A stretch of 64,000 nucleotides of DNA from positions 36,704,001-36,768,000 of the forward strand of contig NC_086106.1 in the NCBI RefSeq assembly GCF_963921235.1, in the 5' to 3' direction. Position 1 is the first letter of the stretch. The number at the start of each line of letters is the position of its first letter. Origin of the DNA: Mobula hypostoma (Eukaryota). The notes beneath the pieces were generated by a model. It was not told the origin of the DNA. It worked only from the letters and a program-made list of their open reading frames with translations, and made no database searches. Below are positions 1-64,000 of the stretch, in pieces. Made by a program: the position numbers and the translations under genes.

Positions 1-1642
1 TCTGAAGCGTTTCCGTCTACATTCAAGTTCTAAAGTCATCTCTGGGAAAGCAATACCTTACCATTGATCCCTGGGAAACATGGCTTGACATTTCTCATAT
101 ATCTGGGCAACCTTTGCTTTGTTGTTCTAAAATGTCACTGACAGGGATTGTGTTGACCAGACCTGAATATTTCATGCTTTTCTGGAGCTTCTCCATGAAG
201 GTAACTAGATTTGATAGTCATTATCTGATGCTGCCTATTTCATCTGAACACATGGTAGTGAAGAACAACCCATATGATGCAACTGGCGTTTATCTCAGAT
301 TCGAATCCAATTCTGCATTTTCTTATCACAATCCATTGGTGTATAACATTTCCGAAAATCTTTTCCAGGCTTCCCATTCACATATCTGTGAAGGAGTGCA
401 AATCCATGGCCTATCTGGTCTAAATAGTCCTAAGCAGTGTTTCTAGACTGGCATATAGCAGGTGCAGTTGATTATACGTTATATTTTATGTAATGTTACA
501 GAGAATGTTTGCTTCAATAATTTAATATTTCAAGGCATGGCAATTAATTCAAATTGAACAAAATGTGTTATCCATGCAGAAGGATACAGGGGCAACCAAC
601 GGTGCCACAAGTCTTCGCAAAGTGTGCTGCCATGTTGGGGCCTCCCGCCAGGTCAGAACGGATGTATTTCCGTCTAGAAGTGCCGGGTGTACGTTAGCAA
701 AGATATCTGGAGCATAACTGCAGTATTTGCTATATGTCGTGCAATTGTTTCGGAAAATAAACCTGCATACTAGGTATTGTGATTTATTCCCAAAAGGACA
801 GTGTAAGGTTATTGCACAAGATTCTGATCGTCATTTATAAAGTGGGTATAGATGGTTTGGGTAGGATGCAAATGTCAAAAGAAATATTGTGAAAACGGAA
901 GAAGAGATAGAAAATATCTAACTCCCTTTCTCTTGAGGTTAGAAATAGGAGATCGTCTTCTAACGAAAAGGGGCTTGGTTAGAGTAGATAGATAGATAAT
1001 CTTTCTACTTTTGGGGATAAACCTGAGCAAAGGACACCTATATAAAGCAATCATCAAGAAAATAACACAAGGAGTGGTGTGCATCTGAGCCTTATTAACG
1101 TGGCACCTCGTCAACAGTTTAAGGGACAAGTATTACGTTGATGCAAATAGATGAGAAAGTCAGCATCAGACTTGAAGATAGGATAAAAACGTCCATTGTC
1201 TCAGACAGCGTTTACTCTGCCATATTTTCAATTTATTCTATGGACTCCATTTACGTTCGCAACTGATCACGTCTTATTTACACTTCAATACTTTCTCCGC
1301 ATCAACCTTTCTGTTAGCTCACCCACAACGGTCAGACATTATTTAACTATACGTTTTCATACAGTAAACGTACTCGATGGAATTCTTCATCTGGTTGGCG
1401 TCGTGCAATTCCATCGCTACTAATGGCAGGAGGACAGATACAACATTTCATGGCTCATATTTTCATCTTGTGCCACGAAGTTTGGATTTCAGTTCCGCCA
1501 TTGTCCTTAAATGTATTCCATCGATATCAGCATTAAATAAAGCTAGCCTCTACATTTCCACGCCCGCCCCTTTGTAAAATTCTTTATGTGCCGTCAAAGA
1601 GAAATGAAAAAACAAAGCATCCTGCTTAATTGTACAAACTAT

Positions 1643-1690
1643 ACCCAATTTCCCTCGGGAACAATAAAGTATGACTATGACTATGACTAT
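1643..1690 (+). mobile_element. ~48-bp 3' tail insertion of the same Rex1 family
   Basis: ccaatttccctcgggaacaataaagtatgactatga... matches 3204-3250; absent from the sister copy at ~6735. Confidence 0.75.
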
Positions 1691-2059
1691 GCTCCATTCG
1701 TCAGTTATAAATGCTGCCAAAAATTTTGGCCCAACCAATTTGGACAAAGCAGAATTCACCATATTAATTGTTTTGCGTCAATAAAACTACTTTACATTGT
1801 AAACCACAAATCTCTATGCATTACAAACTCCGTTCCAATCGGAAGTTTCCAGCAGTAAAAGTTAACTTAAACTGACACATTCAAACACTGCTATAAGTTG
1901 TATGACAAAGCACGGCGTTAACTGCAATGTGCAAGCTGAAATGCATAGAGCAAACGCAACACTGGATAGAAACTATAAGTATAATTCAAGTTCACTTTTT
2001 GTTCTTCAAATCCTGCTCGAATTGTAGTTCACCGATTATTGACAGCACTCCATAACGTA

Positions 2060-3258
2060 CACAACTGTGTCTACGCCCAACTGGACTAGCCAGCGAGCAC
2101 TGTGAGGGTCATGTTTTTTGCCTTCTCCAGTGTGTTCAACACCATCCGCCCTGCTCTGCTGGGGGAGAAGCTGACAGCGATGCAGGTGGATGCTTCCCTG
2201 GTGTCATGGATTCTTGATTACCTGACTGGTAGACCACAGTACGTGTGTTTGCAACACTGTGTGTCCGACAGAGTGACCAGCAGCACTGGGGCTCCACAGG
2301 GGACTGTCTTGTCTCCCTTTCTCTTCACCATTTGCACCTCGGACTTCAACTACTGCACAGAGTCTTGTCATCTTCAGAAGTTTTCTGATGACTTTGCCAT
2401 AGTTGGATGCATCAGCAAGGGAGATGAGGCTGAGTACAGGGCTACAGTAGGACACTTTGTCACATAGCGTGAGCAGAATTATCTGCAGCTTAATGTGAAA
2501 AAGTCTAAGGAGCTGGTGGTGGACCTGAGCAGGGCTAAGGCACCGGTGACCCCTGTTTACATCCAGGGGGTCAGTGTGGACATGGTGGAGGATTACACAT
2601 ACCTGGGGATACGAATTGACAATAAACTGGACTGGTCAAAGAACACTGAAGCTGTCTACAAGAAGGGTCAGAGCCGTCTCTTTTTCCTGAGGAGAATGAG
2701 GTCCTTTAACATCTGTCGGACGATGCTGAGGATGTTCTACGAGTCTGTGGTGACCAGTGCTATCATATTTGCTGTTGTGTACTGGGGCAGCAGGCTGAGG
2801 GTAGCAGACACCAACAGAATCAACAAACTCATTCGTAAGGCCAGTGATGTTATGGGGTTGGAACTGGACTCTCTGGTGGTGGTGTCTGAAAAGAGGATGC
2901 TGTCCAAGTTGCATGCCATCTTGGACAATGTCTCCCATCCACTACATAATGGACTGGTTGGGCACAGGATTACATTCAGCCAGAGACTCATTCCACCGAG
3001 ATGCAACACAGAGCATCATAGGAAGTCATTCCTGCCTCTGGCCATCAAACTTTACAATTCCTCCCTTGGAGGGTCAGACACCCTGAGCCAAAAGGCTGGT
3101 CCTGGACTAATTTCCTGGCATTTGCATATTAGTATTTAATTATTTATGGTTTTATATTGCTTTATTTATACTCTATTCTTGGTTGGTGCAACTGTAACGA
3201 AAACCAATTTCCCTCGGGATCAATAAAGTATGACTATCACTATGACTATGACTACTAT
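2060..3258 (+). mobile_element. 5'-truncated Rex1/Babar LINE (RT C-terminal half)
   Basis: VRVMFF.FSS.FNTI, GAPQGTVLSPFLF, QKFSDD and KKGQSRLFFLRR motifs; AATAAA then a (CTATGA)n tail; absent from the sister copy near 7100. Confidence 0.88.
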
Positions 3259-3926
3259 GAACTTATGATTTTTTATTATTTTATGGCACGACAGCTGATT
3301 ATAATTTGGAAAAACAATATCTCACAGATTTCATACTTGATGTGTATGAATGTCGTTTATATTGTGCAAATGTCACTTGACTTTTATTATAGAAGCCTCT
3401 CCTGCATTACGAATGCCCAGGCGCTACTGCAACTATTTTGTCGCCACAAACACAAAAGATTCTGCAGATGCTGGAAATCCTAGGCCGCGCACAGAATGCT
3501 GAACGAACTCAGAAATCAGGCAGCATTTTGAAGTGTTTCCGTCAACATTCAAGTTCTAAAGTCATCTCTGGGAAAGCAATACTTTACCATTGATCCCTGG
3601 GAAACATCACTTGACATTTCTCATATATCAACCTTTGATTTCTTGCTCTAAAATGTCACTGACAGGGTTTGCATTGACCAGACGTGAGATATTTCATGTT
3701 TTTCTGGAGCTTCTACATGACGGTAACTAGATTTGATAGTCATTATCTGATGCTGCCCATTTCATCTGAACACCCGGTAGCGAAGAACAACCCATAAGAT
3801 GCAAACGACTTTTATCTTGTACTCGAATCCAGTTCTGCATTTTCTTATCACAATCCATTGGCGTATAACGTTTCTGGAAATCTTGTTCAGTCTTCCCAGT
3901 CACGCATCTTCGAAGTAATGCAAATA

Positions 3927-5509
3927 CAGTGGCGTGGAACCGTTTGGGCACCTCGGTCAAAATTTCTGTTACTGGGAATAGCTAAGCGAGTAAAAGATGA
4001 CCTGATTCCCAAAAGGCATAAAGGTAAAGATGACACATTTTTTTAAATTTCTTGAGCAAGATTACTTTTGTATTTACATCTTTTAAAGTTTCAAAATAAC
4101 GAAAAAGGAAAAGTTTGGGCACCCTGCATGGTCAGTACTTAGTAACACCCCCTTTGGCAAGTATCACAGCTTGGAAACGCTTTCTGTAGCCAGCTAAGAA
4201 TCTTTCAATTCTTGTTTGGGGGATTTTCGCCCATTTTTCTTTGCAAAAGGCTTCTAGTTCTGAGATTCTTGGGCCGTCTTGCATGCACTGCTCTTTTGAG
4301 GTCCATCCAGAGATTTTCGATGATGTTTAGGTCGGGGGGCTGTGAGGGCCATGGCAAAATCTTCAGCTTGCACCTCTTGAGGTAGTCCATTGTGGATTTT
4401 GAGGTGTATTTAGGATCATTATTCTGTTGTAGAAGCCATCCTCTTTTCATCTTCAGCTTTTTTTTACAGACGGTGTAATGCTTGCTTCCAGAAGTTGTTG
4501 GTATTTAATTGAATTCATTCGTCCCTCTACCAGTGAAACGTTCCCCGTGCCACTGGCTGCAACACAAGCCCAAAGCATGATCGGTCCACCCTCGTGCTTA
4601 ACCGTTGGAGAGGTGTAATTTTCATGAAATTCTGCACCCCTTTTTCTCCAAACATACCGTTACTCATTGCCGCCAAGAAGTTCTATTTTTAGTTCATCAG
4701 TTCACAGAACTTGTTTGCAAAATACATCAGGCTTGTTTAAATGTTCCTTTGCAAACTTCTGTCGCTGAATTGTGTGGTGAGGGCGCAGGAAAGGGTTTCT
4801 TCTGATGACTCTTCCATGAAAGTCATATTTGTGCAAGTGTTGCTGCACAGTAGAACAGTGCACCACCACTCCAGAGTCTGCTAAATCTTCCTGAAGGTCT
4901 TTTGCAGTCAAACAGCGGTTTTGATTTGCCTTTCTGGCAATCCTAGGAGCAGTTCTCTCGGAAAGTTTTCTTGGTCTTCCAGACCTTAACTTGACCTCCA
5001 CCGATCCTGTTAACTGCCATTTAATTACATTACGAACTGTGGAAACAGCTACCTGAAAACGCTTTGCTATCTTCTTATAACTGTCTCCTGCTTTGTGGGC
5101 ATCATTTGTTTTAATTTTCAGAGTGCTAGGCAACTGCTTAGAGGAGCCCATGGTTGCTGATTTTTGGTACAAGGTTTGAGGAGTCAGGGTATTTATAAAC
5201 CTTTGAAATTTGCATTACCTGGCCTTTCTTAACGATGACTGTGACAAGCCATAGCCCTAACAAGCTAATTAAGGTCTGAGAACTTAACAGAGAGCTCAAA
5301 TCTCTTGGGGTGCGCAAACTTTTGCCTGATGCTCCTCTCCTTTTTTTTCCACTCTAAAATTGTACAAAACAAAAATGATACACTAATCTTGCTTAGAATG
5401 TTGAAAAATATGTTTCATCTTTAACGTTATGACTTTTGGAGATCAGTTCACCTTCTATTCACAGTAACAGAAATTTTGACCAGAAGGCCCACACTTTTGC
5501 ATGCCGCTG
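3927..5509 (-). mobile_element. Tc1-like DNA transposon (IR-DR type) with degenerate transposase ~5151-4132
   Basis: TA duplications at 3925-3926 and 5510-5511; TIRs CAG(T/C)GGC...GGTCAAAATTTCTGTTACTG; inner repeats at ~4107 and ~5307; motifs GRPRK, QQNNDPKY, WPSQPPDLNIIENLW, AKGGVTKY*. Confidence 0.93.
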
Positions 5510-7309
5510 TACATGGTCTATCTGGTCTAAATAGTTCTAAGCAGTGTTTGTAGGCTGGAATATAGCAGGTGCCGTTGATTATACGTTATATTTTATGTCA
5601 TGCAACAGAGAATGTTTACTTCAATAATTTAATATTACATGGCGTGGCAATTAATTCAATTTGTAAGAATATGTTCTCCATGTGGAAGGAAACAGGGGCA
5701 ACCAACAGTGCCACAAGTCTTCGCAAAGTGCGCTGCCATGTTGGGGCCGCCGGCCATGTCAGGACGGATGATATGTCTGTCTAGATATAGCGGGATTACA
5801 TGAACAAAGATACCTGGAGCACAACTGCAGTATTTCCTACATATTGTGCAATTGGTTTGGAAAATAAACTTGCATACTAGGTATTGTGGTTTATTCCCAC
5901 AAGGACAATGTAAGGTTATTGCACAAGATTCTCCTCGTCATCTTATAAACTGGTGATAGCTGGATTGGTTCGGATGCAAAAGGATATATAATGCCAAAAG
6001 AACTATTGTGAAAGCAGGAGAAGAGAGAGAAAGTATCGAACTCCCGCTCTCTTGAGGTTAGAAATATGAGGTTGTCTTTTAACGAAAAGGGGCTTGGATA
6101 GAGTAGATACAGGGATAATATTTCCACTTGTGGGGATAAGCCTGAGCAAATGTAATACAATCAGCAAGAAATTTACACAAGGAATTGTGTGCATCTGAGC
6201 CTTATTAACGTGGCGCCTCGCCGACCGTTGACAAGTATTACGTTGATGCAAATAGATGAGAAAGTCAGCATGAGTCTTGAATGTGGGATAAAGAGCCCAT
6301 TGTCATAGACGGCGTTTACACAGCCATATTTTCAATTTATTCAGTGGACTCCAGTTACGTTCGCAAATGATCACGTGTTCTTCACAGTTCTATACTTTCT
6401 CCACATCAACCTTTCTGTAGGCTCACCAACAACGGTCAGATATTATTTCATATAGCTAACGTACTGGATGGAATTCTTCATCTGACTGGCATCGAGCAAT
6501 TCCTTCGCCACTAACGGCGGCAGGAGAGATACAACATTTCATGGCTTATGGCTTATCTTTTCATCTTGTACCACAGAGTTGGGATTTCACTTCTGCCATG
6601 GCCCTTAAATGAATTCCATCGATATCAGCATTAAATAAAGCCAGCCTCTGCATTCTCACGCCCGCCGCCGCTTTGTAAAATTCTTTATATGCCATCAAAG
6701 AGCAATGAAAAAAATCCTGCTTAATTGTACAAATTACGCACCATTTGTAAAGTATAAATGCTTCCAAAAATTTAGGCCCAACCAATTTGGTCAAAGCAGA
6801 ATTCCCCATATTAATTGTTATTCGTCAATAAAACTACCTTACATTGTAGGCAACAAATCTCTATGCATTACAAACGCCGTTCCAATCAAAGGACTCCAGC
6901 ACCTAAAGTTAACTTAAACTGACACATTCAAACACTGCTATAAGTTGTATGACAAAGCACGGCGTTAACCATAATGTGCAAGTTGAAATGCATAGGGGAA
7001 ACGCAACTCTGGATAGAAACTATAAATATAATTCAAGTTCACATTTTGTTCTTCGAGTTCTACTCTAACTGTAGTTCACCGATTATAGACAGCACTCCAT
7101 ACTGTAAAAAAAACTTCCGGTTTTTATTATTTTATAGCACGATAGATCAATATAATTTGGAAAAACAATATCTCACATATTTCATACTTGATGTGGTGCA
7201 TGCCGTTTATACTATCCAAATGTCATTTGACTTTTATAATAGAAAAGTGTCCTGCCTTACGTCTACCCAGGCGCTGCGGTGACTATTTTGTCGCCACAAA
7301 CACAAAAGA

Positions 7310-7935
7310 TTCTGCAGATGCTGGAAAACCTAGGCCGCGCACAGAATGCAGAAGGAACACAGAATTCAGGCAGCATCTATGGAGGGGAAAAAACAGTCAA
7401 CGTTAGGGCTGAAACCCTTCATTAGAACTGAAAAGGAAGGGGGGTGTGAGGGGCACAAGCTGTAGCTGTTAGGTGAGACCAGATAAGAACGGAGGTGGAT
7501 GCTTGGGGAGGGTGGATGAAGTACGAAGCTGGGGAGTGATAAGTTTGAATAGTAAAGTACGGAAGAAAGAATCTGATTGGAGAGGACAGTGGACAATGGG
7601 CGAGCAGGAAGGAGGATATGATGGTCAAGTGAGGACCATCGTATATTTACCCTCTGAGGAGGGTAAAAAGGTAAGTAGAATGAGTAACCGATAAAGAGAG
7701 AAAGATGGGTTAGGAGTAATTGCCCGAAATTGGAGATACTAGTGTTCATATCACAAGGATGGAGACGACATAGACGGTAATACCTAGATAAGGTGTTAGT
7801 CTTCCACACTGAGCTTTGTCTCATCATGCCAGTAGAGGAGGCCATTGTCAGAATGGGAAAGGAAAGTGAAGTTGAAATAGGTAGCCACCCGCAGATACTC
7901 TGTTTAGCGGCGGACAGACCAAATCTGTTCGATGA
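7310..7935 (-). mobile_element. Degenerate Penelope-like remnant (paralogous remnant at 20345-20830)
   Basis: Reverse-complement similarity to the element at 13851-14543, including a decayed hammerhead motif near 7395-7430. Confidence 0.6.
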
Positions 7936-8284
7936 TGCGATTCTGGAAGGAATATCTTATTTCATAATGCACTGAATCTGGTCGCCTTGCAATGTAGAAC
8001 GGCGATTGACCCGGTGTCTTTCTTTGTTGTTGCACCGACACTTCATTCTATCCTATCCTGAGGAAAAGTAAAATCCGTGGAAATCGTATACATAAATCTG
8101 TGTTCAATAACTTTATCTGATTCAGATACTGTGAAACGTTTTCTGCTCTGTACGGTGGCATAATTTCGCATCATTCTATCGTATTCCCCTTCAGCGTACA
8201 GTGCTTTGGGGAAATCAGACATCACAAAGTGTCCCAAACATGTCCTTACCTTAGAAATTACATAGGGTTACCCATGCTGTTAAA

Positions 8285-8715
8285 AGACTCTATCGTATCC
8301 GCCTCCACCACCATCGCCGGCAGCCCATTCCACGCACTCACCACTCTCTGAATAAAAAAAACTAACCCTTGACATCTCCTCTGTACCTGCTTCCATGCAC
8401 CTTAAAACTGTGCCCTCTCAGCGCTGTGAAAAAGGATCTGACTATCCACACGATCAATGTCTGTCATCATCCTGTACACCTCTATCAGGGCACCTCTCAT
8501 CCTCCGTCGCTCCAAGCAAAAAAAGCCGAGTTCACTCAACCTATTCTCATAGGGCATGCAACCCGAATACAGGAAACATCCTTGTAAATCTCCTCTGCAC
8601 CCTCTCTATGATTTCCACATCCTTCCTGTAGTGAGGCGACCAGAAATGGGCACAGTACTCCAAGTGCGGTCTGACCAGGGTCCTATACAGCTGAAACATT
8701 ACCTCTCGGCTCTTC
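8285..8715 (-). mobile_element. CR1 LINE 3' fragment
   Basis: LYRTLVRPHLEYCAHFWSPHYRKDVEIIERVQRRFTRM motif. Confidence 0.8.
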
Positions 8716-8719
8716 TGTA

Positions 8720-10706
8720 CAGGTGCTCGATGTTTAGGGATTTCTTGCAGGATGTTAGGGATAAATTTGTCCCGGTGAGGAAGGTAAAGAATGGTGGAGT
8801 GAAGGAACCATGGGTGACTAGTGAGCTGGAAAATGTAGTCAGGTGGAAGAGGGCAGCATACGAGGTTTAGGAAGCAAGGATCAGATTGAGGAATATAGGG
8901 TAGCAAGAAACGAGCTTAAGAAGGGGATGAGGAGAGCAAGAAGGGGATATGTGAAGTCATTCTTCAATTATGTGAAGAACAAAATGATGACAGGAGTGAA
9001 TGTAAGACCAATTAAAGATAAAGGTGAAAAGATGTGCCTGGAGGCTGTAGAAGTGAGCGAGGTCCTCAATGAATACTTCTCTTCGGTGTTCAACAATGAG
9101 AGGAAACTTGATGACGGTGAGGACAATATGAGTGAGGTTGATGCTCTGGAACATGTTGATGTTAATAAAGAGGAGGTATTGGAGTTGTTAAAATACATTA
9201 GGACGGATAAGTCCCCGGAGCCTTAAGGAATATTCCCCAGGCTGCTCTACGAGGCGAGGGAAGAGATTGCTGAGCCTCTGGCTAGGATTTTCATGTCGTA
9301 CTTGTCCACGGGAATGGTACCAGAGGACTGGTGGGAGGCAAAGGTTGGCCCCGTCTTCAAAAAAGATAATAAGGATAGTCCGGGTAATTATAGACCAGCG
9401 ACCCTTACGTCTGTGGTGGAAAAGCTGTTGGAAAAGATTCTTAGAGATAGGATCTATGGGCATTTAGAGAATCATGGTTTGATCAGGGACAGTCAGCGTG
9501 GCTTTGTGAGGTCATATCGTGACTAATAAGCCTGATAGAGTTCTTTGAGGAAGTGACCAGGCATATAGATGAGGGTAGTGCAGTGGATGTGATCTACATG
9601 GATTTTAGTCAGGCATTTGTCAAGGTTCCACATGGTAGGCTTACTCAGAAAGTCAGAAGGCATGGGATCCAGGGAGGTTTGGACAGGTGGATTCAGAATT
9701 GGCTCGCCTGCAGAAGGCAGAGGGTCGTGGTAGAGGGAGTACATTTGGCTTGGAGGGTTGTGACTAGTGGTGTCCCACAAGGATCGGCTCTGGGACCTCA
9801 ACTTTTCGTAATTTTTATTAACGACCTGGATGTGGGAGTAAAAGGGTGGGTTGGCAAGTTTGCAGATGACACAAACGTTGGTGGTGTTGTGAATAGTGTA
9901 GAGGATTGTCGAAGATTGCAGAAAGACATTGATAGGATGCAGAAGTGGGCTTAGAAGTGGCAGATGGAGTTCAACCCGGAGAAGTGTGAGGTGGTACACT
10001 TTGGAAGGACAAACTCTAAGGCAGAGTACAAAGTAAATGGCAGGATACTTGGTAGTGTGGAGGAGCAGAGGGATCTGGAGGTACATGTCCATAGAAAGCT
10101 CATGCGGTGTTAGCTATTATAAGTTGAGGGATAGAGTGTAAGAGTCGCAGGGTAATGATGCAGCTCTATAAAACTCTGGTTAGGTCACACTTCGAGTACA
10201 GTGTCCAGTTCTGGTCGCCTCACTATAGGAATGATGTGGAAGCATTGGAGAGGGTACAGAGGAGATTTACCAGGATGCTGCCTGGTTTAGAGAGTATGGA
10301 TTATGATCAGAGATTAAGGGAGCTCGGGCTTTACTCTTTGGAGAGAAGGAGGATGAGCGGAGACATGATAGAGGTATACAAGATATTAAGAGTAATAGAT
10401 AGAGTGGATAGCCAGCGCCTCTTCCTCAGGGCACCACTGCTCAGAACAAGAGGACATGGCTTTAAGGTAAGGGGTCGGAAGTTCAAGGGGGATATTAGAG
10501 TAAGGTTTTTTACTCAGAGAGTGGTTGGTGCGTGGAATACACTGCCTGAGTCAGTGGTGGAGGCAGATACACTAGTGAAATTTAGGAGATTGCTAGACAG
10601 GTAGACGGAGGAATTTAAGGTGCGGAGGTAGGGTTTAAGGGTCGCCACATCATTGTGGGCCGAAGGGTCCGTACTGTGCTGTACTATTCTATGTTCTATG
10701 TTCTAT
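8720..10706 (+). mobile_element. 5'-truncated CR1 LINE with degenerate ORF2
   Basis: KSP.P, PGNYRP, GVPQGSALGP, FADDT and LVRSHFEYSVQFWSP motifs; (CTATGTT)n tail at ~10686-10706. Confidence 0.9.
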
Positions 10707-13700
10707 TTTCTATAAATAATAATCAACCTGTGGGCTAATCAGTGGCTTATAGCAGAATATCCTATATCTTCTATTCTATGCCCAAAACTATGATGGCCAG
10801 CATGTTAGATGATTTCTTCCCCGCCCTTTTTTGAAGAGTCAGAGATGAACAATTTTCCTCATTACGTTATTACTTCGTAATGCAATATATCTTCCTTAAG
10901 AATAAAGACCTGTCTTCTTTAATTATTGTCCCTATTTACCCTTCTGTTTCATCCATTTTCGAGTTCACATTAGCCAATTTTTCCAACATTCCATTACCTT
11001 TTTCTGAGTTTGAGACAGCTGTCATACCGAAGATTTTCACTTCGTTGTTGTAAATTCTATCATTAGTCCCCACTGGATCTTTTATTCTGAGATCATTAAT
11101 TATTGCTCTCATCATCAACATTATAATTTTGATCTGTCTCATCTATTTGATAGTGTAAGTTGTTCACGGTATTTGGAAAGTTTCTGTTTTTCAGGGTGAC
11201 CCGTCTACATGGACAACTTAAACCTTGTCAAAGGCAGGCAGAGGGCAGCGCAGCGCCGCAGCTAGTGCTACCGCTGTCTTACTGCCCCGCTGATCATTGG
11301 TTCATTCCTGAATTCCTGTATTATCTGTGTGTATTATTCTGTCTACAGCTTTCTATGTTCCTGTGCATTCTGGCCATACCAGAACATGATACAACCAGTC
11401 AGGATACTTAAACAATATATGTATAGATGCTTCCTTACAGTGTTTGGTGACAAGCCAAACCTCCATATCTTCTACGAATGTAAAGACACTGGTAAATCTG
11501 ACCAGTGTTTCAATCTACTTGGTGGGCATAGGACAAGTTATCCATTATGTTAACACCCAGGAAATTAAAGCTGCTTATCATCTCCATTGGCGATACACAC
11601 GTTCTTCCTCCTTCTCCTTGTAGTCAATAATCAGTTCTTTAGTTTCACTCATGGTGAGCGAGCATTTGTTGTTGTGACACCACTCAACCAAATGTCAGTT
11701 TTTGCTCTTGTTGCCTGACTTATCACCACTTATGTTTCGGTCAACAACAATGATAATGTCGGCGAATTTATGCATGGCATTGAAGCTGCTCATCACATCA
11801 GGCAGGAGCAAATCCTCATCCGCCACATGAAGCTTGTTTAAAGGTGACCTACACAGAGTACAGGACAGATATGTTTTAGTCTGAAGGATGGACAAAGACA
11901 GCAAGATAAAGAGAACCTTAGATCTCGAGGGAGGTGATGAATTTGGATTGATAAGGAAAAGGAAAAACATGCAAAGTTAGGAACTTAGAATAAAATCCTT
12001 ATAATGAAACGAGAAAATAACTCAAAGAGAGCATTAGGAAAGCAAAGAGGGACCATGCAAGGTCTTTTGGAAGCAGGATTAAAGAGAACTACAGGGCATT
12101 CTATACATACATCAGAAGTAAGAGAATAATTGGGGAGAGGGTAAGACCATTCAAGGATGAAAGGTGGTAACATTTCCATGGATGCAGAGAATGCGGGTGA
12201 TGTCCTCAATGAATACTTTGCATTGGTATTTTCCAAGGAGAAGGATATAGAGGATAAGGCGATCAGCGCAGAGAGTAATAATATACGATGTTAATGAGGA
12301 GTTCTCGATGGGTCCCTTAAAGAGCATTAGGGTATGTAAGTCTCCAGGCCATTATATACATATGTAGCCCAGGTTTTTGAGAAAGGGAAGAGACGTGATT
12401 GCTGGAGTCTTGACGAACATCTGAGTGGAACCACAAGAAGAAGCAATGATTTTATTTAGGTCCAAGGCTGAAGAGTAAAAAGGCAGCACGTCGCAGCAGT
12501 TTTCATTGATAGATTGTGCCCAATCAGTGAACGGGTTTCATTAGAAAGGTCGAATGAAAATAGTCAGGGGCAAGCGGAGCGGCCATTGTGCGAATAGGCC
12601 AGTGTTGGAGTGGTTTTGTTTCATCAGGCTTGGACGACGTAAATATCTGATAAGTTTCTTGTTCTTCCTCCTTATCCTTCGTTCCTCATTTGTTAAGGCA
12701 CATTTAGTGCAGTAAGAATGACTGTAGCAGCCGTGATTTGTTCAGCGTGATGCTGGGAGATGTCTAGTTTCCCAGATAACCACATCTGCACTAGGTGCAC
12801 CAAGCTGTAGCACCTCAGCAAACCTGTTAAGGAACTGCAGCTGCAGCTTGATAACCTTCGGCTCCTATGGCAAACCGAGGGAGTGAAAGATATGATCTAG
12901 AAGGAGGCAGTAAATCCTAGGTTGCGAGAAACATTGAAATTAATGACTTCCAGGAGAAGCAAGGGAACTGTATAACCAGTGCAGAGTACTCCTGTGTCTA
13001 TTGGGCTCAATAATAAGTATATTACTTTGAAATATTGTTGAGAGGACGACCTGCCCGGGAGAGCGGCAGCGATTGTGTCTCTGGTGCTGAGTGTGGAACT
13101 CTGGCTCAGAAAAGTAGAGAGGTGAAGAGAACTGCAGTAGTGATTGGAGATTCCATGGTCAGTGAAATACAGAAGAGATTCTGTGGATGCGATAGAGACA
13201 TCCGGAAGGCATGTTGCCTTGCAGATGCCAGGGTCGTTGATGTCACAGATCGTGTCCAAAGGTTGTGGGGGCGGGCTGGCGGATGAAGGCGGAGTGGGCA
13301 GCCAGAACCCTTAGTACACGTTGGCATCAATGACATAGGTAGGAAAGGTGAGGGAGTCCTAATGAGAGATTTTAACGAGCGAAGTAAAAAGCTGGAAAGC
13401 AGGACCTCCAGGGTAGTAATCGCTAGACTGCTGCCTCTGGACTTACCATTGAGGTAAGAACAGAATGATTTGGCAGATGACTGCATGGTTGAGGAACTGG
13501 TGCAGGGGCGTGAGGTCAGAGTTATGGATCATTGGCATCTCTTCAGGAGTAGGTACAATCTTTGCGAAAGGGATGTGTTTCACCTGAATCGGAGGGAGAC
13601 CAGTATCCCTGCAGGCAGGGTTGCTCGAGCTGTCGGGAGAGTTTAAACTAATTTGGCGGGAGGATGGAAGTCGGAGTGATAGAGTTGAGGATGGGGTAGT

Positions 13701-13850
13701 TGGATTACAAATAAATGCAGAATGTAGTGAATATGCTGGCAAGGAGAGGCTAATGATGGATCAAAATTGCAGTGAACAGTAGAAGTTGCAATACAAAAGG
13801 GGGACAAATTTGAAAAGTGCGATGAATGCAGGACTGAACGTGATATATCT

Positions 13851-14543
13851 GCCACCATTCAGGGCCCCAAACAGTCCTTCACTTGTGAGTCTGTTGGGGT
13901 CATATATTGCATCCGGTGCTCCCGGTGCGGCCTCCTCTACATCGGTGAAACACGACGCAGATTGGGACCCGTTCGTCGAGCACCTCCGCTCCATCTGCCA
14001 CAACAGACAGGATCTCCCGGTTGCCACCCACTTCAACTCTGCTTCACATTCCCATTCGGAGATGTCCATAAATGCCTCGTCTACTGCCATGATGAGGCTA
14101 AACTCAGGTTGGAGGAGCAATACCTCATATACCGTCTGGGTAGTCTCCAGCCCCTTGGTATGAATATTGAATTCTCCAGCTTCCGGTAATTCCCACCCCC
14201 TCCCTTCCCCCATGCTAGTTTCACTCTTCCCACTCCCCCAGCTGCCTATCAGCTCCCTCATAGTTCTGCTTCCTTCTACTACTCATTGTGCTTTCCCCTA
14301 TTCCTTCTTCGCCTTTCCTGCCTATCCCCTCCTTGCTTCCCCTCTCCCACCCCATCATCTTTCCCCTTACTGGTTTTTCACCTGGCACCAACCAGCCTTT
14401 CCCTTCCCACCCTCCCCCCACATTATTTATAGGGCTCCTGCCCCCTCCTTCTTCAGTCCTGATTAAGGGTTCCGGCCCGAAACGTTGACTGTTCTTTTCC
14501 ACGGATGCTGCCCGACCTGCTGAGTTCCTCCAGCGTGTTGTGA
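13851..14543 (+). mobile_element. Penelope-like retroelement 3' part (GIY-YIG endonuclease remnant)
   Basis: Encodes TCESVGVIYCIRCSRCGLLYIGETRRRL...FVEHLRS...PVATHFN; TSD GTGATATAT at 13840-13848 and 14544-14552; empty site at ~50467 in the duplicate. Confidence 0.88.
14454..14491 (+). ncRNA. Minimal type I hammerhead ribozyme motif (G8 mutated) within the Penelope element
   Basis: CAGTC-CTGATTA-A-GGGT-TCCG-GCCC-GAAA-CGTT-GACTG: stem I CAGTC/GACTG, stem II GGGT/GCCC, GAAA core. Confidence 0.7.
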
Positions 14544-14911
14544 GTGATATATTCGAATGCACGCAGTATACCAAATAAGCTGGCAGCTGAACGTCCAACG
14601 ATGCATATTTTATCGATAGGACAGACAATTAAGCCAAAGGAGGGGGTGGGTCTGTTGGTTAAAAAAAAAGAGAAATCAAATTAAGAGAAAGAGAAGGCAT
14701 AGGATTCTAAGGGGTATAATCGCTAATAAAATGTAAGTGTAAAAGATCCTGATGTGAATTATATACAGACTTCCAAATAGCAGTAACGATGTGGCTACAA
14801 ATAACTACGGAGATAGAAAATGCATCTCAAAAGAGCAATGTTACAATAGTCATGGGGGATTTCAATATGCTGGTCGATTGTGTGGGTGGGGGGGGGGGTG
14901 GTGCGGGGGAA

Positions 14912-15805
14912 TGAAGATGACGCCAGTGAACAATGTAACCAAGGGCGTCATCCTCCAGCTGGTGCAAAGAACTACTTTCAGTTCTTTCATAACCTCTTCG
15001 GCTTTCACGTTTGGTTCTGCTATTGTGGGACCTGTGATCTACATTTTGGTGGCGTGTTTTCGGGCTCAATGGACGATGTGGCACTTTGCAGTCTCCGAGC
15101 GTGTCCTGTGAGGTTTCGAGTGAAATGTGCGGACAGGAATCCAAGGACCCTGGAGAGAGAGCGCAATCTCTTGATTAACTCCATTTCTCTCTGATCTAGC
15201 TGATAAAAGCGTCGAGAAAATCTGAAATAATAGAGGCGAGAGCGGTAGGCGAGCTGTCTACCAGCCTCTCGCTCGCTGATGCTGGCGGATGGTGTCTATA
15301 TGTGGCGGTCTCTGTTTCCATCTCGCTTGCTGCTCCCTCAGGAATATCTCTGCGTTCGAATGGTACCTTTCTCCCTCGATGCTGTCAGAGGATGCTGCCT
15401 GAATTCTGGTCTTGGAAAAGGTTTAATCGGCGCAGTTTATGGATTGGACACTGGTTTGTGATGTGATGTGCTTCTGGTTTCTGGTCACTCATTATTTTGT
15501 TGTTGTTGTTGCTCGATTTTGATTAAGGCAGCCTGTGGCCTGTGGCCTGCAGTGGATTGGGATGGGCTGAACTGAGTTGAATGCGCTTGTGCTCCTTCAA
15601 TTACCTTTCTGGGTTGCTGTTTTACGTAAGGTATTTTCAGCTTGTTTGTTTATGTTTTTGCCGTTTGCACTTCGGGTATTGGTGTTTTTCTTTGAACCAG
15701 TTCCAAGTATTTTTTAGTTTTTTTCGTGACTTTCTGTGGGAAGACGAATCTCAAGGTTGTATACCACATACATACTTTCATAATAAATGTGCTTTGATTG
15801 GTTGA
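14912..15805 (+). mobile_element. ~0.9-kb non-coding retroposon (copies at 50900-51810 +, ~31600-32420 -, and a diverged one at ~25540-26300)
   Basis: Interrupts CR1 ORF2; starts aagatgacgcc and ends gggaagacgaatctcaagg...aataaa; the same blocks recur in the other copies. Confidence 0.65.
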
Positions 15806-18057
15806 ATCAAGTTGGTACTGGATCCCAAGAGAGGAAATTTTATAGAATGCCGACAAGATGTCGTTTTGGAGCAACTCGTGGTTGAGCCCACATGGGGACC
15901 AGCTACTCTAGATTGAGTGTTGCACAATGAATTTGGAATTGAATAGAGAACTTAAGTAAAGGAAGTTTTTGGAAGCAGTGATCATAATATGATGGAATTC
16001 ACTCTGCAATTTCAGAAGGAGAAGCCAAAGTCAGAAGTATCAATATTAAAGAGTATTAAAAAGGAAATACAGAGCCATGGGAGAGGATTAGGATTTACCG
16101 GAAAGGAAAACTCACAAGGGTTTACAACAATGTCTGAAATACCTGGGATAAATAAGGAAAGGGTAAAATAAATTTATCCCAACAAAGAAGTATTCTAAAT
16201 GCAGGATAATGTAACTGTGGATGCCAAGAAAAGTCAAAGCCAACATAAAAGCTAAACAGTGGCATATAATAGAGCAAAAATTAGTGGTAAGTTAGAGGAC
16301 TAGGACCCTTTTAAAAACCAACACTACGCTACTAAAAGTGTCATAAAGATGGAAAAGATGGAATACAAAGATAAGATAGCCAATAACATTAAAAGGGATA
16401 CCGAACGTTTCTGCATATGTATAAAATGTAACGATGAGGCAAGAGTAGATAGTGAACCACTGAAAACTGATGCTGGAGAGGTGACAATAGGGTAGTAAGA
16501 AGTGGCAGCCTAACTGAAAAAGTATTTTGAATCAGTCTCCACTGTGGAAGGCACCAGAAGCTTGCTGGAAGTTCCATAGTGTCAGGGGTCAGAGGTGTGT
16601 GAAGTTGCCATTACTAGGGAGAAGGTGCTTGGGTAACTGAAAGGTCTGAAGGTAAATAAGTCACCTGGACTGGATGGTCTACATCCCAGGTTTCTGAAAG
16701 GGGTAGCTGCAGAGATTGTGGAGGCATTAGTAATGATCCTACAAGAATCAATGGATCCTGGCGTGGTTTCAGACTACTGCAAATTACAAGTGTCACTTCA
16801 CTCAACCCTTTAGAAAAAGAGAGGGACAGAAGGCATTTGACAACATGCCACACATGAGGCTGCTTATCAAGTTAAAAGCCCAGCGTATTACAGGAAAGAT
16901 TCTGGCATGGATTGAGCACTGGCTGATTGACAGGAGGCAACGAGTGGAAATAAAGGCAGCCCTTTCTGGTTGCCTGCCAATGACCAGTGGTTTTCCAAGG
17001 GAGTCTTTATGGGGACCACTTTTTGTGTTTTATGACAATGATTTGGACGACGGAATTGATGGTTTGTTGCCGGGTTTGTGGACGATAAAGGATAGGTGGA
17101 GGAGTAGGTAAATTTCAGGAAGCAGAGTGGCTACAGAAGGATTTAGACGGATGGGGAGAATGGACAATGAAATGGTAGATGACATGCAGCGTCGGTAAAT
17201 GAGTGGTCATTCACATTGGTAGAAGGAATAAAAGTGTGGATTAATTTCTAAATTGAGAGAAACTTCAAAAATCTGAGGTGCAAAGGGACCTAGGGAGAGG
17301 TCCTTATGCAGGATTCCCTCAAGGTTAATTTGCAGGTTGATTCAGTGGTGAGGAAGCCAAATGCAATGTTAGCACTCATTTCAAGAGGACAAGAATATAA
17401 AAGCAAGGATGTAATGTTGGAGGCTTTATAAGGCATAGATACGGTCTCACTTGGAGTATTGTGAGCAGTATTGGGCCCCTTATCTCAGAAGCGATGTGCT
17501 GACATTTGAAAGCGTTTGAAGGAGATTCACTAAAATGATTCCTGGATTGAAAAGCTTATCTGAGAAGCGTTTGATAGCCCTAAAACTCTACAAACTGGAA
17601 TTCAGAAAATTGGAGGGCTGGCTGGGAATCTCCTTGACACCTGTCGAATGTAGAAAGGCCTCCATGAAGTGGATGTGGAGAGTATGTATCCTATGGTGGG
17701 GTGCTGTAAAAAAAATATGACAGAGCCCTGGATTAGAGGGTCGTCTATTCATTACGGAGATGAGGAGGAATTCCTTTAGAAAGAGAGTGGTGTACCTGCC
17801 GGTTTCTTACCACCAACCGCAGTGAAGGCCAGTTCTTTCGGTAGAGGCAGAGGTAGTTTCTTGATAGCCAGAGCACAACGGAATGCTGGGAGGAGGCAGG
17901 GGATCGGAGTAGAGATGCAACAGGATCAACTATGATGAAATCTGTTTTCACTTTGACACCAAATTTTTTTTTTGTTTTTGTTAATCAGTGTCAAAAAAGT
18001 CAAATTAAATCCACTGTGATTCAATTTTGTAAAACAATAAAACATTTATATATTTAC

Positions 18058-18132
18058 AGACAGAGAGAGACAGAGAGAGGGGAGGCGAGAGAGAGCGAGA
18101 GAGGGATAGACAGAGAGAGAGTAGAAAGAGAG
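18058..18132. repeat. GA-rich microsatellite (paralogs ~38150-38216 and ~55258-55340)
   Basis: Direct reading; it sits at the same place downstream of each A gene. Confidence 0.85.
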
Positions 18133-19004
18133 TTGCACATGTTTGTGTATATCGAATAAGTTAGGGTTAGAGACAGTGTCATTTTGAAGGCTACCAAGCA
18201 AAGGATAAATTTTTATATACTGTAGTAAACACAAAGTGATAACGTGAGAATGGAGAATGGAGACGGAAATAGGGCAGTAAGAGATTGTGCAAATATCGAG
18301 ACTGATTGGGGGTATCGGGGATCAAGAGAAGGATGGGTAGCGAAGAGGGAACAGAAGACAGGGATAGATGTACACGATCACGCCGAACAATGTGAGTACA
18401 TTTGTTCTGGAAATTTCCCATTCCCGTTTAGACAATTGTCTCTGCAGCTTCTTGCACTGTTACCACAAAACACAATGCAAGATGAGAAGCGCCAACTCCA
18501 TCTTCAGCCTGGGGTCATTGCAGCCTTCCAGATTTAATTTTGAATGCTCCCAACTCACACATTTTTGTAAAATTCATCTGAATTTGACTTTTCTGCCTGC
18601 CACTAATTTAGTTCTGTTATTTGTTTTCCCCTATCCCGTCCGCTTACCAGGAAACATAATGTGCTTCTAACGGACTTTCGGACGGAGTTACCCGATCCGA
18701 AGTATTCCCTCGGTTCTACTGTACTCTGCAAAATTTTCTGCTGTTTGACAGTAAATTGCTTTCATTTTCCTACAGTTCCGCTGAAGAGTCTCGGAACTGA
18801 AATCTTGATTATCTTTCCTCAGTTGCCGGCTTATACGATGTGTGCTTCCAGTATTTTCTGCTTGTATTAAGTCGCAGCCGAGAAAGCTCAAATTATTTGA
18901 AATTCAGGTGAATAATAACTGCAGTAATAAAGTTTTTGGACTTAGAATAGTTGCACAGATACTTCTGTTGAAAAGAGTATTAATTCAGATTTAGACTTTA
19001 ATTA

Positions 19005-19903
19005 TTACGCTATTCTACATATTATATTGAGTGGAAATATCACTGCGTTCTTTAACTGCTTTCTGAAACTACTTTGAGTTACCGCGTATATAAAGGTATT
19101 AGTACAAGAATTCAATAACTGAAGCATACAAGCACTTTCTTGTAAAATAAATTTGGGATCGTTGTAGCCGGCAATTTGATAATTATTCGTAAATCGCTTA
19201 TTACAAAATTGTACAACATTTGTCATCCACAAGAGGATGAAACTACCCGAGATAGTAAACAGTAAAACGATGGATTTCCTCCGGTTGTCGATCTCTGGGT
19301 CACCTTGTTTCTCTCCATTGCCATGCACACGAAGCCTCCTGCGAGCTTTACTAGCTACTAGGATGTACCTGACGGTCAGAGCATTGAACAGGAGTATCAG
19401 GAAGAACGGAGCGAACGGGGTCAAAATACGGTCGAACCAGTCGAATGCTCTCCACAAGGCAGAAGTATAACGGATTTCCTTCTCTTTTCAATACCAGGGA
19501 ACGTCATTAACCAGAAACATTGGTTCGTGCATAAAATACCAGGGTACGCTTTTCAAACATCCCAAAACACTAATCGTTCCTATAACCACAACCGCCGTCT
19601 TCTCGGTGCAGTATTTTGTTTTCAGCTTTTGGCAGCAAATGGCCACAAATCGATCAAAAGTGAAAGCGACTGTCAACCAAACGGAGCTGTCTTTGGACAT
19701 AGAAATTAAAGCAATGGAGAGACTACATACGGGTGTAATGGATAGAAAGCTATTCGGGAAATAAATACCGGGAATCCTATTTAATAAAACAGCCGTGATA
19801 ATAACTAGGAGATCGGTCGCCGCCATTGAGACCAGATACTTCGTTATACACCGGGAGAGACCACATCTTCCTTTGCAAAGGATCACAATCGCCATTAAGT
19901 TAG
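19005..19903 (-). pseudogene. GPR139-like GPCR A1 pseudogene (exon 2 only, in-frame stop)
   Basis: 899 nt, colinear with A3 exon 2. TGA at 19488-19490 replaces the ECL2 Cys codon. Intron homology with A3 stops at ~20340, and no exon 1 or TATA box follows. Confidence 0.85.
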
Positions 19904-22253
19904 CTACAATAAAGAAGGGAAAGACAGAGTAGTATGATGTGGAATAAACACCTCAATGATATAGTGCAATGATAAAAATATTGCTCAAAGATACAAATAT
20001 CAGCGGTGTAGACGCTGGCGAAAGAAATAAAGCGTTTACATTTATAATGATATGCACAACGATTAATAACGTCGATGTTAAATACATCAACCTCGTCAGT
20101 TTTCCATGTTCAATAACCCGCATAGTCAATACTCTTTATTCTACTGCCATTTAAGGAATTCAGAAATAGCGGTGTGGGGTTGCGGGATGGTCGTTTGGAT
20201 TGTGCAGGGAGAGGATAGACAGAAATTTGTTAATGAAATAAAATCAGTCGGATAACATGTGTTTTACAAGTTAATTGCGAGTCACAATTCCTAAACGAAC
20301 TTCCATACGATATAGAATATAAAATTTCATTATTATAACGTAGATTCTGGAAATCTTAAACAGCGCACAAAATGCTGAAGTAACTCAGAAATCAGGCAGC
20401 ATCTAAACAGTCAACGTTAGGGCTGAAACCCTTCGTTAGGACTGAAAAGGAAGGGGTGAGTGAGGAGTACAAGCTGTAGCTGTTAGGTGAGCCCTGCTGA
20501 GAACGCAGATGGATGCGTGGGGAGGCTGGATGAAGTACGAAACTAGGAAGTGATAGGTAGGAAAGGTAAACAGCCGAAGAAGGATTCTGCTATGAGAGGA
20601 TAGTGGACCATGGGCGAAAGGGAAGGAGGATGTGATGGCCAAGTGAGGGGAAGACCAGGGGTGAGAGGGTTAGTAGAACGAGGAACGGTGTTAATATTCC
20701 AAACTGAGCTTTGTCTCATCATGCCAGTAGAGAGGCCATGGTTAGAATGGGAAAGGAAAGTCAAACTGAAATAGGTAGCCACCCTCAGATACTGTGCTTT
20801 GAGGCGGACAGATCAAAAGTGTTCGACGAAGCGATTCTGGAAGGAACATCTTATTTTCTAGTGTACTGAATCTGGTCGCCTCGCAATGTAGAACGGCGAC
20901 TGACCCGGTGGTTTGCTTTGTTGTTGCCATGGGCGAAAGGGAAGGAGGATGTGATGGCAGAATCCTTCTTCGACTTTGTTCTATCTGATCTAGAAGAAAA
21001 GTAAAATCCACGTAAATCGTATGCATAAATCTATGATCAATAACTTTATCTAATTCTGATACTGTTAAAAGTGTCCTGCTCTCTGCGGTGGCATAATTTC
21101 GCATCACTCCATCGTGTTCCCCTTCAGCATACAGTGCTCTGGGAAAATCAGACATCGCCTCTGCCATCTCTCCTCAGGTAACTTATTGGTGAATCTCCTC
21201 TCACCGCTACCATCACTATATCATACTTTCCATGATGTGGTGCTCAGAACATCTCGTAGATCGACATAAATCTGAACAATGATTAATTAGGTTAAACCAT
21301 AATCTCTCTGCTATTATATGGAGAGCCCCGGCTAATGAAAACCAGTATCCCATATTGCTTCTGAGCAAATTCATCGACCTGCCTCTGCCCTCATAATTCA
21401 TGCATGTAAATACGTTTTCTCGTTCGTCATCTCATATTTATCTGGATTAATCTCTATCGGCTGGTTCTCATCTTATTAGCCAAGTCAATGGCATTACTTC
21501 GTACCTTATTTTAGACTTATTTTACCGTAATATGTAAACGCTGCTGGATCGGCACCGCGGAAGTATCGAGTGTGACAATTTAACTAAATTAGAAAGAGCG
21601 CAGTGTTCTTTAAATTAATCATTTCACAAGATGACTGTCAGCAGATATGTAAACCTGAATGGCCAGTGCTTATTCAGACCACGGCACTTCCGATGAACGT
21701 AATGGGAAGGCTGATTTCAGTACCAATACATTGAATTGGGTAAATCATTCGAGTCAATTAGGTTGGTAGCGCAAACGTGGTGGATTGTGGGGAAGAGTTA
21801 ACCAATACCAAATATGGCTTATGTACTTATGCACGGCAAAAGACAAGAAAGGCCCAATTGTGATGTGATTGCTGTACATACATTCGGAGGTGATTGATTT
21901 ATTACTGATGTGAGAAAATGGAGAATAACAGTGGCAGAGAATGAGGTGGGAAATCTTCTTTACTGTTCACCGACAATTCCTGGCAGATCATGGATAGCCT
22001 TGAGCTAATACGAAGGAAGGGGGGGGGGGGGAACCAAGATGAAAATCAATGCTGCACTGAGTGAAGATCCAACATGTGACTGTTCATTGTTTAACTGAAT
22101 TGAGCTATTTAAAGTAAAGCATCCGAAATAACGTTCTAGATTTAATTTTGTTTTCCCTCTGTGAGATTTGCGGAAACTGTTATGTTTTTGTGCTTTGCAC
22201 AGATGCAGCAACATCTAAAGTTACTAATATCGACGTTTCTTTCTTTTAAATAG

Positions 22254-23170
22254 GTAATCTAACGACAATTGTGATCCTGTCCCGCGGAAGATGCGGTCTT
22301 TCTAGATGTATTACTCGATACTTGGTGGGGATGGCAGTGACGGATCTCCTGGTTCTTATCATAGCGGTTATATTAAACCGGATGAGTGTCATTTACCTCC
22401 CGGTATTTTTCCACTCCATCACACCTGTGTGTAGCCTAAAAATAGCTCTGATATACGCCGCTAGAGATAGCTCAGTTTGGTTAACGGTCGCTTTCACCTT
22501 TGATCGCTTTGTAGCGATTTGCTGCCAGAACTGGAAAACAAAACATCGCACGGAGAGAATGGCACGTATGGTTATCGCAGCCGTCTGTGCTGTGAGCTGT
22601 GTGAAAAACATACCATGGTACTTTGTTTATGAACCTTTATATATAATTGACGGTGACCCGTGGTTCTGCAACATTAAATCAAGTTTTTATTCGGAACTAT
22701 TCTGGGCAGCTTTTGATTGGATTGACCGCATTTTAAACCCCTGTGCCCCATTCCTCGTGATGTTGTTACTCAATGCATTGACTGTCAGAAACATTCTCGT
22801 GGCGAACAGAGCCCGCCGGAGACTCCGGGTCCAGAATACTGGAGACAGGCAAAACGATCCGGAGATGGAGAGCCGAAGAAAGTCAATCGTTTTACTCTTC
22901 ACCATCTCTGGAAGTTTTTTGGTATTATGGACACTGTATGTCGTACATTTCTTTCACGTGAGATTTACAATCAATAGTTATTCGACAGACTCGAATCTCA
23001 ACGACCCCTGGTTTATTCTTCAAGAAACAGGAAATATGTCGCAGCTTCTGAGCTGCTGCACAAACACTTGTATTTACGCGGGTACTCAAACGAAATTCAG
23101 AGAGGAATTCATAAATGGTTTGAAATATCCGTTGATTCGAATTAGGAAACAGCTGAGATCACGATCATAG
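22254..23170 (+). pseudogene. GPR139-like GPCR B1: open exon 2, with exon 1 and promoter deleted (probable pseudogene or orphan exon)
   Basis: Intact acceptor and ORF; 14 nt differences from B2 exon 2 by manual alignment. At ~22184 the sequence jumps from the B2-equivalent of ~61743 to ~62647, removing ~0.9 kb that includes the TATA box, exon 1 and donor. Confidence 0.75.
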
Positions 23171-24089
23171 AAGGTGAGTTTGCCTTCGAGATCAGTTCTG
23201 ATTTTTCATGCATCCGCTCACAAATAGGCCACGCGTGTTCCCATCTGTGTATCTATCTCGGATGTAGTCTTTCTGATTCGTGGAACTAACCTTTGCTGAC
23301 AGATATCGACGGTCTGTTACTCATTGTGGCTGGCAAAAACACTCTCATTGCCAATGAAGCGCGCTGGACACCTTGGGTTCATCGTGATGGAGAGACGCAC
23401 GGACCTTTTTCTGAATTCATTTATTTTTTAAAAAAGGAAAACTCTCCCCGGGGCTCACCGAATTGGTCTAGAAATGATAGATTCCCCAGCAGGAGTATGA
23501 TGGATCAATGATGACCATCATAATGTAGGGATCAGCCATTTAGGACCGCAAAAAGCTATATAAAAATAGCCCTGGATTGGTGACACTTCGGAATTCTCTT
23601 TCTAAGAGGACAGTGGTGCCTCGGTTACAAGTACAACAGAATTTTGAATAATAATTAATGCGGGTTTTACGGAGAGTTTTTGGAGGTAAATGGAATAGCT
23701 CTGATGATACCTGATCTCATTAAATAGCAGAGGAGACATGACTGGCCAAATGGTCTCTTGATATATTCAAATATTATGTTAGTAATCCACACTGGGATTG
23801 CAGAGGAAAAATATAATGATCGCTGCTTGTTTTAGAAGTATCAGACCCACATAGTCTGTAATTCGCTCGGAATATTACTCGGAAATAGCAACACGTGCTC
23901 CATGCTCTACTTACGCCACGGACGCTCCACCCTCCACGAACGTTCCCAGCCCAAAACAGGTTGCTATCGTCCAGTAAGGCTTATATCCACCTGTGCTCAA
24001 GTGTTCTGACAGATTGATGATGAACCATATCAACTCCTTCCTGACAACAGATTTAGAACCGCTTCCACAGTTATTTCGAATTGGCAAGA

Positions 24090-25137
24090 ACATCTCCTGG
24101 ACAGTCTCCATCAGCCTAAGGCTGCGTGCTTAGCCCCCCTGATCTACTCGCGTTATACTTCTGACTGTGCGGCTGTGTGACTGTGTGACTGTGTCGGCCG
24201 AATCAAAACTGATGACGAATCAGCATATAGCATGGAGAATGACAATCTGGCTGAGTGGTGTCACGAAAACAACTTCTTACTCGTTGATAGAAAGACCAAG
24301 GAGCTGATTTTTGACTTCAAGATGAGGATGCCAACGTTCATGAGCCAGTTCTCATCGAAGGATCAGAGGCGGAGAGGTCAGTAACTTTAAATTCCTCATT
24401 TCCTAGGACCTGCCTGGGGTGCTGCAATGCGGAGGGAGCACGACAGTACCTCTACTTCCTTAAGTGTTTGTGAGATTCGGCATGACATCTAAAAGTTTGA
24501 CAAACTTCTATAGATGTATAGTGAAGAGTATCACAGCCTGTTGTCGAAACACCAATGTTCTTGAATTTCAAATCCTATAAAAAGGCAATGATACGGCCGT
24601 GTCCATCACGGATAAAACCCTCCCCCCATTTCTCACATGTACACGGAGCGTTTTCGCAGGAAAGCAGTATCCATCATCAGCGACACCCACCACCCAGGTC
24701 ATGCTCCCTTTTTGCGGCTGCCACCAGGAAGGTGCGGGAGAATTAGGACTCAAACAAACAGGTTCAGGAACATTTCTTACCCCTCAACCATCAGGCTTTT
24801 GAACCAAAGGGGATAACTTCATTCAACTTCACTTGCCCCATTACTGGAATAGCCCTGTAACCTATGGACTTATTTTCAAGGACTCTGAATTTATGTTCTC
24901 AATAGTTATTGTTTGTTTCTTTATTTATTTATTATTATTATTTCTTTCTTTTTCTATTTGTAGAGTTTGATGTCTTTTGCACACTGATTGAACACCCAAT
25001 TTTTGTGGTCTACACTTGGTTCTATTGTGGTTATTATTCTATTATGTATTTGTTGAGTATGCCAGAAAACAATGAACGCAAGAGTTATTATTGTGACATA
25101 CACACATCTACCTTGATGATAAATTTACTTTGAACTT
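24090..25137 (+). mobile_element. Degenerate Rex1/Babar LINE 3' portion
   Basis: Decayed RT segments (ggctgcgtgcttagcccc; aagaccaaggagctgatt, KTKELI) and the tail ataaatttactttgaacttt. Confidence 0.6.
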
Positions 25138-26519
25138 TATGGTTGCTGATCGATAAATAACAAGAGGTGACCTGATCTTGTATACAAGATGATAAAATGC
25201 ACAGATCGAGTGGATAAGAAAAAGACTTTTTCCCAGGGCGCAAATAGCTTATTCGAGGGGGTATAATTTTAATGGGATTGGTTGAAAGTATTGGAAGGAG
25301 GCCAGAGATAAGCTGTTTACACAGACGTTTGTGAGTGTTGGAATGCCCTGCAACAGGAGGTGATAGAGGCAGCTACATTATAGTCATTTAATGAAGTCTT
25401 AGATGGGTACAATGATGATAAACATCTGGATGGCTATATTGGGGGAAAGAGTTAAATTGATCTTAGAGTAGGCTACAACATCGGTATAACATTGCAACAT
25501 TGTGGGCCGTAGGTCCTGTACTGTGCTAAGTATTGCCTTTATTTGTCGAAGAATTCAGCTCAAGTATCACGATTCTCTGCTGGCGCCTGCGTACGAAGCT
25601 CCCGCTGTCGATCTCTTCTGAATAAACACGAAACTATGTATTTCACTTCTTTTATGTCTTTTATGTCTGCTTTTCGTATTGAATGCATTTCTCGGATTGT
25701 AGGAGACTGTGATTTACAGTTTGGAGATTGTTTAGGTCATCCAGCATTTTGCGGTGTCAGAGAGGCTTCCGGGAGGCAGCGAGCCTCGAGGTGAGATGGC
25801 TGTGGAGGTTGCGGGGTGGGGTGCGGAGCGGGTGTTTGACTACACTTCGCTGAAGAAAGCTGCCATTGTTTGCCGATTAAAGCGACGAGGTAGATTGAAA
25901 CATCGAGCCGAATGTTGAATGTGACCGCGGTGTGCCTGCCTTCTGATCGCTGGTGGGATCACTTTTCTGCCGGAGAGAGGAGCCTGTGTGGCCTGCTGCT
26001 TTGTCCGGAGAATAGTACCGAGGTTTTATGCGTTTTGGATATGGATATGAATATTTATTTGGACCATGGTCTATGGACTGCCTTCAGTCATGTTTTTTAT
26101 ATATTTTCTGTGCTTTTCGCCCGTTATTTTTCGTTTTTTTTGTGCGGCGGTGGGCGTTTGGGGAACGATGTTCTTGTTGCGTTTCAGGCGGGGGTGGGGG
26201 TTTAGAGGTTGCTGATTCTGTGGCCGTTCTTGTTTCCTTGGTTTCGTGGCTATCTGGGCAAGAAGAATCTCAGAGTTGTATACTTTGATAATAAATCAAT
26301 TTTTGAGATCCTTTGAGCTTCATGCAGCCGTAGTAGGCATCATCTGTAATATCACATTCACTTCTGATTGTCCCATTATAGTTGAGATGTGGAAACTTTG
26401 AGTGGATGCAGAAGTTTACCGGGAAGCAGTATAGATTAGAGGATATATGAAAAAGCTAAAGGTTGGACAAGTGATGTATTCTCTTGATGGAACTTTATAA
26501 GATAATGAGGAGCATATGC

Positions 26520-28045
26520 AGAGTAGAACCATCGAACCATCGAATCGTGGAGCATTACAGTGTAGAAACAAACCCTTAGATCTATATAATCTGCGCCAAA
26601 CTGTTATTCTGCCTTGTCCCATTCACCAGCAAGGGGCATAGCACTCCATGCCCTTCCCATACATGTATCTGTTTACACTTCTCTTAAACGTAGAAGTTGA
26701 ACCCGCATCCACCACTTCATCTGGCGGCTCGACCATACCCTCATTGTGGTTTTACTAAATAAGTCTTACCTCAGTTTTGAGATGGATCACCGAATCTCAT
26801 CTCTCTTAAACCTTTTACCTTCCGTCATTAACCTATGACGTCTAGTTCTAGTATCATCCAACCACGGTGGAATCAAGCCTGCTTCTCTTAAAAACATTTA
26901 TACCCTTCATTAGTTTATATACCTCCATCAATCTCCACTCATGCTCCTGCATTCCTGGGGAAACAAAACTCCTAATCTATTCAATGCCATCTTTAGACCT
27001 CATGTACTCAAGCAGCGCCACGGTAAATCCTTGTAAATCTTCTCTGTACTTTTTCAATCCTATGGATATATTTCCTCTGTATAGGTGGCTTGAACGGCTC
27101 ACACTATTCCAAATGCAGTCACATACTTATACAACTTCAATATAACATCCAAATGCCTGTACTCAGTAATGTACTCTAATTTATGAAGGCCAATGTGCCA
27201 AATGATCTCTTTACGACCGTATGTATCTGCGAGATTACTTTCACGGTATTACTGACCTGTATTCCCAGTTACTTCTGTTCTATCGTTCACTGTGTTACTC
27301 ATACCCAGATTTGTCTCCATATTACAACACCCCACACTTGTCTACATTAAGTTCCATCAGTCATTATGTAGCCCATCTTTTTCCTGGTGATCCTTATCCC
27401 TCTGATAGCTTTGTTACCCTTCCTCGCTGTCCACTACATCCCCCATCTTGGTGGCATCTGCAAAGCTGTTAATCCATTGTACCACATTGTCATATATCTA
27501 CAGTACAACACTAGTCACAAGCCACCAATCAGAGACACATCTTTCTACTACCACTCTCTGGCTTCTCCTGCTAAGAAAATAACGAAACCAATTTGTTAAT
27601 TCATCCTGAATGCCAGGCAACTGAACCTCTTGCCCAGCTTCCCGTGCGGGCCCTGTCCAAAGTCCTGAATGAAGTCCGTGTAGACATCATCTAGTTCATC
27701 AACTTCCCTGATAAGCTCCTGGGAAAAAAAAACTGGTCAGAGACGAGCTACCACGCACAAAGCTATGTTGTCTATTCCCAAGTAGGCCAAGTCTGTCCAA
27801 ATACTCATATATCCGGCCCTTTCCAATATCTTCCAATAATTTTCCACTATTGAAAGCAGGCTGTATGACCTATAATTTCCTGGCATATATTGAAAAGCCG
27901 AACATCATTCCCTATCCTGTAGTCCCCTGGCACTTCACCAGTGGTATCTCTGCCATGTTCCACGCAGTTTCTGAACCAGCCTCCCACAAGGTCCGAGGAG
28001 AGGCCATAACAAGCGTCTGTACTTCCCACGAGAATTTTTCCTCAT
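26520..28045 (-). mobile_element. Degenerate CR1 LINE fragment
   Basis: Short-repeat tail near 26523 and decayed RT segments on the minus strand. Confidence 0.55.
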
Positions 28046-28049
28046 GACA

Positions 28050-31000
28050 GCATCACCTCCTCTTCACCAGTCCAGAGTACCTCTGTGGCCATCGCCTCAG
28101 CAGCAGATATACCACTCTGGGTACTATTGTTGGGGGTGAGTGTTGCTGGTGGTGGTGACCTATCAGAGGAAGGTCACAGCGGTCGGGAGTCTGACTCTGT
28201 AATTCGGCAGGGAGAGGTGGGAGAACAGGTTAGCTGAGGTGTTGCCGGATTCGTCAATTAGGGGAACACAAAAGAGGTTCTTTGGGTGACAGCGAGGTAC
28301 CCACATGGTATATTGCCACCAGAGTGCCAGTGTCTGGGACATCTCGGATCGGGTCCTCACCAATCCTAAGTAGTAGGGTGAAGAACCAGAGGTCAAGGTC
28401 TTAAAATAGAGTTGCAGAGGGATGTAAACCAAAGTGACAGAACGGTTAGTGAAGAGTTCGTGCACACAGACGTTGGTAAGACCTCAGGCAAAGTCAGTAA
28501 TCGGAAGCTTGAGCATGCTGCCACTAATGTCCTGATCTGCGTATATTTCAATGTAAGAAGCGTCGATGCAAAGGTGGATGAGTTCAGAGTATGGATCAAC
28601 GCCTGGAATTATGATATTGTGGCCATTCGTGAAACTGGGCTGCAAAAGGGGTAGGACTGGCAATTCAGTATTCCGGGGTTCCGTTGTTTTAGACGTGACA
28701 GAGCGGGAGGAATTAAAGAAGGGGTGGTGTTACTAATCAGGGATGACGTCGCGGCCGTACTCAGTCAGGACAGACTGAAGAACCCGTTTCGTGAGGCGTT
28801 ATGGGGGGAACTGAGATAGAAGAAAGGTATAGCCACGTTAATGGGGCTAAGTTACAGACCACCCAACAGTCCAAGGGATTTAGAGGAACAAATTTGCAGA
28901 GAGGTCGCAGACTGTTGCAAGAAACATAAGGTTGTTATAGTCCGTGATTTTCACGTTCCACATATTGACTGAGGCTCGCACACTGCACAATGACTGGACG
29001 GGATAGAGTTTGTCAAATGTGTTCAGGAACACTTCTTTAATCATTCCTAGAAATCCCAACGACAGAATGTGTGATACTAGGTCTACTATTCGAGAATGAG
29101 ACGGGGCAGGTGACATAAGTTTGTGTTGGAAACACTTTGCATTTAGAGATCACAATGCCATTAGTTTCAAAGTAAATATGCAAAACGGTAGGACTTGTAC
29201 ACGGGCTGAGACTCTAAATTGGAAGGGAAAAAAGCAATGTTGACGGTATCAGAAAGTACCTGGGTAAGTATCGATGGGGACAGGCAGTTTTCTAGCAAAG
29301 GTATTCTTGGTAAGTCGGACGCCTTCAGAACTGAAATTTCGAAAGTGCAAAACTTCGCCTGTCAGAATAAAATGTGAAGCGAACAAGTATAGGGAACCTT
29401 GGTTTTCAAGAGATATTGACGCACTGGTTAAGGAAGAAAGGAGGCGCATAGCAGGTGTAGGCAGGTAGGAACGAAAGAGATGCCTGTGGAGTGTACGGCA
29501 TGTACGAGAGCACTTCCGATAGAAAGCAGGAGGGCTAAAGAAGGCATGAAGTGGCCCTAGTAGACAAGGTGAAGGATACTCGTTAGTGATTCTACGGGTG
29601 TATTAAGAGAAAAAGTATTGTAACGGACAAAATTAGACCTCTGAAAGATCAGAATGGGAATACATATGTGAAGCCAAAAGACATGTTGGAGATCTTATCA
29701 GGAGTCTGGCATCGAGACTACAGAAGTGTGCAAAGCAGCATCAACCTCATGGGCCCGATACAATTTACGAGGAAGAGGTGTTTGCCGTCCTGGGACAAAT
29801 CAGGGTAGATAAATTCCCGGGGCTTACAGAGTATTCTCTCGGACACTACGGAAGGCAAATACAGATTTCAATCATCCTTAGCAACAGCAGAGGTACCCGA
29901 GGCCAGTGTCGTTCTTCTCTTTAAGGAAGGCCGTAAACATAAATCAGGAAATTGTAGGCCATCGATTCTGAAATCGGTTGTGGGAAAGTTATTTGAAGGT
30001 ATTATAAGGGACCGGATATAAAAGTATTCAGATAGACACGACCTGATCAACATGTTTTCGTGTGTGGTAGTTGATGGCTTACCAGTCTTTTAGAGTTTTG
30101 GAGGAAATTACCGGGAAATTGGATGAAGGCAAAGGAGGGGGTGTTCTCTGCATGGAGTTTAGCAAGGCGTTTCAGAAGGTTCTGCATGGCATAATGGCAC
30201 AGAAGCTTCAGTCGCTCAGGATTCAAGATGAGGTAGTAAATTGGATTATTCACTTGCTTTATGGAAGAAGCCAGAGAGCGGTAGTAGATGGTTGCCTCTG
30301 ACTGGAGGCCGGTGACTAGTGGACTGCCATTGGGATCGGTGCTGGGTTCGTTGTTGTTTGTCAACTATATAAGCAATACCATATAATGAGATTAACTGGA
30401 TCAGCAAATTTGCGGATGACACCAAGATTGCGGGTGTAGTGGACAGCGAGGAAGGCTATCGTACTGTGCAGAGGGATCTGGATCAGCTGGAAAAATAGGC
30501 TGAAAATAGCAGATGGAATTAAATGCAGACAAGTGTGAAGTGTTGCAGTTGGTAGGACAAACCATTTTACACTGTGCATGGTAGGGCATTCGGGAGCGTG
30601 GTAGAACAGAGACCTGGGAATATAAATTCGTAATCCGTTGAACGTGGCGTCACGGGTAGATAGGGTCGTGAATAAAACCTTTAGCACATTGGCCTTCGTA
30701 AATCAAAACACTGTAGGAGTTCGGAAGTAATGTTAAAGTTGAATAAGACGTTGTTGAGGAATAATTTGGAACATTGTGTGCAGTTCTGTTCACCTTCCTA
30801 CAAGGAAGATGTAAATAAGTACATAGAAAATTTACAAAGATGTCAGGTCTTAAGGACCTGAGTTATAAGCAAAGAATTCATAGGTTTGGAACTTATTCCT
30901 TGGAACGTAGATGACTGAGAGGAGATTTGATAGAGGTATACAAAATTATGAGGGGAATGGATACGGAAATGCAGGCAGGCCTTTTCTACGGAGGTTGTGT

Positions 31001-31260
31001 GGGACTACAATCAGATGTCATGTGTTATGGGCTAAACGTGAGCAGTTTAAGGGGAGCATGGGGGGAGTCTTCTTCACTGAGAGGGTCGAGAATGTGTAGA
31101 AAAAACTGCCAGCAAAAATGGTACATGTGAGCTCGCTTTTAAGCGATGTTTGATGTATGGAGGACTATAGTAGTTCGATGGAAGAAAGCAGTTTAAAGTT
31201 TCCGTATGAACTATATGTACCGTGGAGTCTGTTTTGTGCTGTATTTTTTATGACTATGCG
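28050..31260 (+). mobile_element. Degenerate CR1 LINE (ORF1 remnant plus ORF2)
   Basis: CVYFNVRS...WNYDIVAIRET endonuclease start; FADDTK; GSVLG; tail tatgactatg. Confidence 0.8.
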
Positions 31261-32432
31261 ATCCATGTACGTGCTCCTCACCAGTGTTTTGCCTCAGTCC
31301 ACAGTCCGTCTCCCGAGTAAATGCAGTTGCAAAAATAATCCAATGAAGATGTCCCCCATTTCTTTTGGTGCCAAGCATAGATGACTAGGCCGATCGTCAT
31401 GTGAGGCATTTTGGTCCCTTTTGCTAGAAATATATCTGTAGAAGCCCTTGGGATTTTCCTTCACTTTATCTACCAGAACAAACTCAGGCCTTCCTTTACC
31501 CCTCAGTATTTTCTTCTTTGCATTCCGTCTAATCACCCTATTTCCTTTCTGCCTTTACCTGCTACGTAGTTCGCTCTTACACTTAACTGGAGCCTGAATA
31601 TCCCTCGAACACCAAGTCCGAGATTCGTCTTCCCACTAAACAAAGAGAACGATGGAATCCACCATCGTTCTCTTTGTTTAGTGGGAAGACACCCCCACCC
31701 CCCCCCCCCCACACACACACACACCCCACATCCCACCAACACGTTGAAAAAATCCAAAAAACCATACAAATCGCGCAGGCTGAAGAAAAAAAAACGAACG
31801 AAAACACGGAATATGAAATACCAACCCACAAAGTAAAGGACAGAGTCCAGCAGAAGTGGTTCAGTGACTCCAGTTTAATTTAGCGCACTGCCGGTCGTTA
31901 TCTGCAGGCCACCCCGATCAAAATCGCACAAAATAGCAGAATCAAAGTAGAGGAGCGACGAGAAACCAGAAATACATCACAACGTGAACTACAGAGTCCC
32001 CAAACCGCGTCAATAAACCTTGCACAAGACGCAGGACTCTGGCACCATCCCATGGCATCATCGAAGGAGAGAGGGGGGCCATTCGAGCGCATGGATCTTC
32101 CTCCGGGAACACAGAGCGAGAGGGAGAGAGACCGTCACATGTAGATTCTTACCTCCGGCAAAAGCGAGCAGACACCTCCTCCGGCAGAAGCGAACGTGAG
32201 GTTATTGACGGCGCGGAACACCCATTCGCCTTCCGCTCTCATGTCAATTATTTCAAACTTCCTCGACGCTTTAGTCGTCAAATCGGCGACAAGTGGAGTC
32301 AATAATGATCTCTCTCTCTCTGTCTCCAGGCTTCTTTTCCTCTAAACTGCACGCTTCGCTCGAAGCCTCACAGAGAACCCTCGGAAACAGCAAAGGGCCA
32401 GAACGCTCAATCGGCGTCACCTCAGCGACTTA

Positions 32433-33533
32433 CCTATATGCTACTAAAACCCTCATGCTCTGTCTGTCTGTTTATCTGTTTGTGACCTCCAATTAGCGCA
32501 AACGGTGCATTACAGCAGCACTTTTTTTGGCTAAATCGAATTAAAATGCGTTAATTTACCGAATGCAGACAGAGTTCAGAGTTAGATATTCGTATAAAAT
32601 TGCTCATTCACTAAAAATCAACAGGCTGCCTTTCACCCGAGAGCCGATCGGCCATCATGGAAATCGGGACGCGACAGCCCGACGCATGCACACGGCCAGT
32701 CTCAGCAGCGACACCTATCGGAGAGAAAGGACAGGGCAGCTCTATTTCGATGGGTCACATTCTGTTCATCACCATCAGCATGTGCAGGATTAGGACAGAT
32801 CTAACTGCCACCCATCAATAACAGATAATTAAATCTTATTGTAATGACGTACTTCGAGACACCATAAAACCGTTTGCTGCAGTCAAAGGACAGCAGTGAC
32901 TATATCCCGTCCATTTACGAGAGCCAACCACATCATCAAGAATAATCAGCATCCTTTGGTGTTACTGCTTCGTATCTTCTATCCAGCATTAGAGTAAAAA
33001 AAAAATGGTCAGACTAATTACGCCGCGTGGAAAGGGAAGAGGGACGTTATGGTCAAGAAATGACGCCAAACGTCGTCGGGAAGCGGCAAGGAGAGGGAGA
33101 CAACAAGAATCGGATGAGGCCAGCGCTGCACGACTCCAGGATCAAAGAGTCAGGACAAAAAAAGATGAGAGAAGAAGAGACAGAGGAGGAGAGGCATGCA
33201 CGTCTCCAGGATCAGAGACAAACAACAAACAGCAGAAGAGATGTAGAGACGGGGGATGAAACGACTGCATGTCTCCAGAATGACAACAATAGACACAAGG
33301 GTGGCAGATAAACCAGAAATGATGCCATTAAAAGTGTTCTTCGTTAAACGAGGAGGAGCTATACTTTCTTTGCTACGTGTCGTTCTTCTTTAATAAACTG
33401 AGGTTTTCTACTTCAGTTTCCAAAGCAAAGCGATACCAAAAACATTCAGGGAAATTTAATGTTCATTCTGGTCACATCAGACTGCACTACCCTTCTCTCA
33501 AAGGGTGCCCCAAAGTGTCAGCCCGTTGTCTAG
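32433..33533 (+). mobile_element. Probable non-autonomous Helitron
   Basis: Lies between A (32432) and T (33534); starts CCTATATGCTACTAAAA; ends with a GC-rich imperfect hairpin plus CTAG; internal frameshifted ORF with charged repeats (ESDEASAARLQDQR, ETEEERHARLQDQR). Confidence 0.6.
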
Positions 33534-33929
33534 TTCTTCACCATAATTATCTTGAAAATAGGTATTGTCGTGTACCTTTTGCTGCATCTTACAACAAAGA
33601 ACCAGAAAACACAGTGGATCTGTTCAAAGACATGATTGTTACTTGCAAGGAAAAATATCTCCAATTCCATGAATAGCAGGCTGCTACTGCTTTACAACTT
33701 ACAAAGTTCCTTTTTTAAAGCAAGAGTTCTGGCTATTCTTTGCCTATTTTCTGTTCTGCGAGTAGGCCTCTCAACAGGATCAGTACTCAAGGCCATGCAG
33801 TATTTGAATCTCCCCTCAGTTACATAATAGATAATGATCAAGACATAACCTGCCTCTTCTCACGTACACTCTTCGCTCATAGCAAAGCGCTCTGGGACTA
33901 TACAGTTTCCATTTTGCCACGTTTTATAT

Positions 33930-34207
33930 AGGCATCCGTTAGTCTCGTGAGACTGTGGATTTGCGCCTTGGAAGGTTTCCAGGGCGCAGGCCTGGGCAAG
34001 GTTGTATGGAAGACCGGCAGTTGCCCATGCAACAAGTCTCTCCTCTCCACGCCACCGATGTTGTCCAAGGGAAGGGCACTAGGGACGATACAGCTTGGCA
34101 CCGGTGTCATCGCAGAGCAATGTATGGTTACGTGCCTTGCTCAAGGACACAACACGCTCCCTCACCCAAGGCTCGAACTAGCGACACTCAGATCACTAAA
34201 CTAACGT
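33930..34207 (-). mobile_element. tRNA-derived SINE with RTE-type tail
   Basis: Minus strand shows a B-box-like GTTCGAGCC, a central gtgtccttgagcaaggcac, and a tail complementary to ggcatccgttagtctcgtgagac. Confidence 0.6.
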
Positions 34208-34704
34208 ATAAAACTAACTAATATATAAAAATCTCAAAATTTAGAGTATATTTCCACATTTCCCTTTTTGTCATTACATGACAACGGCAGAGCTTCATAA
34301 ACCTCTGCTTTAGAATATAGTAATCAAAGTCATTTCAGACATTCATGTAATAATACTGTCTCCGAGCCTCAGTCAAGCAACAAAAACTGTTTTCCTAGTC
34401 TGCATGACTTTCCTAATGCTCTCATCTTCTAGGTCCAAATACCCTTGACAGAAATCGCAAGAAGATGACTTTTCCAGATGGGTTTCGGACCACGATGTTG
34501 TGTCAGAAGAATGTGTTAGTGTGGGTAAAATGACACTGTTTATTGGCTTTGTTATATTTTGCTATTGTGCTCAATTTTGTAGAATTTATTAAGCTTTGGC
34601 TTAAATTCTGTTTAACGTTTTCCCTTTCCCTATTTTCTTTACCTTTTGATATTCCACATACTTACATGTTTCATATTCATTTTGTCCGTTGCTGTATTGT
34701 ACTC

Positions 34705-35930
34705 TTTAAAGCACTGAAATCCAGGAATATTGAGAATCCATTCCTGCCCTGGTGCCAGCCAAGTCTCTGTAATGGCCAGTACATCATAATTCCGTGTATG
34801 TATCCAAGCTCTCAGTTCATCACCTTTGTTCCTGATGCTTCTTGCATTGAAGTACACACATTTCAGCCCTTCTACCTTACTGTCTTTACACCGTTTATTC
34901 TGCTTCTCTTTCCTCAAAGCCTCTCGATATGTTAGATCTGGTTTTACTCCATGCACTTCTTTCACTGCTCTATCGCTCCGGGTCCCATTACCCTCGCAAA
35001 TTAGTTTGAACTGTCCCAAACCATGCTAGCAAACCTACCTGCAAGGATGTTCCTCCCCCTCGAGTTCAGGTGCAACCCATCCAATCTGCACAGGTCCCAC
35101 CTTCCTCAGAAGAGATCCCAATGATCCAAAAATCTAAAATCCTGTCCCCTGCACCAACTCCTCAGCCACGCATTCAACTGCCATCTCCTCCAATTCTTAC
35201 CATCTCTGTCACGTAGCACTGGCAGCAATCCTGAGAACGCCACCCTTGAGGTCCTGTTCTTCAGCCTTCTGCCTAGTTTCCGAAACTCGCACTTCAGGAC
35301 CTCATCCCTCTTCCTGCCTATGTCGTTGGTCCCAACATGTATCACGACTCCTGGCTGCTTTCTGTCTCGTACCAGGATGTCGTGCATCTGGTCAGAGACA
35401 TCCCGGGCCCTGGCACCCGGGAGGCAAAAAAACCATGCGGGTGTCCTTCTCACGTCCAAAAATCTCCTGTCTACTCCTCTGACCATAGAGTCTCCAATGA
35501 TGACAGCTCTCCTCTTCTCCGTCCCACCCTTCTGCACCACAGGGTCCGACTCAGTGCCAGAGGCCCTGCCACCGTGGCTCACATCTGATCGGTCGTCCCC
35601 GCCAACAGTATCCAGGACGGTAAACTTATTGTTCAGGGGAATGGCTACAGGGGTGCTCTGCACTACCTGTCTGCTCACCTTCGCTTTCCCCCCTCTGACT
35701 GTCACCCAACGACCTGCTTCCGACAGCCTAGATGTGACTGCCTCCCTGTAGTTCTCATCTATGACTGCCTCATTCTCCTTTATGAGTCGAAGGTCGTCCA
35801 GCTGCTGCTCCAGATTCCTTACACGGTCTTCCAGATCACCCAGCCGCATGCACTTCTGGCAGATGTGACTCTGCGGGAGAGAGGAGTTCCTCCAACCCTG
35901 CCCTGCTGGGTCCATCTTTCTGCTCGAGAC
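34705..35930 (-). mobile_element. 5' portion of a CR1 LINE (ORF1 Cys motif and SGNH esterase-like domain, start of ORF2 endonuclease)
   Basis: ORF 35106-35915 has HICQKC, coiled coil, IIGDSMVRG and HVGTND; ORF2 start LKCVYFNARSIRNK...AITETWL breaks at ~34705. Confidence 0.85.
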
Positions 35931-35934
35931 TTGC

Positions 35935-38146
35935 TGTCACCACGGTTCGGATATAGAAACATAGAAACATAGAAACATAGAAACATAGAAAATAGGTGCA
36001 GGAGTAGGCCATTCGGCCCTTCGAGCCTGCACCGCCATTTATTATGATCATGGCTGATCATCCAACTCAGAACCCAGCCTTCCCTCCATACCCCCTGACC
36101 CCTGTAGCCACAAGGGCCATATCTAACTTCCTTTTAAACATAGCTAATGAACTGGCCTCAACAGTTTGCTGTGGCAGAGAATTCCACAGATTCACCACTC
36201 TCTGTGTGAAGAAGTTTTTCCTAACCTCGGTCCTAAAAGGCTTCCCCTCTATCCTCAAACTGTGACCCCTCGTTCTAGACCTCCCCAACATCGGGAACAA
36301 TCTTCCCGCATCTAGCCTGTCCAATCCCTTTAGGATCTTATACGTTTCAATCAGATCCCCCCTCAATCTTCTAAATTCCAACGAGTACAAGCCCAGTTCA
36401 TCCAGTCTTTCTTCATATGAAAGACCTGCCATCCCAGGAATCAATCTGGTGAACCTTCTTTGTACTCCCTCTATGGCAAAGATGTCTTTCCTCAGATTAG
36501 GGGACCAAAACTGCACACAATACTCCAGGTGTGGTCTCACCAAGGCCTTGTACAACTGCAGTAGTACCTCCCTGCTCCTGTACTCGAATCCTCTCGCTAT
36601 AAATGCCAGCATACCGTTCGCCTTTTTCACCGCCTGCTGTACCTGCATGCCCACTTTCAATGACTGGTGTATAATGACACCCAGGTCTCGTTGCACCTCC
36701 CCTTTTCCTAATCGGCCACCATTCAGATAATAATCTGTTTTCCTATTTTTGCCACCAAAGTGGATAACTTCACATTTATCCACATTAAATTGCATCTGCC
36801 ATGAGTTTGCCCACTCACCCAACCTATCCAAGTCACCCTGCATCCTCTTAGCATCCTCCTCACTGCTAACACTGCCACCCAGCTTCGTGTCATCCGCAAA
36901 CTTGGAGATGCTGCATTTAATTCCCTCATCCAAGTCATTAATATATATTGTAAACAACTGGGGTCCCAGCACTGAGCCTTGCGGTACCCCACTAGTCACC
37001 GCCTGCCATTCTGAAAAGGTCCCGTTTATTCCCACTCTTTGCTTCCTGTCTGCTAACCAATTCTCCACCCACACCAATACCTTACCCCCAATACCGTGTG
37101 CTTTAAGTTTGCACACTAATCTCCTATGTGGGACCTTGTCAAAAGCCTTTTGAAAATCCAAATATACCACATCCACTGGTTCTCCCCTATCCACTCTACT
37201 AGTTACATCCTCAAAAAATTCTATGAGATTCGTCAGACATGATTTTCCTTTCACAAATCCATGCTGACTTTGTCCGATCATTTCACCGCTTTCCAAATGT
37301 GCTGTTATCACATCCTTGATAACTGACTCCAGCAGTTTCCCCACCACCGACGTTAGGCTAACCGGCCTATAATTCCCCGGTTTCTCTCTCCCTCCTTTTT
37401 TAAAAAGTGGGGTTACATTAGCCACCCTCCAATCCTCAGGAACTAGTCCAGAATCTAACGAGTTTTGAAAAATTATCACTAATGCATCCACTATTTCTTG
37501 GGCCACTTCCTTAAGCACTCTGGGATGCAGACCATCTGGCCCTGGGGATTTATCTGCCTTCAATCCCTTCAATTTACCTAACACCACTTCCCTACTAACA
37601 TGTATTTCGCTCAGTTCCTCCATCTCACTGGACCCTCTGTCCCTTACTATTTCTGGAAGATTATTTATGTCCTCCTTAGTGAAGACAGAACCAAAGTAAT
37701 TATTCAATTGGTCTGCCATGTCCTTGCTCCCCATAATCAGGCCCCAAGTGCAGAGTGAGACACACTGAAGCCGGTCGATAGGTCACAGACTATAATGCGA
37801 GCAGTGTCAAAGGGAAAAATAAAACAATAAACGCTAGGCCAAACAGGGCCGTAACTAGAACTCTCAAAGGAAAACCAAGCCTACACTGCGGCTGAAAAGA
37901 ACATCAAAACAGTAAACGAATACCGCTAGTCTTCAGGGCCAGTTAATTTGAAAGTCCAGTATCTCAGGGAAGCCGAATACAAAACAGCAGCGAAGCGTTG
38001 CTGTGCTCTGCTCAACTCTCGACAAGCACTACGAGGACAAGAATGGAGTTAAATACTATCACGATTATATAATAATTACCTGACACCTGCAAATTCACAA
38101 GCGCAATTGCTGTATCTGCTGCGATGCCGAATCCGTGGTTGTGACA
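35935..38146. mobile_element. Solo-LTR-like element (~0.43 kb) split by the young CR1
   Basis: Inverted termini TGTCACCACGGTTCGG (35935) and CCGAATCCGTGGTTGTGACA (38146); absent before the (GA)n tract in the sister units. Confidence 0.6.
35953..37738 (-). mobile_element. Young 5'-truncated CR1 LINE with an uninterrupted 555-codon RT ORF (36067-37734)
   Basis: All RT motifs intact (KSPGPDG, NYRPVSLTS, LDFQKAFD, GVPQGSVLGP, FADDTK); perfect (CTATGTTT)n tail at 35953-35990. Confidence 0.95.
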
Positions 38147-39066
38147 TATAGAGACAGAGAGAAAAAGAGAGAGTGGAGGAGAGAGACGGAGACAGAGAGA
38201 GAGAGAGAGAGAGAGATCGCACATGCTTGTATATATCAAAGAAGATAGGGCTAGAGACAGTGCCATTTTGAAGGCTGGCAAGCAAGGGATGAAATTCTAC
38301 GCGCTGTATTAAACGCAAAGTGATAACGTGAGAATGGAGAATGGAGAGGGAGAATGGGATAGTAAGATATTGTGCAAATGTGGAGACTGGCTGGGGGTAT
38401 TGGCGATCAAGAGAAGAATGGGTAGCGAAGAGGGAACAGAAGACAGGAATAAATGAACACGATCACGCCAAACTGTGTGAGTACATTGGTGCTTGAAATT
38501 TCCCATTCTCGTTTAGACAATTGTCTCTGTGGCCCCCTGCATTGTTACCACAAAACACAACGCAAGATGAGAAGGGACAACTCCACCTTCAGCCTGGGAT
38601 CATTGCAGCCTTCCAGATTTAATTTCGAATTCTCCGATCTCATACATTCTTGTAACATTCATCTGAATTTGACATTTCTGATTGTCATTAACTTAGTTCA
38701 GTTATTTCTTTTCTCCTATCCCGTCTGCAAACGCAATATGCTTCTTCCTGACTTTCGGCTAGATTTACCGCATCCGATATTCCCTCTGTTCTATTGTCCT
38801 TGCAACGTTTTCTGCTGTTGAACAGTTAATTGCTTTTGTTTTCTTTCCGTTCCGCCGAAGAGTTTCGGCACTGAAATCTTGATCATCTTTCCTCAGATGC
38901 TGGCTTACACGCTGAGTGCTTTCAGTATTTTCTGCTTGTATTAAGCCCCAGCCGAACAAACTCAAAATATTTGAAATTCAGGTGAATAATAAGTGCAGTT
39001 GTCTTCGAATAGGTGCACAGATACTTCTGATGAAAAGAATATCAATTCAGATTTAGACTTTAATTA

Positions 39067-41405
39067 TTACGTTATTTTACATATTATATAAAGTGGATAT
39101 TTCACCGCGTTCTTTAACTGCTTTCTGAAACTACTCTGAGTTACCGCGTATATAAAGGTATTAGTACAAGAATTCAATAACAGCACTTTCTCGTAGAATA
39201 AATTTGGGATCGTTGTAGCCGGCAATTTGATTATTAATCGTAAAACGCTTATAAATAAATTGTACAACGTTTGTCATCCACAAGAGGATGAAAGTACCCG
39301 AGATAGTAAACAGTAAAACGATGGATTTCCTCCGGTTGTCGATCTCTGGGTCACCTTGTTTCTCTCCATTGCCATGCACACGAAGCCTCCTGCGAGCTTT
39401 ACTGGCTACTAGGATGTACCTGACGGTCAGAGCATTGAACAGGAGTATCAGAAAGAACGGAGCGAACGGGGTCAAAATACGGTCGAACCAGTCGAATGCT
39501 CTCCACAAGGCAGAAGTATAACGGATTTCCTTCATTCTGCAAAACCAGGGAACATCACTGATCACAAACATAGGTTCGTGTATAAAATACCAGGGTACGC
39601 TTTTCAAACTTCCGAAAACACTAATCGTTCCTATAACCACAACCGCCGTCTTCTCGATGCAGTATTTTGTTTTCAGCTTTTGGCAGCAAATGGCCACAAA
39701 TCGATCAAAAGTGAAAGCGACTGTCAACCAAACGGAGCTGTCCCTGGTTGAATAAATTAAAGCAATGGTGAGACTACATACGGGTGTAATGGATAGAAAG
39801 CTATTCGGGAAATAAATACCGGGAATCCTATTTAATAAAACAGCCGTGATAATAACTAGGAGGTCGGTCGCCGCCATTGAGAGCAGATACTTCGTTATAC
39901 ACCGGGAGAGACCACATCTTCCTTTGCAAAGGATCACAATCGCCATTAAGTTAGCTACAATAAAAGAGAAAGACAGAATAGTATGATGTGGAATAAGCAC
40001 CTCAATGATATAGTGCAATGATAAATATATTACGCAAAGATACAAATATCGGCGATGTAGATTTTGGCGAACGAAAATAAGCGTTTACATTTATAATGAT
40101 ATGCACAAAGATTAAAAGTCTCGATTCTAAATACTTCAATATGGTCAGTTTTCCATGTTCAATAACCTGTCAGTACTCTTCACCCGTACTGTCATTTAAG
40201 GAATTGAGAAATTGCGGGATGGTCGGCTGGATTGCGGAGGGAGAGGACAGACAGAAATTGATTAATGGAATAAAATCAGTCGGATAAACTGTGCTTTACG
40301 TTAATTGCGAGTCACAATTTCTCAACGAACTTCCATACGATACAAAATATAAAATGTCATTATTATAACTTGAATTTATTAATATAAAACGAAATTTTCG
40401 TTGTTATTTTGGTTAGATTGTCGCCATCATCGATAAATTGACGTATTACTAAACCCGGGCTATCCATAATTGTTACAACCAATCCCGTTGTGATGAATTC
40501 CAAACCAAATCGATGAAAACAATCATTTCGTTTACTTCCGCAGCTGCTATTGTGATAAAGCTACATTTGGATATAACCTTCAAAAATGATGCTGAGAGAC
40601 ATTCAGAAACAAAGCGACAGCGCGCAAGACATTCTTCAAGAAAATATTTTTAAGAGCGTCGCAGATCTTCCCCGTGACTAAGTTGGTTTCCTCCCGGTGC
40701 TCCAATTTTCAAAAACATGCAGGTTAGTGGATTAATGGGGTATTTTAACTTGCCTCTATTCTGTCGCTAAATACCCTTTCCATTTCATTTTCCCACTCAG
40801 ACCCGATGTGCATTGCATATAGTACGACCCAATTCACAGCGCGTCTCTATATATTTAAAAGTGCATTGACATGCTACTTTACATTTCGCCCAATTCGTAA
40901 TCACAAGTAGGAAGAAAAAGATCCCGTGACTGGAATTATCAAAATATTTTCAGAACAATAAGTAAAATTATAAGCATTTCAACATAGCTTAAAGTAGAAA
41001 CTGCTTTGATTGCCAAAATGTTGTTTTTCTTCTCGTCTCTATGTTGTTGGATGAGTTCGGACAGAATCTGCCGGACACTTACGCAGGCAAAATTGCAGAT
41101 ATATTTTAAACGATTATTATGAGGTCTATGAACTGGCCCCTTTCCTTCCCACTGCGTCTTATCTCCGCGTTCACTTCGTGAAAGTAAATCAAGTCAATTA
41201 ATACTGAGGTACAAATAACAATTCGCGTCATCCATAAACGCAGCCACCAAACAACGGAATCTGGAAGGAGCCAAACAATGGACTCTGGAATAAAGAGTAT
41301 TCAGTACGGAGTAATATCCTGCTGAAAAGTTTCACCTGGAATAGCGCAAACTGCAAGGGCAGTGTAATAAACAGCGTACACTGGCCCTCTCGGCGGGGCG
41401 TGCAT
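39067..41405 (-). pseudogene. GPR139-like GPCR A2 (exon 1 41405-41336, exon 2 39954-39067), frameshifted in TM7
   Basis: Both exons and splice sites are present. Exon 2 is 888 nt versus 899 in A1 and A3: an 11-nt deletion at ~39181 gives ...ESAVIEFLY* and loses NTFIY and helix 8. The TATA box is changed to TATATGAC. Confidence 0.82.
40665..40760 (+). mobile_element. V-SINE (HE1-like) remnant in the intron of the A genes (paralog ~57830-57915)
   Basis: cccgtgact...ggtttcctcccggtgctcc...caggttagtggattaat resembles the V-domain. Confidence 0.5.
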
Positions 41406-41799
41406 CTGTGCGAGCGAGTCTGTTCGGAATCGCACATACATTCAATCTAATTGACATTCACACGATCCGTCATATACATTTATAGTGGATAAGTCCACCT
41501 ACCGAGCACAATTCCTGACAAGTACAATTAGAAAATAGCTTAATTTATCCATTAAAGTCTTCCAAACATCTGAGTACACTTTTGTTATTTATATTCATTG
41601 AACAAAGATAGTATAGCAATTAATCTGAGTTTCAATTTCCATGCATAAAAATGTATCAAACTGAATAACATGCTCATTTAAAAGGATATTCACAAATGTC
41701 TGACTATCTATCTATGTATATCTATATGCAGTACGTCCTCGTTATCCTTACCAAGATTTATCACTTTGCATTGAAAGTACATTGAATTTCACTCATCAC

Positions 41800-42232
41800 T
41801 CCTACTTTTTTTCCAAATTAAGAGTGGTTCTATGGATCCTTCGGTTAAATTTGAAAAAACTTGGAGGCCATTTATTCAATATTTTCTTATGATGTAAGTT
41901 GACCCTTTCTGAATCCTTTGTAGTAATTTTTGTGTTCATGTATAGAGGAGCGGAGTTAACGACAATTAATAATTTTAGCCGATGTAATATGACAGCCCAA
42001 GCTCTCCTTTTTTTAGTTTACTTTTTCTTTAGTTTAGGGTGTTTTCTTTTTTCTCTTTATAAAATATCTTTTCCATGATTAGTTACTTGAGATTGGGAGG
42101 CTGAACTATATTTGTTACTTGGAATCTATGCTTGTTCATATTAACTGTTATTATTGTAACCCCGATCTCTATGTACCATTACTATTATTGTTATGTTTAA
42201 TTTTGAAACTTAGTAAAAAGATTGAAAAGAAA
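41800..42232 (+). mobile_element. L1/Tx1-clade LINE 3' end with a 16-bp TSD
   Basis: TSD GAATTTCACTCATCAC at 41784-41799 and 42233-42248; ORF2 end KFEKTWRPFIQYFLMM*; A-rich tail; empty site at ~58896. Confidence 0.8.
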
Positions 42233-43328
42233 GAATTTCACTCATCACACAATACCGTCCACATTCAATTGAAGTCTCACTTCTCCCCGCTCTTTAGCAT
42301 AATTTCAACTTTTGCCACATCTGCATAGTTTCAAGTGTTTCCGTCTACATTCATGTTCTAAAGTCATCTTTGGGAAAGCAATACTTTACCATTGACCGCT
42401 GGGAAACATGGCTTGACATTTCTCGTATATCAAGGCAACCTTCGCTTCGTTGCTCTAAAATGTCACTGGCAGGGTTTATGTTGACTAGACCTGAGATATT
42501 TCATGCTTTGCTGGAGCTTCTGCATGACGGTAACTAGATTTGGTAGTCATTATCTGATGCTGCCTATTTTATCTGAACACATGGTAGAGAAGAGAAACCC
42601 ATATAATGCAATGGGCGTCTATCTTCGACGCGAATCCAATTCTGCATTTTCTTATCACAATCCAGTGGCGTATAACTTTTCCAAAAATCTTGTCCAGGTT
42701 TCCCTTTGACGCATCTTCGAGATAATGCAAATCCGTTGTCTATCTAGTCTAATTAGTTCTAACCAGTGTTTCGAAACTAGGATATAACAGGTGCAGTTGA
42801 TCATGCGTAATGTTTTACGTCATGTTACAGACAATGTTTGCACCAAAAAATTAATATTTCATGGCGTGGCAATTAGTTCAGATTGCACAAATGTGTTATC
42901 CATGTGGAAAGAAACAGAAGCAACAGTGTCACGTTTCTTCACAAAGTGTGCTGCCATGTTGCGGCCGCCCGCCAGCACAGAACGAATGATATGTCTGTCC
43001 AGATATAGCGGGCGTACGTGAACAAAGTTACCTGGAGCGCAACTGAAGTCTTTGCTATATATATAACTCCCTTTCTCTTGAGGTTAGAAATATGAGGTCG
43101 TCTTTTAACGAAAAGGGGCCTTGACAGAGTAGATACAGAGCTAATCTTTCCACTTGTGGGGATAAGCCTGAGCAAAGGGCACCAATATAAAGCAGTCAGC
43201 AAGAAATCAACACAAGGAGTGGTGTGAATCTCAGCCTTATTAACGTGGCGCCTTGCCAAACGCTTAAGGGACAAGTATTGCGTTAATGCAAAGAGATGAG
43301 AAAGTCAGCATGAGGCTTGAATATATGA

Positions 43329-43574
43329 TATCCATGGAGAGGTTGTAACGTGGATTCGAAACTGGTTGTTATCCATGGACAGGTTGTAAACTGGATTAGA
43401 AATTGGCTGTTATCCATGGAGAGGTTGTACACTGGATTCGAAATTGGCTGTTATCCATGGACAGGTTGTAAACTGGATTCGAAATTGGCTGTTATCCATG
43501 GACAGATTGTAAACTGGATTCGAAATTGGCTGTTATCCATGGAGAGGTTGTAAACTGGATTCGAAATTGGCTGT
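43329..43574 (+). repeat. Six 41-bp tandem repeats derived from CR1 RT sequence
   Basis: Unit tatccatgga(g/c)aggttgtaaactggattcgaaattggctgt at 43329, 43370, 43411, 43452, 43493 and 43534. Confidence 0.92.
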
Positions 43575-44049
43575 GTGAGAGCAGACAGAGTGTGGTAGTG
43601 GATGATTGCTTCTCAGACTGGAGGCCTGTGACTAGTTGTGTGCCTCAGGGATCTGTGCTGGGACCATTGTTGTTTGTTGTCTATCAATGATCTAGATGAT
43701 AATGTGGTGAATTGGATCAGCAAGTTTGCTGATAACACTAAGATCAGAGGCGTTGTGGACAGCGAGGAGGGCTTTCAAAGCTTGCAGAGGGATCTGGACC
43801 AACTGGAAAAATGGGACAGAAAATGGCAGATGGAATTAAATGCAGGCAAGTGTGGGGTGTTGCATTTTGGAAGGACAAATCAAAACACAGTAGGACATAC
43901 ACAGTAAATGGTGGAAAACTGAGGAGTGCGGAGGAACAAAGGGATCTGGGATTTCAGATACAAAGTTCCCTGAAAGTGGCGTCACAGGTAGACAAGGTTG
44001 TAAAGAAGACTTTTGGCATCCTGGCATTCATAAATCAAAGTATTGAGTA
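43534..44049 (+). mobile_element. CR1 RT fragment
   Basis: VVNWIRNWL...VPQGSVLGP...KFADNTK...QMELNAGKC; truncated at 44049. Confidence 0.85.
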
Positions 44050-44990
44050 TGTCATGATATCCGAATTCTGGTTGACGGTCCGGCTCATCGATCCTTATTT
44101 CGGGTTTTCCTGTTTTCCCTTGTTCCATTGGGTGCATTAATTGAGGCGTTTGATTCTCGTTTTGGGCTGGTACTTAAATACCTCTGCAAACAAAGGATTC
44201 CCTGCTAGACTGTTCCCTTCCCCTCCCTTCCGAATCCCCGATGGTTACCTCGCCTGCAACCTTCGTCTGCCACTTCGTCAAGTATCCTCGGCAAGTATCT
44301 TCTGCAGTTACTTGGACAGTTACCTCGGCAAATATCCTCGGCAGTCATCCCGGCCCTGCGTCCTAAAGAGGGTTCCGGCCCTGCGTTCTGGAAAGCACCC
44401 CGGCCCTGCGTTCTGGAAAGCACCCCGGCCCTGCGTCCTATAAAGGCCTCGGTGTCTCCGAGCCCAAGCAGGAATCCCGGATCCGTACCCTAGTGCCTAA
44501 CTTAGCCAAGTCCAAGAGCCGAGCCAAATCTAGTTCAAGAGCCACGTCCTGCCCTGGAGTTTCCTCGTCCTGTGCTGGAGTTCCTCGTCCTGTACAGGAG
44601 TTCCCTCCCCCAGCCCTGGAGTTCCCTCGCCCAGCCCAGGAGTACCTCGCCCAGCCTGGTGCTCAAGTTCCCTCGTCCTGTCCAGTAGTTCCCTCGTCCT
44701 GTCCAGGAGTTCCCTCGTCCTGTCCAGGAGTTCCATCGTCCTGTCCAGGTGTTTCTCGTCCTGTCCAGGAGTCCCTTGTCTAGTCCATACCACGTCCAAG
44801 AACCTCGTCTAGTCCAAGCCTAGTTCAAGAACCTCGATATGTCCAAGTCAAGGCTTTGTGTTCTCGTCCTGTCCATATGCCTCCTCCTATGCAGGAGTTC
44901 CACGTCCAGTTCTGTAGCCTAGCCACGTCCAGTCCTGCAGCCACGTCTTGTCCTCGCCTAGATCCGGGGTCCGAGCCCGTCAAGACCCAG
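44050..44990 (+). mobile_element. LTR-like fragment containing 25-bp and 21-bp tandem repeats
   Basis: Starts TGTCATGA; 25-bp ccggccctgcgttctggaaagcacc repeat at 44350-44440; ~21-bp ggagttccctcgtcctgtcca repeat at 44556-44770; no 3' terminus. Confidence 0.5.
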
Positions 44991-45244
44991 GATTCAAGGA
45001 TAAAAGGTGGTAACATTTCCATGGGTGCAGAATATGCGGGAGATGTCCTCAACGAATCCTTTGCTTTGGTATTTTCCAAGGAGAAGGATATAGATGGTAG
45101 AGAGATCAGTGTCGAGAGTAATAATATGCGATGTAAATGAGGAGTTCTCGATGGGTCCCTTAAAGAGCATTAGGGTATGTAAGTCTCCAGTCCATTATAT
45201 AGATATATAGCCCAGGTTATTGAGAGAGGGAAGAGAAGTAATTG

Positions 45245-48200
45245 ACAATGGCCAATAGACAACAGACAATAGGTTCAGGAGTAGGCCATTCGGCCCTTCC
45301 AGTCAGCACCGCCATTCACTGTGATCATGGCTGATCATCCACTATCAGTATCAAGTTCCTGCCTTATCCCCATAACCTTTGATTCCTCTATCTTTAAGAG
45401 CTATATTCATCTCTTTTTTGAAAGCATCCAGAGACTTCGCCTCCACAGCCTTCTGGGGCAGAGCATTCCATATATCCACCACTCTCTGGGGGGTGAAAAA
45501 GTTTTTCCTCAACTCCGTTCTAAATGGCCTACCCCTTATTCTTAAAATGTGGCCTCTGGTTCTGGACTCACCCATCAGCGGGAACATGCTTCCTGCCTGC
45601 AGTGTGTCCAATCCCTTAATAATCTTATATGTTTCAATAAGATCCCCTCTCAGCCTTCTAAATTCCAGAGTATACAGGCCCAGTCGCTCCAATCTTTCGA
45701 CATATGACAGTCCCGCCATCCCGGGAATTAACCTTGTGAACCTATGCTGCACTCCCTCAATAGCAAGAATGTCCTTCCTCAAATTTGGAGACCAAAACTG
45801 CACACAGTACTCCAGGTGTTGTCTCACCAGGACCCTGTACAGCTGCAGAAGGACCTCTTTGCTCTTATACTCAATTCCGCTTGTTATGAATGCTAGCATG
45901 CCATTAGATTTCTTCATTGCCTGCTGTACTTGCATGCTTGCTTTCAGTGACTGATGTACAAGAACACCTAGATCTCGTTGTGCTTCCCCTTTTCCTAACT
46001 TGACTCCATTTAGATAATAATCTGCCTCCCTGTTCTTACCACCAAAGTGGATAACCATCTGCCCACTCAGCCAGCCTGTCCTCATAACATTCTCTTCACA
46101 TTTCACACAGCCACCCAGCTTTGTGTCATCGGCAAATTTGCTAATGTTACTTTTAATTCCCTCATCTAAATCATTAATATATATTGTAAACAGCTGCGGT
46201 CCCCAGAACTGAACCCTGCGGTACCCCACTGGTCACCGCTTGCCATTCTGAAAGGGACCCATTAATCACTACACTTTGTTTTCTGTAAGCCAGCCAATTT
46301 TCAATCCATGTCAGTACTCTACCCCCAATACCATGTGCTCTATTTTTGCCCACTAATCACCTATGTGGGACTTTATCTAAGGCTTTCTGAAAGTCCAGGT
46401 GCACTACATCCACTGGCTCTCCCTTGTCCATTTTCATAGTTATATCCTCAAAATATTCCAGAAGATTAGTCAAGCACGATTTCCCCTTCGTAAATCCATG
46501 CTGACTCGGACCAATCCTGTTACTACTATCCAGATGTGTCGTAATTTCATCTTTTATAATTGATTCCAGCATCGTTCCCACCAGCGACATCAGGCTAACC
46601 GGTCTATAATTCCTTGTTTTCTCTCTTCCTCCCTTCTTGAAGAGAGGAACAACATTAGCCACCCTCCAATCCACAGAAACTGATCCTGAATCTATAGAAC
46701 ATTGGAAAATGATTACCAATGCGTCCACGATGTCTAAAGCCACCTCCTTAAGTACCCTGGGATGCAGGGTATCAGGTCCCGGGGACTTATCATCCTTCAG
46801 ACCCAACAGCCTATCCAACACCATTTCCTGCCTAAAATAAATTTCCTTCAATTCATCCATTACCCTAGGTCCTTTGGCCACTATTACATCTGGGGGATTG
46901 TTTGTGTCTTCTCTAGTGAAGACAGTTCCAAAGTACCTGTTCAACTCGTCTGCCATTTCATTGTTCCCCATAATAAATTCACCCGCTTCTGTCTTCAAGG
47001 GCCCAATTTTGGTCTGAACTATTTTTTCCCTTTTCACATACCTAAAGAAGCTTTTACTATCCTCCTTTATATTCTTGGCTAGTTTACGGGCGTACCTCAG
47101 TTTTTCTCCGCGTATTGCCTTTCTAGTTACCTTCTGTCGCTCTTTAAAATCTTCCTAATCCTCCGGCTTCCCACTCGTCTTTGCTATGTTGTACTTCTTC
47201 TCTTTTATTTTTATACTGTCCATTACTTCCCTTGTCAGCCACGGCCTCCCCTTACTCCCCTTAGGATCTTTCTTCCTCTTTGGAATGAACTGATCCTGCA
47301 CCTTCCACATTATTCCCAGAAACACTTGCCATTGCTGTTCCACTGTCATCCCTGCTAGGGTAATGTTCCATTGAACTTTAGTCAGCTACTCCCTCATAGC
47401 ACCATAGTTCCCTTTGTTCAACTGTAATACTGACACTTCCGAGTTTCCCTTCTCCCTCTCAAATTGTAGATTAAAACTTATCATATTATGGTCACTACTT
47501 CCTAATGGCTCCTTTACCTCGAGGTCCCTGATCAAATCCGGTTCATTGCACAACACTAGATCTAGAATTGCGTTCTCTCTGGTCGGCTTCAGTACAAGCT
47601 GTTCTTAGAATCCATCTCGGAGGGACTCCACAAACTCCCTTTCTTGGGGTCCAGTATCAACCTGATTCCTTGAGTCTACCTGCATGTTGAAAACCCCCAT
47701 AACAACTGTAGCATTACCTTTGCGACATGCCAATTTTAACTCTTGATTCAACTTATACCCTACATCCAGACTACTGTTTGGCGGCCTGTAGATAACTCCC
47801 ATTAAGGTCTTTCTACCCTTAGAATTTCTCAGTTCTATCCATACTGACTCTACGTCTCCTGATTCCATGTCCTCCCTCGCAAGGGACTGAATATCATTCC
47901 TCACCAACAGAACCACCCAACTCCCTCTGCCCATCAGTCTGTCCTTTCGATAGGACGTATACCCGTGAATATTCATTTCCCAGGCCCTGTCCACTTGAAG
48001 CCATGTCTCTGTTATTCCCAGAACATCGTACTTACCAATTTCCAACTGTGCCTCAAGCACATCCACTTTATTTCTTATACTCCGTGCATCCATATACAAT
48101 ACTTGTAATGCATTACTCCCCTCACCTCCCATATCAGTTCCTATTTCACTTGGCCATACTGTACAATCCCTTCTTGAGCTTTCTGCTCTGTTGATTCTGC

Positions 48201-49023
48201 TGTCTTTCTTAACTTTTCTTATTCTCACTTTCCCTTTATCTCCATCCTTATGTTTCCAGTTCGTCCGCTCCCTCCCCCCACCCACTACTTAGTTTAAACA
48301 CACCCGTGTTGCAGAGGCAAACCTGCCTGCCAGAATGCTGGTGCCCCGCTAATTAAGGTGCAACCCATCCCTTTTGTACAATTCATCCTTACCCCGAAAC
48401 ATACCCCAGTGGTCCAGGAATGTAAATCCTTGCTTCCTGCACCAGTTCCTCAGCCACACATTGAGATCCATTATCTCCATGTTCTTGACCACTCCAGCAC
48501 GGGGAACCGGATGTTCACTTTCACTTTTGAGGATTCCCAGCAATCGGTCCGTGACATCCTGGATCCCAGCACCAGGAAAGCAACACACCATCCTTAAATC
48601 TCGCCTGTTGCCACAGAAACCCCTTTCTGTACCTCTCACTATGCAGTCCCCTCCTACCACGGTTCTGCCTGGCGTCTGTCTCCTCGGCTTTGCCTCAGCA
48701 CCAATTGTTGACTCGCAGACCCGTCCGTCTCTCAGACTGGCAGTGTCTTCTGTCCCGACAGCTTCCAAAAGTGACAACCTGTTTACGAGAGGCACATCTC
48801 CCGGGGTCTCCTGTACTTCAAGCATCCTTTCCTTGCTCATCGTCGTCCTCCTTCTCTCTTCCTGTATCCTGGGTGTAACGATCACACTGTAGGTCCTGTC
48901 CAGAAAACTCTCGTTCTCCCGGATTAACCTAACGTCGTCCAGTTGCCTCTCCAGTGCTGCAACACGGTCCTTCAGAAGCTGAATCTGGACGCATTTTCCG
49001 CAGGTATAGGATCCAGAGGAACT
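45245..49023 (-). mobile_element. Near-full-length CR1 LINE (ORF1 plus EN/RT ORF2, several frameshifts)
   Basis: ORF1 (YTCGKC, GDCIVRG), EN (LYMDARSIRNK, GITETWL, IYRPP), RT; tail at 45245-45270; TSD ATTG; empty site at ~12398. Confidence 0.92.
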
Positions 49024-49199
49024 ATTGCTGGAGCCTCGACTAACATCTGAGTGGTAGCACAAGAAAAAGCAGTGATTTCATTTACTTCCAAGGCTGAAGT
49101 GTAAAAAGGCAGCACCTCGCGGCAGTTGTCATAGTTAGATTGTGCCGAATCAGTGAACGGATTCATTTGAAAGGTTGAATAAAGATAGGCAGGGGCAAG

Positions 49200-52100
49200 C
49201 GGAGCGGCCATTGTGCGAATAGGCCAGTGTTGGAGTGACTCTGTTTCATCAGGCTTAGACGACGTAAATAGCTGATAAGTTTCTTGTTCTTCCTCTGTAT
49301 TCTTCGTTCTTCATTTCTTAAGGCACAGTTAGTGCAGTAAGAATGACTGTAGCAGCCGTGATTTGTTTAGCGTGAGACGTGGGGATGGTGGGAGATGTCT
49401 GGTCTCCCAGTAAACCACATCTGCACTAGGTGCACCAAGCTGTAGCACCTCAGCAAACGTGTTAAGGAACTGCAGCTGCAGCTTGATAACCTTCGGCTCC
49501 TATGGCAAACCGAGGGAGTGAAAGATAAGATCTGGAAGGAGGTAGTAACTTCTAGGTTGCAAGAAACATGTAACTTGATGACTTCAGGAGAAGCAAGGGA
49601 AATATGTAACCAGTGCAAAGTACTCCTGTGTCTGTAACCCTCAATAATAAGTATACTACTTTGGATATTGTTGAGAGGACGACCTGCCGGGGAGAGCGGC
49701 AGCAATTGTGTCTCTGGTGCTGAGTGTGGAACTCTGGCTCAGAAGAGTAGAGAGGTGAAGAGAACTGCAGTAATGATAGGAGATTCCATGGTCAGTGAAA
49801 TACAGAAAATATTCTGTGGATGTGATCGAGACAGCCGGATAGTCTGTTGGCTTCCAGGTGCCAGGGTCATTGATTTCGCGGATCGGGTCCAAAGGTGGTG
49901 GGGGGTGGGGGGGCGGAGGATGACGGCGGAGTGAGCAGCCAGAATCCTTGGTACACGTTGGCATTAATGACATAGGTAAGAAAGGTGAGGGAGTCCTAAT
50001 GAGAGATTTGAAGGAGCAAGGTAAAAAGCTAAAAAGCAGGACATCCAGGGTAGTAATCTCTAGATTGCTGTCTGTGCCCATTGAGTTCAGAATACAATGA
50101 TTTGGCAGATGAATGCTGAGGAACCGGTGCAGGGGCGTGAGTTCAGAGTTATGGATCATTGGCATCTCTTTAGGAGTAGATACAACCTGTGCGAAAGGGA
50201 TGTGTTTCATCTGAATCCGAGGGAGACCAGTATCCTTTCTGGCAGGTTTGCTCGAGCTGTCGGGAGAGTTTAAACTAATTTTGCGGGAGGATAGTAGCGG
50301 GAGTGTTAGAATTGAGGATGGGGTAGTTGGATTACAAATAGAAGCAGAGTGTAGTGAATATGCTAGAAAGGAGAGGCTAATGATAGAGCAAAAACGCAGT
50401 GAACAAGAGAAGTTGCAATATAAAAGGGGGTCAAAACCGAAAAGGGCGACGACTACAGGACTAAATGTGATATATCTGAATGCACGGAGTATACCAAATA
50501 GGGAACACCATCTTGTAGCCCAGTTACAGACAGGCTTGTGTGATGTTGTGGGCAGCACTGAATCGTGGCTGATAGAAAATTATAGCTGACAGTTTAACGT
50601 CCACCAATGCATACTTTATCGATAGGACAGACAATACGAGGAGGAAGCGCGGTGGGTCTGTTGGTTAAAAAAAAATCAAATTAAGAGAAAGAGATGGTAT
50701 AAGATCAGATGGGGTATAATTGCTAGGAAAATGTAATTGTAAAAAGATCCTGATGGGAATTATATACAGACTTCCAAACAACAGTAACGATGTGGCTACA
50801 AGTTACTACGGAGATAGAAAATGCATCTGAAAAGAGCAATGTTACAATAGCCATGGGGGATTTGAATATGCTGGTAAATTGTGTGTGTTGGGGGGGGGGA
50901 TGAAGATGACGCCAGTGAAGAATGTAACCAAGGGCGAAATCCTCCAGGCGATGCAAATAACTTTCTTCAGTTCTTTCATATCTTTTTCGGCTTTCAAGGT
51001 TGCTTCTGCTACTGTGGAATCCGTGATCTACATTTTGGTGGCTGAATGGACGATGTGGCACCTTGCAGTCTCCGAGTGTGTTCCGTGAGGTTTCGGGTGA
51101 AGTGTGCGGACAGGAATCCAAGAACCCTGGAGAGAGCGCGCAATCTCTTGATTGACTCCATTTCTCTCGGATCCATCTGATTAAAGCGTCGAGAAGATCT
51201 GAAGTAAAAGAAGCGAGAGTGGTCGGCGAGCGAGTATTCTGCGCTGTCTACCAGCCTCTCGGTCTCTGCTGGTGGCGGATGGTGTCTAGGTGTGACAGTC
51301 TCTGCTTCCCTCTCGCTTGCTGCTCCCGCAGGAAGATGTCTGCGTTCGAGTGGTCTCTTTCTCCCTCGATGCTGTCAGAGGATGCTGCCTGAGTTCTGGT
51401 CTTGGACAAGGTTTAATCGGTGCAGTTTATGGATTGGACACTGGTTCGTGATGTGATGCGTTTCTGGTTTCTGGGCACTCATGTTTTGTTGTTGTTCTTC
51501 TTCTGTGCGATTTTGATTAAGGCAGCCTGTGGCCTGTGGCCTGCAGTGTATTGAGCTGGGCCGAACTGAGTAGAATGTGCTTGTGCTCCTTCGATTACCT
51601 TTTTGAGTTGTTGGGTTATGTAAGGTGTTATCCCTTGTCTGTTTTTTTGCCGTTTGTATTATATTTTTGAACGTTTGGTATTGGCGCTATTATTTGAACC
51701 AGTTCCATGTATTTTCTTTCACATTTTTTCGTGACTGTCTGTGGGAAGACGAATCTCAAGGTTGTATACCGCTTACATACTTTGATAATAAATGTACCTT
51801 GAATCCTTGAATCAAGATGGTACTGAATCCCAGGAGAGGAGATTTTATAGAACGCCGACAATATGTCGTTTCAGAGCAATTCATGGTTGAGCCCACATGG
51901 GGACCAGCTATTCTGGATTGAGTGTTGCGCAATGAACTGGAATTGAATAGAGAGCTTAAGCTAAAGGAAGCCTTTGGGGACAGTGATCTTAATATGAAGG
52001 AATTCACCCTGCAATTTCAGAAGGAGAAGCCAAAGTCAGAAGTATCATTATTAGGGGGGAGTAAGAAGGAATTACAGAGGCATGAGAGAGGAGTTGACCA

Positions 52101-55100
52101 GGATTTACTGGACCGGAAAATTATCAAGGGCTGACAGCAGAGCAGCAATGTCTGGAATTTCTGGGAAGGTTTAATTAGATTCATCCCAACAAAGAAGTAT
52201 TCTAAATGCAGGATGACATAACTGTGGATGCCAAGAGAAGTCAAAGCCAGCATAAAGGCTGAAGAGTGGCATATAATAGAGCAAAAAATACTGTAAATTA
52301 GAGGATTGGGAATCTTTTAAAAACCAACAGTAGGCTACTGAAAATGTCATAAAGATGGAAAAGATGGAATACGAAAATAAGATAGCCAATAACGTTAACA
52401 GAGATTCCAAACGTTTCTGCATATGTATAAAATGTAAAGACGAGGAAAGAGTAGATATTGAACCACTGAAAACTGATGCTGAAGAGGTAGCAATGGGGAA
52501 GTAAGAAATGGCAGCCTAACTGAAAAAGTATTTTTCATCAGTCTCCACTGTGGAAGACACCAGCAGCATGTTGGAAGGTCAGTGGTGTCAGGCGTCAGAG
52601 GTGTGTGAAGTTGCCATTACTAGGGAACTGAAAGGACTGAAGGTAGATAAGTCACCTGGACCGGATGGTCTACATCCTAGTGTTCTGAAAGAGGTAGATG
52701 AAGATATTGTGGAGGCAATAGTAATGATCCTTCAAGAATCAATGGATTCAAGCATGGTTCCAGAGTACTAGAAAAATGCGAGTGTCACTTCACTCCACCC
52801 TTTAGTAAAAGAGAGGAACAGAAGGCCTTTGATAACGTGCCACACGTGAGGCTGCTTGTCAAGTTAAAAGCCCATAGTATTACAGGAAAGATTCTGGTAT
52901 GGATTGCGCATTGGCTGATAGACAGGAGGCAACGAGTGGAAATAAAGGCAGCCTTTTCTGGTTGCCTGCCAATGACCAGTGGTGTTCCACGGGGGTCTTC
53001 GTTGGGACCACTTTTTATGTTTTACGACAATGATTTGGACAACGGAATTGATGGTTTGTGGCCGTGTCTATAGACGATAAAGGATAGGTGGAGGAGTAGG
53101 TAGATTTCAGGAAGCACAGCCGCTGCAGAAGGAATTAGATGGATAAGGAGAATGGACAATTAAATGACAGGTGGAATGCAGCGTCGGTAAATGAGTAATC
53201 ATTCACTTTGGTAGAAGGACTTCTGTACGGCCTTTGACAAGGTTCCACACGGAAGGTTAGTTAGGAAGGTTCAATCGTTAGGCATTAATATCGAAGTAGT
53301 AAAATGGATTCAGCAGTGGCTGGATGAGAGACGCCAGAGAGTAATGGTGGATAACAGTGTGTCAGATTGGAGGACGGTGTCTAATGGTGTGCCTCAGGGA
53401 TCTGTACTGGGTCCAATGTTGTTTGTCATATATATTAATGGTCTGGATGATGGGGTGGTATATTGGATTAGTAAGTATGCAGATGAAACTAAGCTAGGTG
53501 GAGTTGTGGATAATGAAATAGGTTTTCAAAGCTTGCAGAGACATTTAGACCACTAAGAAGAGTCGGCTGAAAGATGGCAGGTGGAGTTTAATACTGATAA
53601 ATGTGAGGTGCTACATTGTGGTAGGACTAATCAATATAGGAAATGCGTGGTAAATGGTAGGGCATTGAAGAATGCAGTAGAACAGAGGGATCTAGGAATA
53701 ATGGTGCATAGTTCCCTGAAGGTGGAATCTCATGTGGATAGGGTGGTGAAGAAAGCTTTTGGTATGCTGGCGTTTATAAATCAGAGCATTGAGTATAGGA
53801 GTTGGGATGTAATGTTGAAATTGTATAAGGCATTGGTAAGGCCAAATTTGGAGTATTATGTTCAGTTCTGGTCACTGAATTATAGGAAAGATGTCAATAA
53901 AATTAAGAGGATACAGAGGAGATTTACTAGAATGTTGCCCGGGTTTCATCTCCTAAGTTACAGAGAAAGGTTAAACGTGTTAGGTCTTTATTTCTTGGAG
54001 CATAGAAGGTTGAGGGGGGACTTGATAGAGGTATTTAAAATTATAAGGGGGGATAGATAGAGTTGACGTGGATAGGCTTTTTCCATTGAGAGTGGGGGAG
54101 ATTCAAACAAGAGGACAGGAGTTGAGCGTTAAAGGGCAAAAGTTTAGGGGTAACATGAGGGGGAACTTCTTTACTCAGAGAGTGGTAGCTGTGTGGAACG
54201 AGCTTCCAGCAGAAGTGGTTGAGGCAGGTTTGATGCTGTAATTTAAAGTTAAATTGGATAGATGTATGGACAGAAAAGGAATGGAGGGTTATGGGCTGAG
54301 TGCAGGTCGGTGGGACTAGGTGAGAGTGTGTGTTCGGCACGGACTAGAAGGGCCGAGATGCCCTGTTTCCGTGCTGTAATTGTTATATGGTTATGGTTAA
54401 GGAATAAAAGTGTGTACTAACTTCTAAATTGAGAGAAACTTCACAAATCTGAAGCGCAAATGGACCTGGGGAGGGGTCCTCGTGCAGGATTCCCTAAAGG
54501 TTAATTTGCAGCTTCATTCAGTGGTGAGAAAGCCAAATATGATGTTAGCATTCATTTCAAAATGACTCGAATATAAAAGCAAGAATGTAATGTTGGAGGC
54601 TTTATAAGGCATAGATGTGGCCTCACTTGGAGTATTGCGAGCAGTTTTGGGCCCCTTATTGAAGAAGCGATGTGCTGACATTGGAAAGCGTTTGAAGGAG
54701 ACTCACGAAAATGATTCCGGGATTGAAAAGCTTATCTGAGAAGCGTTTGATTGCTCTAAACCTCTACTCACTGGAATTCAGCAAAATTGGAGGGCTGGCG
54801 GTGAATCTCTTTGACACCTATCGAACGTCGAAAGGCCTCCATGAAGTGGATGTAGAAAGTATGTATCGTATGATGGGATACTCTAAAAAAAGTACGACAC
54901 ACCCTTCGAATGGAGAGTCGTCTATTAAGAACGGAGATGAGGAGGAATTCCTTTAGAAAGAGAGTGGTGAATCTGCCGAATTCTTTACACCAATCGCAGT
55001 GAAGATCTGATCATTTGGTACAGGCAGAGGTAGATAGATTGTTGATTAGCCTGGGTACAACTGAATGCTGGAGAAGACAGGGGATCGGAGTAGAGAAGCA

Positions 55101-55110
55101 AATGGAAAAA
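49200..55110 (+). mobile_element. Old CR1, duplicate of 12590-17930
   Basis: Colinear with 12590-17930; lacks the Penelope insertion and carries its own CR1 insertion. Confidence 0.8.
53220..54398 (+). mobile_element. 5'-truncated CR1 nested in the old CR1
   Basis: TSD AAGGA at 53215-53219 and 54399-54403; GVPQGSVLGP, YADET and LVRPNLEY motifs; (TATGGT)n tail; empty site at ~17223. Confidence 0.9.
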
Positions 55111-56205
55111 CTATGATGAAATCTGTTTTCACTGTTGACTGTTCCTTGTTGAAATTTGTTGACACCAAAGAGTCTTTTTGTTGATCAGTGCCTTAAAAAG
55201 TCAAAATAAACCCACTGTGATTCAATGTTGTAAAACAATAAAATATTTATATACTTACAGACAGACAGAGACAGAGACAGAGAGAGGGGAGGCGAGAGAG
55301 AGCGAGAGAGGGATAGACAGAGAGAGAGTAGAAAGAGAGTTGCACATGTTTGTGTATATCGAATAAGTTAGGGTTAGAGACAGTGTCATTTTGAAGGCTA
55401 CCAAGCAAGGGGTGAATTTTTATATACTGTAGTAAGCGCAAAGTGATAACGTGAGAATGGAGAATGGAGACGGAAACAGGGCAGTAAGAGATTGTGCAAA
55501 TGTGGAGACTGATTGGGGGCATTGGGATCAAAAGAAGGATGGGTAGCGAAGAGGGAACAGAAGACAGGGATAGATGTACACGATCACGCAGTACAATGTG
55601 AGTACATTTGTTCTGGGAATTTCCCATTCCCGTTTAGACAATTGTCTCTGCGGCCTCCTGCATTGTTACCACAAAACACAATGCAAGATGAGAAGCGCCA
55701 ACTCCGTCTTCAGCCTGGGATCAGCCTTCCAGATTTAATTTTGAATGCTCCCAGCTCACGCATTCTTGTAAAATTCATCTGAATTTGACATTTCTGCCTG
55801 CCATTAATTTAGTTCTGTTATTTCTTTTCCCCAATCCCGTCTGCTAACCAGGAAACACAATGTGCTTCTAACGGATTTACGGACGGATTTACCTGATCCA
55901 AAGTATTCCCTCGGTTCTACTGTACTCTGCAATGTTTTCTGCTGTTTGACGGTAAATTGCTTTCGTTTTCCTTCGGTTCCGCAGAAGAGTTTCGGAACTG
56001 AAATCCTGATCATCTTTTCGCAGATGCCGGTTTACACGCTGAGTGCTTCCAGTATTTTCTGCTTGTATTAAGCCCCAGCCGAACAAACTCAAAATATTTG
56101 AAATTCAGGTGAATAATAACTGCAGTAATAAAGTTTTTGGCCTTCGAATAGGTGCACAGATGCTTCTGATGAAAAGAATATTCATTCAGATTTAGACTTT
56201 AATTA

Positions 56206-57104
56206 TTACGTTATTTTACATATTATATGAAGCAGATATTTCACCGCGTTCTTTAACTGCTTTCTGAAACTTTTTTGAGTTACCGCGTATATAAAGGTAT
56301 TAGTACAAGAATTCAATAACTGAAGCATAATAGCACTTTCTTGTAGAATAAATTTGGGATCGTTGTAGCCGACAATTTGATAATTATTCGTCAAACGCTT
56401 ATAACAAAATTGTACAACATTTGTCATCCACAGGAGGATGAAACTACCCGAGATAGCGAACAGTAAAACGATGGATTTCCTCCGGTTGTCGATCTCTGGG
56501 TCATCCTCTTTCTCTCCATTGCCATGCACACGAAGCCTCCTGCGAGCTTTACTGGCTACTAGGATGTACCTGACGGTCAGAGCATTGAACAGGAGTATCA
56601 GGAAGAACGGAGTGAACGGGGTCAAAATACGGTCGAACCAGTCGAATGCTCTCCACAAGGCAGAAGTATAACGGATTTCCTTCACACTGCAAAACCAGGG
56701 AACATCATTGATCACAAACATAGGTTCGTGTATAAAATACCAGGGTACGCTTTTCAAACATCCGAAAACACTAATCGTTCCTATAACCACAACCGCCGTC
56801 TTCTCGGTGCAGTATTTTGTTTTCAGCTTTTGGCAGCAAATGGCCACAAATCGATCAAAAGTGAAAGCGACTGTCAACCAAACGGAGCTGTCTTTGGACA
56901 TAGAAATTAAAGCAATGGAGAGACTGCATACGGGTGTAATGGACAGAAAGCTATTCGGGAAATAAATACCAGGAATCCTATTTAATAAAACAGCCGTGAT
57001 AATAACTAGGAGATCCGTCGCCGCCATTGAGACCAGATACTTCGTTATACACCGGGAGAGACCACATCTTCCTTTGCAAAGGATCACAATCGCCATTAAG
57101 TTAG
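56206..57104 (-). CDS. Exon 2 of intact GPR139/GPR142-like class A GPCR A3 (322 aa spliced)
   Basis: Acceptor ...ttttttgtAG|CT AAC TTA ATG; uninterrupted ORF. 7TM motifs: AN in TM1, MAATDLL in TM2, SVWLTVAFTFDRFVAICC in TM3, ECL2 Cys (PWFC), LNSCTNTFIY in TM7. These resemble GPR139/142 motifs. Confidence 0.92.
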
Positions 57105-58445
57105 CTACAAAAAAAGGAAAGACAGAGTAGTATTATGTGGAATAAGCACCTCAATGATATAGTGCAATGATAAAAATATTGCGCAAAGATACAAATATCA
57201 GCGGTGTAGATTTCAGCGAACGAAAAGAAGCGTTTACATTTATAATGATATGCACAAAGATTAATACTCTCGATGTTAAATACATCAGCACGTTCAGTTT
57301 TCTATGTTCAATAACCCGCATAGTCAGTATTTTTTACCCCTACTGCCATTTAAGGAATTGAGAAATAGCGGGGTGGGGGTGGCGAGATGCTCGGTTGGAT
57401 TGTGGAGGGAGAGGACAGACAGTAATTAATAAATGGAATAAAAACAGTCGGATAACATGTGCTTTAGAAGTTAATTGCGAGTCACAATTTCTAAACGAAC
57501 TTCCATAGATGTACAATATAAAATGTTATTACAGTATTGCTACGTAGGTTTATTGATATAAACCGAAATTTCGTTCTTAGTTTGGTGAGATTGGCGCCAT
57601 CATCGATAAATTCACGTATTAATAACACCCGGGCTCTCTATATTACCGTTCTGATTAAATCCAAGCCAAATGGATGAAAACAAACATTTCCGTTACTTCC
57701 GCAGCTGTTATTGTGGTAAAACTACATATGGAAATAACCTTTAAAAATGATGCTAAGAGACATTCAGAAACATAGCGACAGACGCGCAAGACATTCTTCA
57801 AGAAAATATTTTTAAGTGTGTCGCAGATCCTCGCCGTGACCAAGCTGATTTCCTCCCGGTGCTCCAATTTTCAAAGACAAGCAGGTTAGTGGGTCAATGG
57901 GGTATTTTAAAATGCATCTATTCTGTCGCTAAGTACCCTTTCCATTTCTTTTCCCACTCACACCCGATGTGCACAGCGTGTCTTTATATTTTGAAAGAGT
58001 ACATTGATTTGTTGCTTTTAGTTTCGCCCAATCCGTAATCACAAACAGGAAGAAAAGGATTCTGCGACTCGAATTATCAAAATCTTTCCAGAACAATAAG
58101 AAAAATTGTAAGTATTTCAACATAGCTTATAGTAGAAACTGTTCTGGTTGCCAAAGTGTTCTTCATCTCGTCTTGATGTTGTTAGATGAGTTCACACAGA
58201 ATCTACTGGTCATTGCGCAGGTAAAATTGCAGATATATTTTAAATGATTATTATGAGATCTGTGAACGGGCCACTTTCCTTCTCTCTGCGTGTTACCTCC
58301 GCGTTCACTTCGTGAAAGTAAATCAGGTCAATCAATACTGAGGTACAAATTACATTTCGCGTCTTCCATAAACCCAGCCACCAAACAACGGAATCTCGAT
58401 TAAACAGGCTACAGTAAGGAATAATATCCTGCTGAACAGTTTCAC

Positions 58446-58515
58446 CTGGAATAGCGCATACTGCAAGGGCAGTGTAATAAACAGCGTACACTGGCCCTCT
58501 CGGCGGGGCGTGCAT
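58446..58515 (-). CDS. Exon 1 of intact GPR139/GPR142-like GPCR A3 (MHAPPRGPVYAVYYTALAVCAIP + 1 nt)
   Basis: ATG at 58515; 70 nt ending CCA G|GTGAAA (phase-1 donor); hydrophobic TM1 start; TATATAAA ~64 nt upstream; joins in frame to exon 2 (G|CT = Ala, then N-L-M-A-I-V). Confidence 0.88.
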
Positions 58516-58578
58516 CTGTGCGAGCGAGTCTGTTTGGAATCGCACATACAATCAATCTCATTGACAGTCACACGATCC

Positions 58579-58586
58579 TTTATATA
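58579..58586 (-). promoter_or_regulatory. TATA box of GPCR A3
   Basis: TATATAAAGGA on the minus strand, ~64 nt upstream of the ATG; same motif as in B2. Confidence 0.7.
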
Positions 58587-59864
58587 TCCAAGTATAATGG
58601 ACGAGTCCTCCTCCCTACCCCAATTCCTGAGAGGTACAACTAGAAAATAGCTCAATTGATCCACTAAATTCTTCCAACCATCTGAGTACATTTTTGTTAT
58701 TTACATTCATTGAAGAACCATACTATAGCAATTAATTTGAGTTTCATTTTCCATGAAGAAAAATGGATCAAACCGAACAACATGCTCATTTAAAAGTATA
58801 TTCACAAATTTCTAACTATCTCTCTATCTGTATGTATATGTAGTACGTCCTCGTTATCCTTACCAAAATTTATCAATTTGCATTTAAAGTGCATTGAATT
58901 TCACTCATCACACCATGCCGTCTACATTCACTTCTCCTCACTCCTCAGCACACTTTCAACTTTTGCCACACCGGCATAGTTTGAAGTGTTTCTGTCCACA
59001 TTCATGTTCTAAAGTCATCTCTGGGAAAGCAATACTCTACCATTGATCGCTGGGAAACATCGCTTGACATTTCTCATATTTCTGGGCAACATTTGCTTTG
59101 TTGCTGTAAAGTGTCACTGGCAGGGTTTATGTTGACCAGACCTGAGGTATTTCATGCTTTGCTGGAGCTTCTGCATGACGGTAACTAGATTTGATAGTCA
59201 TTATCTGATGTTGCCTGTTTCATCTGAGCACATGGTAGCGAAGAACACTCCATATGACGCAACCGACTTCTATCTCAGACTCGAATCCAATTCTGCATTT
59301 TCCCACCCCAATCTATTGGCGTATAACTTTTTCGAAAATCTTCTGCAGGCTTCCCAATCACGCAACTTCGAAGGAATGCAAATCTGTTGTCTATCTGGTC
59401 TAATTAGTTCTAACCAGTGTTTCAAAACCAGCATATAGCAGTTTCAGTTGATTATGCGTTATGTTTTATGTCATGTTATAGACAATGTTTACATCAAAAA
59501 ATTAATATTTCATGGCGTGGTAATTAGTTCATATTGCAAAAATGTATTATCCATGCGGGAGGAAACAAAGGCAACAGTGTGAAGTGCCTTCGCGGAGTGT
59601 GCTGCCATGTTGCGGCCGCCTACCAGCACAGAACAAATGATATGTCTGTCCAGATATACGGGGTTTACGTGAACAAAGATACCTGGAGCACAACTGCAGT
59701 ATTTTCTATATATCTAACTCAGTTTCTCTTGAGGTTAGAAACATCAGGTCGTCTTTTAACGAAAAGGAGCTTTGGTAGAGTCGCTACAGAGATAATCTTT
59801 CCACTTGTGGGGATAAGCCTGATCAAAGGGCAGTAATCAGCAAGAAATTAACACAAGGAGTGGT

Positions 59865-60040
59865 TTCAAACGTTTCCTGTGGACCACCTCTGGGGGTCCA
59901 AGACGCCGACTTCTTCAAAGAAGGGATCCGTATGCTCCACAATCGTTGGACTAAGTGCGTAAATGTAGGAAAAATAAATGTGCTAGGTTTTCTAAAATTG
60001 ACTACGTCTACCTTAGGCCACGAACTTATCAATCTCCCCT
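59865..60040 (+). mobile_element. Mariner transposon 3' remnant
   Basis: FFKEGIRMLHNRWTKCVNVG resembles a mariner C-terminus; TIR-like gccacgaacttatcaatc follows. Confidence 0.6.
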
Positions 60041-62048
60041 TTTTTTTGTCGCCACTAACGTAATTGATTCTGCAGATGCTGGAAATAGAAACTAAAATTG
60101 CGTCACACTTTGGCCACCTTCCTTAAATACCGTAGGGAACATGCCATTCACGTGACAAAACATCACCCCACGGTCATAAGACAATTACATCATCCCACTG
60201 TGCCGTGACCAAACTGTGGACATGTAACAATACCACAAGGATGCAGACTACCTGGACGTTAACACCTAGATAAGGTTTTAATCTTCCAAACTGAGCTCTG
60301 TCTCATCATGCCAGTAGAGGAAGCCATGTTCAGAATAGGAAAGGAAAGTGAAGCTGAAATAGGTAGCCACCCGCAGATACTCTGTTCAGCGGCGGACAGA
60401 TCAAAAGTGTTCGATGAAGCGATTCTGGAAGGAACATTTTATTTTATAATGTACTGAATCTGGTCGCCTTGCAATGTAGAACGGCGATTGACCCGGTGTC
60501 TTGCTTTGTTGTTGCACGGACACTTCATTCTATCCTATCCTGAGGAAAAGTAAAATCCGTGTAAATCCTGTACCTAAATCTATGTTCAATTACTTTATCT
60601 AATTCTGATACTGTTAAAAGTGTCCTGCTCTCTACGGTGGCATAATTTCGCATCACTCCATCGTGTTCCCCTTCAGCATACAGTGCTGTGGGAACATCAG
60701 ACATCGCCTCTACCGTCTCTCCTCGGGTAATGTATTGGTGAATCTCCTCTCACCGTTACTATCACTATATTGTACTTCCTATGATGCGGTGCTAAGAACA
60801 TCTCGTACATCTACACAAATCTGAACAATGTTTAATTAAGTTGAAACATAATCTCTCTGCTATTATATGGAGAGCTCCGACTAATGAGAGCCAGTATCCC
60901 ATATTGCTTCTGAGCAAATTCATCGATCTGCTGTGCCCTCAATAACATGCATGTAAATATGTTTTCCGGTTCGTCATCTCATATTTATCTGGATTAATCC
61001 CCATCGGCCAGTTCTCATCCATTTGGCCAAGACAATGGTATCACTTCGTACCTTCTTTTAAAGTTATTTTACCGTAATACTTAAACGCTGCTAGATCGGC
61101 ACAGCGAAAGTATCGAGTGTTCCCAATTAATTAATTTAGAAAGAGGGCAGTGTTCTTCAAATTAATCATTTCCAAGGATCACTGAACGCGGACGGGTAAA
61201 TCTGAATGGGCAGTGCTTATTCAGGCCACGGCACTTTCAATGAACGTAATGGGAAGCGTGATTTTCGGACCAATGCATTGAGTTGGGTAAATTATTCGAG
61301 TCAATTAGGTTGGTGCCATAAAAATGGTTGATTGTGGGGAACTTTTGACCAATAGAAACATGGCATATGTACTTGCGCACGACAAAAGACGAGAAAGGAT
61401 TCTCGTGATAGTAGCCAGTCCAACTGGGAGATGATTGCTGTACCTACATTCGGAGGTGATTGATTTATTAGTGATGTGAGAAAATGGAGAATAACTGGCA
61501 GAGAATGAGGTGCGGAACTTCCTTTAATGTTAACGGTCAACTCTTGGAAGGTCATGGGTAACCTTTAGCTAATACGTAGGAAGAGGGAATCCAAGATGAA
61601 GATCAATGCCGCACAGAGCCAATGTCAAATCATGTGACTGTTCATTGTTTAATTCAATTGATCAATTTAAAGTAAAGCATCCGAAATAACTTTCTAGGTT
61701 TAAATTTGTTTTCCCTCTGTGAGATTTGCGTAAAGTATTATGTGCATGAGAAACAAAGGAAAAGATCGCTGTCTGTTGCTTTACAAAAGAACTATTCCTT
61801 TTACTTTTTGGTGGAAGAGTTAGACTTTAAGAATAATTTTGCATAATATGTTGCGAATTATACCGTTGATGCAGATTAACGAGCCATGAAGTTATAAAAG
61901 AGCGGCGACAAGACAACGAGAAAGTAAAGGACAGCACCTGGTGTCGACTGTACCAGTTGAAGACGAAACTCCAAGATTAATTTATCATACTAATTTGGAT
62001 TGAAGTGTAAATTTGGAACTGTCGTGCCCGCGTGTGTGTGCGCGCGCA

Positions 62049-62051
<3 letters not shown>

Positions 62052-62099
<48 letters not shown>
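62052..62099. repeat. (CA)n microsatellite upstream of B2
   Basis: Direct reading. Confidence 0.95.
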
Positions 62100-62101
<2 letters not shown>

Positions 62102-62361
62102 GTGTGCATATGTTTGCGAGTGTATGGATTGATGTGAAAGTTCGAATAATTTTACAAACGTGGTTATCGGACCAATAATGTGATTGTATATGTTCGCAGT
62201 TGATACGCAATAGCAAAATTACTTATAGTTTAGGGAAAACTTAAACTCTGAGGGTGTTAATTTAATTGTTTCATTATTGCAACTCGGATGAGTGATGACA
62301 TAATCTATGTTTGTTTCTGGGGCAGTGCGATTTAATTGTCCTGCTATCAGCTTCTGTCATT

Positions 62362-62369
62362 TATATAAA
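62362..62369 (+). promoter_or_regulatory. TATA box of GPCR B2
   Basis: TATATAAAGGA, ~72 nt upstream of the ATG at 62442. Confidence 0.7.
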
Positions 62370-62441
62370 GGAATCCTTTTCTGCATCACGGACATAGAGT
62401 TGCCTGTTGATCAAAAAATTCACCCTCGGAACTAGGAGACC

Positions 62442-62511
62442 ATGCATGGGCAAACAAAGGGCCTCGCGTATGCGATTTTCTACCCACTTCTGGCAGTTCT
62501 AGGTGTTCCAG
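62442..62511 (+). CDS. Exon 1 of intact GPR139/GPR142-like GPCR B2 (MHGQTKGLAYAIFYPLLAVLGVP + 1 nt)
   Basis: gaccATG at 62442; 70 nt ending CCA G|GTAAAT; TATATAAA at 62362; a 203-nt intron leads to the in-frame acceptor at 62713-62714. Confidence 0.9.
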
Positions 62512-62714
62512 GTAAATGATACATTGCGCAGACAGTTCTGCGCTCCTCTTGAATTTGGCAGAAAATATCTGTACGTTCCAGTCAGCTGCTTCCTATGCTT
62601 TACATGAGCCTTCCACATCTGTTGAAGGTTCAGGAGCTTCGTGTATTTTTCTGTTTTGTACAGATGCAGCAACATCTAAAATTAGTAATATCGACGTTTC
62701 TTTCTTTTAAATAG

Positions 62715-63631
62715 GTAATCTAACGACAATTGTGATCCTGTCCCGCGGAAGATGCAGTCTTTCTAGATGTATTACTCGATACTTGGTGGGGATGGCAGTG
62801 ACGGATCTCCTGGTTCTTATCATAGCGGTTATATTAAACCGGATGAGTGTCATTTACCTCCCGGTATTTTTCCTCTCCACCACTCCGGTGTGTAGCCTAA
62901 AAATAGCTCTGATATACGCCGCTAGAGATAGCTCAGTTTGGTTAACGGTCGCTTTCACCTTTGATCGCTTTGTAGCGATTTGTTGCCAGAACTGGAAAAC
63001 AAAATATTGCACGGAGAGAATGGCACGTATGGTTATCGCAGCCGTCTGTGCTGTGAGCTGTGTGAAAAACATACCATGGTACTTTGTTTATGAACCTTTA
63101 TATATAATTGACGGTGACCCGTGGTTCTGCAACATTAAATCAAGTTTTTATTCGGAACTATTCTGGGCAGCTTTTGATTGGATTGACCGCATTTTAAACC
63201 CCTGTGCCCCATTCCTCGTGATGTTGTTACTCAATGCATTGACTGTCAGAAACATTCTCGTGGCGAACAGAGCCCGCCGGAGACTCCGGGTCCAGAATAC
63301 TGGAGACAGGCAAAACGATCCGGAGATGGAAAGCCGAAGAAAGTCAATCGTTTTACTCTTCACCATCTCTGGAAGTTTTTTGGTATTATGGACCCTGTAT
63401 GTTGTACATTTCTTTCACGTGAGATTTACAAACAATAGTTATTCGACAGGCTCGAATCTCAACGACCCCTGGTTTATTCTTCAAGAAACAGGAAATATGT
63501 CGCAGCTTCTGAGCTGCTGCACAAACACTTGTATTTACGCGGGTACTCAAACGAAATTCAGAGAGGAATTCATAAATGGTTTGAAATATCCGTTGATTCG
63601 AATTAGGAAACAGGTGAGATCACGATCATAG
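62715..63631 (+). CDS. Exon 2 of intact GPR139/GPR142-like class A GPCR B2 (328 aa spliced)
   Basis: Acceptor tttcttttaaatAG|GT AAT CTA (G|GT = Gly, GNLTTIV); open to TAG at 63629-63631; motifs AVTDLL, TFDRFVAICC, PWFC, SCCTNTCIY. Confidence 0.92.
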
Positions 63632-64000
63632 AAGGTGAGTTTGCCTTCTAGATCAGTTCTGATTTTTCATGCATCCGCTCACAAATAGGCTACGCGTGTT
63701 CCTATCTGTATATCTTTCTCGGATGTAGTCTTTCTGATTCGTGGAACTAACCTTTGCTGACAGATATCGACGGTCTGTTACTCATTGTGGCTGGCAAAAA
63801 CACTCTCATTGCCAATGAAGCGCGCTGGACACCTTGGGTTCATCGTGATGGAGAGACGCACGGACCTTTTTCTGAATTCAATTATCTTAAAAGAAAAGAA
63901 GAACTCTCCCGGGGACTCACAGCATTGTCATAGAAATAATAGTTTCCCAAGCAGGAATATGGTGGATGAAAGCTGACCGTCATAAGGGATCAGCCATTTA

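What the first reader, a model, noticed from the sequence alone, without database searches (positions are those of the whole stretch)
19005..63631. Expanded GPR139/142-like receptor array behaving like a chemosensory repertoire
Seen: five 7TM loci in two subtypes within 45 kb, two intact and three damaged in different ways, all with very short N-termini, a compact two-exon layout and DRF in place of DRY. Established: mammalian GPR139 and GPR142 are single-copy receptors activated by aromatic amino acids (Trp, Phe), and cartilaginous fishes have few canonical ORs. Inference: this is a lineage-specific receptor family under birth-and-death evolution. It is a candidate uncharacterised amino-acid or peptide-sensing chemoreceptor (or immune-sensing) system rather than a GPR139 ortholog.
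Basis: partly seen in the sequence, partly recalled or inferred. Interest (0 to 1): 0.85.

Follow-up and report, generated by a model that had tools for sequence, protein, structure and literature searches.

The report
Expanded orphan receptor gene array in a ray
This stretch of devil-ray chromosome holds five copies (two intact, three broken) of a cartilaginous-fish receptor family that databases label "GPR139"; the family runs to roughly a hundred genes per genome, is only a distant cousin of GPR139, and nothing yet shows what it senses or where it is expressed.

Summary
The window matches Mobula hypostoma RefSeq models. It carries five two-exon class A GPCR loci of two subtypes, A on the minus strand and B on the plus strand, about 62% identical.

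- **Intact:** A3 and B2.
- **A1:** a TGA at the ECL2 cysteine codon, and exon 1 lost.
- **A2:** an 11-bp frameshift in TM7.
- **B1:** exon 1 lost in a 902-bp deletion.

All carry DRF and an N-terminus of about 7 residues. RefSeq already names them "probable GPR139".

They are not GPR139 orthologs (about 22% identity). GPR139 is still the nearest solved receptor: 73 bits against 52 for the next with a family profile. The family has 113 clusters at 50% identity, spans sharks, rays and the chimaera, and has a salamander sister group. Subtypes A and B each have roughly 80%-identical orthologs in sharks, so they are ancient, not lineage-specific. The intracellular face is near-invariant and pocket positions are more variable. 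The carboxylate-anchoring R6.51 of GPR139 is absent.

A chemosensory role is untested: five RNA-like runs showed no transcripts, and I found no paper on the family. The scan noted about 26 similar clusters elsewhere in this genome.

The parts
19005..19903 (-). A1 exon 2 (subtype A pseudogene). It has an in-frame TGA at 19490-19488 replacing the conserved ECL2 Cys codon. No exon 1 remains upstream.
20332..20687 (.). Replacement or deletion scar between A1 and B1. These 355 bp stand where the A3/B2 unit has about 2.7 kb (57531-60274), which includes the subtype-A exon 1 and promoter.
   Evidence: no exon-1-like ORF in 19950-22255
22254..23170 (+). B1 exon 2. The ORF is open and 98.5% identical in DNA to B2, but the canonical exon 1 is gone: a 902-bp deletion has its junction at 22185. 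This exon equals the exon-2 part of RefSeq XP_062915850.1, whose first exon (21659-21701) is a TM1-less cryptic exon.
39067..39954 (-). A2 exon 2 (subtype A pseudogene). An 11-bp deletion at about 39181 shifts the frame within TM7, so the NxxIY motif and helix 8 are lost.
41336..41405 (-). A2 exon 1, intact (ATG, 23 codons plus 1 nt, donor GTGAAA).
56206..57104 (-). A3 exon 2, intact (TM1 end to stop).
58446..58515 (-). A3 exon 1 (ATG to the phase-1 donor GTGAAA). Spliced to exon 2 it gives 322 aa, identical to XP_062915852.1.
58576..58586 (-). TATA box TATATAAAGGA, 71 nt upstream of the A3 ATG.
62362..62372 (+). The same 11-mer TATA box TATATAAAGGA, 80 nt upstream of the B2 ATG.
62442..62511 (+). 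B2 exon 1 (23 codons plus 1 nt, donor GTAAAT).
62715..63631 (+). B2 exon 2, intact. Spliced to exon 1 it gives 328 aa. RefSeq XP_062915853.1 is identical up to residue 322, then splices at 63611/63612 to a repeat-derived exon outside the window.

Best explanation
This is a segment of a tandem array from a large cartilaginous-fish family of compact (about 322-328 aa), two-exon class A GPCRs.

The repeated unit is a head-to-head A(-)/B(+) gene pair. Each gene has its own TATA-box promoter immediately upstream of a tiny first exon. The unit was duplicated segmentally. The copies then decayed in different ways (nonsense mutation, frameshift, exon-1 deletions), leaving one working pair, A3 and B2.

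The proteins are 7TM receptors with these features:
- a near-invariant intracellular face, so they probably share one transducer;
- a conserved TM3-ECL2 disulfide and a predicted ECL2 beta-hairpin;
- a more variable extracellular half and ligand pocket.

Most likely this is a ligand-diversified receptor repertoire signalling through a common G protein.

Phylogenetically the family is a distant relative of GPR139. Its sister is a small salamander group. It lies alongside other non-mammalian 'GPR139-like' orphans and is not an ortholog of GPR139 or GPR142.

Shown: gene structures, lesions, family size and range, nearest relatives, and the variability pattern. Inferred: that A3 and B2 are functional, that ligands differ between paralogs, and any tissue or sensory role.
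For: - **Loci and lesions:**
- **Identity to RefSeq M. hypostoma models:**
- **Segmental duplication:**. Exons are 94-98.5% identical against 83-92% in introns and flanks.
- **Family size and range:** 2203 and 2402 hits at 90% clustering, with the top 120 all chondrichthyan. There are 113 clusters at 50% identity with E<=1e-30, followed by a sharp drop to <=32% identity. Callorhinchus has a member.
- **Copy number in relatives:** DNA runs of relatives lay 350-380 contigs on 2.5 kb.
- **Tree:** the family is monophyletic (SH-aLRT 96), the salamander group is its sister (100), and subtypes A and B each group with Narcine, Heptranchias and Heterodontus orthologs.
- **GPR139 affinity:** family profile 73 bits against 52 for the next solved receptor; broader profile 126 against 94; top Swiss-Prot structural hit.
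- **Variability:** extracellular TM halves have entropy 1.49 against 0.91 bits for intracellular halves. Generic pocket positions score 1.46 against 1.17 for the TM mean, permutation p=0.011.
- **Structure:** a confident 7TM model, pLDDT 89.5, with an ECL2 hairpin.
- **Promoters:** a shared TATA 11-mer upstream of A3 and B2.
Against: - No transcript evidence. Five RNA-like runs show no coverage of A3 or B2 exons. Their tissues and species are coded and unknown, so this is weak.
- The family's Logan-derived proteins look like unspliced genomic calls.
- Pairwise dN/dS is 0.38-0.68 and involves pseudogenes, so it says little.
- Synonymous divergence is 2-3 times lower than flank divergence. This points to gene conversion, which blurs any dating of the duplications.
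- The variability pattern (variable outside, constant inside) is generic for GPCR subfamilies.
- The tree used the quick method and contained no GPR139 or GPR142 sequence.
Confidence: 0.8

Rival explanations
1. The family is an exteroceptive chemosensory repertoire (olfactory, gustatory or solitary chemosensory cell) that supplements the small OR, TAAR and V1R sets of cartilaginous fishes.
For: - Order 10^2 genes per genome in tandem arrays with pseudogenes (scan notes).
- Compact OR-like size with minimal termini.
- Pocket positions more variable than the TM average.
- Absent from the RNA-like runs examined, which fits restricted expression.
- Not covered by the chemoreceptor surveys found.
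Against: - No expression data at all.
- Subtypes are conserved at about 80% between sharks and rays. That is slower than typical fast-turnover chemoreceptor clades.
- No OR-type Pfam match and no N-terminal glycosylation sequon.
- The catshark sensory atlas found no GPCR among the top 50 olfactory-enriched genes (PMC11979771).
Confidence: 0.3
2. The family consists of receptors for endogenous ligands (peptides or metabolites) acting in brain, gut or endocrine tissue. In this reading it is an expanded neuropeptide-type system.
For: - The nearest known receptors are GPR139 and peptide receptors: GPR15, PrRPR, TRHR, NTSR1, GHSR, GALR2.
- The model shows an ECL2 beta-hairpin, which in my own knowledge is typical of peptide-binding class A receptors.
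- Subtypes are ancient and strongly conserved.
Against: - Roughly a hundred paralogs with many pseudogenes is unusual for endogenous-ligand receptors.
- No co-expanded ligand family is known.
- No transcripts were seen in the runs examined.
Confidence: 0.3
3. The family is an immune-cell sensor repertoire, comparable to expansions of chemokine, FPR or MRGPR type.
For: - GPR15 and chemokine receptors are among the nearer solved relatives.
- Unverified first-stage notes place other clusters of this family next to TCR V arrays and Ig-like genes.
Against: - Adjacency is not function, and I did not check those notes.
- This window holds no immune genes, only LINE and Tc1 remnants.
- No expression data.
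Confidence: 0.12
4. These are simply GPR139 (or GPR142) orthologs or recent duplicates of it, as the RefSeq name implies, activated by aromatic amino acids.
For: - RefSeq and UniRef names.
- GPR139 is the top hit among solved structures.
- TM7 lacks the NPxxY proline in both.
- Both genes have two exons (PMC7318219).
Against: - Only about 22% identity and 37.5 or 29 bits to human GPR139, whereas true orthologs are 70% identical between human and zebrafish (PMC7318219).
- Closer relatives exist that are themselves not GPR139.
- Amphioxus 'GPR139' scores 101 bits to human GPR139, against 37.5 bits for A3 and 29 for B2.
- The equivalents of R244, H187 and E108 are not conserved.
Confidence: 0.03

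Closest known systems
GPR139 (human/rodent; PDB 7VUG, 9M42)
   Same: - Class A 7TM, and the best-scoring solved receptor with single sequences and with profiles.
- Top Swiss-Prot structural hit.
- TM7 motif lacks the proline (NFFLY in GPR139, TNTxIY here).
- W6.48 is conserved, and the N7.38 equivalent mostly so (A3 itself has Ile there).
- Two-exon gene (PMC7318219).
   Different: - About 22% identity.
- Multigene family rather than single copy.
- DRF instead of DRY.
- No P6.50.
- The equivalents of E108(3x32), H187(5x43) and R244(6x51) are I, D and Y/N.
- N-terminus of about 7 residues.
- Whether the intron position is homologous was not tested.
Non-mammalian 'GPR139-like' orphans: the conserved single-copy group represented by Latimeria XP_005988539.1 (probably one of the GPR210A/B sets of PMC6504862), and the salamander group XP_069092602.1
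   Same: - Nearest sequence relatives outside Chondrichthyes: 31-32% identity, 115-131 bits.
- All have GPR139 as best solved hit at only 53-70 bits.
- The salamander group is sister to the family.
   Different: - These groups show one protein cluster per species among the hits I saw, and that cluster is conserved from sharks to squamates.
- The chondrichthyan family is expanded to order 10^2 genes per genome.
- Sharks carry both the single-copy gene (66% to Latimeria) and the expanded family.
Vertebrate chemoreceptor GPCR families (OR, TAAR, V1R/ORA, T2R)
   Same: - Compact, about 320 aa.
- Tandem arrays with a high pseudogene fraction.
- Variable pocket and constant intracellular face.
   Different: - No 7tm_4 or other chemoreceptor Pfam match above threshold.
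- The coding region is split by an intron in TM1.
- No N-terminal glycosylation site.
- Old, slowly evolving subtypes.
- No expression evidence.

Membership tests
Rhodopsin-like (class A) GPCR, Pfam PF00001 | Significant 7tm_1 match and a seven-helix fold | tested here: met
   E 3e-19 to 4e-11. AF2 model has pLDDT 89.5 with 7 TM helices plus H8. TM-scores are 0.7-0.8 to GPCR structures.
GPR139/GPR142 (orthology) | High identity to GPR139 (human-zebrafish orthologs are 70% identical; PMC7318219) | tested here: not met
   20-24% identity in structural alignments, and 37.5 and 29.1 bits to human GPR139.
GPR139/GPR142 (orthology) | Single-copy, conserved gene | tested here: not met
   Five loci in 45 kb. 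113 clusters at 50% identity and more than 2000 clusters at 90%.
GPR139/GPR142 (orthology) | Agonist pocket residues F109 3x33, H187 5x43, W241 6x48, R244 6x51, N271 7x38, E108 3x32 (PMC7318219) | tested here: not met
   HMM alignment: W6.48 is kept, N7.38 mostly kept, and 3x33 is aromatic (Y) in the consensus but S in A3. E108 aligns to I, H187 to D, and R244 to Y (N in A3).
GPR139/GPR142 (wider relationship) | GPR139 is the nearest characterised receptor by a clear margin | tested here: met
   Profile scores are 73.2 against 51.7 bits and 126 against 94 bits. By structure alone the margin is negligible.
GPR139/GPR142 (wider relationship) | Placement inside the GPR139+GPR142 clade in a phylogeny | not testable with these tools
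   No GPR139 or GPR142 sequence could be brought into a tree. Indirect evidence: amphioxus 'GPR139' scores 101 bits to human GPR139, and the family branches with non-GPR139 vertebrate orphans.
GPR139/GPR142 (wider relationship) | Shared intron position (two-exon gene) | tested here: inconclusive
   Two coding exons here, with a phase-1 intron before N1.50. GPR139 has two exons (PMC7318219), but I could not check its intron position.
Chemosensory receptor repertoire (functional class) | Large tandem arrays with birth-and-death turnover | tested here: met
   Three of five copies are disabled by different lesions, within a segmental duplication. Unverified scan notes report many other clusters in this genome.
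Chemosensory receptor repertoire (functional class) | Expression in chemosensory cells | tested here: inconclusive
   No coverage of A3 or B2 exons in five RNA-like runs of unknown tissue and coded species. No paper found.
Olfactory receptor family (Pfam 7tm_4) | 7tm_4 match and an intronless coding region | tested here: not met
   Only 7tm_1, plus a sub-threshold Srx match. The coding region is split in TM1.

The most novel reading that the evidence does not exclude
This chondrichthyan-wide, roughly hundred-gene class A family, mislabelled GPR139 in databases, is the main unrecognised chemosensory (olfactory or other exteroceptive) receptor repertoire of sharks and rays. It would fill the gap left by their very small OR, TAAR and V1R sets.
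Probability: 0.25. Interest if true: 0.9.

Novelty: new variant of a known kind. Interest (0 to 1): 0.58.

Why it matters
Surveys of canonical chemoreceptor families report that cartilaginous fishes have few ORs, TAARs and V1Rs (for example PMC6368271). This family has been left out of such surveys, probably because automatic annotation files it under GPR139, GPR15-like, TRHR-like, vasopressin V2-like or capa receptor-like names.

If it proves to be sensory, the picture of how sharks and rays smell or taste would change. If it binds endogenous or immune ligands, it would be an unusually large vertebrate expansion of a peptide-type receptor lineage. Either way it defines a testable orphan family with a clear outgroup: a salamander sister group and single-copy GPR210-type genes. 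It also warns that the 'GPR139' label in chondrichthyan annotations does not imply aromatic amino-acid sensing.

For this window alone, the content is an ordinary slice of that family.

Tried and rejected
1. **Expression.** Two run searches and two read-laying runs. Only DNA runs of relatives hold the sequence. Five RNA-like runs gave nothing on the exons, and their tissues and species are coded, so no conclusion is possible.
2. **Synteny in the RefSeq assembly.** The look-up of encoding contigs returned no DNA because the file is too large.
3. **Tree with GPR139 and GPR142.** No tool yielded their sequences as usable ids. I used bit scores to PDB GPR139 and an amphioxus root instead.
4. **First structure model.** A 26-row alignment gave a poor model (pLDDT 61). 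It was replaced by a 115-row alignment.
5. **Fold searches.** They do not discriminate GPR139 from GHSR, GALR2, GPR15 or NTSR1.
6. **Literature.** GPR139+shark, GPR139-like, 'G-protein coupled receptor 139'+elasmobranch, chondrichthyan GPCR expansion and catshark olfactory GPCR all found nothing on this family. Only PMC6504862 names related non-mammalian groups (GPR210A/B), and it included no cartilaginous fish.
7. **Logan-derived family proteins.** I checked them for spliced N-termini as a proxy for transcripts. They start in intron-derived sequence, so they are genomic calls.
8. **Retrogene origin.** Rejected, because the intron is retained in all copies that still have exon 1.
9. **OR-type promoter motifs.** Not convincingly present. 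Only a shared TATA box was found.


Full report
**What is there.**

ORF listing and Pfam scans show five rhodopsin-type 7TM bodies at 19005-19895(-), 22271-23170(+), 39161-40045(-), 56206-57096(-) and 62732-63631(+). Their 7tm_1 E-values run from 3e-19 to 4e-11. tblastn with full-length homologs finds only these five bodies plus two short upstream hits that encode residues 1-23.

I call the minus-strand copies A1, A2 and A3, and the plus-strand copies B1 and B2. A and B are about 62% identical in protein.

**Gene structure.**

Each complete gene has two coding exons.
- Exon 1 carries a short leader, the ATG and 70 coding nucleotides. It encodes the 7-residue N-terminus and most of TM1.
- A phase-1 GT..AG intron follows. 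Exon 2 starts two bases before the codon for N1.50.
- A3: exon 1 at 58515-58446, donor GTGAAA, acceptor ttgtag, exon 2 at 57104-56206.
- A2: exon 1 at 41405-41336, exon 2 at 39954-39067.
- B2: exon 1 at 62442-62511, donor GTAAAT, a 203-bp intron, exon 2 at 62715-63631.

My spliced A3 product is identical to RefSeq XP_062915852.1 of Mobula hypostoma. B1 exon 2 is 100% identical to XP_062915850.1, and B2 matches XP_062915853.1 up to residue 322. The window is therefore M. hypostoma, and the genes are already annotated as 'probable G-protein coupled receptor 139'.

Two of those RefSeq models look wrong in detail.
- The B1 model uses a cryptic first exon at 21659-21701 that lacks TM1.
- The B2 model splices past the natural stop into a repeat-derived exon.

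**Damage.**

- **A1** has TGC>TGA at 19490-19488, the conserved ECL2 cysteine. It has also lost exon 1: about 2.7 kb of the A3/B2 unit (57531-60274) is replaced by 355 bp.
- **A2** has an 11-bp deletion at about 39181 that shifts the frame inside TM7.
- **B1** has an open exon 2, but a clean 902-bp deletion (equivalent to 61744-62645) removed exon 1 and its promoter. It also carries Y121H and C122R at near-invariant ICL2 positions.
- **A3 and B2** are intact.

DRF occurs in 98 of 120 homologs.

**Array history.**

The unit is a head-to-head A(-)/B(+) pair. Segments 55000-57531, 60274-61743 and 62646-64000 match 17823-20332, 20687-22185 and 22185-23542. Segment 55260-58914 matches 38143-41802.

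Exons are more alike than their surroundings: 98.5% against 83-93% for B1/B2, 95.3% against 88% for A1/A3, and 94.1% against 83-84% for A2/A3. Synonymous divergence (0.03-0.09) is 2-3 times lower than flank divergence. That suggests gene conversion between exon 2 copies on top of past purifying selection, so pairwise dN/dS (0.38-0.68) says little.

A3 and B2 share an identical TATA 11-mer 71 and 80 nt upstream of their ATGs.

The DNA between the loci is mostly LINE reverse-transcriptase and esterase ORFs and other repeats.

**The family.**

Word-indexed searches give 2203 hits for A3 and 2402 for B2 at 90% clustering. All named hits among the top 120 of each come from sharks and rays: Mobula, Narcine, Rhinoraja, Leucoraja, Amblyraja, Hemitrygon, Hypanus, Pristis, Heptranchias, Heterodontus, Pristiophorus, Scyliorhinus, Chiloscyllium, Stegostoma, Rhincodon and Mustelus. 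At least 42 distinct clusters come from Heterodontus alone.

The exhaustive representative search finds 113 clusters at 50% identity with E<=1e-30, then a sharp fall to <=32% identity. Divergent members include Callorhinchus milii. They carry assorted automatic names, such as vasopressin V2-like, capa receptor-like and tachykinin-like.

DNA runs of related species lay 350-380 contigs at 90-95% identity on a 2.5-kb stretch, with a large depth spike over the TM3/DRF region. First-stage notes of this scan list about 26 further 'GPR139-like' findings elsewhere in this genome. I did not verify those.

Across roughly 20 annotated genomes, the 90%-cluster counts imply on the order of a hundred genes per genome. 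This is an estimate, not a count.

**Relationship to GPR139.**

- Single sequences hit human GPR139 best, but weakly: 37.5 and 29.1 bits, against 36 for GPR15 and 25 for GPR21.
- A family profile separates GPR139 clearly, 73 bits against 52. A broader profile gives 126 against 94 for NTSR1.
- By structure, rat GPR139 is first in Swiss-Prot, but GHSR, GALR2, GPR15, TRHR and NMUR2 are practically tied. GPR142 is not in the top 30. The PDB ranking is equally flat.

The nearest sequences outside Chondrichthyes are:
- a salamander group (32% identity, 131 bits);
- a Latimeria protein (31% identity, 115 bits);
- teleost, bichir and amphioxus proteins.

None of the four vertebrate proteins I searched against PDB (salamander, Latimeria, anchovy, bichir) is a true GPR139. 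They score only 53-70 bits to human GPR139, against 101 bits for amphioxus 'GPR139'.

The Latimeria protein belongs to a conserved group found in sharks (66% identity), sturgeon, amphibians, teleosts, turtles and squamates, with one protein cluster per species among the hits. This is probably one of the GPR210A/B sets that PMC6504862 listed under 'GPR139; GPR142'.

In a quick ML tree the chondrichthyan family is monophyletic (SH-aLRT 96) and the salamander group is its sister (100). The single-copy group and a bichir/anchovy group are the next branches. A3 and B2 each sit in clades with Narcine, Heptranchias and Heterodontus orthologs at 78-82% identity.

The lineage therefore predates the split between cartilaginous and bony fishes. 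The expansion is chondrichthyan, and subtypes A and B predate the shark-ray split.

**Protein features.**

The 115-row alignment gives a confident model, pLDDT 89.5 and pTM 0.86. It has 7 TM helices, helix 8, an ECL2 beta-hairpin, and almost no N- or C-terminal tail.

Invariant or near-invariant positions include N1.50, D2.50, the C3.25-ECL2 Cys pair, R3.50, P5.50, W6.48, N7.49 and Y7.53.

Unusual features:
- DRF in place of DRY;
- no P6.50 (LLWMT);
- TNTxIY in place of NPxxY. GPR139 also lacks this proline (NFFLY).

Of the GPR139 agonist-pocket residues listed in PMC7318219, W6.48 and mostly N7.38 are kept, and 3x33 is aromatic in the consensus. E108, H187 and R244 align to I, D and Y/N. Nothing therefore supports aromatic amino-acid ligands.

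Across 167 full-length members, extracellular TM halves are more variable than intracellular halves (entropy 1.49 against 0.91 bits). Generic orthosteric positions exceed the TM mean (1.46 against 1.17, permutation p=0.011). ICL1, the DRF/ICL2 region and the end of ICL3 are nearly invariant. This fits diversified ligands with a common transducer, but it is a generic GPCR pattern.

**Function.**

I obtained no expression evidence.
- The run index found only DNA holders. Five RNA-like runs gave no coverage of A3 exon 2, A3 exon 1 or B2. They covered only a SINE-like repeat at about 59880-60040. Tissues and species are coded, so this is only weakly consistent with restricted expression.
- Logan-derived proteins of the family begin in intron-derived sequence, so they are genomic calls.
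- No paper in the library describes the family.
- The catshark sensory atlas reports no GPCR among its top 50 olfactory-enriched genes (PMC11979771).

I therefore commit only to 'a ligand-diversified class A receptor repertoire with shared coupling' (0.8). For the biological role I split the odds: exteroceptive chemosensation about 0.3, endogenous peptide or metabolite ligands about 0.3, immune about 0.1, and the remainder unknown.

**Verdict.**

- Right: not an ortholog, a birth-and-death array, and GPR139 as the nearest known receptor.
- To correct: the family is ancient and chondrichthyan-wide with slowly evolving subtypes. It lies outside GPR139 proper on present evidence. There is no basis for amino-acid ligands, and the sensory or immune role is untested.

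The gene models already exist in RefSeq. As far as I could find, the family as such is undescribed.

Noticed in passing
window 59880-60040: A repeat of about 150 nt (SINE-like) is the only part of 58300-63700 covered in four RNA-like runs. It is covered by hundreds of contigs at very high summed depth, so it is an abundant transcribed interspersed repeat.
   Followed up: no
window 35106-37734 (-), 45351-49062 (-), 2102-3139 (+), 8843-10604 (+), 53581-54060 (+): LINE remnants and one near-complete LINE. At 35106-37734 a GDSL-esterase-type ORF (35106-35915) lies next to an RVT_1 reverse-transcriptase ORF of 555 aa (36067-37734). They fill the space between the receptor units.
   Followed up: partly
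window 4702-5172 (-): Tc1/mariner-type transposase N-terminal fragment (HTH_Tnp_Tc3_2 and Sleeping Beauty HTH domains).
   Followed up: partly
window 21659-21701 and 63611-63612: RefSeq models look imperfect. XP_062915850.1 (B1) starts at a cryptic TM1-less exon. XP_062915853.1 (B2) splices at AAACAG|GTGAGA, past the natural stop, into a repeat-derived C-terminal exon outside the window. Copies of that repeat lie at 32069-32281 and elsewhere.
   Followed up: partly
window 22254-23170 vs 62715-63631; 19005-19903 and 39067-39954 vs 56206-57104: Exon 2 copies are 94-98.5% identical while introns and flanks are 83-92%. Synonymous divergence is 2-3 times below flank divergence. This suggests gene conversion confined to the coding exon, even into disabled copies.
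   Followed up: partly
proteins P0291, P0340-P0457: A conserved 'GPR139-like' orphan, one protein cluster per species among the hits, is present from sharks to squamates and absent from the mammal and bird hits. In some annotations it is fused to TMEM183A models. It probably equals a GPR210 set of PMC6504862.
   Followed up: partly
window 58516-62441: A3 and B2 are transcribed divergently from a 3.9-kb shared intergenic region. Each has the identical TATATAAAGGA box. TAATTG-like homeodomain-type motifs occur upstream of both but were not evaluated statistically.
   Followed up: partly

What the first reader, a model, noticed from the sequence alone, without database searches (positions are those of the whole stretch)
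39067..57104. Paralog variation concentrates in ligand-facing segments and is mosaic
TM3 top: SIALISMSKDS (A1, A3), TIALIYSTRDS (A2), KIALIYAARDS (B). ECL2: FLVNDVPWY*KE (A1), FVISDVPWFCRM (A2), FVINDVPWFCSV (A3). TM6/ECL3: FCNKRFTNNY (A1), FIYKRFTINN (A2), FCYKRLTNNY (A3). TM1-TM2 and TM5-ICL3 are nearly identical. A3 groups with A1 in TM3 and TM6 but with A2 in ECL2 and the C-terminus. Half of the B1/B2 changes also fall in ECL1 and ECL3. Inference: diversifying selection on the binding pocket plus patchwise exchange.
Basis: partly seen in the sequence, partly recalled or inferred. Interest (0 to 1): 0.7.

Follow-up and report, generated by a model that had tools for sequence, protein, structure and literature searches.

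The report
Patchy divergence among ray GPR139-like receptor copies
Five neighbouring copies of an orphan receptor gene in a devil ray differ in short patches; three copies are broken, exchange between copies is supported, and selection on the ligand pocket is not shown.

Summary
The window is Mobula hypostoma DNA. It holds five copies of a two-exon, GPR139-like class A receptor: A1, A2, A3, B1 and B2.

**Observation.** Every quoted peptide is correct. Amino-acid differences among A1-A3 are clustered (p=0.00015; p=0.003 after weighting by family-wide variability).
- The "ligand-facing" claim is only partly true. The outer half is enriched 2.3-fold (p=0.03). Canonical pocket positions are not enriched (p=0.19). 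The cytoplasmic tail is as variable as ECL2.
- Only A3 and B2 look intact. A1 has a stop codon and no exon 1, A2 has an 11-nt frameshift, and B1 has no exon 1.

**Selection.** Diversifying selection is not shown. Trio dN/dS is 0.4-0.7 and is not distinguishable from 1. M1a against M2a gives p=0.07, or 0.16 without the TM3 patch.

**Mosaic.** With three sequences it only lists private changes, and polarised sites fit one tree. Independent tests do support exchange:
- lineage-specific runs of changes (p=0.0009);
- non-coding flanks with different histories (p=4e-8);
- a clear B1-B2 conversion tract.

No donor for the patches was found.

The scan noted this receptor family before on other DNA of this genome (s1-142126, s1-142441). 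The behaviour is ordinary birth-and-death plus gene conversion, in a family I found in no paper I could search.

The parts
56206..57104 (-). A3 exon 2 (TM1 end to stop codon). This is the intact A copy and is identical to M. hypostoma XP_062915852.1 (P0121).
   Evidence: ORF; identity to P0121 asserted; keeps all 35 family-invariant residues; AG acceptor.
58446..58515 (-). A3 exon 1 (MHAPPRGPVYAVYYTALAVCAIP plus 1 nt), followed by a GT donor.
39067..39954 (-). A2 exon 2. An 11-nt deletion at about 39181/39182, before TM7, shifts the frame. The truncated product equals XP_062917383.1 (P0124). The M. birostris ortholog P0123 is intact.
41336..41405 (-). A2 exon 1 with a GT donor.
19005..19903 (-). 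A1 exon 2, a pseudogene. TGC>TGA at the ECL2 disulfide cysteine (C162*, about 19488-19490). No exon 1 is found anywhere in the A1-B1 spacer.
   Evidence: The module alignment lacks the counterpart of 57538-60274.
22254..23170 (+). B1 exon 2. The reading frame is open but there is no exon 1, and the family-invariant C122 is replaced by R. It sits inside a 0-3% diverged tract shared with B2 (about 22200-23400).
62715..63631 (+). B2 exon 2, the intact B copy.
62442..62514 (+). B2 exon 1 (MHGQTKGLAYAIFYPLLAVLGVP plus a split codon), followed by a GT donor.
56890..56907 (-). TM3 patch in A3, identical in A1 at 19689-19706. ATTTCTATGTCCAAAGAC encodes I-S-M-S-K-D at positions 3.32-3.37. A2 has ATTTATTCAACCAGGGAC (I-Y-S-T-R-D) at 39740-39757. 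Seven nucleotide differences fall within 12 nt.
   Evidence: The A1/A3 state is derived, because A2, A4, B and the family consensus carry Y3.33 and R3.36.
19478..19541 (-). ECL2 patch private to A1 (residues 148-164): 7 amino-acid changes plus the stop codon, with 3 of A1's 8 private synonymous changes.
55263..55964 (-). Distal 3' flank of A3, matching A1 18052-18763 and A2 38146-38837. Here A1-A3 are 3-9% diverged and A2 is 12-20% from both. In the intron all pairs are about 12%.

Best explanation
This is a young segmentally duplicated cluster of an elasmobranch GPR139-like orphan class A receptor, evolving by birth-and-death. A head-to-head A/B module was duplicated into A1-B1 and A3-B2, and there is a further A copy, A2. 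A1, A2 and B1 are now broken.

**Shown.**
- The amino-acid differences among the A copies sit in a few short, lineage-private patches. These are TM3 3.28-3.36, the ECL2 hairpin tip, TM6 top/ECL3, TM7 top, and also cytoplasmic ICL3 and the C-tail.
- Average constraint is weak (dN/dS 0.4-0.7).
- Exchange between paralogs has occurred in this cluster. This rests on the B1-B2 tract and on the discordant histories of the A flanks.

**Inferred.**
- The densest patches are tract-like, multi-nucleotide events. They are probably short gene conversions from other members of this very large family, or complex mutations.
- These events are overlaid on relaxed constraint in loops and tails, and on decay in the pseudogenes.
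- Some older patches probably changed ligand specificity. They replace residues that are strongly conserved in the family pocket, and the A2-lineage states are retained in the M. birostris ortholog. Positive selection is neither needed nor demonstrated.
For: **Gene status.**
- Exon 1 exists only for A2, A3 and B2.
- A1 carries C162* and A2 an 11-nt deletion.
- A1 and B1 each lose a family-invariant cysteine. A3 and B2 keep all 35 invariant residues.

**Clustering beyond the constraint landscape.**
- Overall p=0.0027 with entropy weighting.
- All four codons 91-94 hit: p=0.00045. At least 7 of 11 codons in ECL2 hit: p=0.00015. These two windows were chosen post hoc.

**Tract-like nature.**
- Seven nucleotide changes in 12 nt at TM3, including TCA>ATG.
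- A1's private synonymous changes co-cluster with its ECL2 patch: 3 of 8 fall in 17 codons, against about 0.46 expected by my own Poisson arithmetic on the counts.
- Lineage labels run in blocks (p=0.0009).

**Exchange.**
- Non-coding heterogeneity between flank segments, p=4e-8, and a breakpoint at p<0.0005.
- B1-B2 are 0-3% diverged across exon 2 plus about 250 nt of 3' flank, against 9-18% around it.
- Synonymous divergence for A2 pairs is 0.073, against 12-15% in their flanks.

**Weak constraint.** dN/dS values are. The variable sites coincide with family-wide high-entropy sites (1.48 against 0.85 bits, p=1e-6).

**Functional hint.**
- Of the 12 old A2-versus-A1/A3 codon differences shared with the M. 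birostris A2 ortholog, 11 lie in the extracellular half. Of the 4 changes found only in M. hypostoma A2, none do.
- A1/A3 carry S3.33 and K3.36 where the family has Y in 70 of 89 and R in 79 of 89 sequences.
Against: - No donor sequence for the SMSK patch or for the A1 ECL2 patch was found among 124 family proteins or in the window. Conversion from outside the trio is therefore inferred, not shown.
- Within exon 2 no conflicting shared-derived sites exist. Exchange among the three A exons themselves is not proven.
- The second breakpoint, near the C-tail, is not significant (p=0.13).
- M2a point estimates do put about 26% of sites at dN/dS near 3, at p=0.07. Episodic positive selection could produce lineage-private patches just as well.
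- Windows and topology classes were partly chosen after seeing the data.
- Only three close sequences were available.
Confidence: 0.6

Rival explanations
1. Diversifying positive selection on the ligand pocket drives the patches, and each paralog is being tuned to a different ligand.
For: - The extracellular half is enriched (odds ratio 2.26, p=0.03).
- The patches hit generic pocket positions 3.28, 3.33, 3.36, 45.51/45.52, 7.35 and 7.39.
- Local dN/dS is about 4 in the TM3 and ECL2 windows.
- M2a places a site class at dN/dS near 3.
- Old A2-lineage differences are 11 of 12 extracellular and are conserved in M. birostris.
Against: - The likelihood-ratio tests are not significant (p=0.074, 0.16, 0.24).
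- Whole-gene dN/dS is below 1 and indistinguishable from 1.
- Canonical pocket positions are not enriched (p=0.19).
- The cytoplasmic tail is as variable as ECL2.
- A3, the only intact A copy, has 7 of its 10 private changes on the cytoplasmic side.
- The strongest window belongs to pseudogene A1 and includes its stop codon.
- Triple-nucleotide codon changes and co-clustered synonymous changes are not what site-wise selection predicts.
Confidence: 0.2
2. There is only relaxed constraint and pseudogene decay. Independent point mutations accumulate where the protein tolerates them, with no exchange and no selection.
For: - Three of the five copies are broken.
- dN/dS of 0.73 is not different from 1.
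- The variable sites are the family's high-entropy sites (p=1e-6).
- The clustering in the C-tail is largely explained by low constraint (p=0.037).
Against: - Clustering survives entropy weighting (p=0.0027).
- The lineage-run test conditions on site positions and is still significant (p=0.0009).
- The TM3 patch lies at family-conserved residues.
- Non-coding flanks have discordant histories (p=4e-8).
- The B1-B2 tract includes non-coding DNA.
- M1a fits better than M0 (2*delta lnL = 5.0), so many sites are still constrained.
Confidence: 0.15
3. This is an assembly artefact. The patches or the flank discordance come from chimeric assembly of near-identical paralogs.
For: Short-read-style Logan contigs do collapse these paralogs. 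The X1 contig at 56459-56892 has 2-3 times single-copy depth and reads the A1/A2 state at ICL3.
Against: - Contigs of the same species lie on the A3-specific intron and 3' flank with no differences.
- NCBI gene models of this assembly reproduce A3 and the truncated A2 exactly.
- The M. birostris A2 ortholog carries all the old A2-private states.
- The modules differ by 9-18% in their flanks, which long reads resolve easily.
Confidence: 0.05

Closest known systems
Human GPR139 (structures 7VUG and 9M42)
   Same: - It is the best solved-structure match by sequence (E=1.4e-9) and, narrowly, by fold (Foldseek rank 1, TM-scores 0.68/0.77).
- NCBI names all family members 'probable GPR139'.
- Both are class A receptors with a very short N-terminus.
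   Different: - Identity is only about 20%.
- Peptide receptors such as GPR15, MCHR1, SSTR1 and GALR2 score almost the same in the fold search.
- The GPR139 agonist contacts named in PMC12775434 are E108 3x32, R244 6x51, N271 7x38 and D84 2x61. Here those positions are I, N or Y, A or G, and N.
- GPR139 is a single gene. This family returned more than 120 clusters above 60% identity, all from sharks and rays.
Tandem chemoreceptor-type GPCR families evolving by birth-and-death, with gene conversion and variable outer faces. Examples from my own knowledge, not tested here: olfactory receptors, TAARs, MRGPRs.
   Same: - A tandem or segmental cluster with pseudogenes (3 of 5 copies).
- Elevated dN/dS.
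- Variation enriched in the outer half and the loops.
- Conversion tracts between neighbouring copies.
   Different: - No site with significant dN/dS above 1.
- The deep pocket of the family is strongly conserved, not hypervariable.
- No expression or ligand data exist.
- The gene has two coding exons, with an intron in TM1.
Interlocus gene conversion between segmental duplicates
   Same: - The B1-B2 tract is sharply bounded, covers exon 2 plus non-coding flank, and is 0-3% diverged against 9-18% around it.
- The three A copies have discordant trees in adjacent segments.
   Different: For the small intra-exon patches no donor is identified. They could equally be complex multi-nucleotide mutations.

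Membership tests
Class A (rhodopsin-like) GPCR, Pfam PF00001 | Match to the 7tm_1 profile above Pfam's cut-off. | tested here: met
   A3 scores 70 bits and B2 62.8 bits, against a cut-off of 30.5.
Class A (rhodopsin-like) GPCR, Pfam PF00001 | Seven-helix fold with helix 8, the C3.25-ECL2 cysteine pair, a DRY-type motif and W6.48. | tested here: met
   - The AlphaFold2 model of paralog P0001 has pLDDT 81.6 and pTM 0.81, with 7 TM helices plus H8.
- It matches solved GPCRs at TM-score 0.7-0.8.
- C83, C162, D107-R108-F and W249 are invariant in the family.
- NPxxY is replaced by N-T-F-I-Y.
GPR139 orthologs | Close sequence relationship to GPR139. | tested here: not met
   E=1.4e-9 and about 20% identity. 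Other peptide receptors are nearly as close.
GPR139 orthologs | Conservation of the agonist-contact residues E3.32, R6.51, N7.38 and D2.61 (PMC12775434). | tested here: not met
   - 3.32 is I in 60 of 89 sequences.
- 6.51 is Y in 80 of 89, and N in A1-A3.
- 7.38 is A or G.
- 2.61 is N in 86 of 89.
Receptor family under diversifying selection at the ligand pocket | Codon sites or site classes with dN/dS significantly above 1. | tested here: inconclusive
   - M1a against M2a: p=0.074 for the trio, 0.16 without the TM3 patch, 0.24 with five sequences.
- The window scan is not significant after correction.
- Power is low with three close sequences.
Receptor family under diversifying selection at the ligand pocket | Variable sites enriched at ligand-contact positions. 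| tested here: inconclusive
   - Extracellular half: odds ratio 2.26, p=0.03.
- Generic pocket list: p=0.19.
- The C-tail is equally variable.
- Pocket lining was assigned by generic numbering, not from coordinates.
Interlocus gene conversion | A tract much less diverged than its surroundings and extending into non-coding DNA. | tested here: met
   B1-B2 at about 22200-23400 are 0-3% diverged, against 9-18% upstream and 13% downstream.
Interlocus gene conversion | Significant change of phylogenetic signal along the alignment. | tested here: met
   - Max chi-square 37.0 with permutation p<0.0005.
- Non-coding segments alone: chi-square 40.3, p=4e-8.
- Within exon 2: p=0.013, and runs test p=0.0009.
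Interlocus gene conversion | An identifiable donor for the converted patch. | tested here: not met
   No family protein other than A3 itself carries SMSK, and none carries the A1 ECL2 motifs. There is no local template in the window. Only 124 proteins and this window could be searched.
Chemosensory receptor repertoire | Expression in sensory neurons, or known ligands. | not testable with these tools
   No RNA run held the sequence. I found no paper on the family.

The most novel reading that the evidence does not exclude
The A lineage may be neofunctionalising members of an undescribed, shark-and-ray-specific, chemoreceptor-like repertoire. In this reading the otherwise conserved deep pocket (Y3.33, R3.36, Y6.51, N7.39) was rebuilt in blocks by selected micro-conversions. 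Cassette-like exchange, and not point mutation, would then be the way this family generates new ligand specificities.
Probability: 0.15. Interest if true: 0.6.

Novelty: new member of a known kind. Interest (0 to 1): 0.33.

Why it matters
- The family is large, appears restricted to sharks and rays, and is absent from the papers I could search. How its copies diverge therefore bears on whether it is a sensory or otherwise ligand-diverse repertoire.
- This cluster gives a clean small example. Apparent "pocket diversification" among neighbouring copies is confounded by pseudogenes, by multi-nucleotide events and by gene conversion. All three inflate standard tests for positive selection.
- The cluster also flags specific residues for testing: 3.33-3.36, 6.51, 6.56-ECL3, 7.35 and 7.39. 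Paralog-specific states at the A2-lineage positions are conserved between two Mobula species.
- The process itself (birth-and-death, conversion, variable loops) is textbook for tandem receptor families.

Tried and rejected
1. **Family-wide codon analysis.** DNA for the M. hypostoma and M. birostris paralogs could not be fetched because the sample files were too large, and one look-up was never sent. A Heptranchias perlo locus was fetched but held only one copy in 24 kb, at about 75% identity, so synonymous sites would be saturated. I dropped this line.
2. **Donor search for the patches.** Motif searches over 124 family proteins and approximate DNA matches in the window found none.
3. **Read laying.** I first read the A3-private ICL3 change (GAGGAT against CAAGGT, 56504-56508) as polymorphic, because contigs of the same species show the other state. 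I rejected this. The contig has 2-3 times single-copy depth, and the site is flanked by more than 31 nt identical in all A copies, so paralog collapse is the likelier cause. What I kept: a second species has contigs on A3-specific flanks at 1.4-2.9% divergence, so the paralogs predate that species split.
4. **A4 as donor of A1's C-terminus.** They share only I312, so this is too weak.
5. **A second breakpoint at the C-tail.** Not significant (p=0.13).
6. **Literature.** Four searches and look-ups in two papers found nothing on this family.
7. **Expression.** No RNA run holds the gene. This is not evidence of silence.
8. **Pocket lining from coordinates.** The model's coordinates are not readable by scripts, so generic residue numbering was used instead.

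Full report
**What is there.** The window is vertebrate DNA with LINE reverse-transcriptase remnants between genes.
- A tblastn search with the longest receptor ORF finds five copies of one receptor exon: A1 (19005-19903, minus), A2 (39067-39954, minus), A3 (56206-57104, minus), B1 (22254-23170, plus) and B2 (62715-63631, plus).
- The products match Pfam 7tm_1. In a 5.8-billion-protein search the listed best 120 hits, all from sharks and rays, are mostly named 'probable GPR139', with a few named otherwise or unnamed. The 120th hit still has E=4e-117.
- The A3 product is letter-for-letter Mobula hypostoma XP_062915852.1. The frameshifted A2 product is XP_062917383.1. The window is therefore M. 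hypostoma.
- The same 90% cluster holds another paralog, here called A4 (P0001), its M. birostris ortholog (P0122), and an intact M. birostris ortholog of A2 (P0123).

**Gene structure and status.** Full-length relatives start with about 23 residues (MHAPPRGPVYA...) that are missing from the long exon. A stop codon or AG acceptor sits directly upstream of 'NL' in TM1.
- This short exon 1, followed by a GT donor, exists for A3 (58446-58515), A2 (41336-41405) and B2 (62442-62514). It does not exist for A1 or B1, either by peptide search or by sensitive blastn.
- The A1-B1 spacer lacks the counterparts of 57538-60274 and 61743-62646.
- A1 also has TGC>TGA at the ECL2 disulfide cysteine. A2 has an 11-nt deletion before TM7.
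- B1 replaces the family-invariant C122. A3 and B2 keep all 35 invariant residues.
A2's break is recent, because its M. birostris ortholog is intact.

**The observation.** Every quoted peptide is correct. Among A1-A3, 54 of 298 codons vary: 37 in amino acid and 17 only synonymously.
- Amino-acid-variable codons are clustered (p=0.00015). Synonymous ones are not (p=0.86).
- The clustering survives weighting sites by the entropy of an 89-sequence family alignment (p=0.0027).
- I set topology from an AlphaFold2 model of P0001 (pLDDT 81.6) and from generic numbering anchors. On that basis the extracellular half holds 21/117 variable codons and the intracellular half 16/181 (odds ratio 2.26, p=0.03).
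- A generic list of class A pocket positions is not enriched (7/37 against 30/261, p=0.19).
- Helix 8 and the C-tail (7/23) are as variable as ECL2 (7/23) and ECL3 (3/10).
- The variable sites are the family's generally variable sites (1.48 against 0.85 bits, p=1e-6).
- 'Concentrated in short patches' is solid. 'Ligand-facing' is a partial description.

**Selection.**
- Nei-Gojobori dN/dS is 0.63, 0.43 and 0.58 for the A pairs and 0.38 for B1/B2.
- On the three-branch tree there are 21.7 synonymous and 44.3 non-synonymous changes.
- I wrote a Goldman-Yang maximum-likelihood implementation. M0 gives 0.73, not different from 1 (p=0.26).
- M1a fits better than M0, so many sites are constrained. 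M2a adds a class at dN/dS near 3, with LRT 5.2, p=0.074. The p-value is 0.16 without codons 91-94 and 0.24 with B1/B2 included.
- Five-codon windows at 161-165, 90-94 and 312-316 reach local dN/dS near 4 at nominal p=0.004-0.01. This is not significant across about 60 windows. One of them is cytoplasmic, and the first is carried by pseudogene A1 and includes its stop codon.
- Positive selection is neither shown nor excluded.

**The 'mosaic' argument.** With three sequences every variable site groups two against one. 'A3 with A1 here, with A2 there' therefore only says where A2 and A1 carry private changes.
- I polarised sites with B, A4 from two species, the M. birostris A2 ortholog and the family consensus. 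The only shared-derived group is A1+A3 at the TM3 patch.
- The TM6/ECL3/TM7 states are derived in A2. The ECL2 and C-tail states are derived in A1.
- There is no A2+A3 or A1+A2 shared-derived state.
- One tree, ((A1,A3),A2),A4, fits the protein data apart from I312, which A1 shares with A4.

**Evidence that exchange is nevertheless real.**
- *Lineage runs.* Keeping the variable sites fixed and permuting only which lineage carries each change gives 30 runs among 62 sites (p=0.0009). Runs of eight A2/stem changes fall at TM3, nine of ten A1 changes at ECL2, and five A3 changes at ICL3/TM6.
- *Patch composition.* The TM3 patch is 7 nucleotide differences in 12 nt, including TCA against ATG. Three of A1's eight private synonymous changes lie inside its 17-codon ECL2 patch.
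- *Flank histories.* In a three-way alignment with flanks, all pairs are about 12% apart in the intron and about 5% apart in the exon. In the distal 3' flank A1-A3 are 3-9% apart while A2 is 12-20% from both.
  - Private-change counts (A1, A2, A3) are 25/21/23 in the intron, 18/8/6 in the proximal 3' flank and 20/82/18 in the distal 3' flank (chi-square 40.3, p=4e-8).
  - The best breakpoint is about 245 nt past the stop codon (A3 55964, A1 18763, A2 38837; p<0.0005).
- *B1-B2 tract.* B1 and B2 are 0-3% apart from about 22200 to 23400, including about 250 nt of 3' flank. The modules are 9-18% apart upstream and 13% beyond.
- *Synonymous divergence.* For A2 pairs it is 0.073, about half the flank divergence.
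- *Limits.* No donor for the small patches was found among 124 proteins or in the window. The second breakpoint is not significant (p=0.13).

**A functional hint.** Twelve A2-versus-A1/A3 codon differences are shared with the M. birostris A2 ortholog, so they predate that species split.
- Eleven of them lie in the extracellular half: 3.28, 3.33-3.36, ECL2 156/163/164, 6.56, ECL3 263/265 and 7.35.
- None of the four changes found only in M. hypostoma A2 (48, 123, 139, 244) lie there. By my own arithmetic Fisher p is about 0.003, but several of the eleven may be single events.
- The family's deep pocket is strongly conserved: Y3.33 in 70 of 89, R3.36 in 79, Y6.51 in 80, N7.39 in 77 and E7.36 in 89 of 89.
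- A1/A3 carry S3.33 and K3.36. A1-A3 carry N6.51. At 7.39 A1 has C, A3 has I and the M. birostris A2 ortholog has V; the codon is deleted in M. hypostoma A2.
- This fits either a change of specificity or a subfamily sliding into decay. By contrast, A3's own private changes are 7 of 10 cytoplasmic.

**Relation to known things.** GPR139 is the nearest solved structure by sequence (E=1.4e-9) and, narrowly, by fold, at about 20% identity.
- Its agonist contacts E3.32, R6.51, N7.38 and D2.61 (PMC12775434) are not conserved here.
- These are therefore GPR139-like orphan receptors, not GPR139 orthologs.
- I found no paper on the family.
- Two earlier follow-ups of this scan described the same family on other DNA of this genome (s1-142126, s1-142441).

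**Read data.** Only contigs were available.
- Contigs of the same species cover A3's intron and flanks without differences.
- A second species has contigs on the A3-specific intron (8/578) and 3' flank (16/543), so an A3 ortholog exists there.
- An apparent alternative reading of the ICL3 change is probably paralog collapse, and I draw nothing from it.
- No RNA run held the gene.

**Verdict.** The sequences are as described and the patchiness is real.
- The patches are best read as tract-like events (short conversions or complex mutations), combined with weak constraint, in a birth-and-death cluster where three of five copies are broken.
- Pocket-directed diversifying selection remains unproven.
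- This is an ordinary process in an interesting, undescribed family.

Noticed in passing
window 58982-59714, 42333-43060, 3-738, 3527-3925 and 5516-5844: A stretch of about 730 bp lying 0.5-1.6 kb upstream of the A3 and A2 first exons recurs twice more near the window's left end (80-86% identity), with no A gene beside it. It could be a conserved upstream element of further A copies lying left of the window, possibly the A4 gene (P0001), or it could be a repeat.
   Followed up: no
window 36067-37734, 45351-47037, 47605-49062, 53581-54060: LINE-type reverse-transcriptase and endonuclease ORF fragments fill the space between the receptor modules. Some are shared between the duplicated modules and others are not.
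   Followed up: no
window 56719-56942 (TM3 to DRF region of A3): Contigs of two further species (runs X9 and X10) pile up here to a summed depth near 1000, against 10-100 elsewhere. This suggests the segment is near-identical across very many family copies in those genomes.
   Followed up: no
window 18016-18680 and 55217-55885: In the 3' flank of A1 and A3 there is a stretch of about 650 bp at only 3-6% divergence. The neighbouring stretches on both sides are 10-18% diverged. It is either a conversion tract or a conserved non-coding element such as a 3' UTR.
   Followed up: partly
family alignment A1 (89 proteins), positions 3.36, 3.37, 5.42, 5.46, 7.36: The family keeps a charged network in the deep pocket: R3.36, D3.37, D5.42, R5.46 and an invariant E7.36. 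Variation sits at the pocket entrance. This argues for a shared ligand core or a structural lock, not a fully hypervariable pocket.
   Followed up: partly
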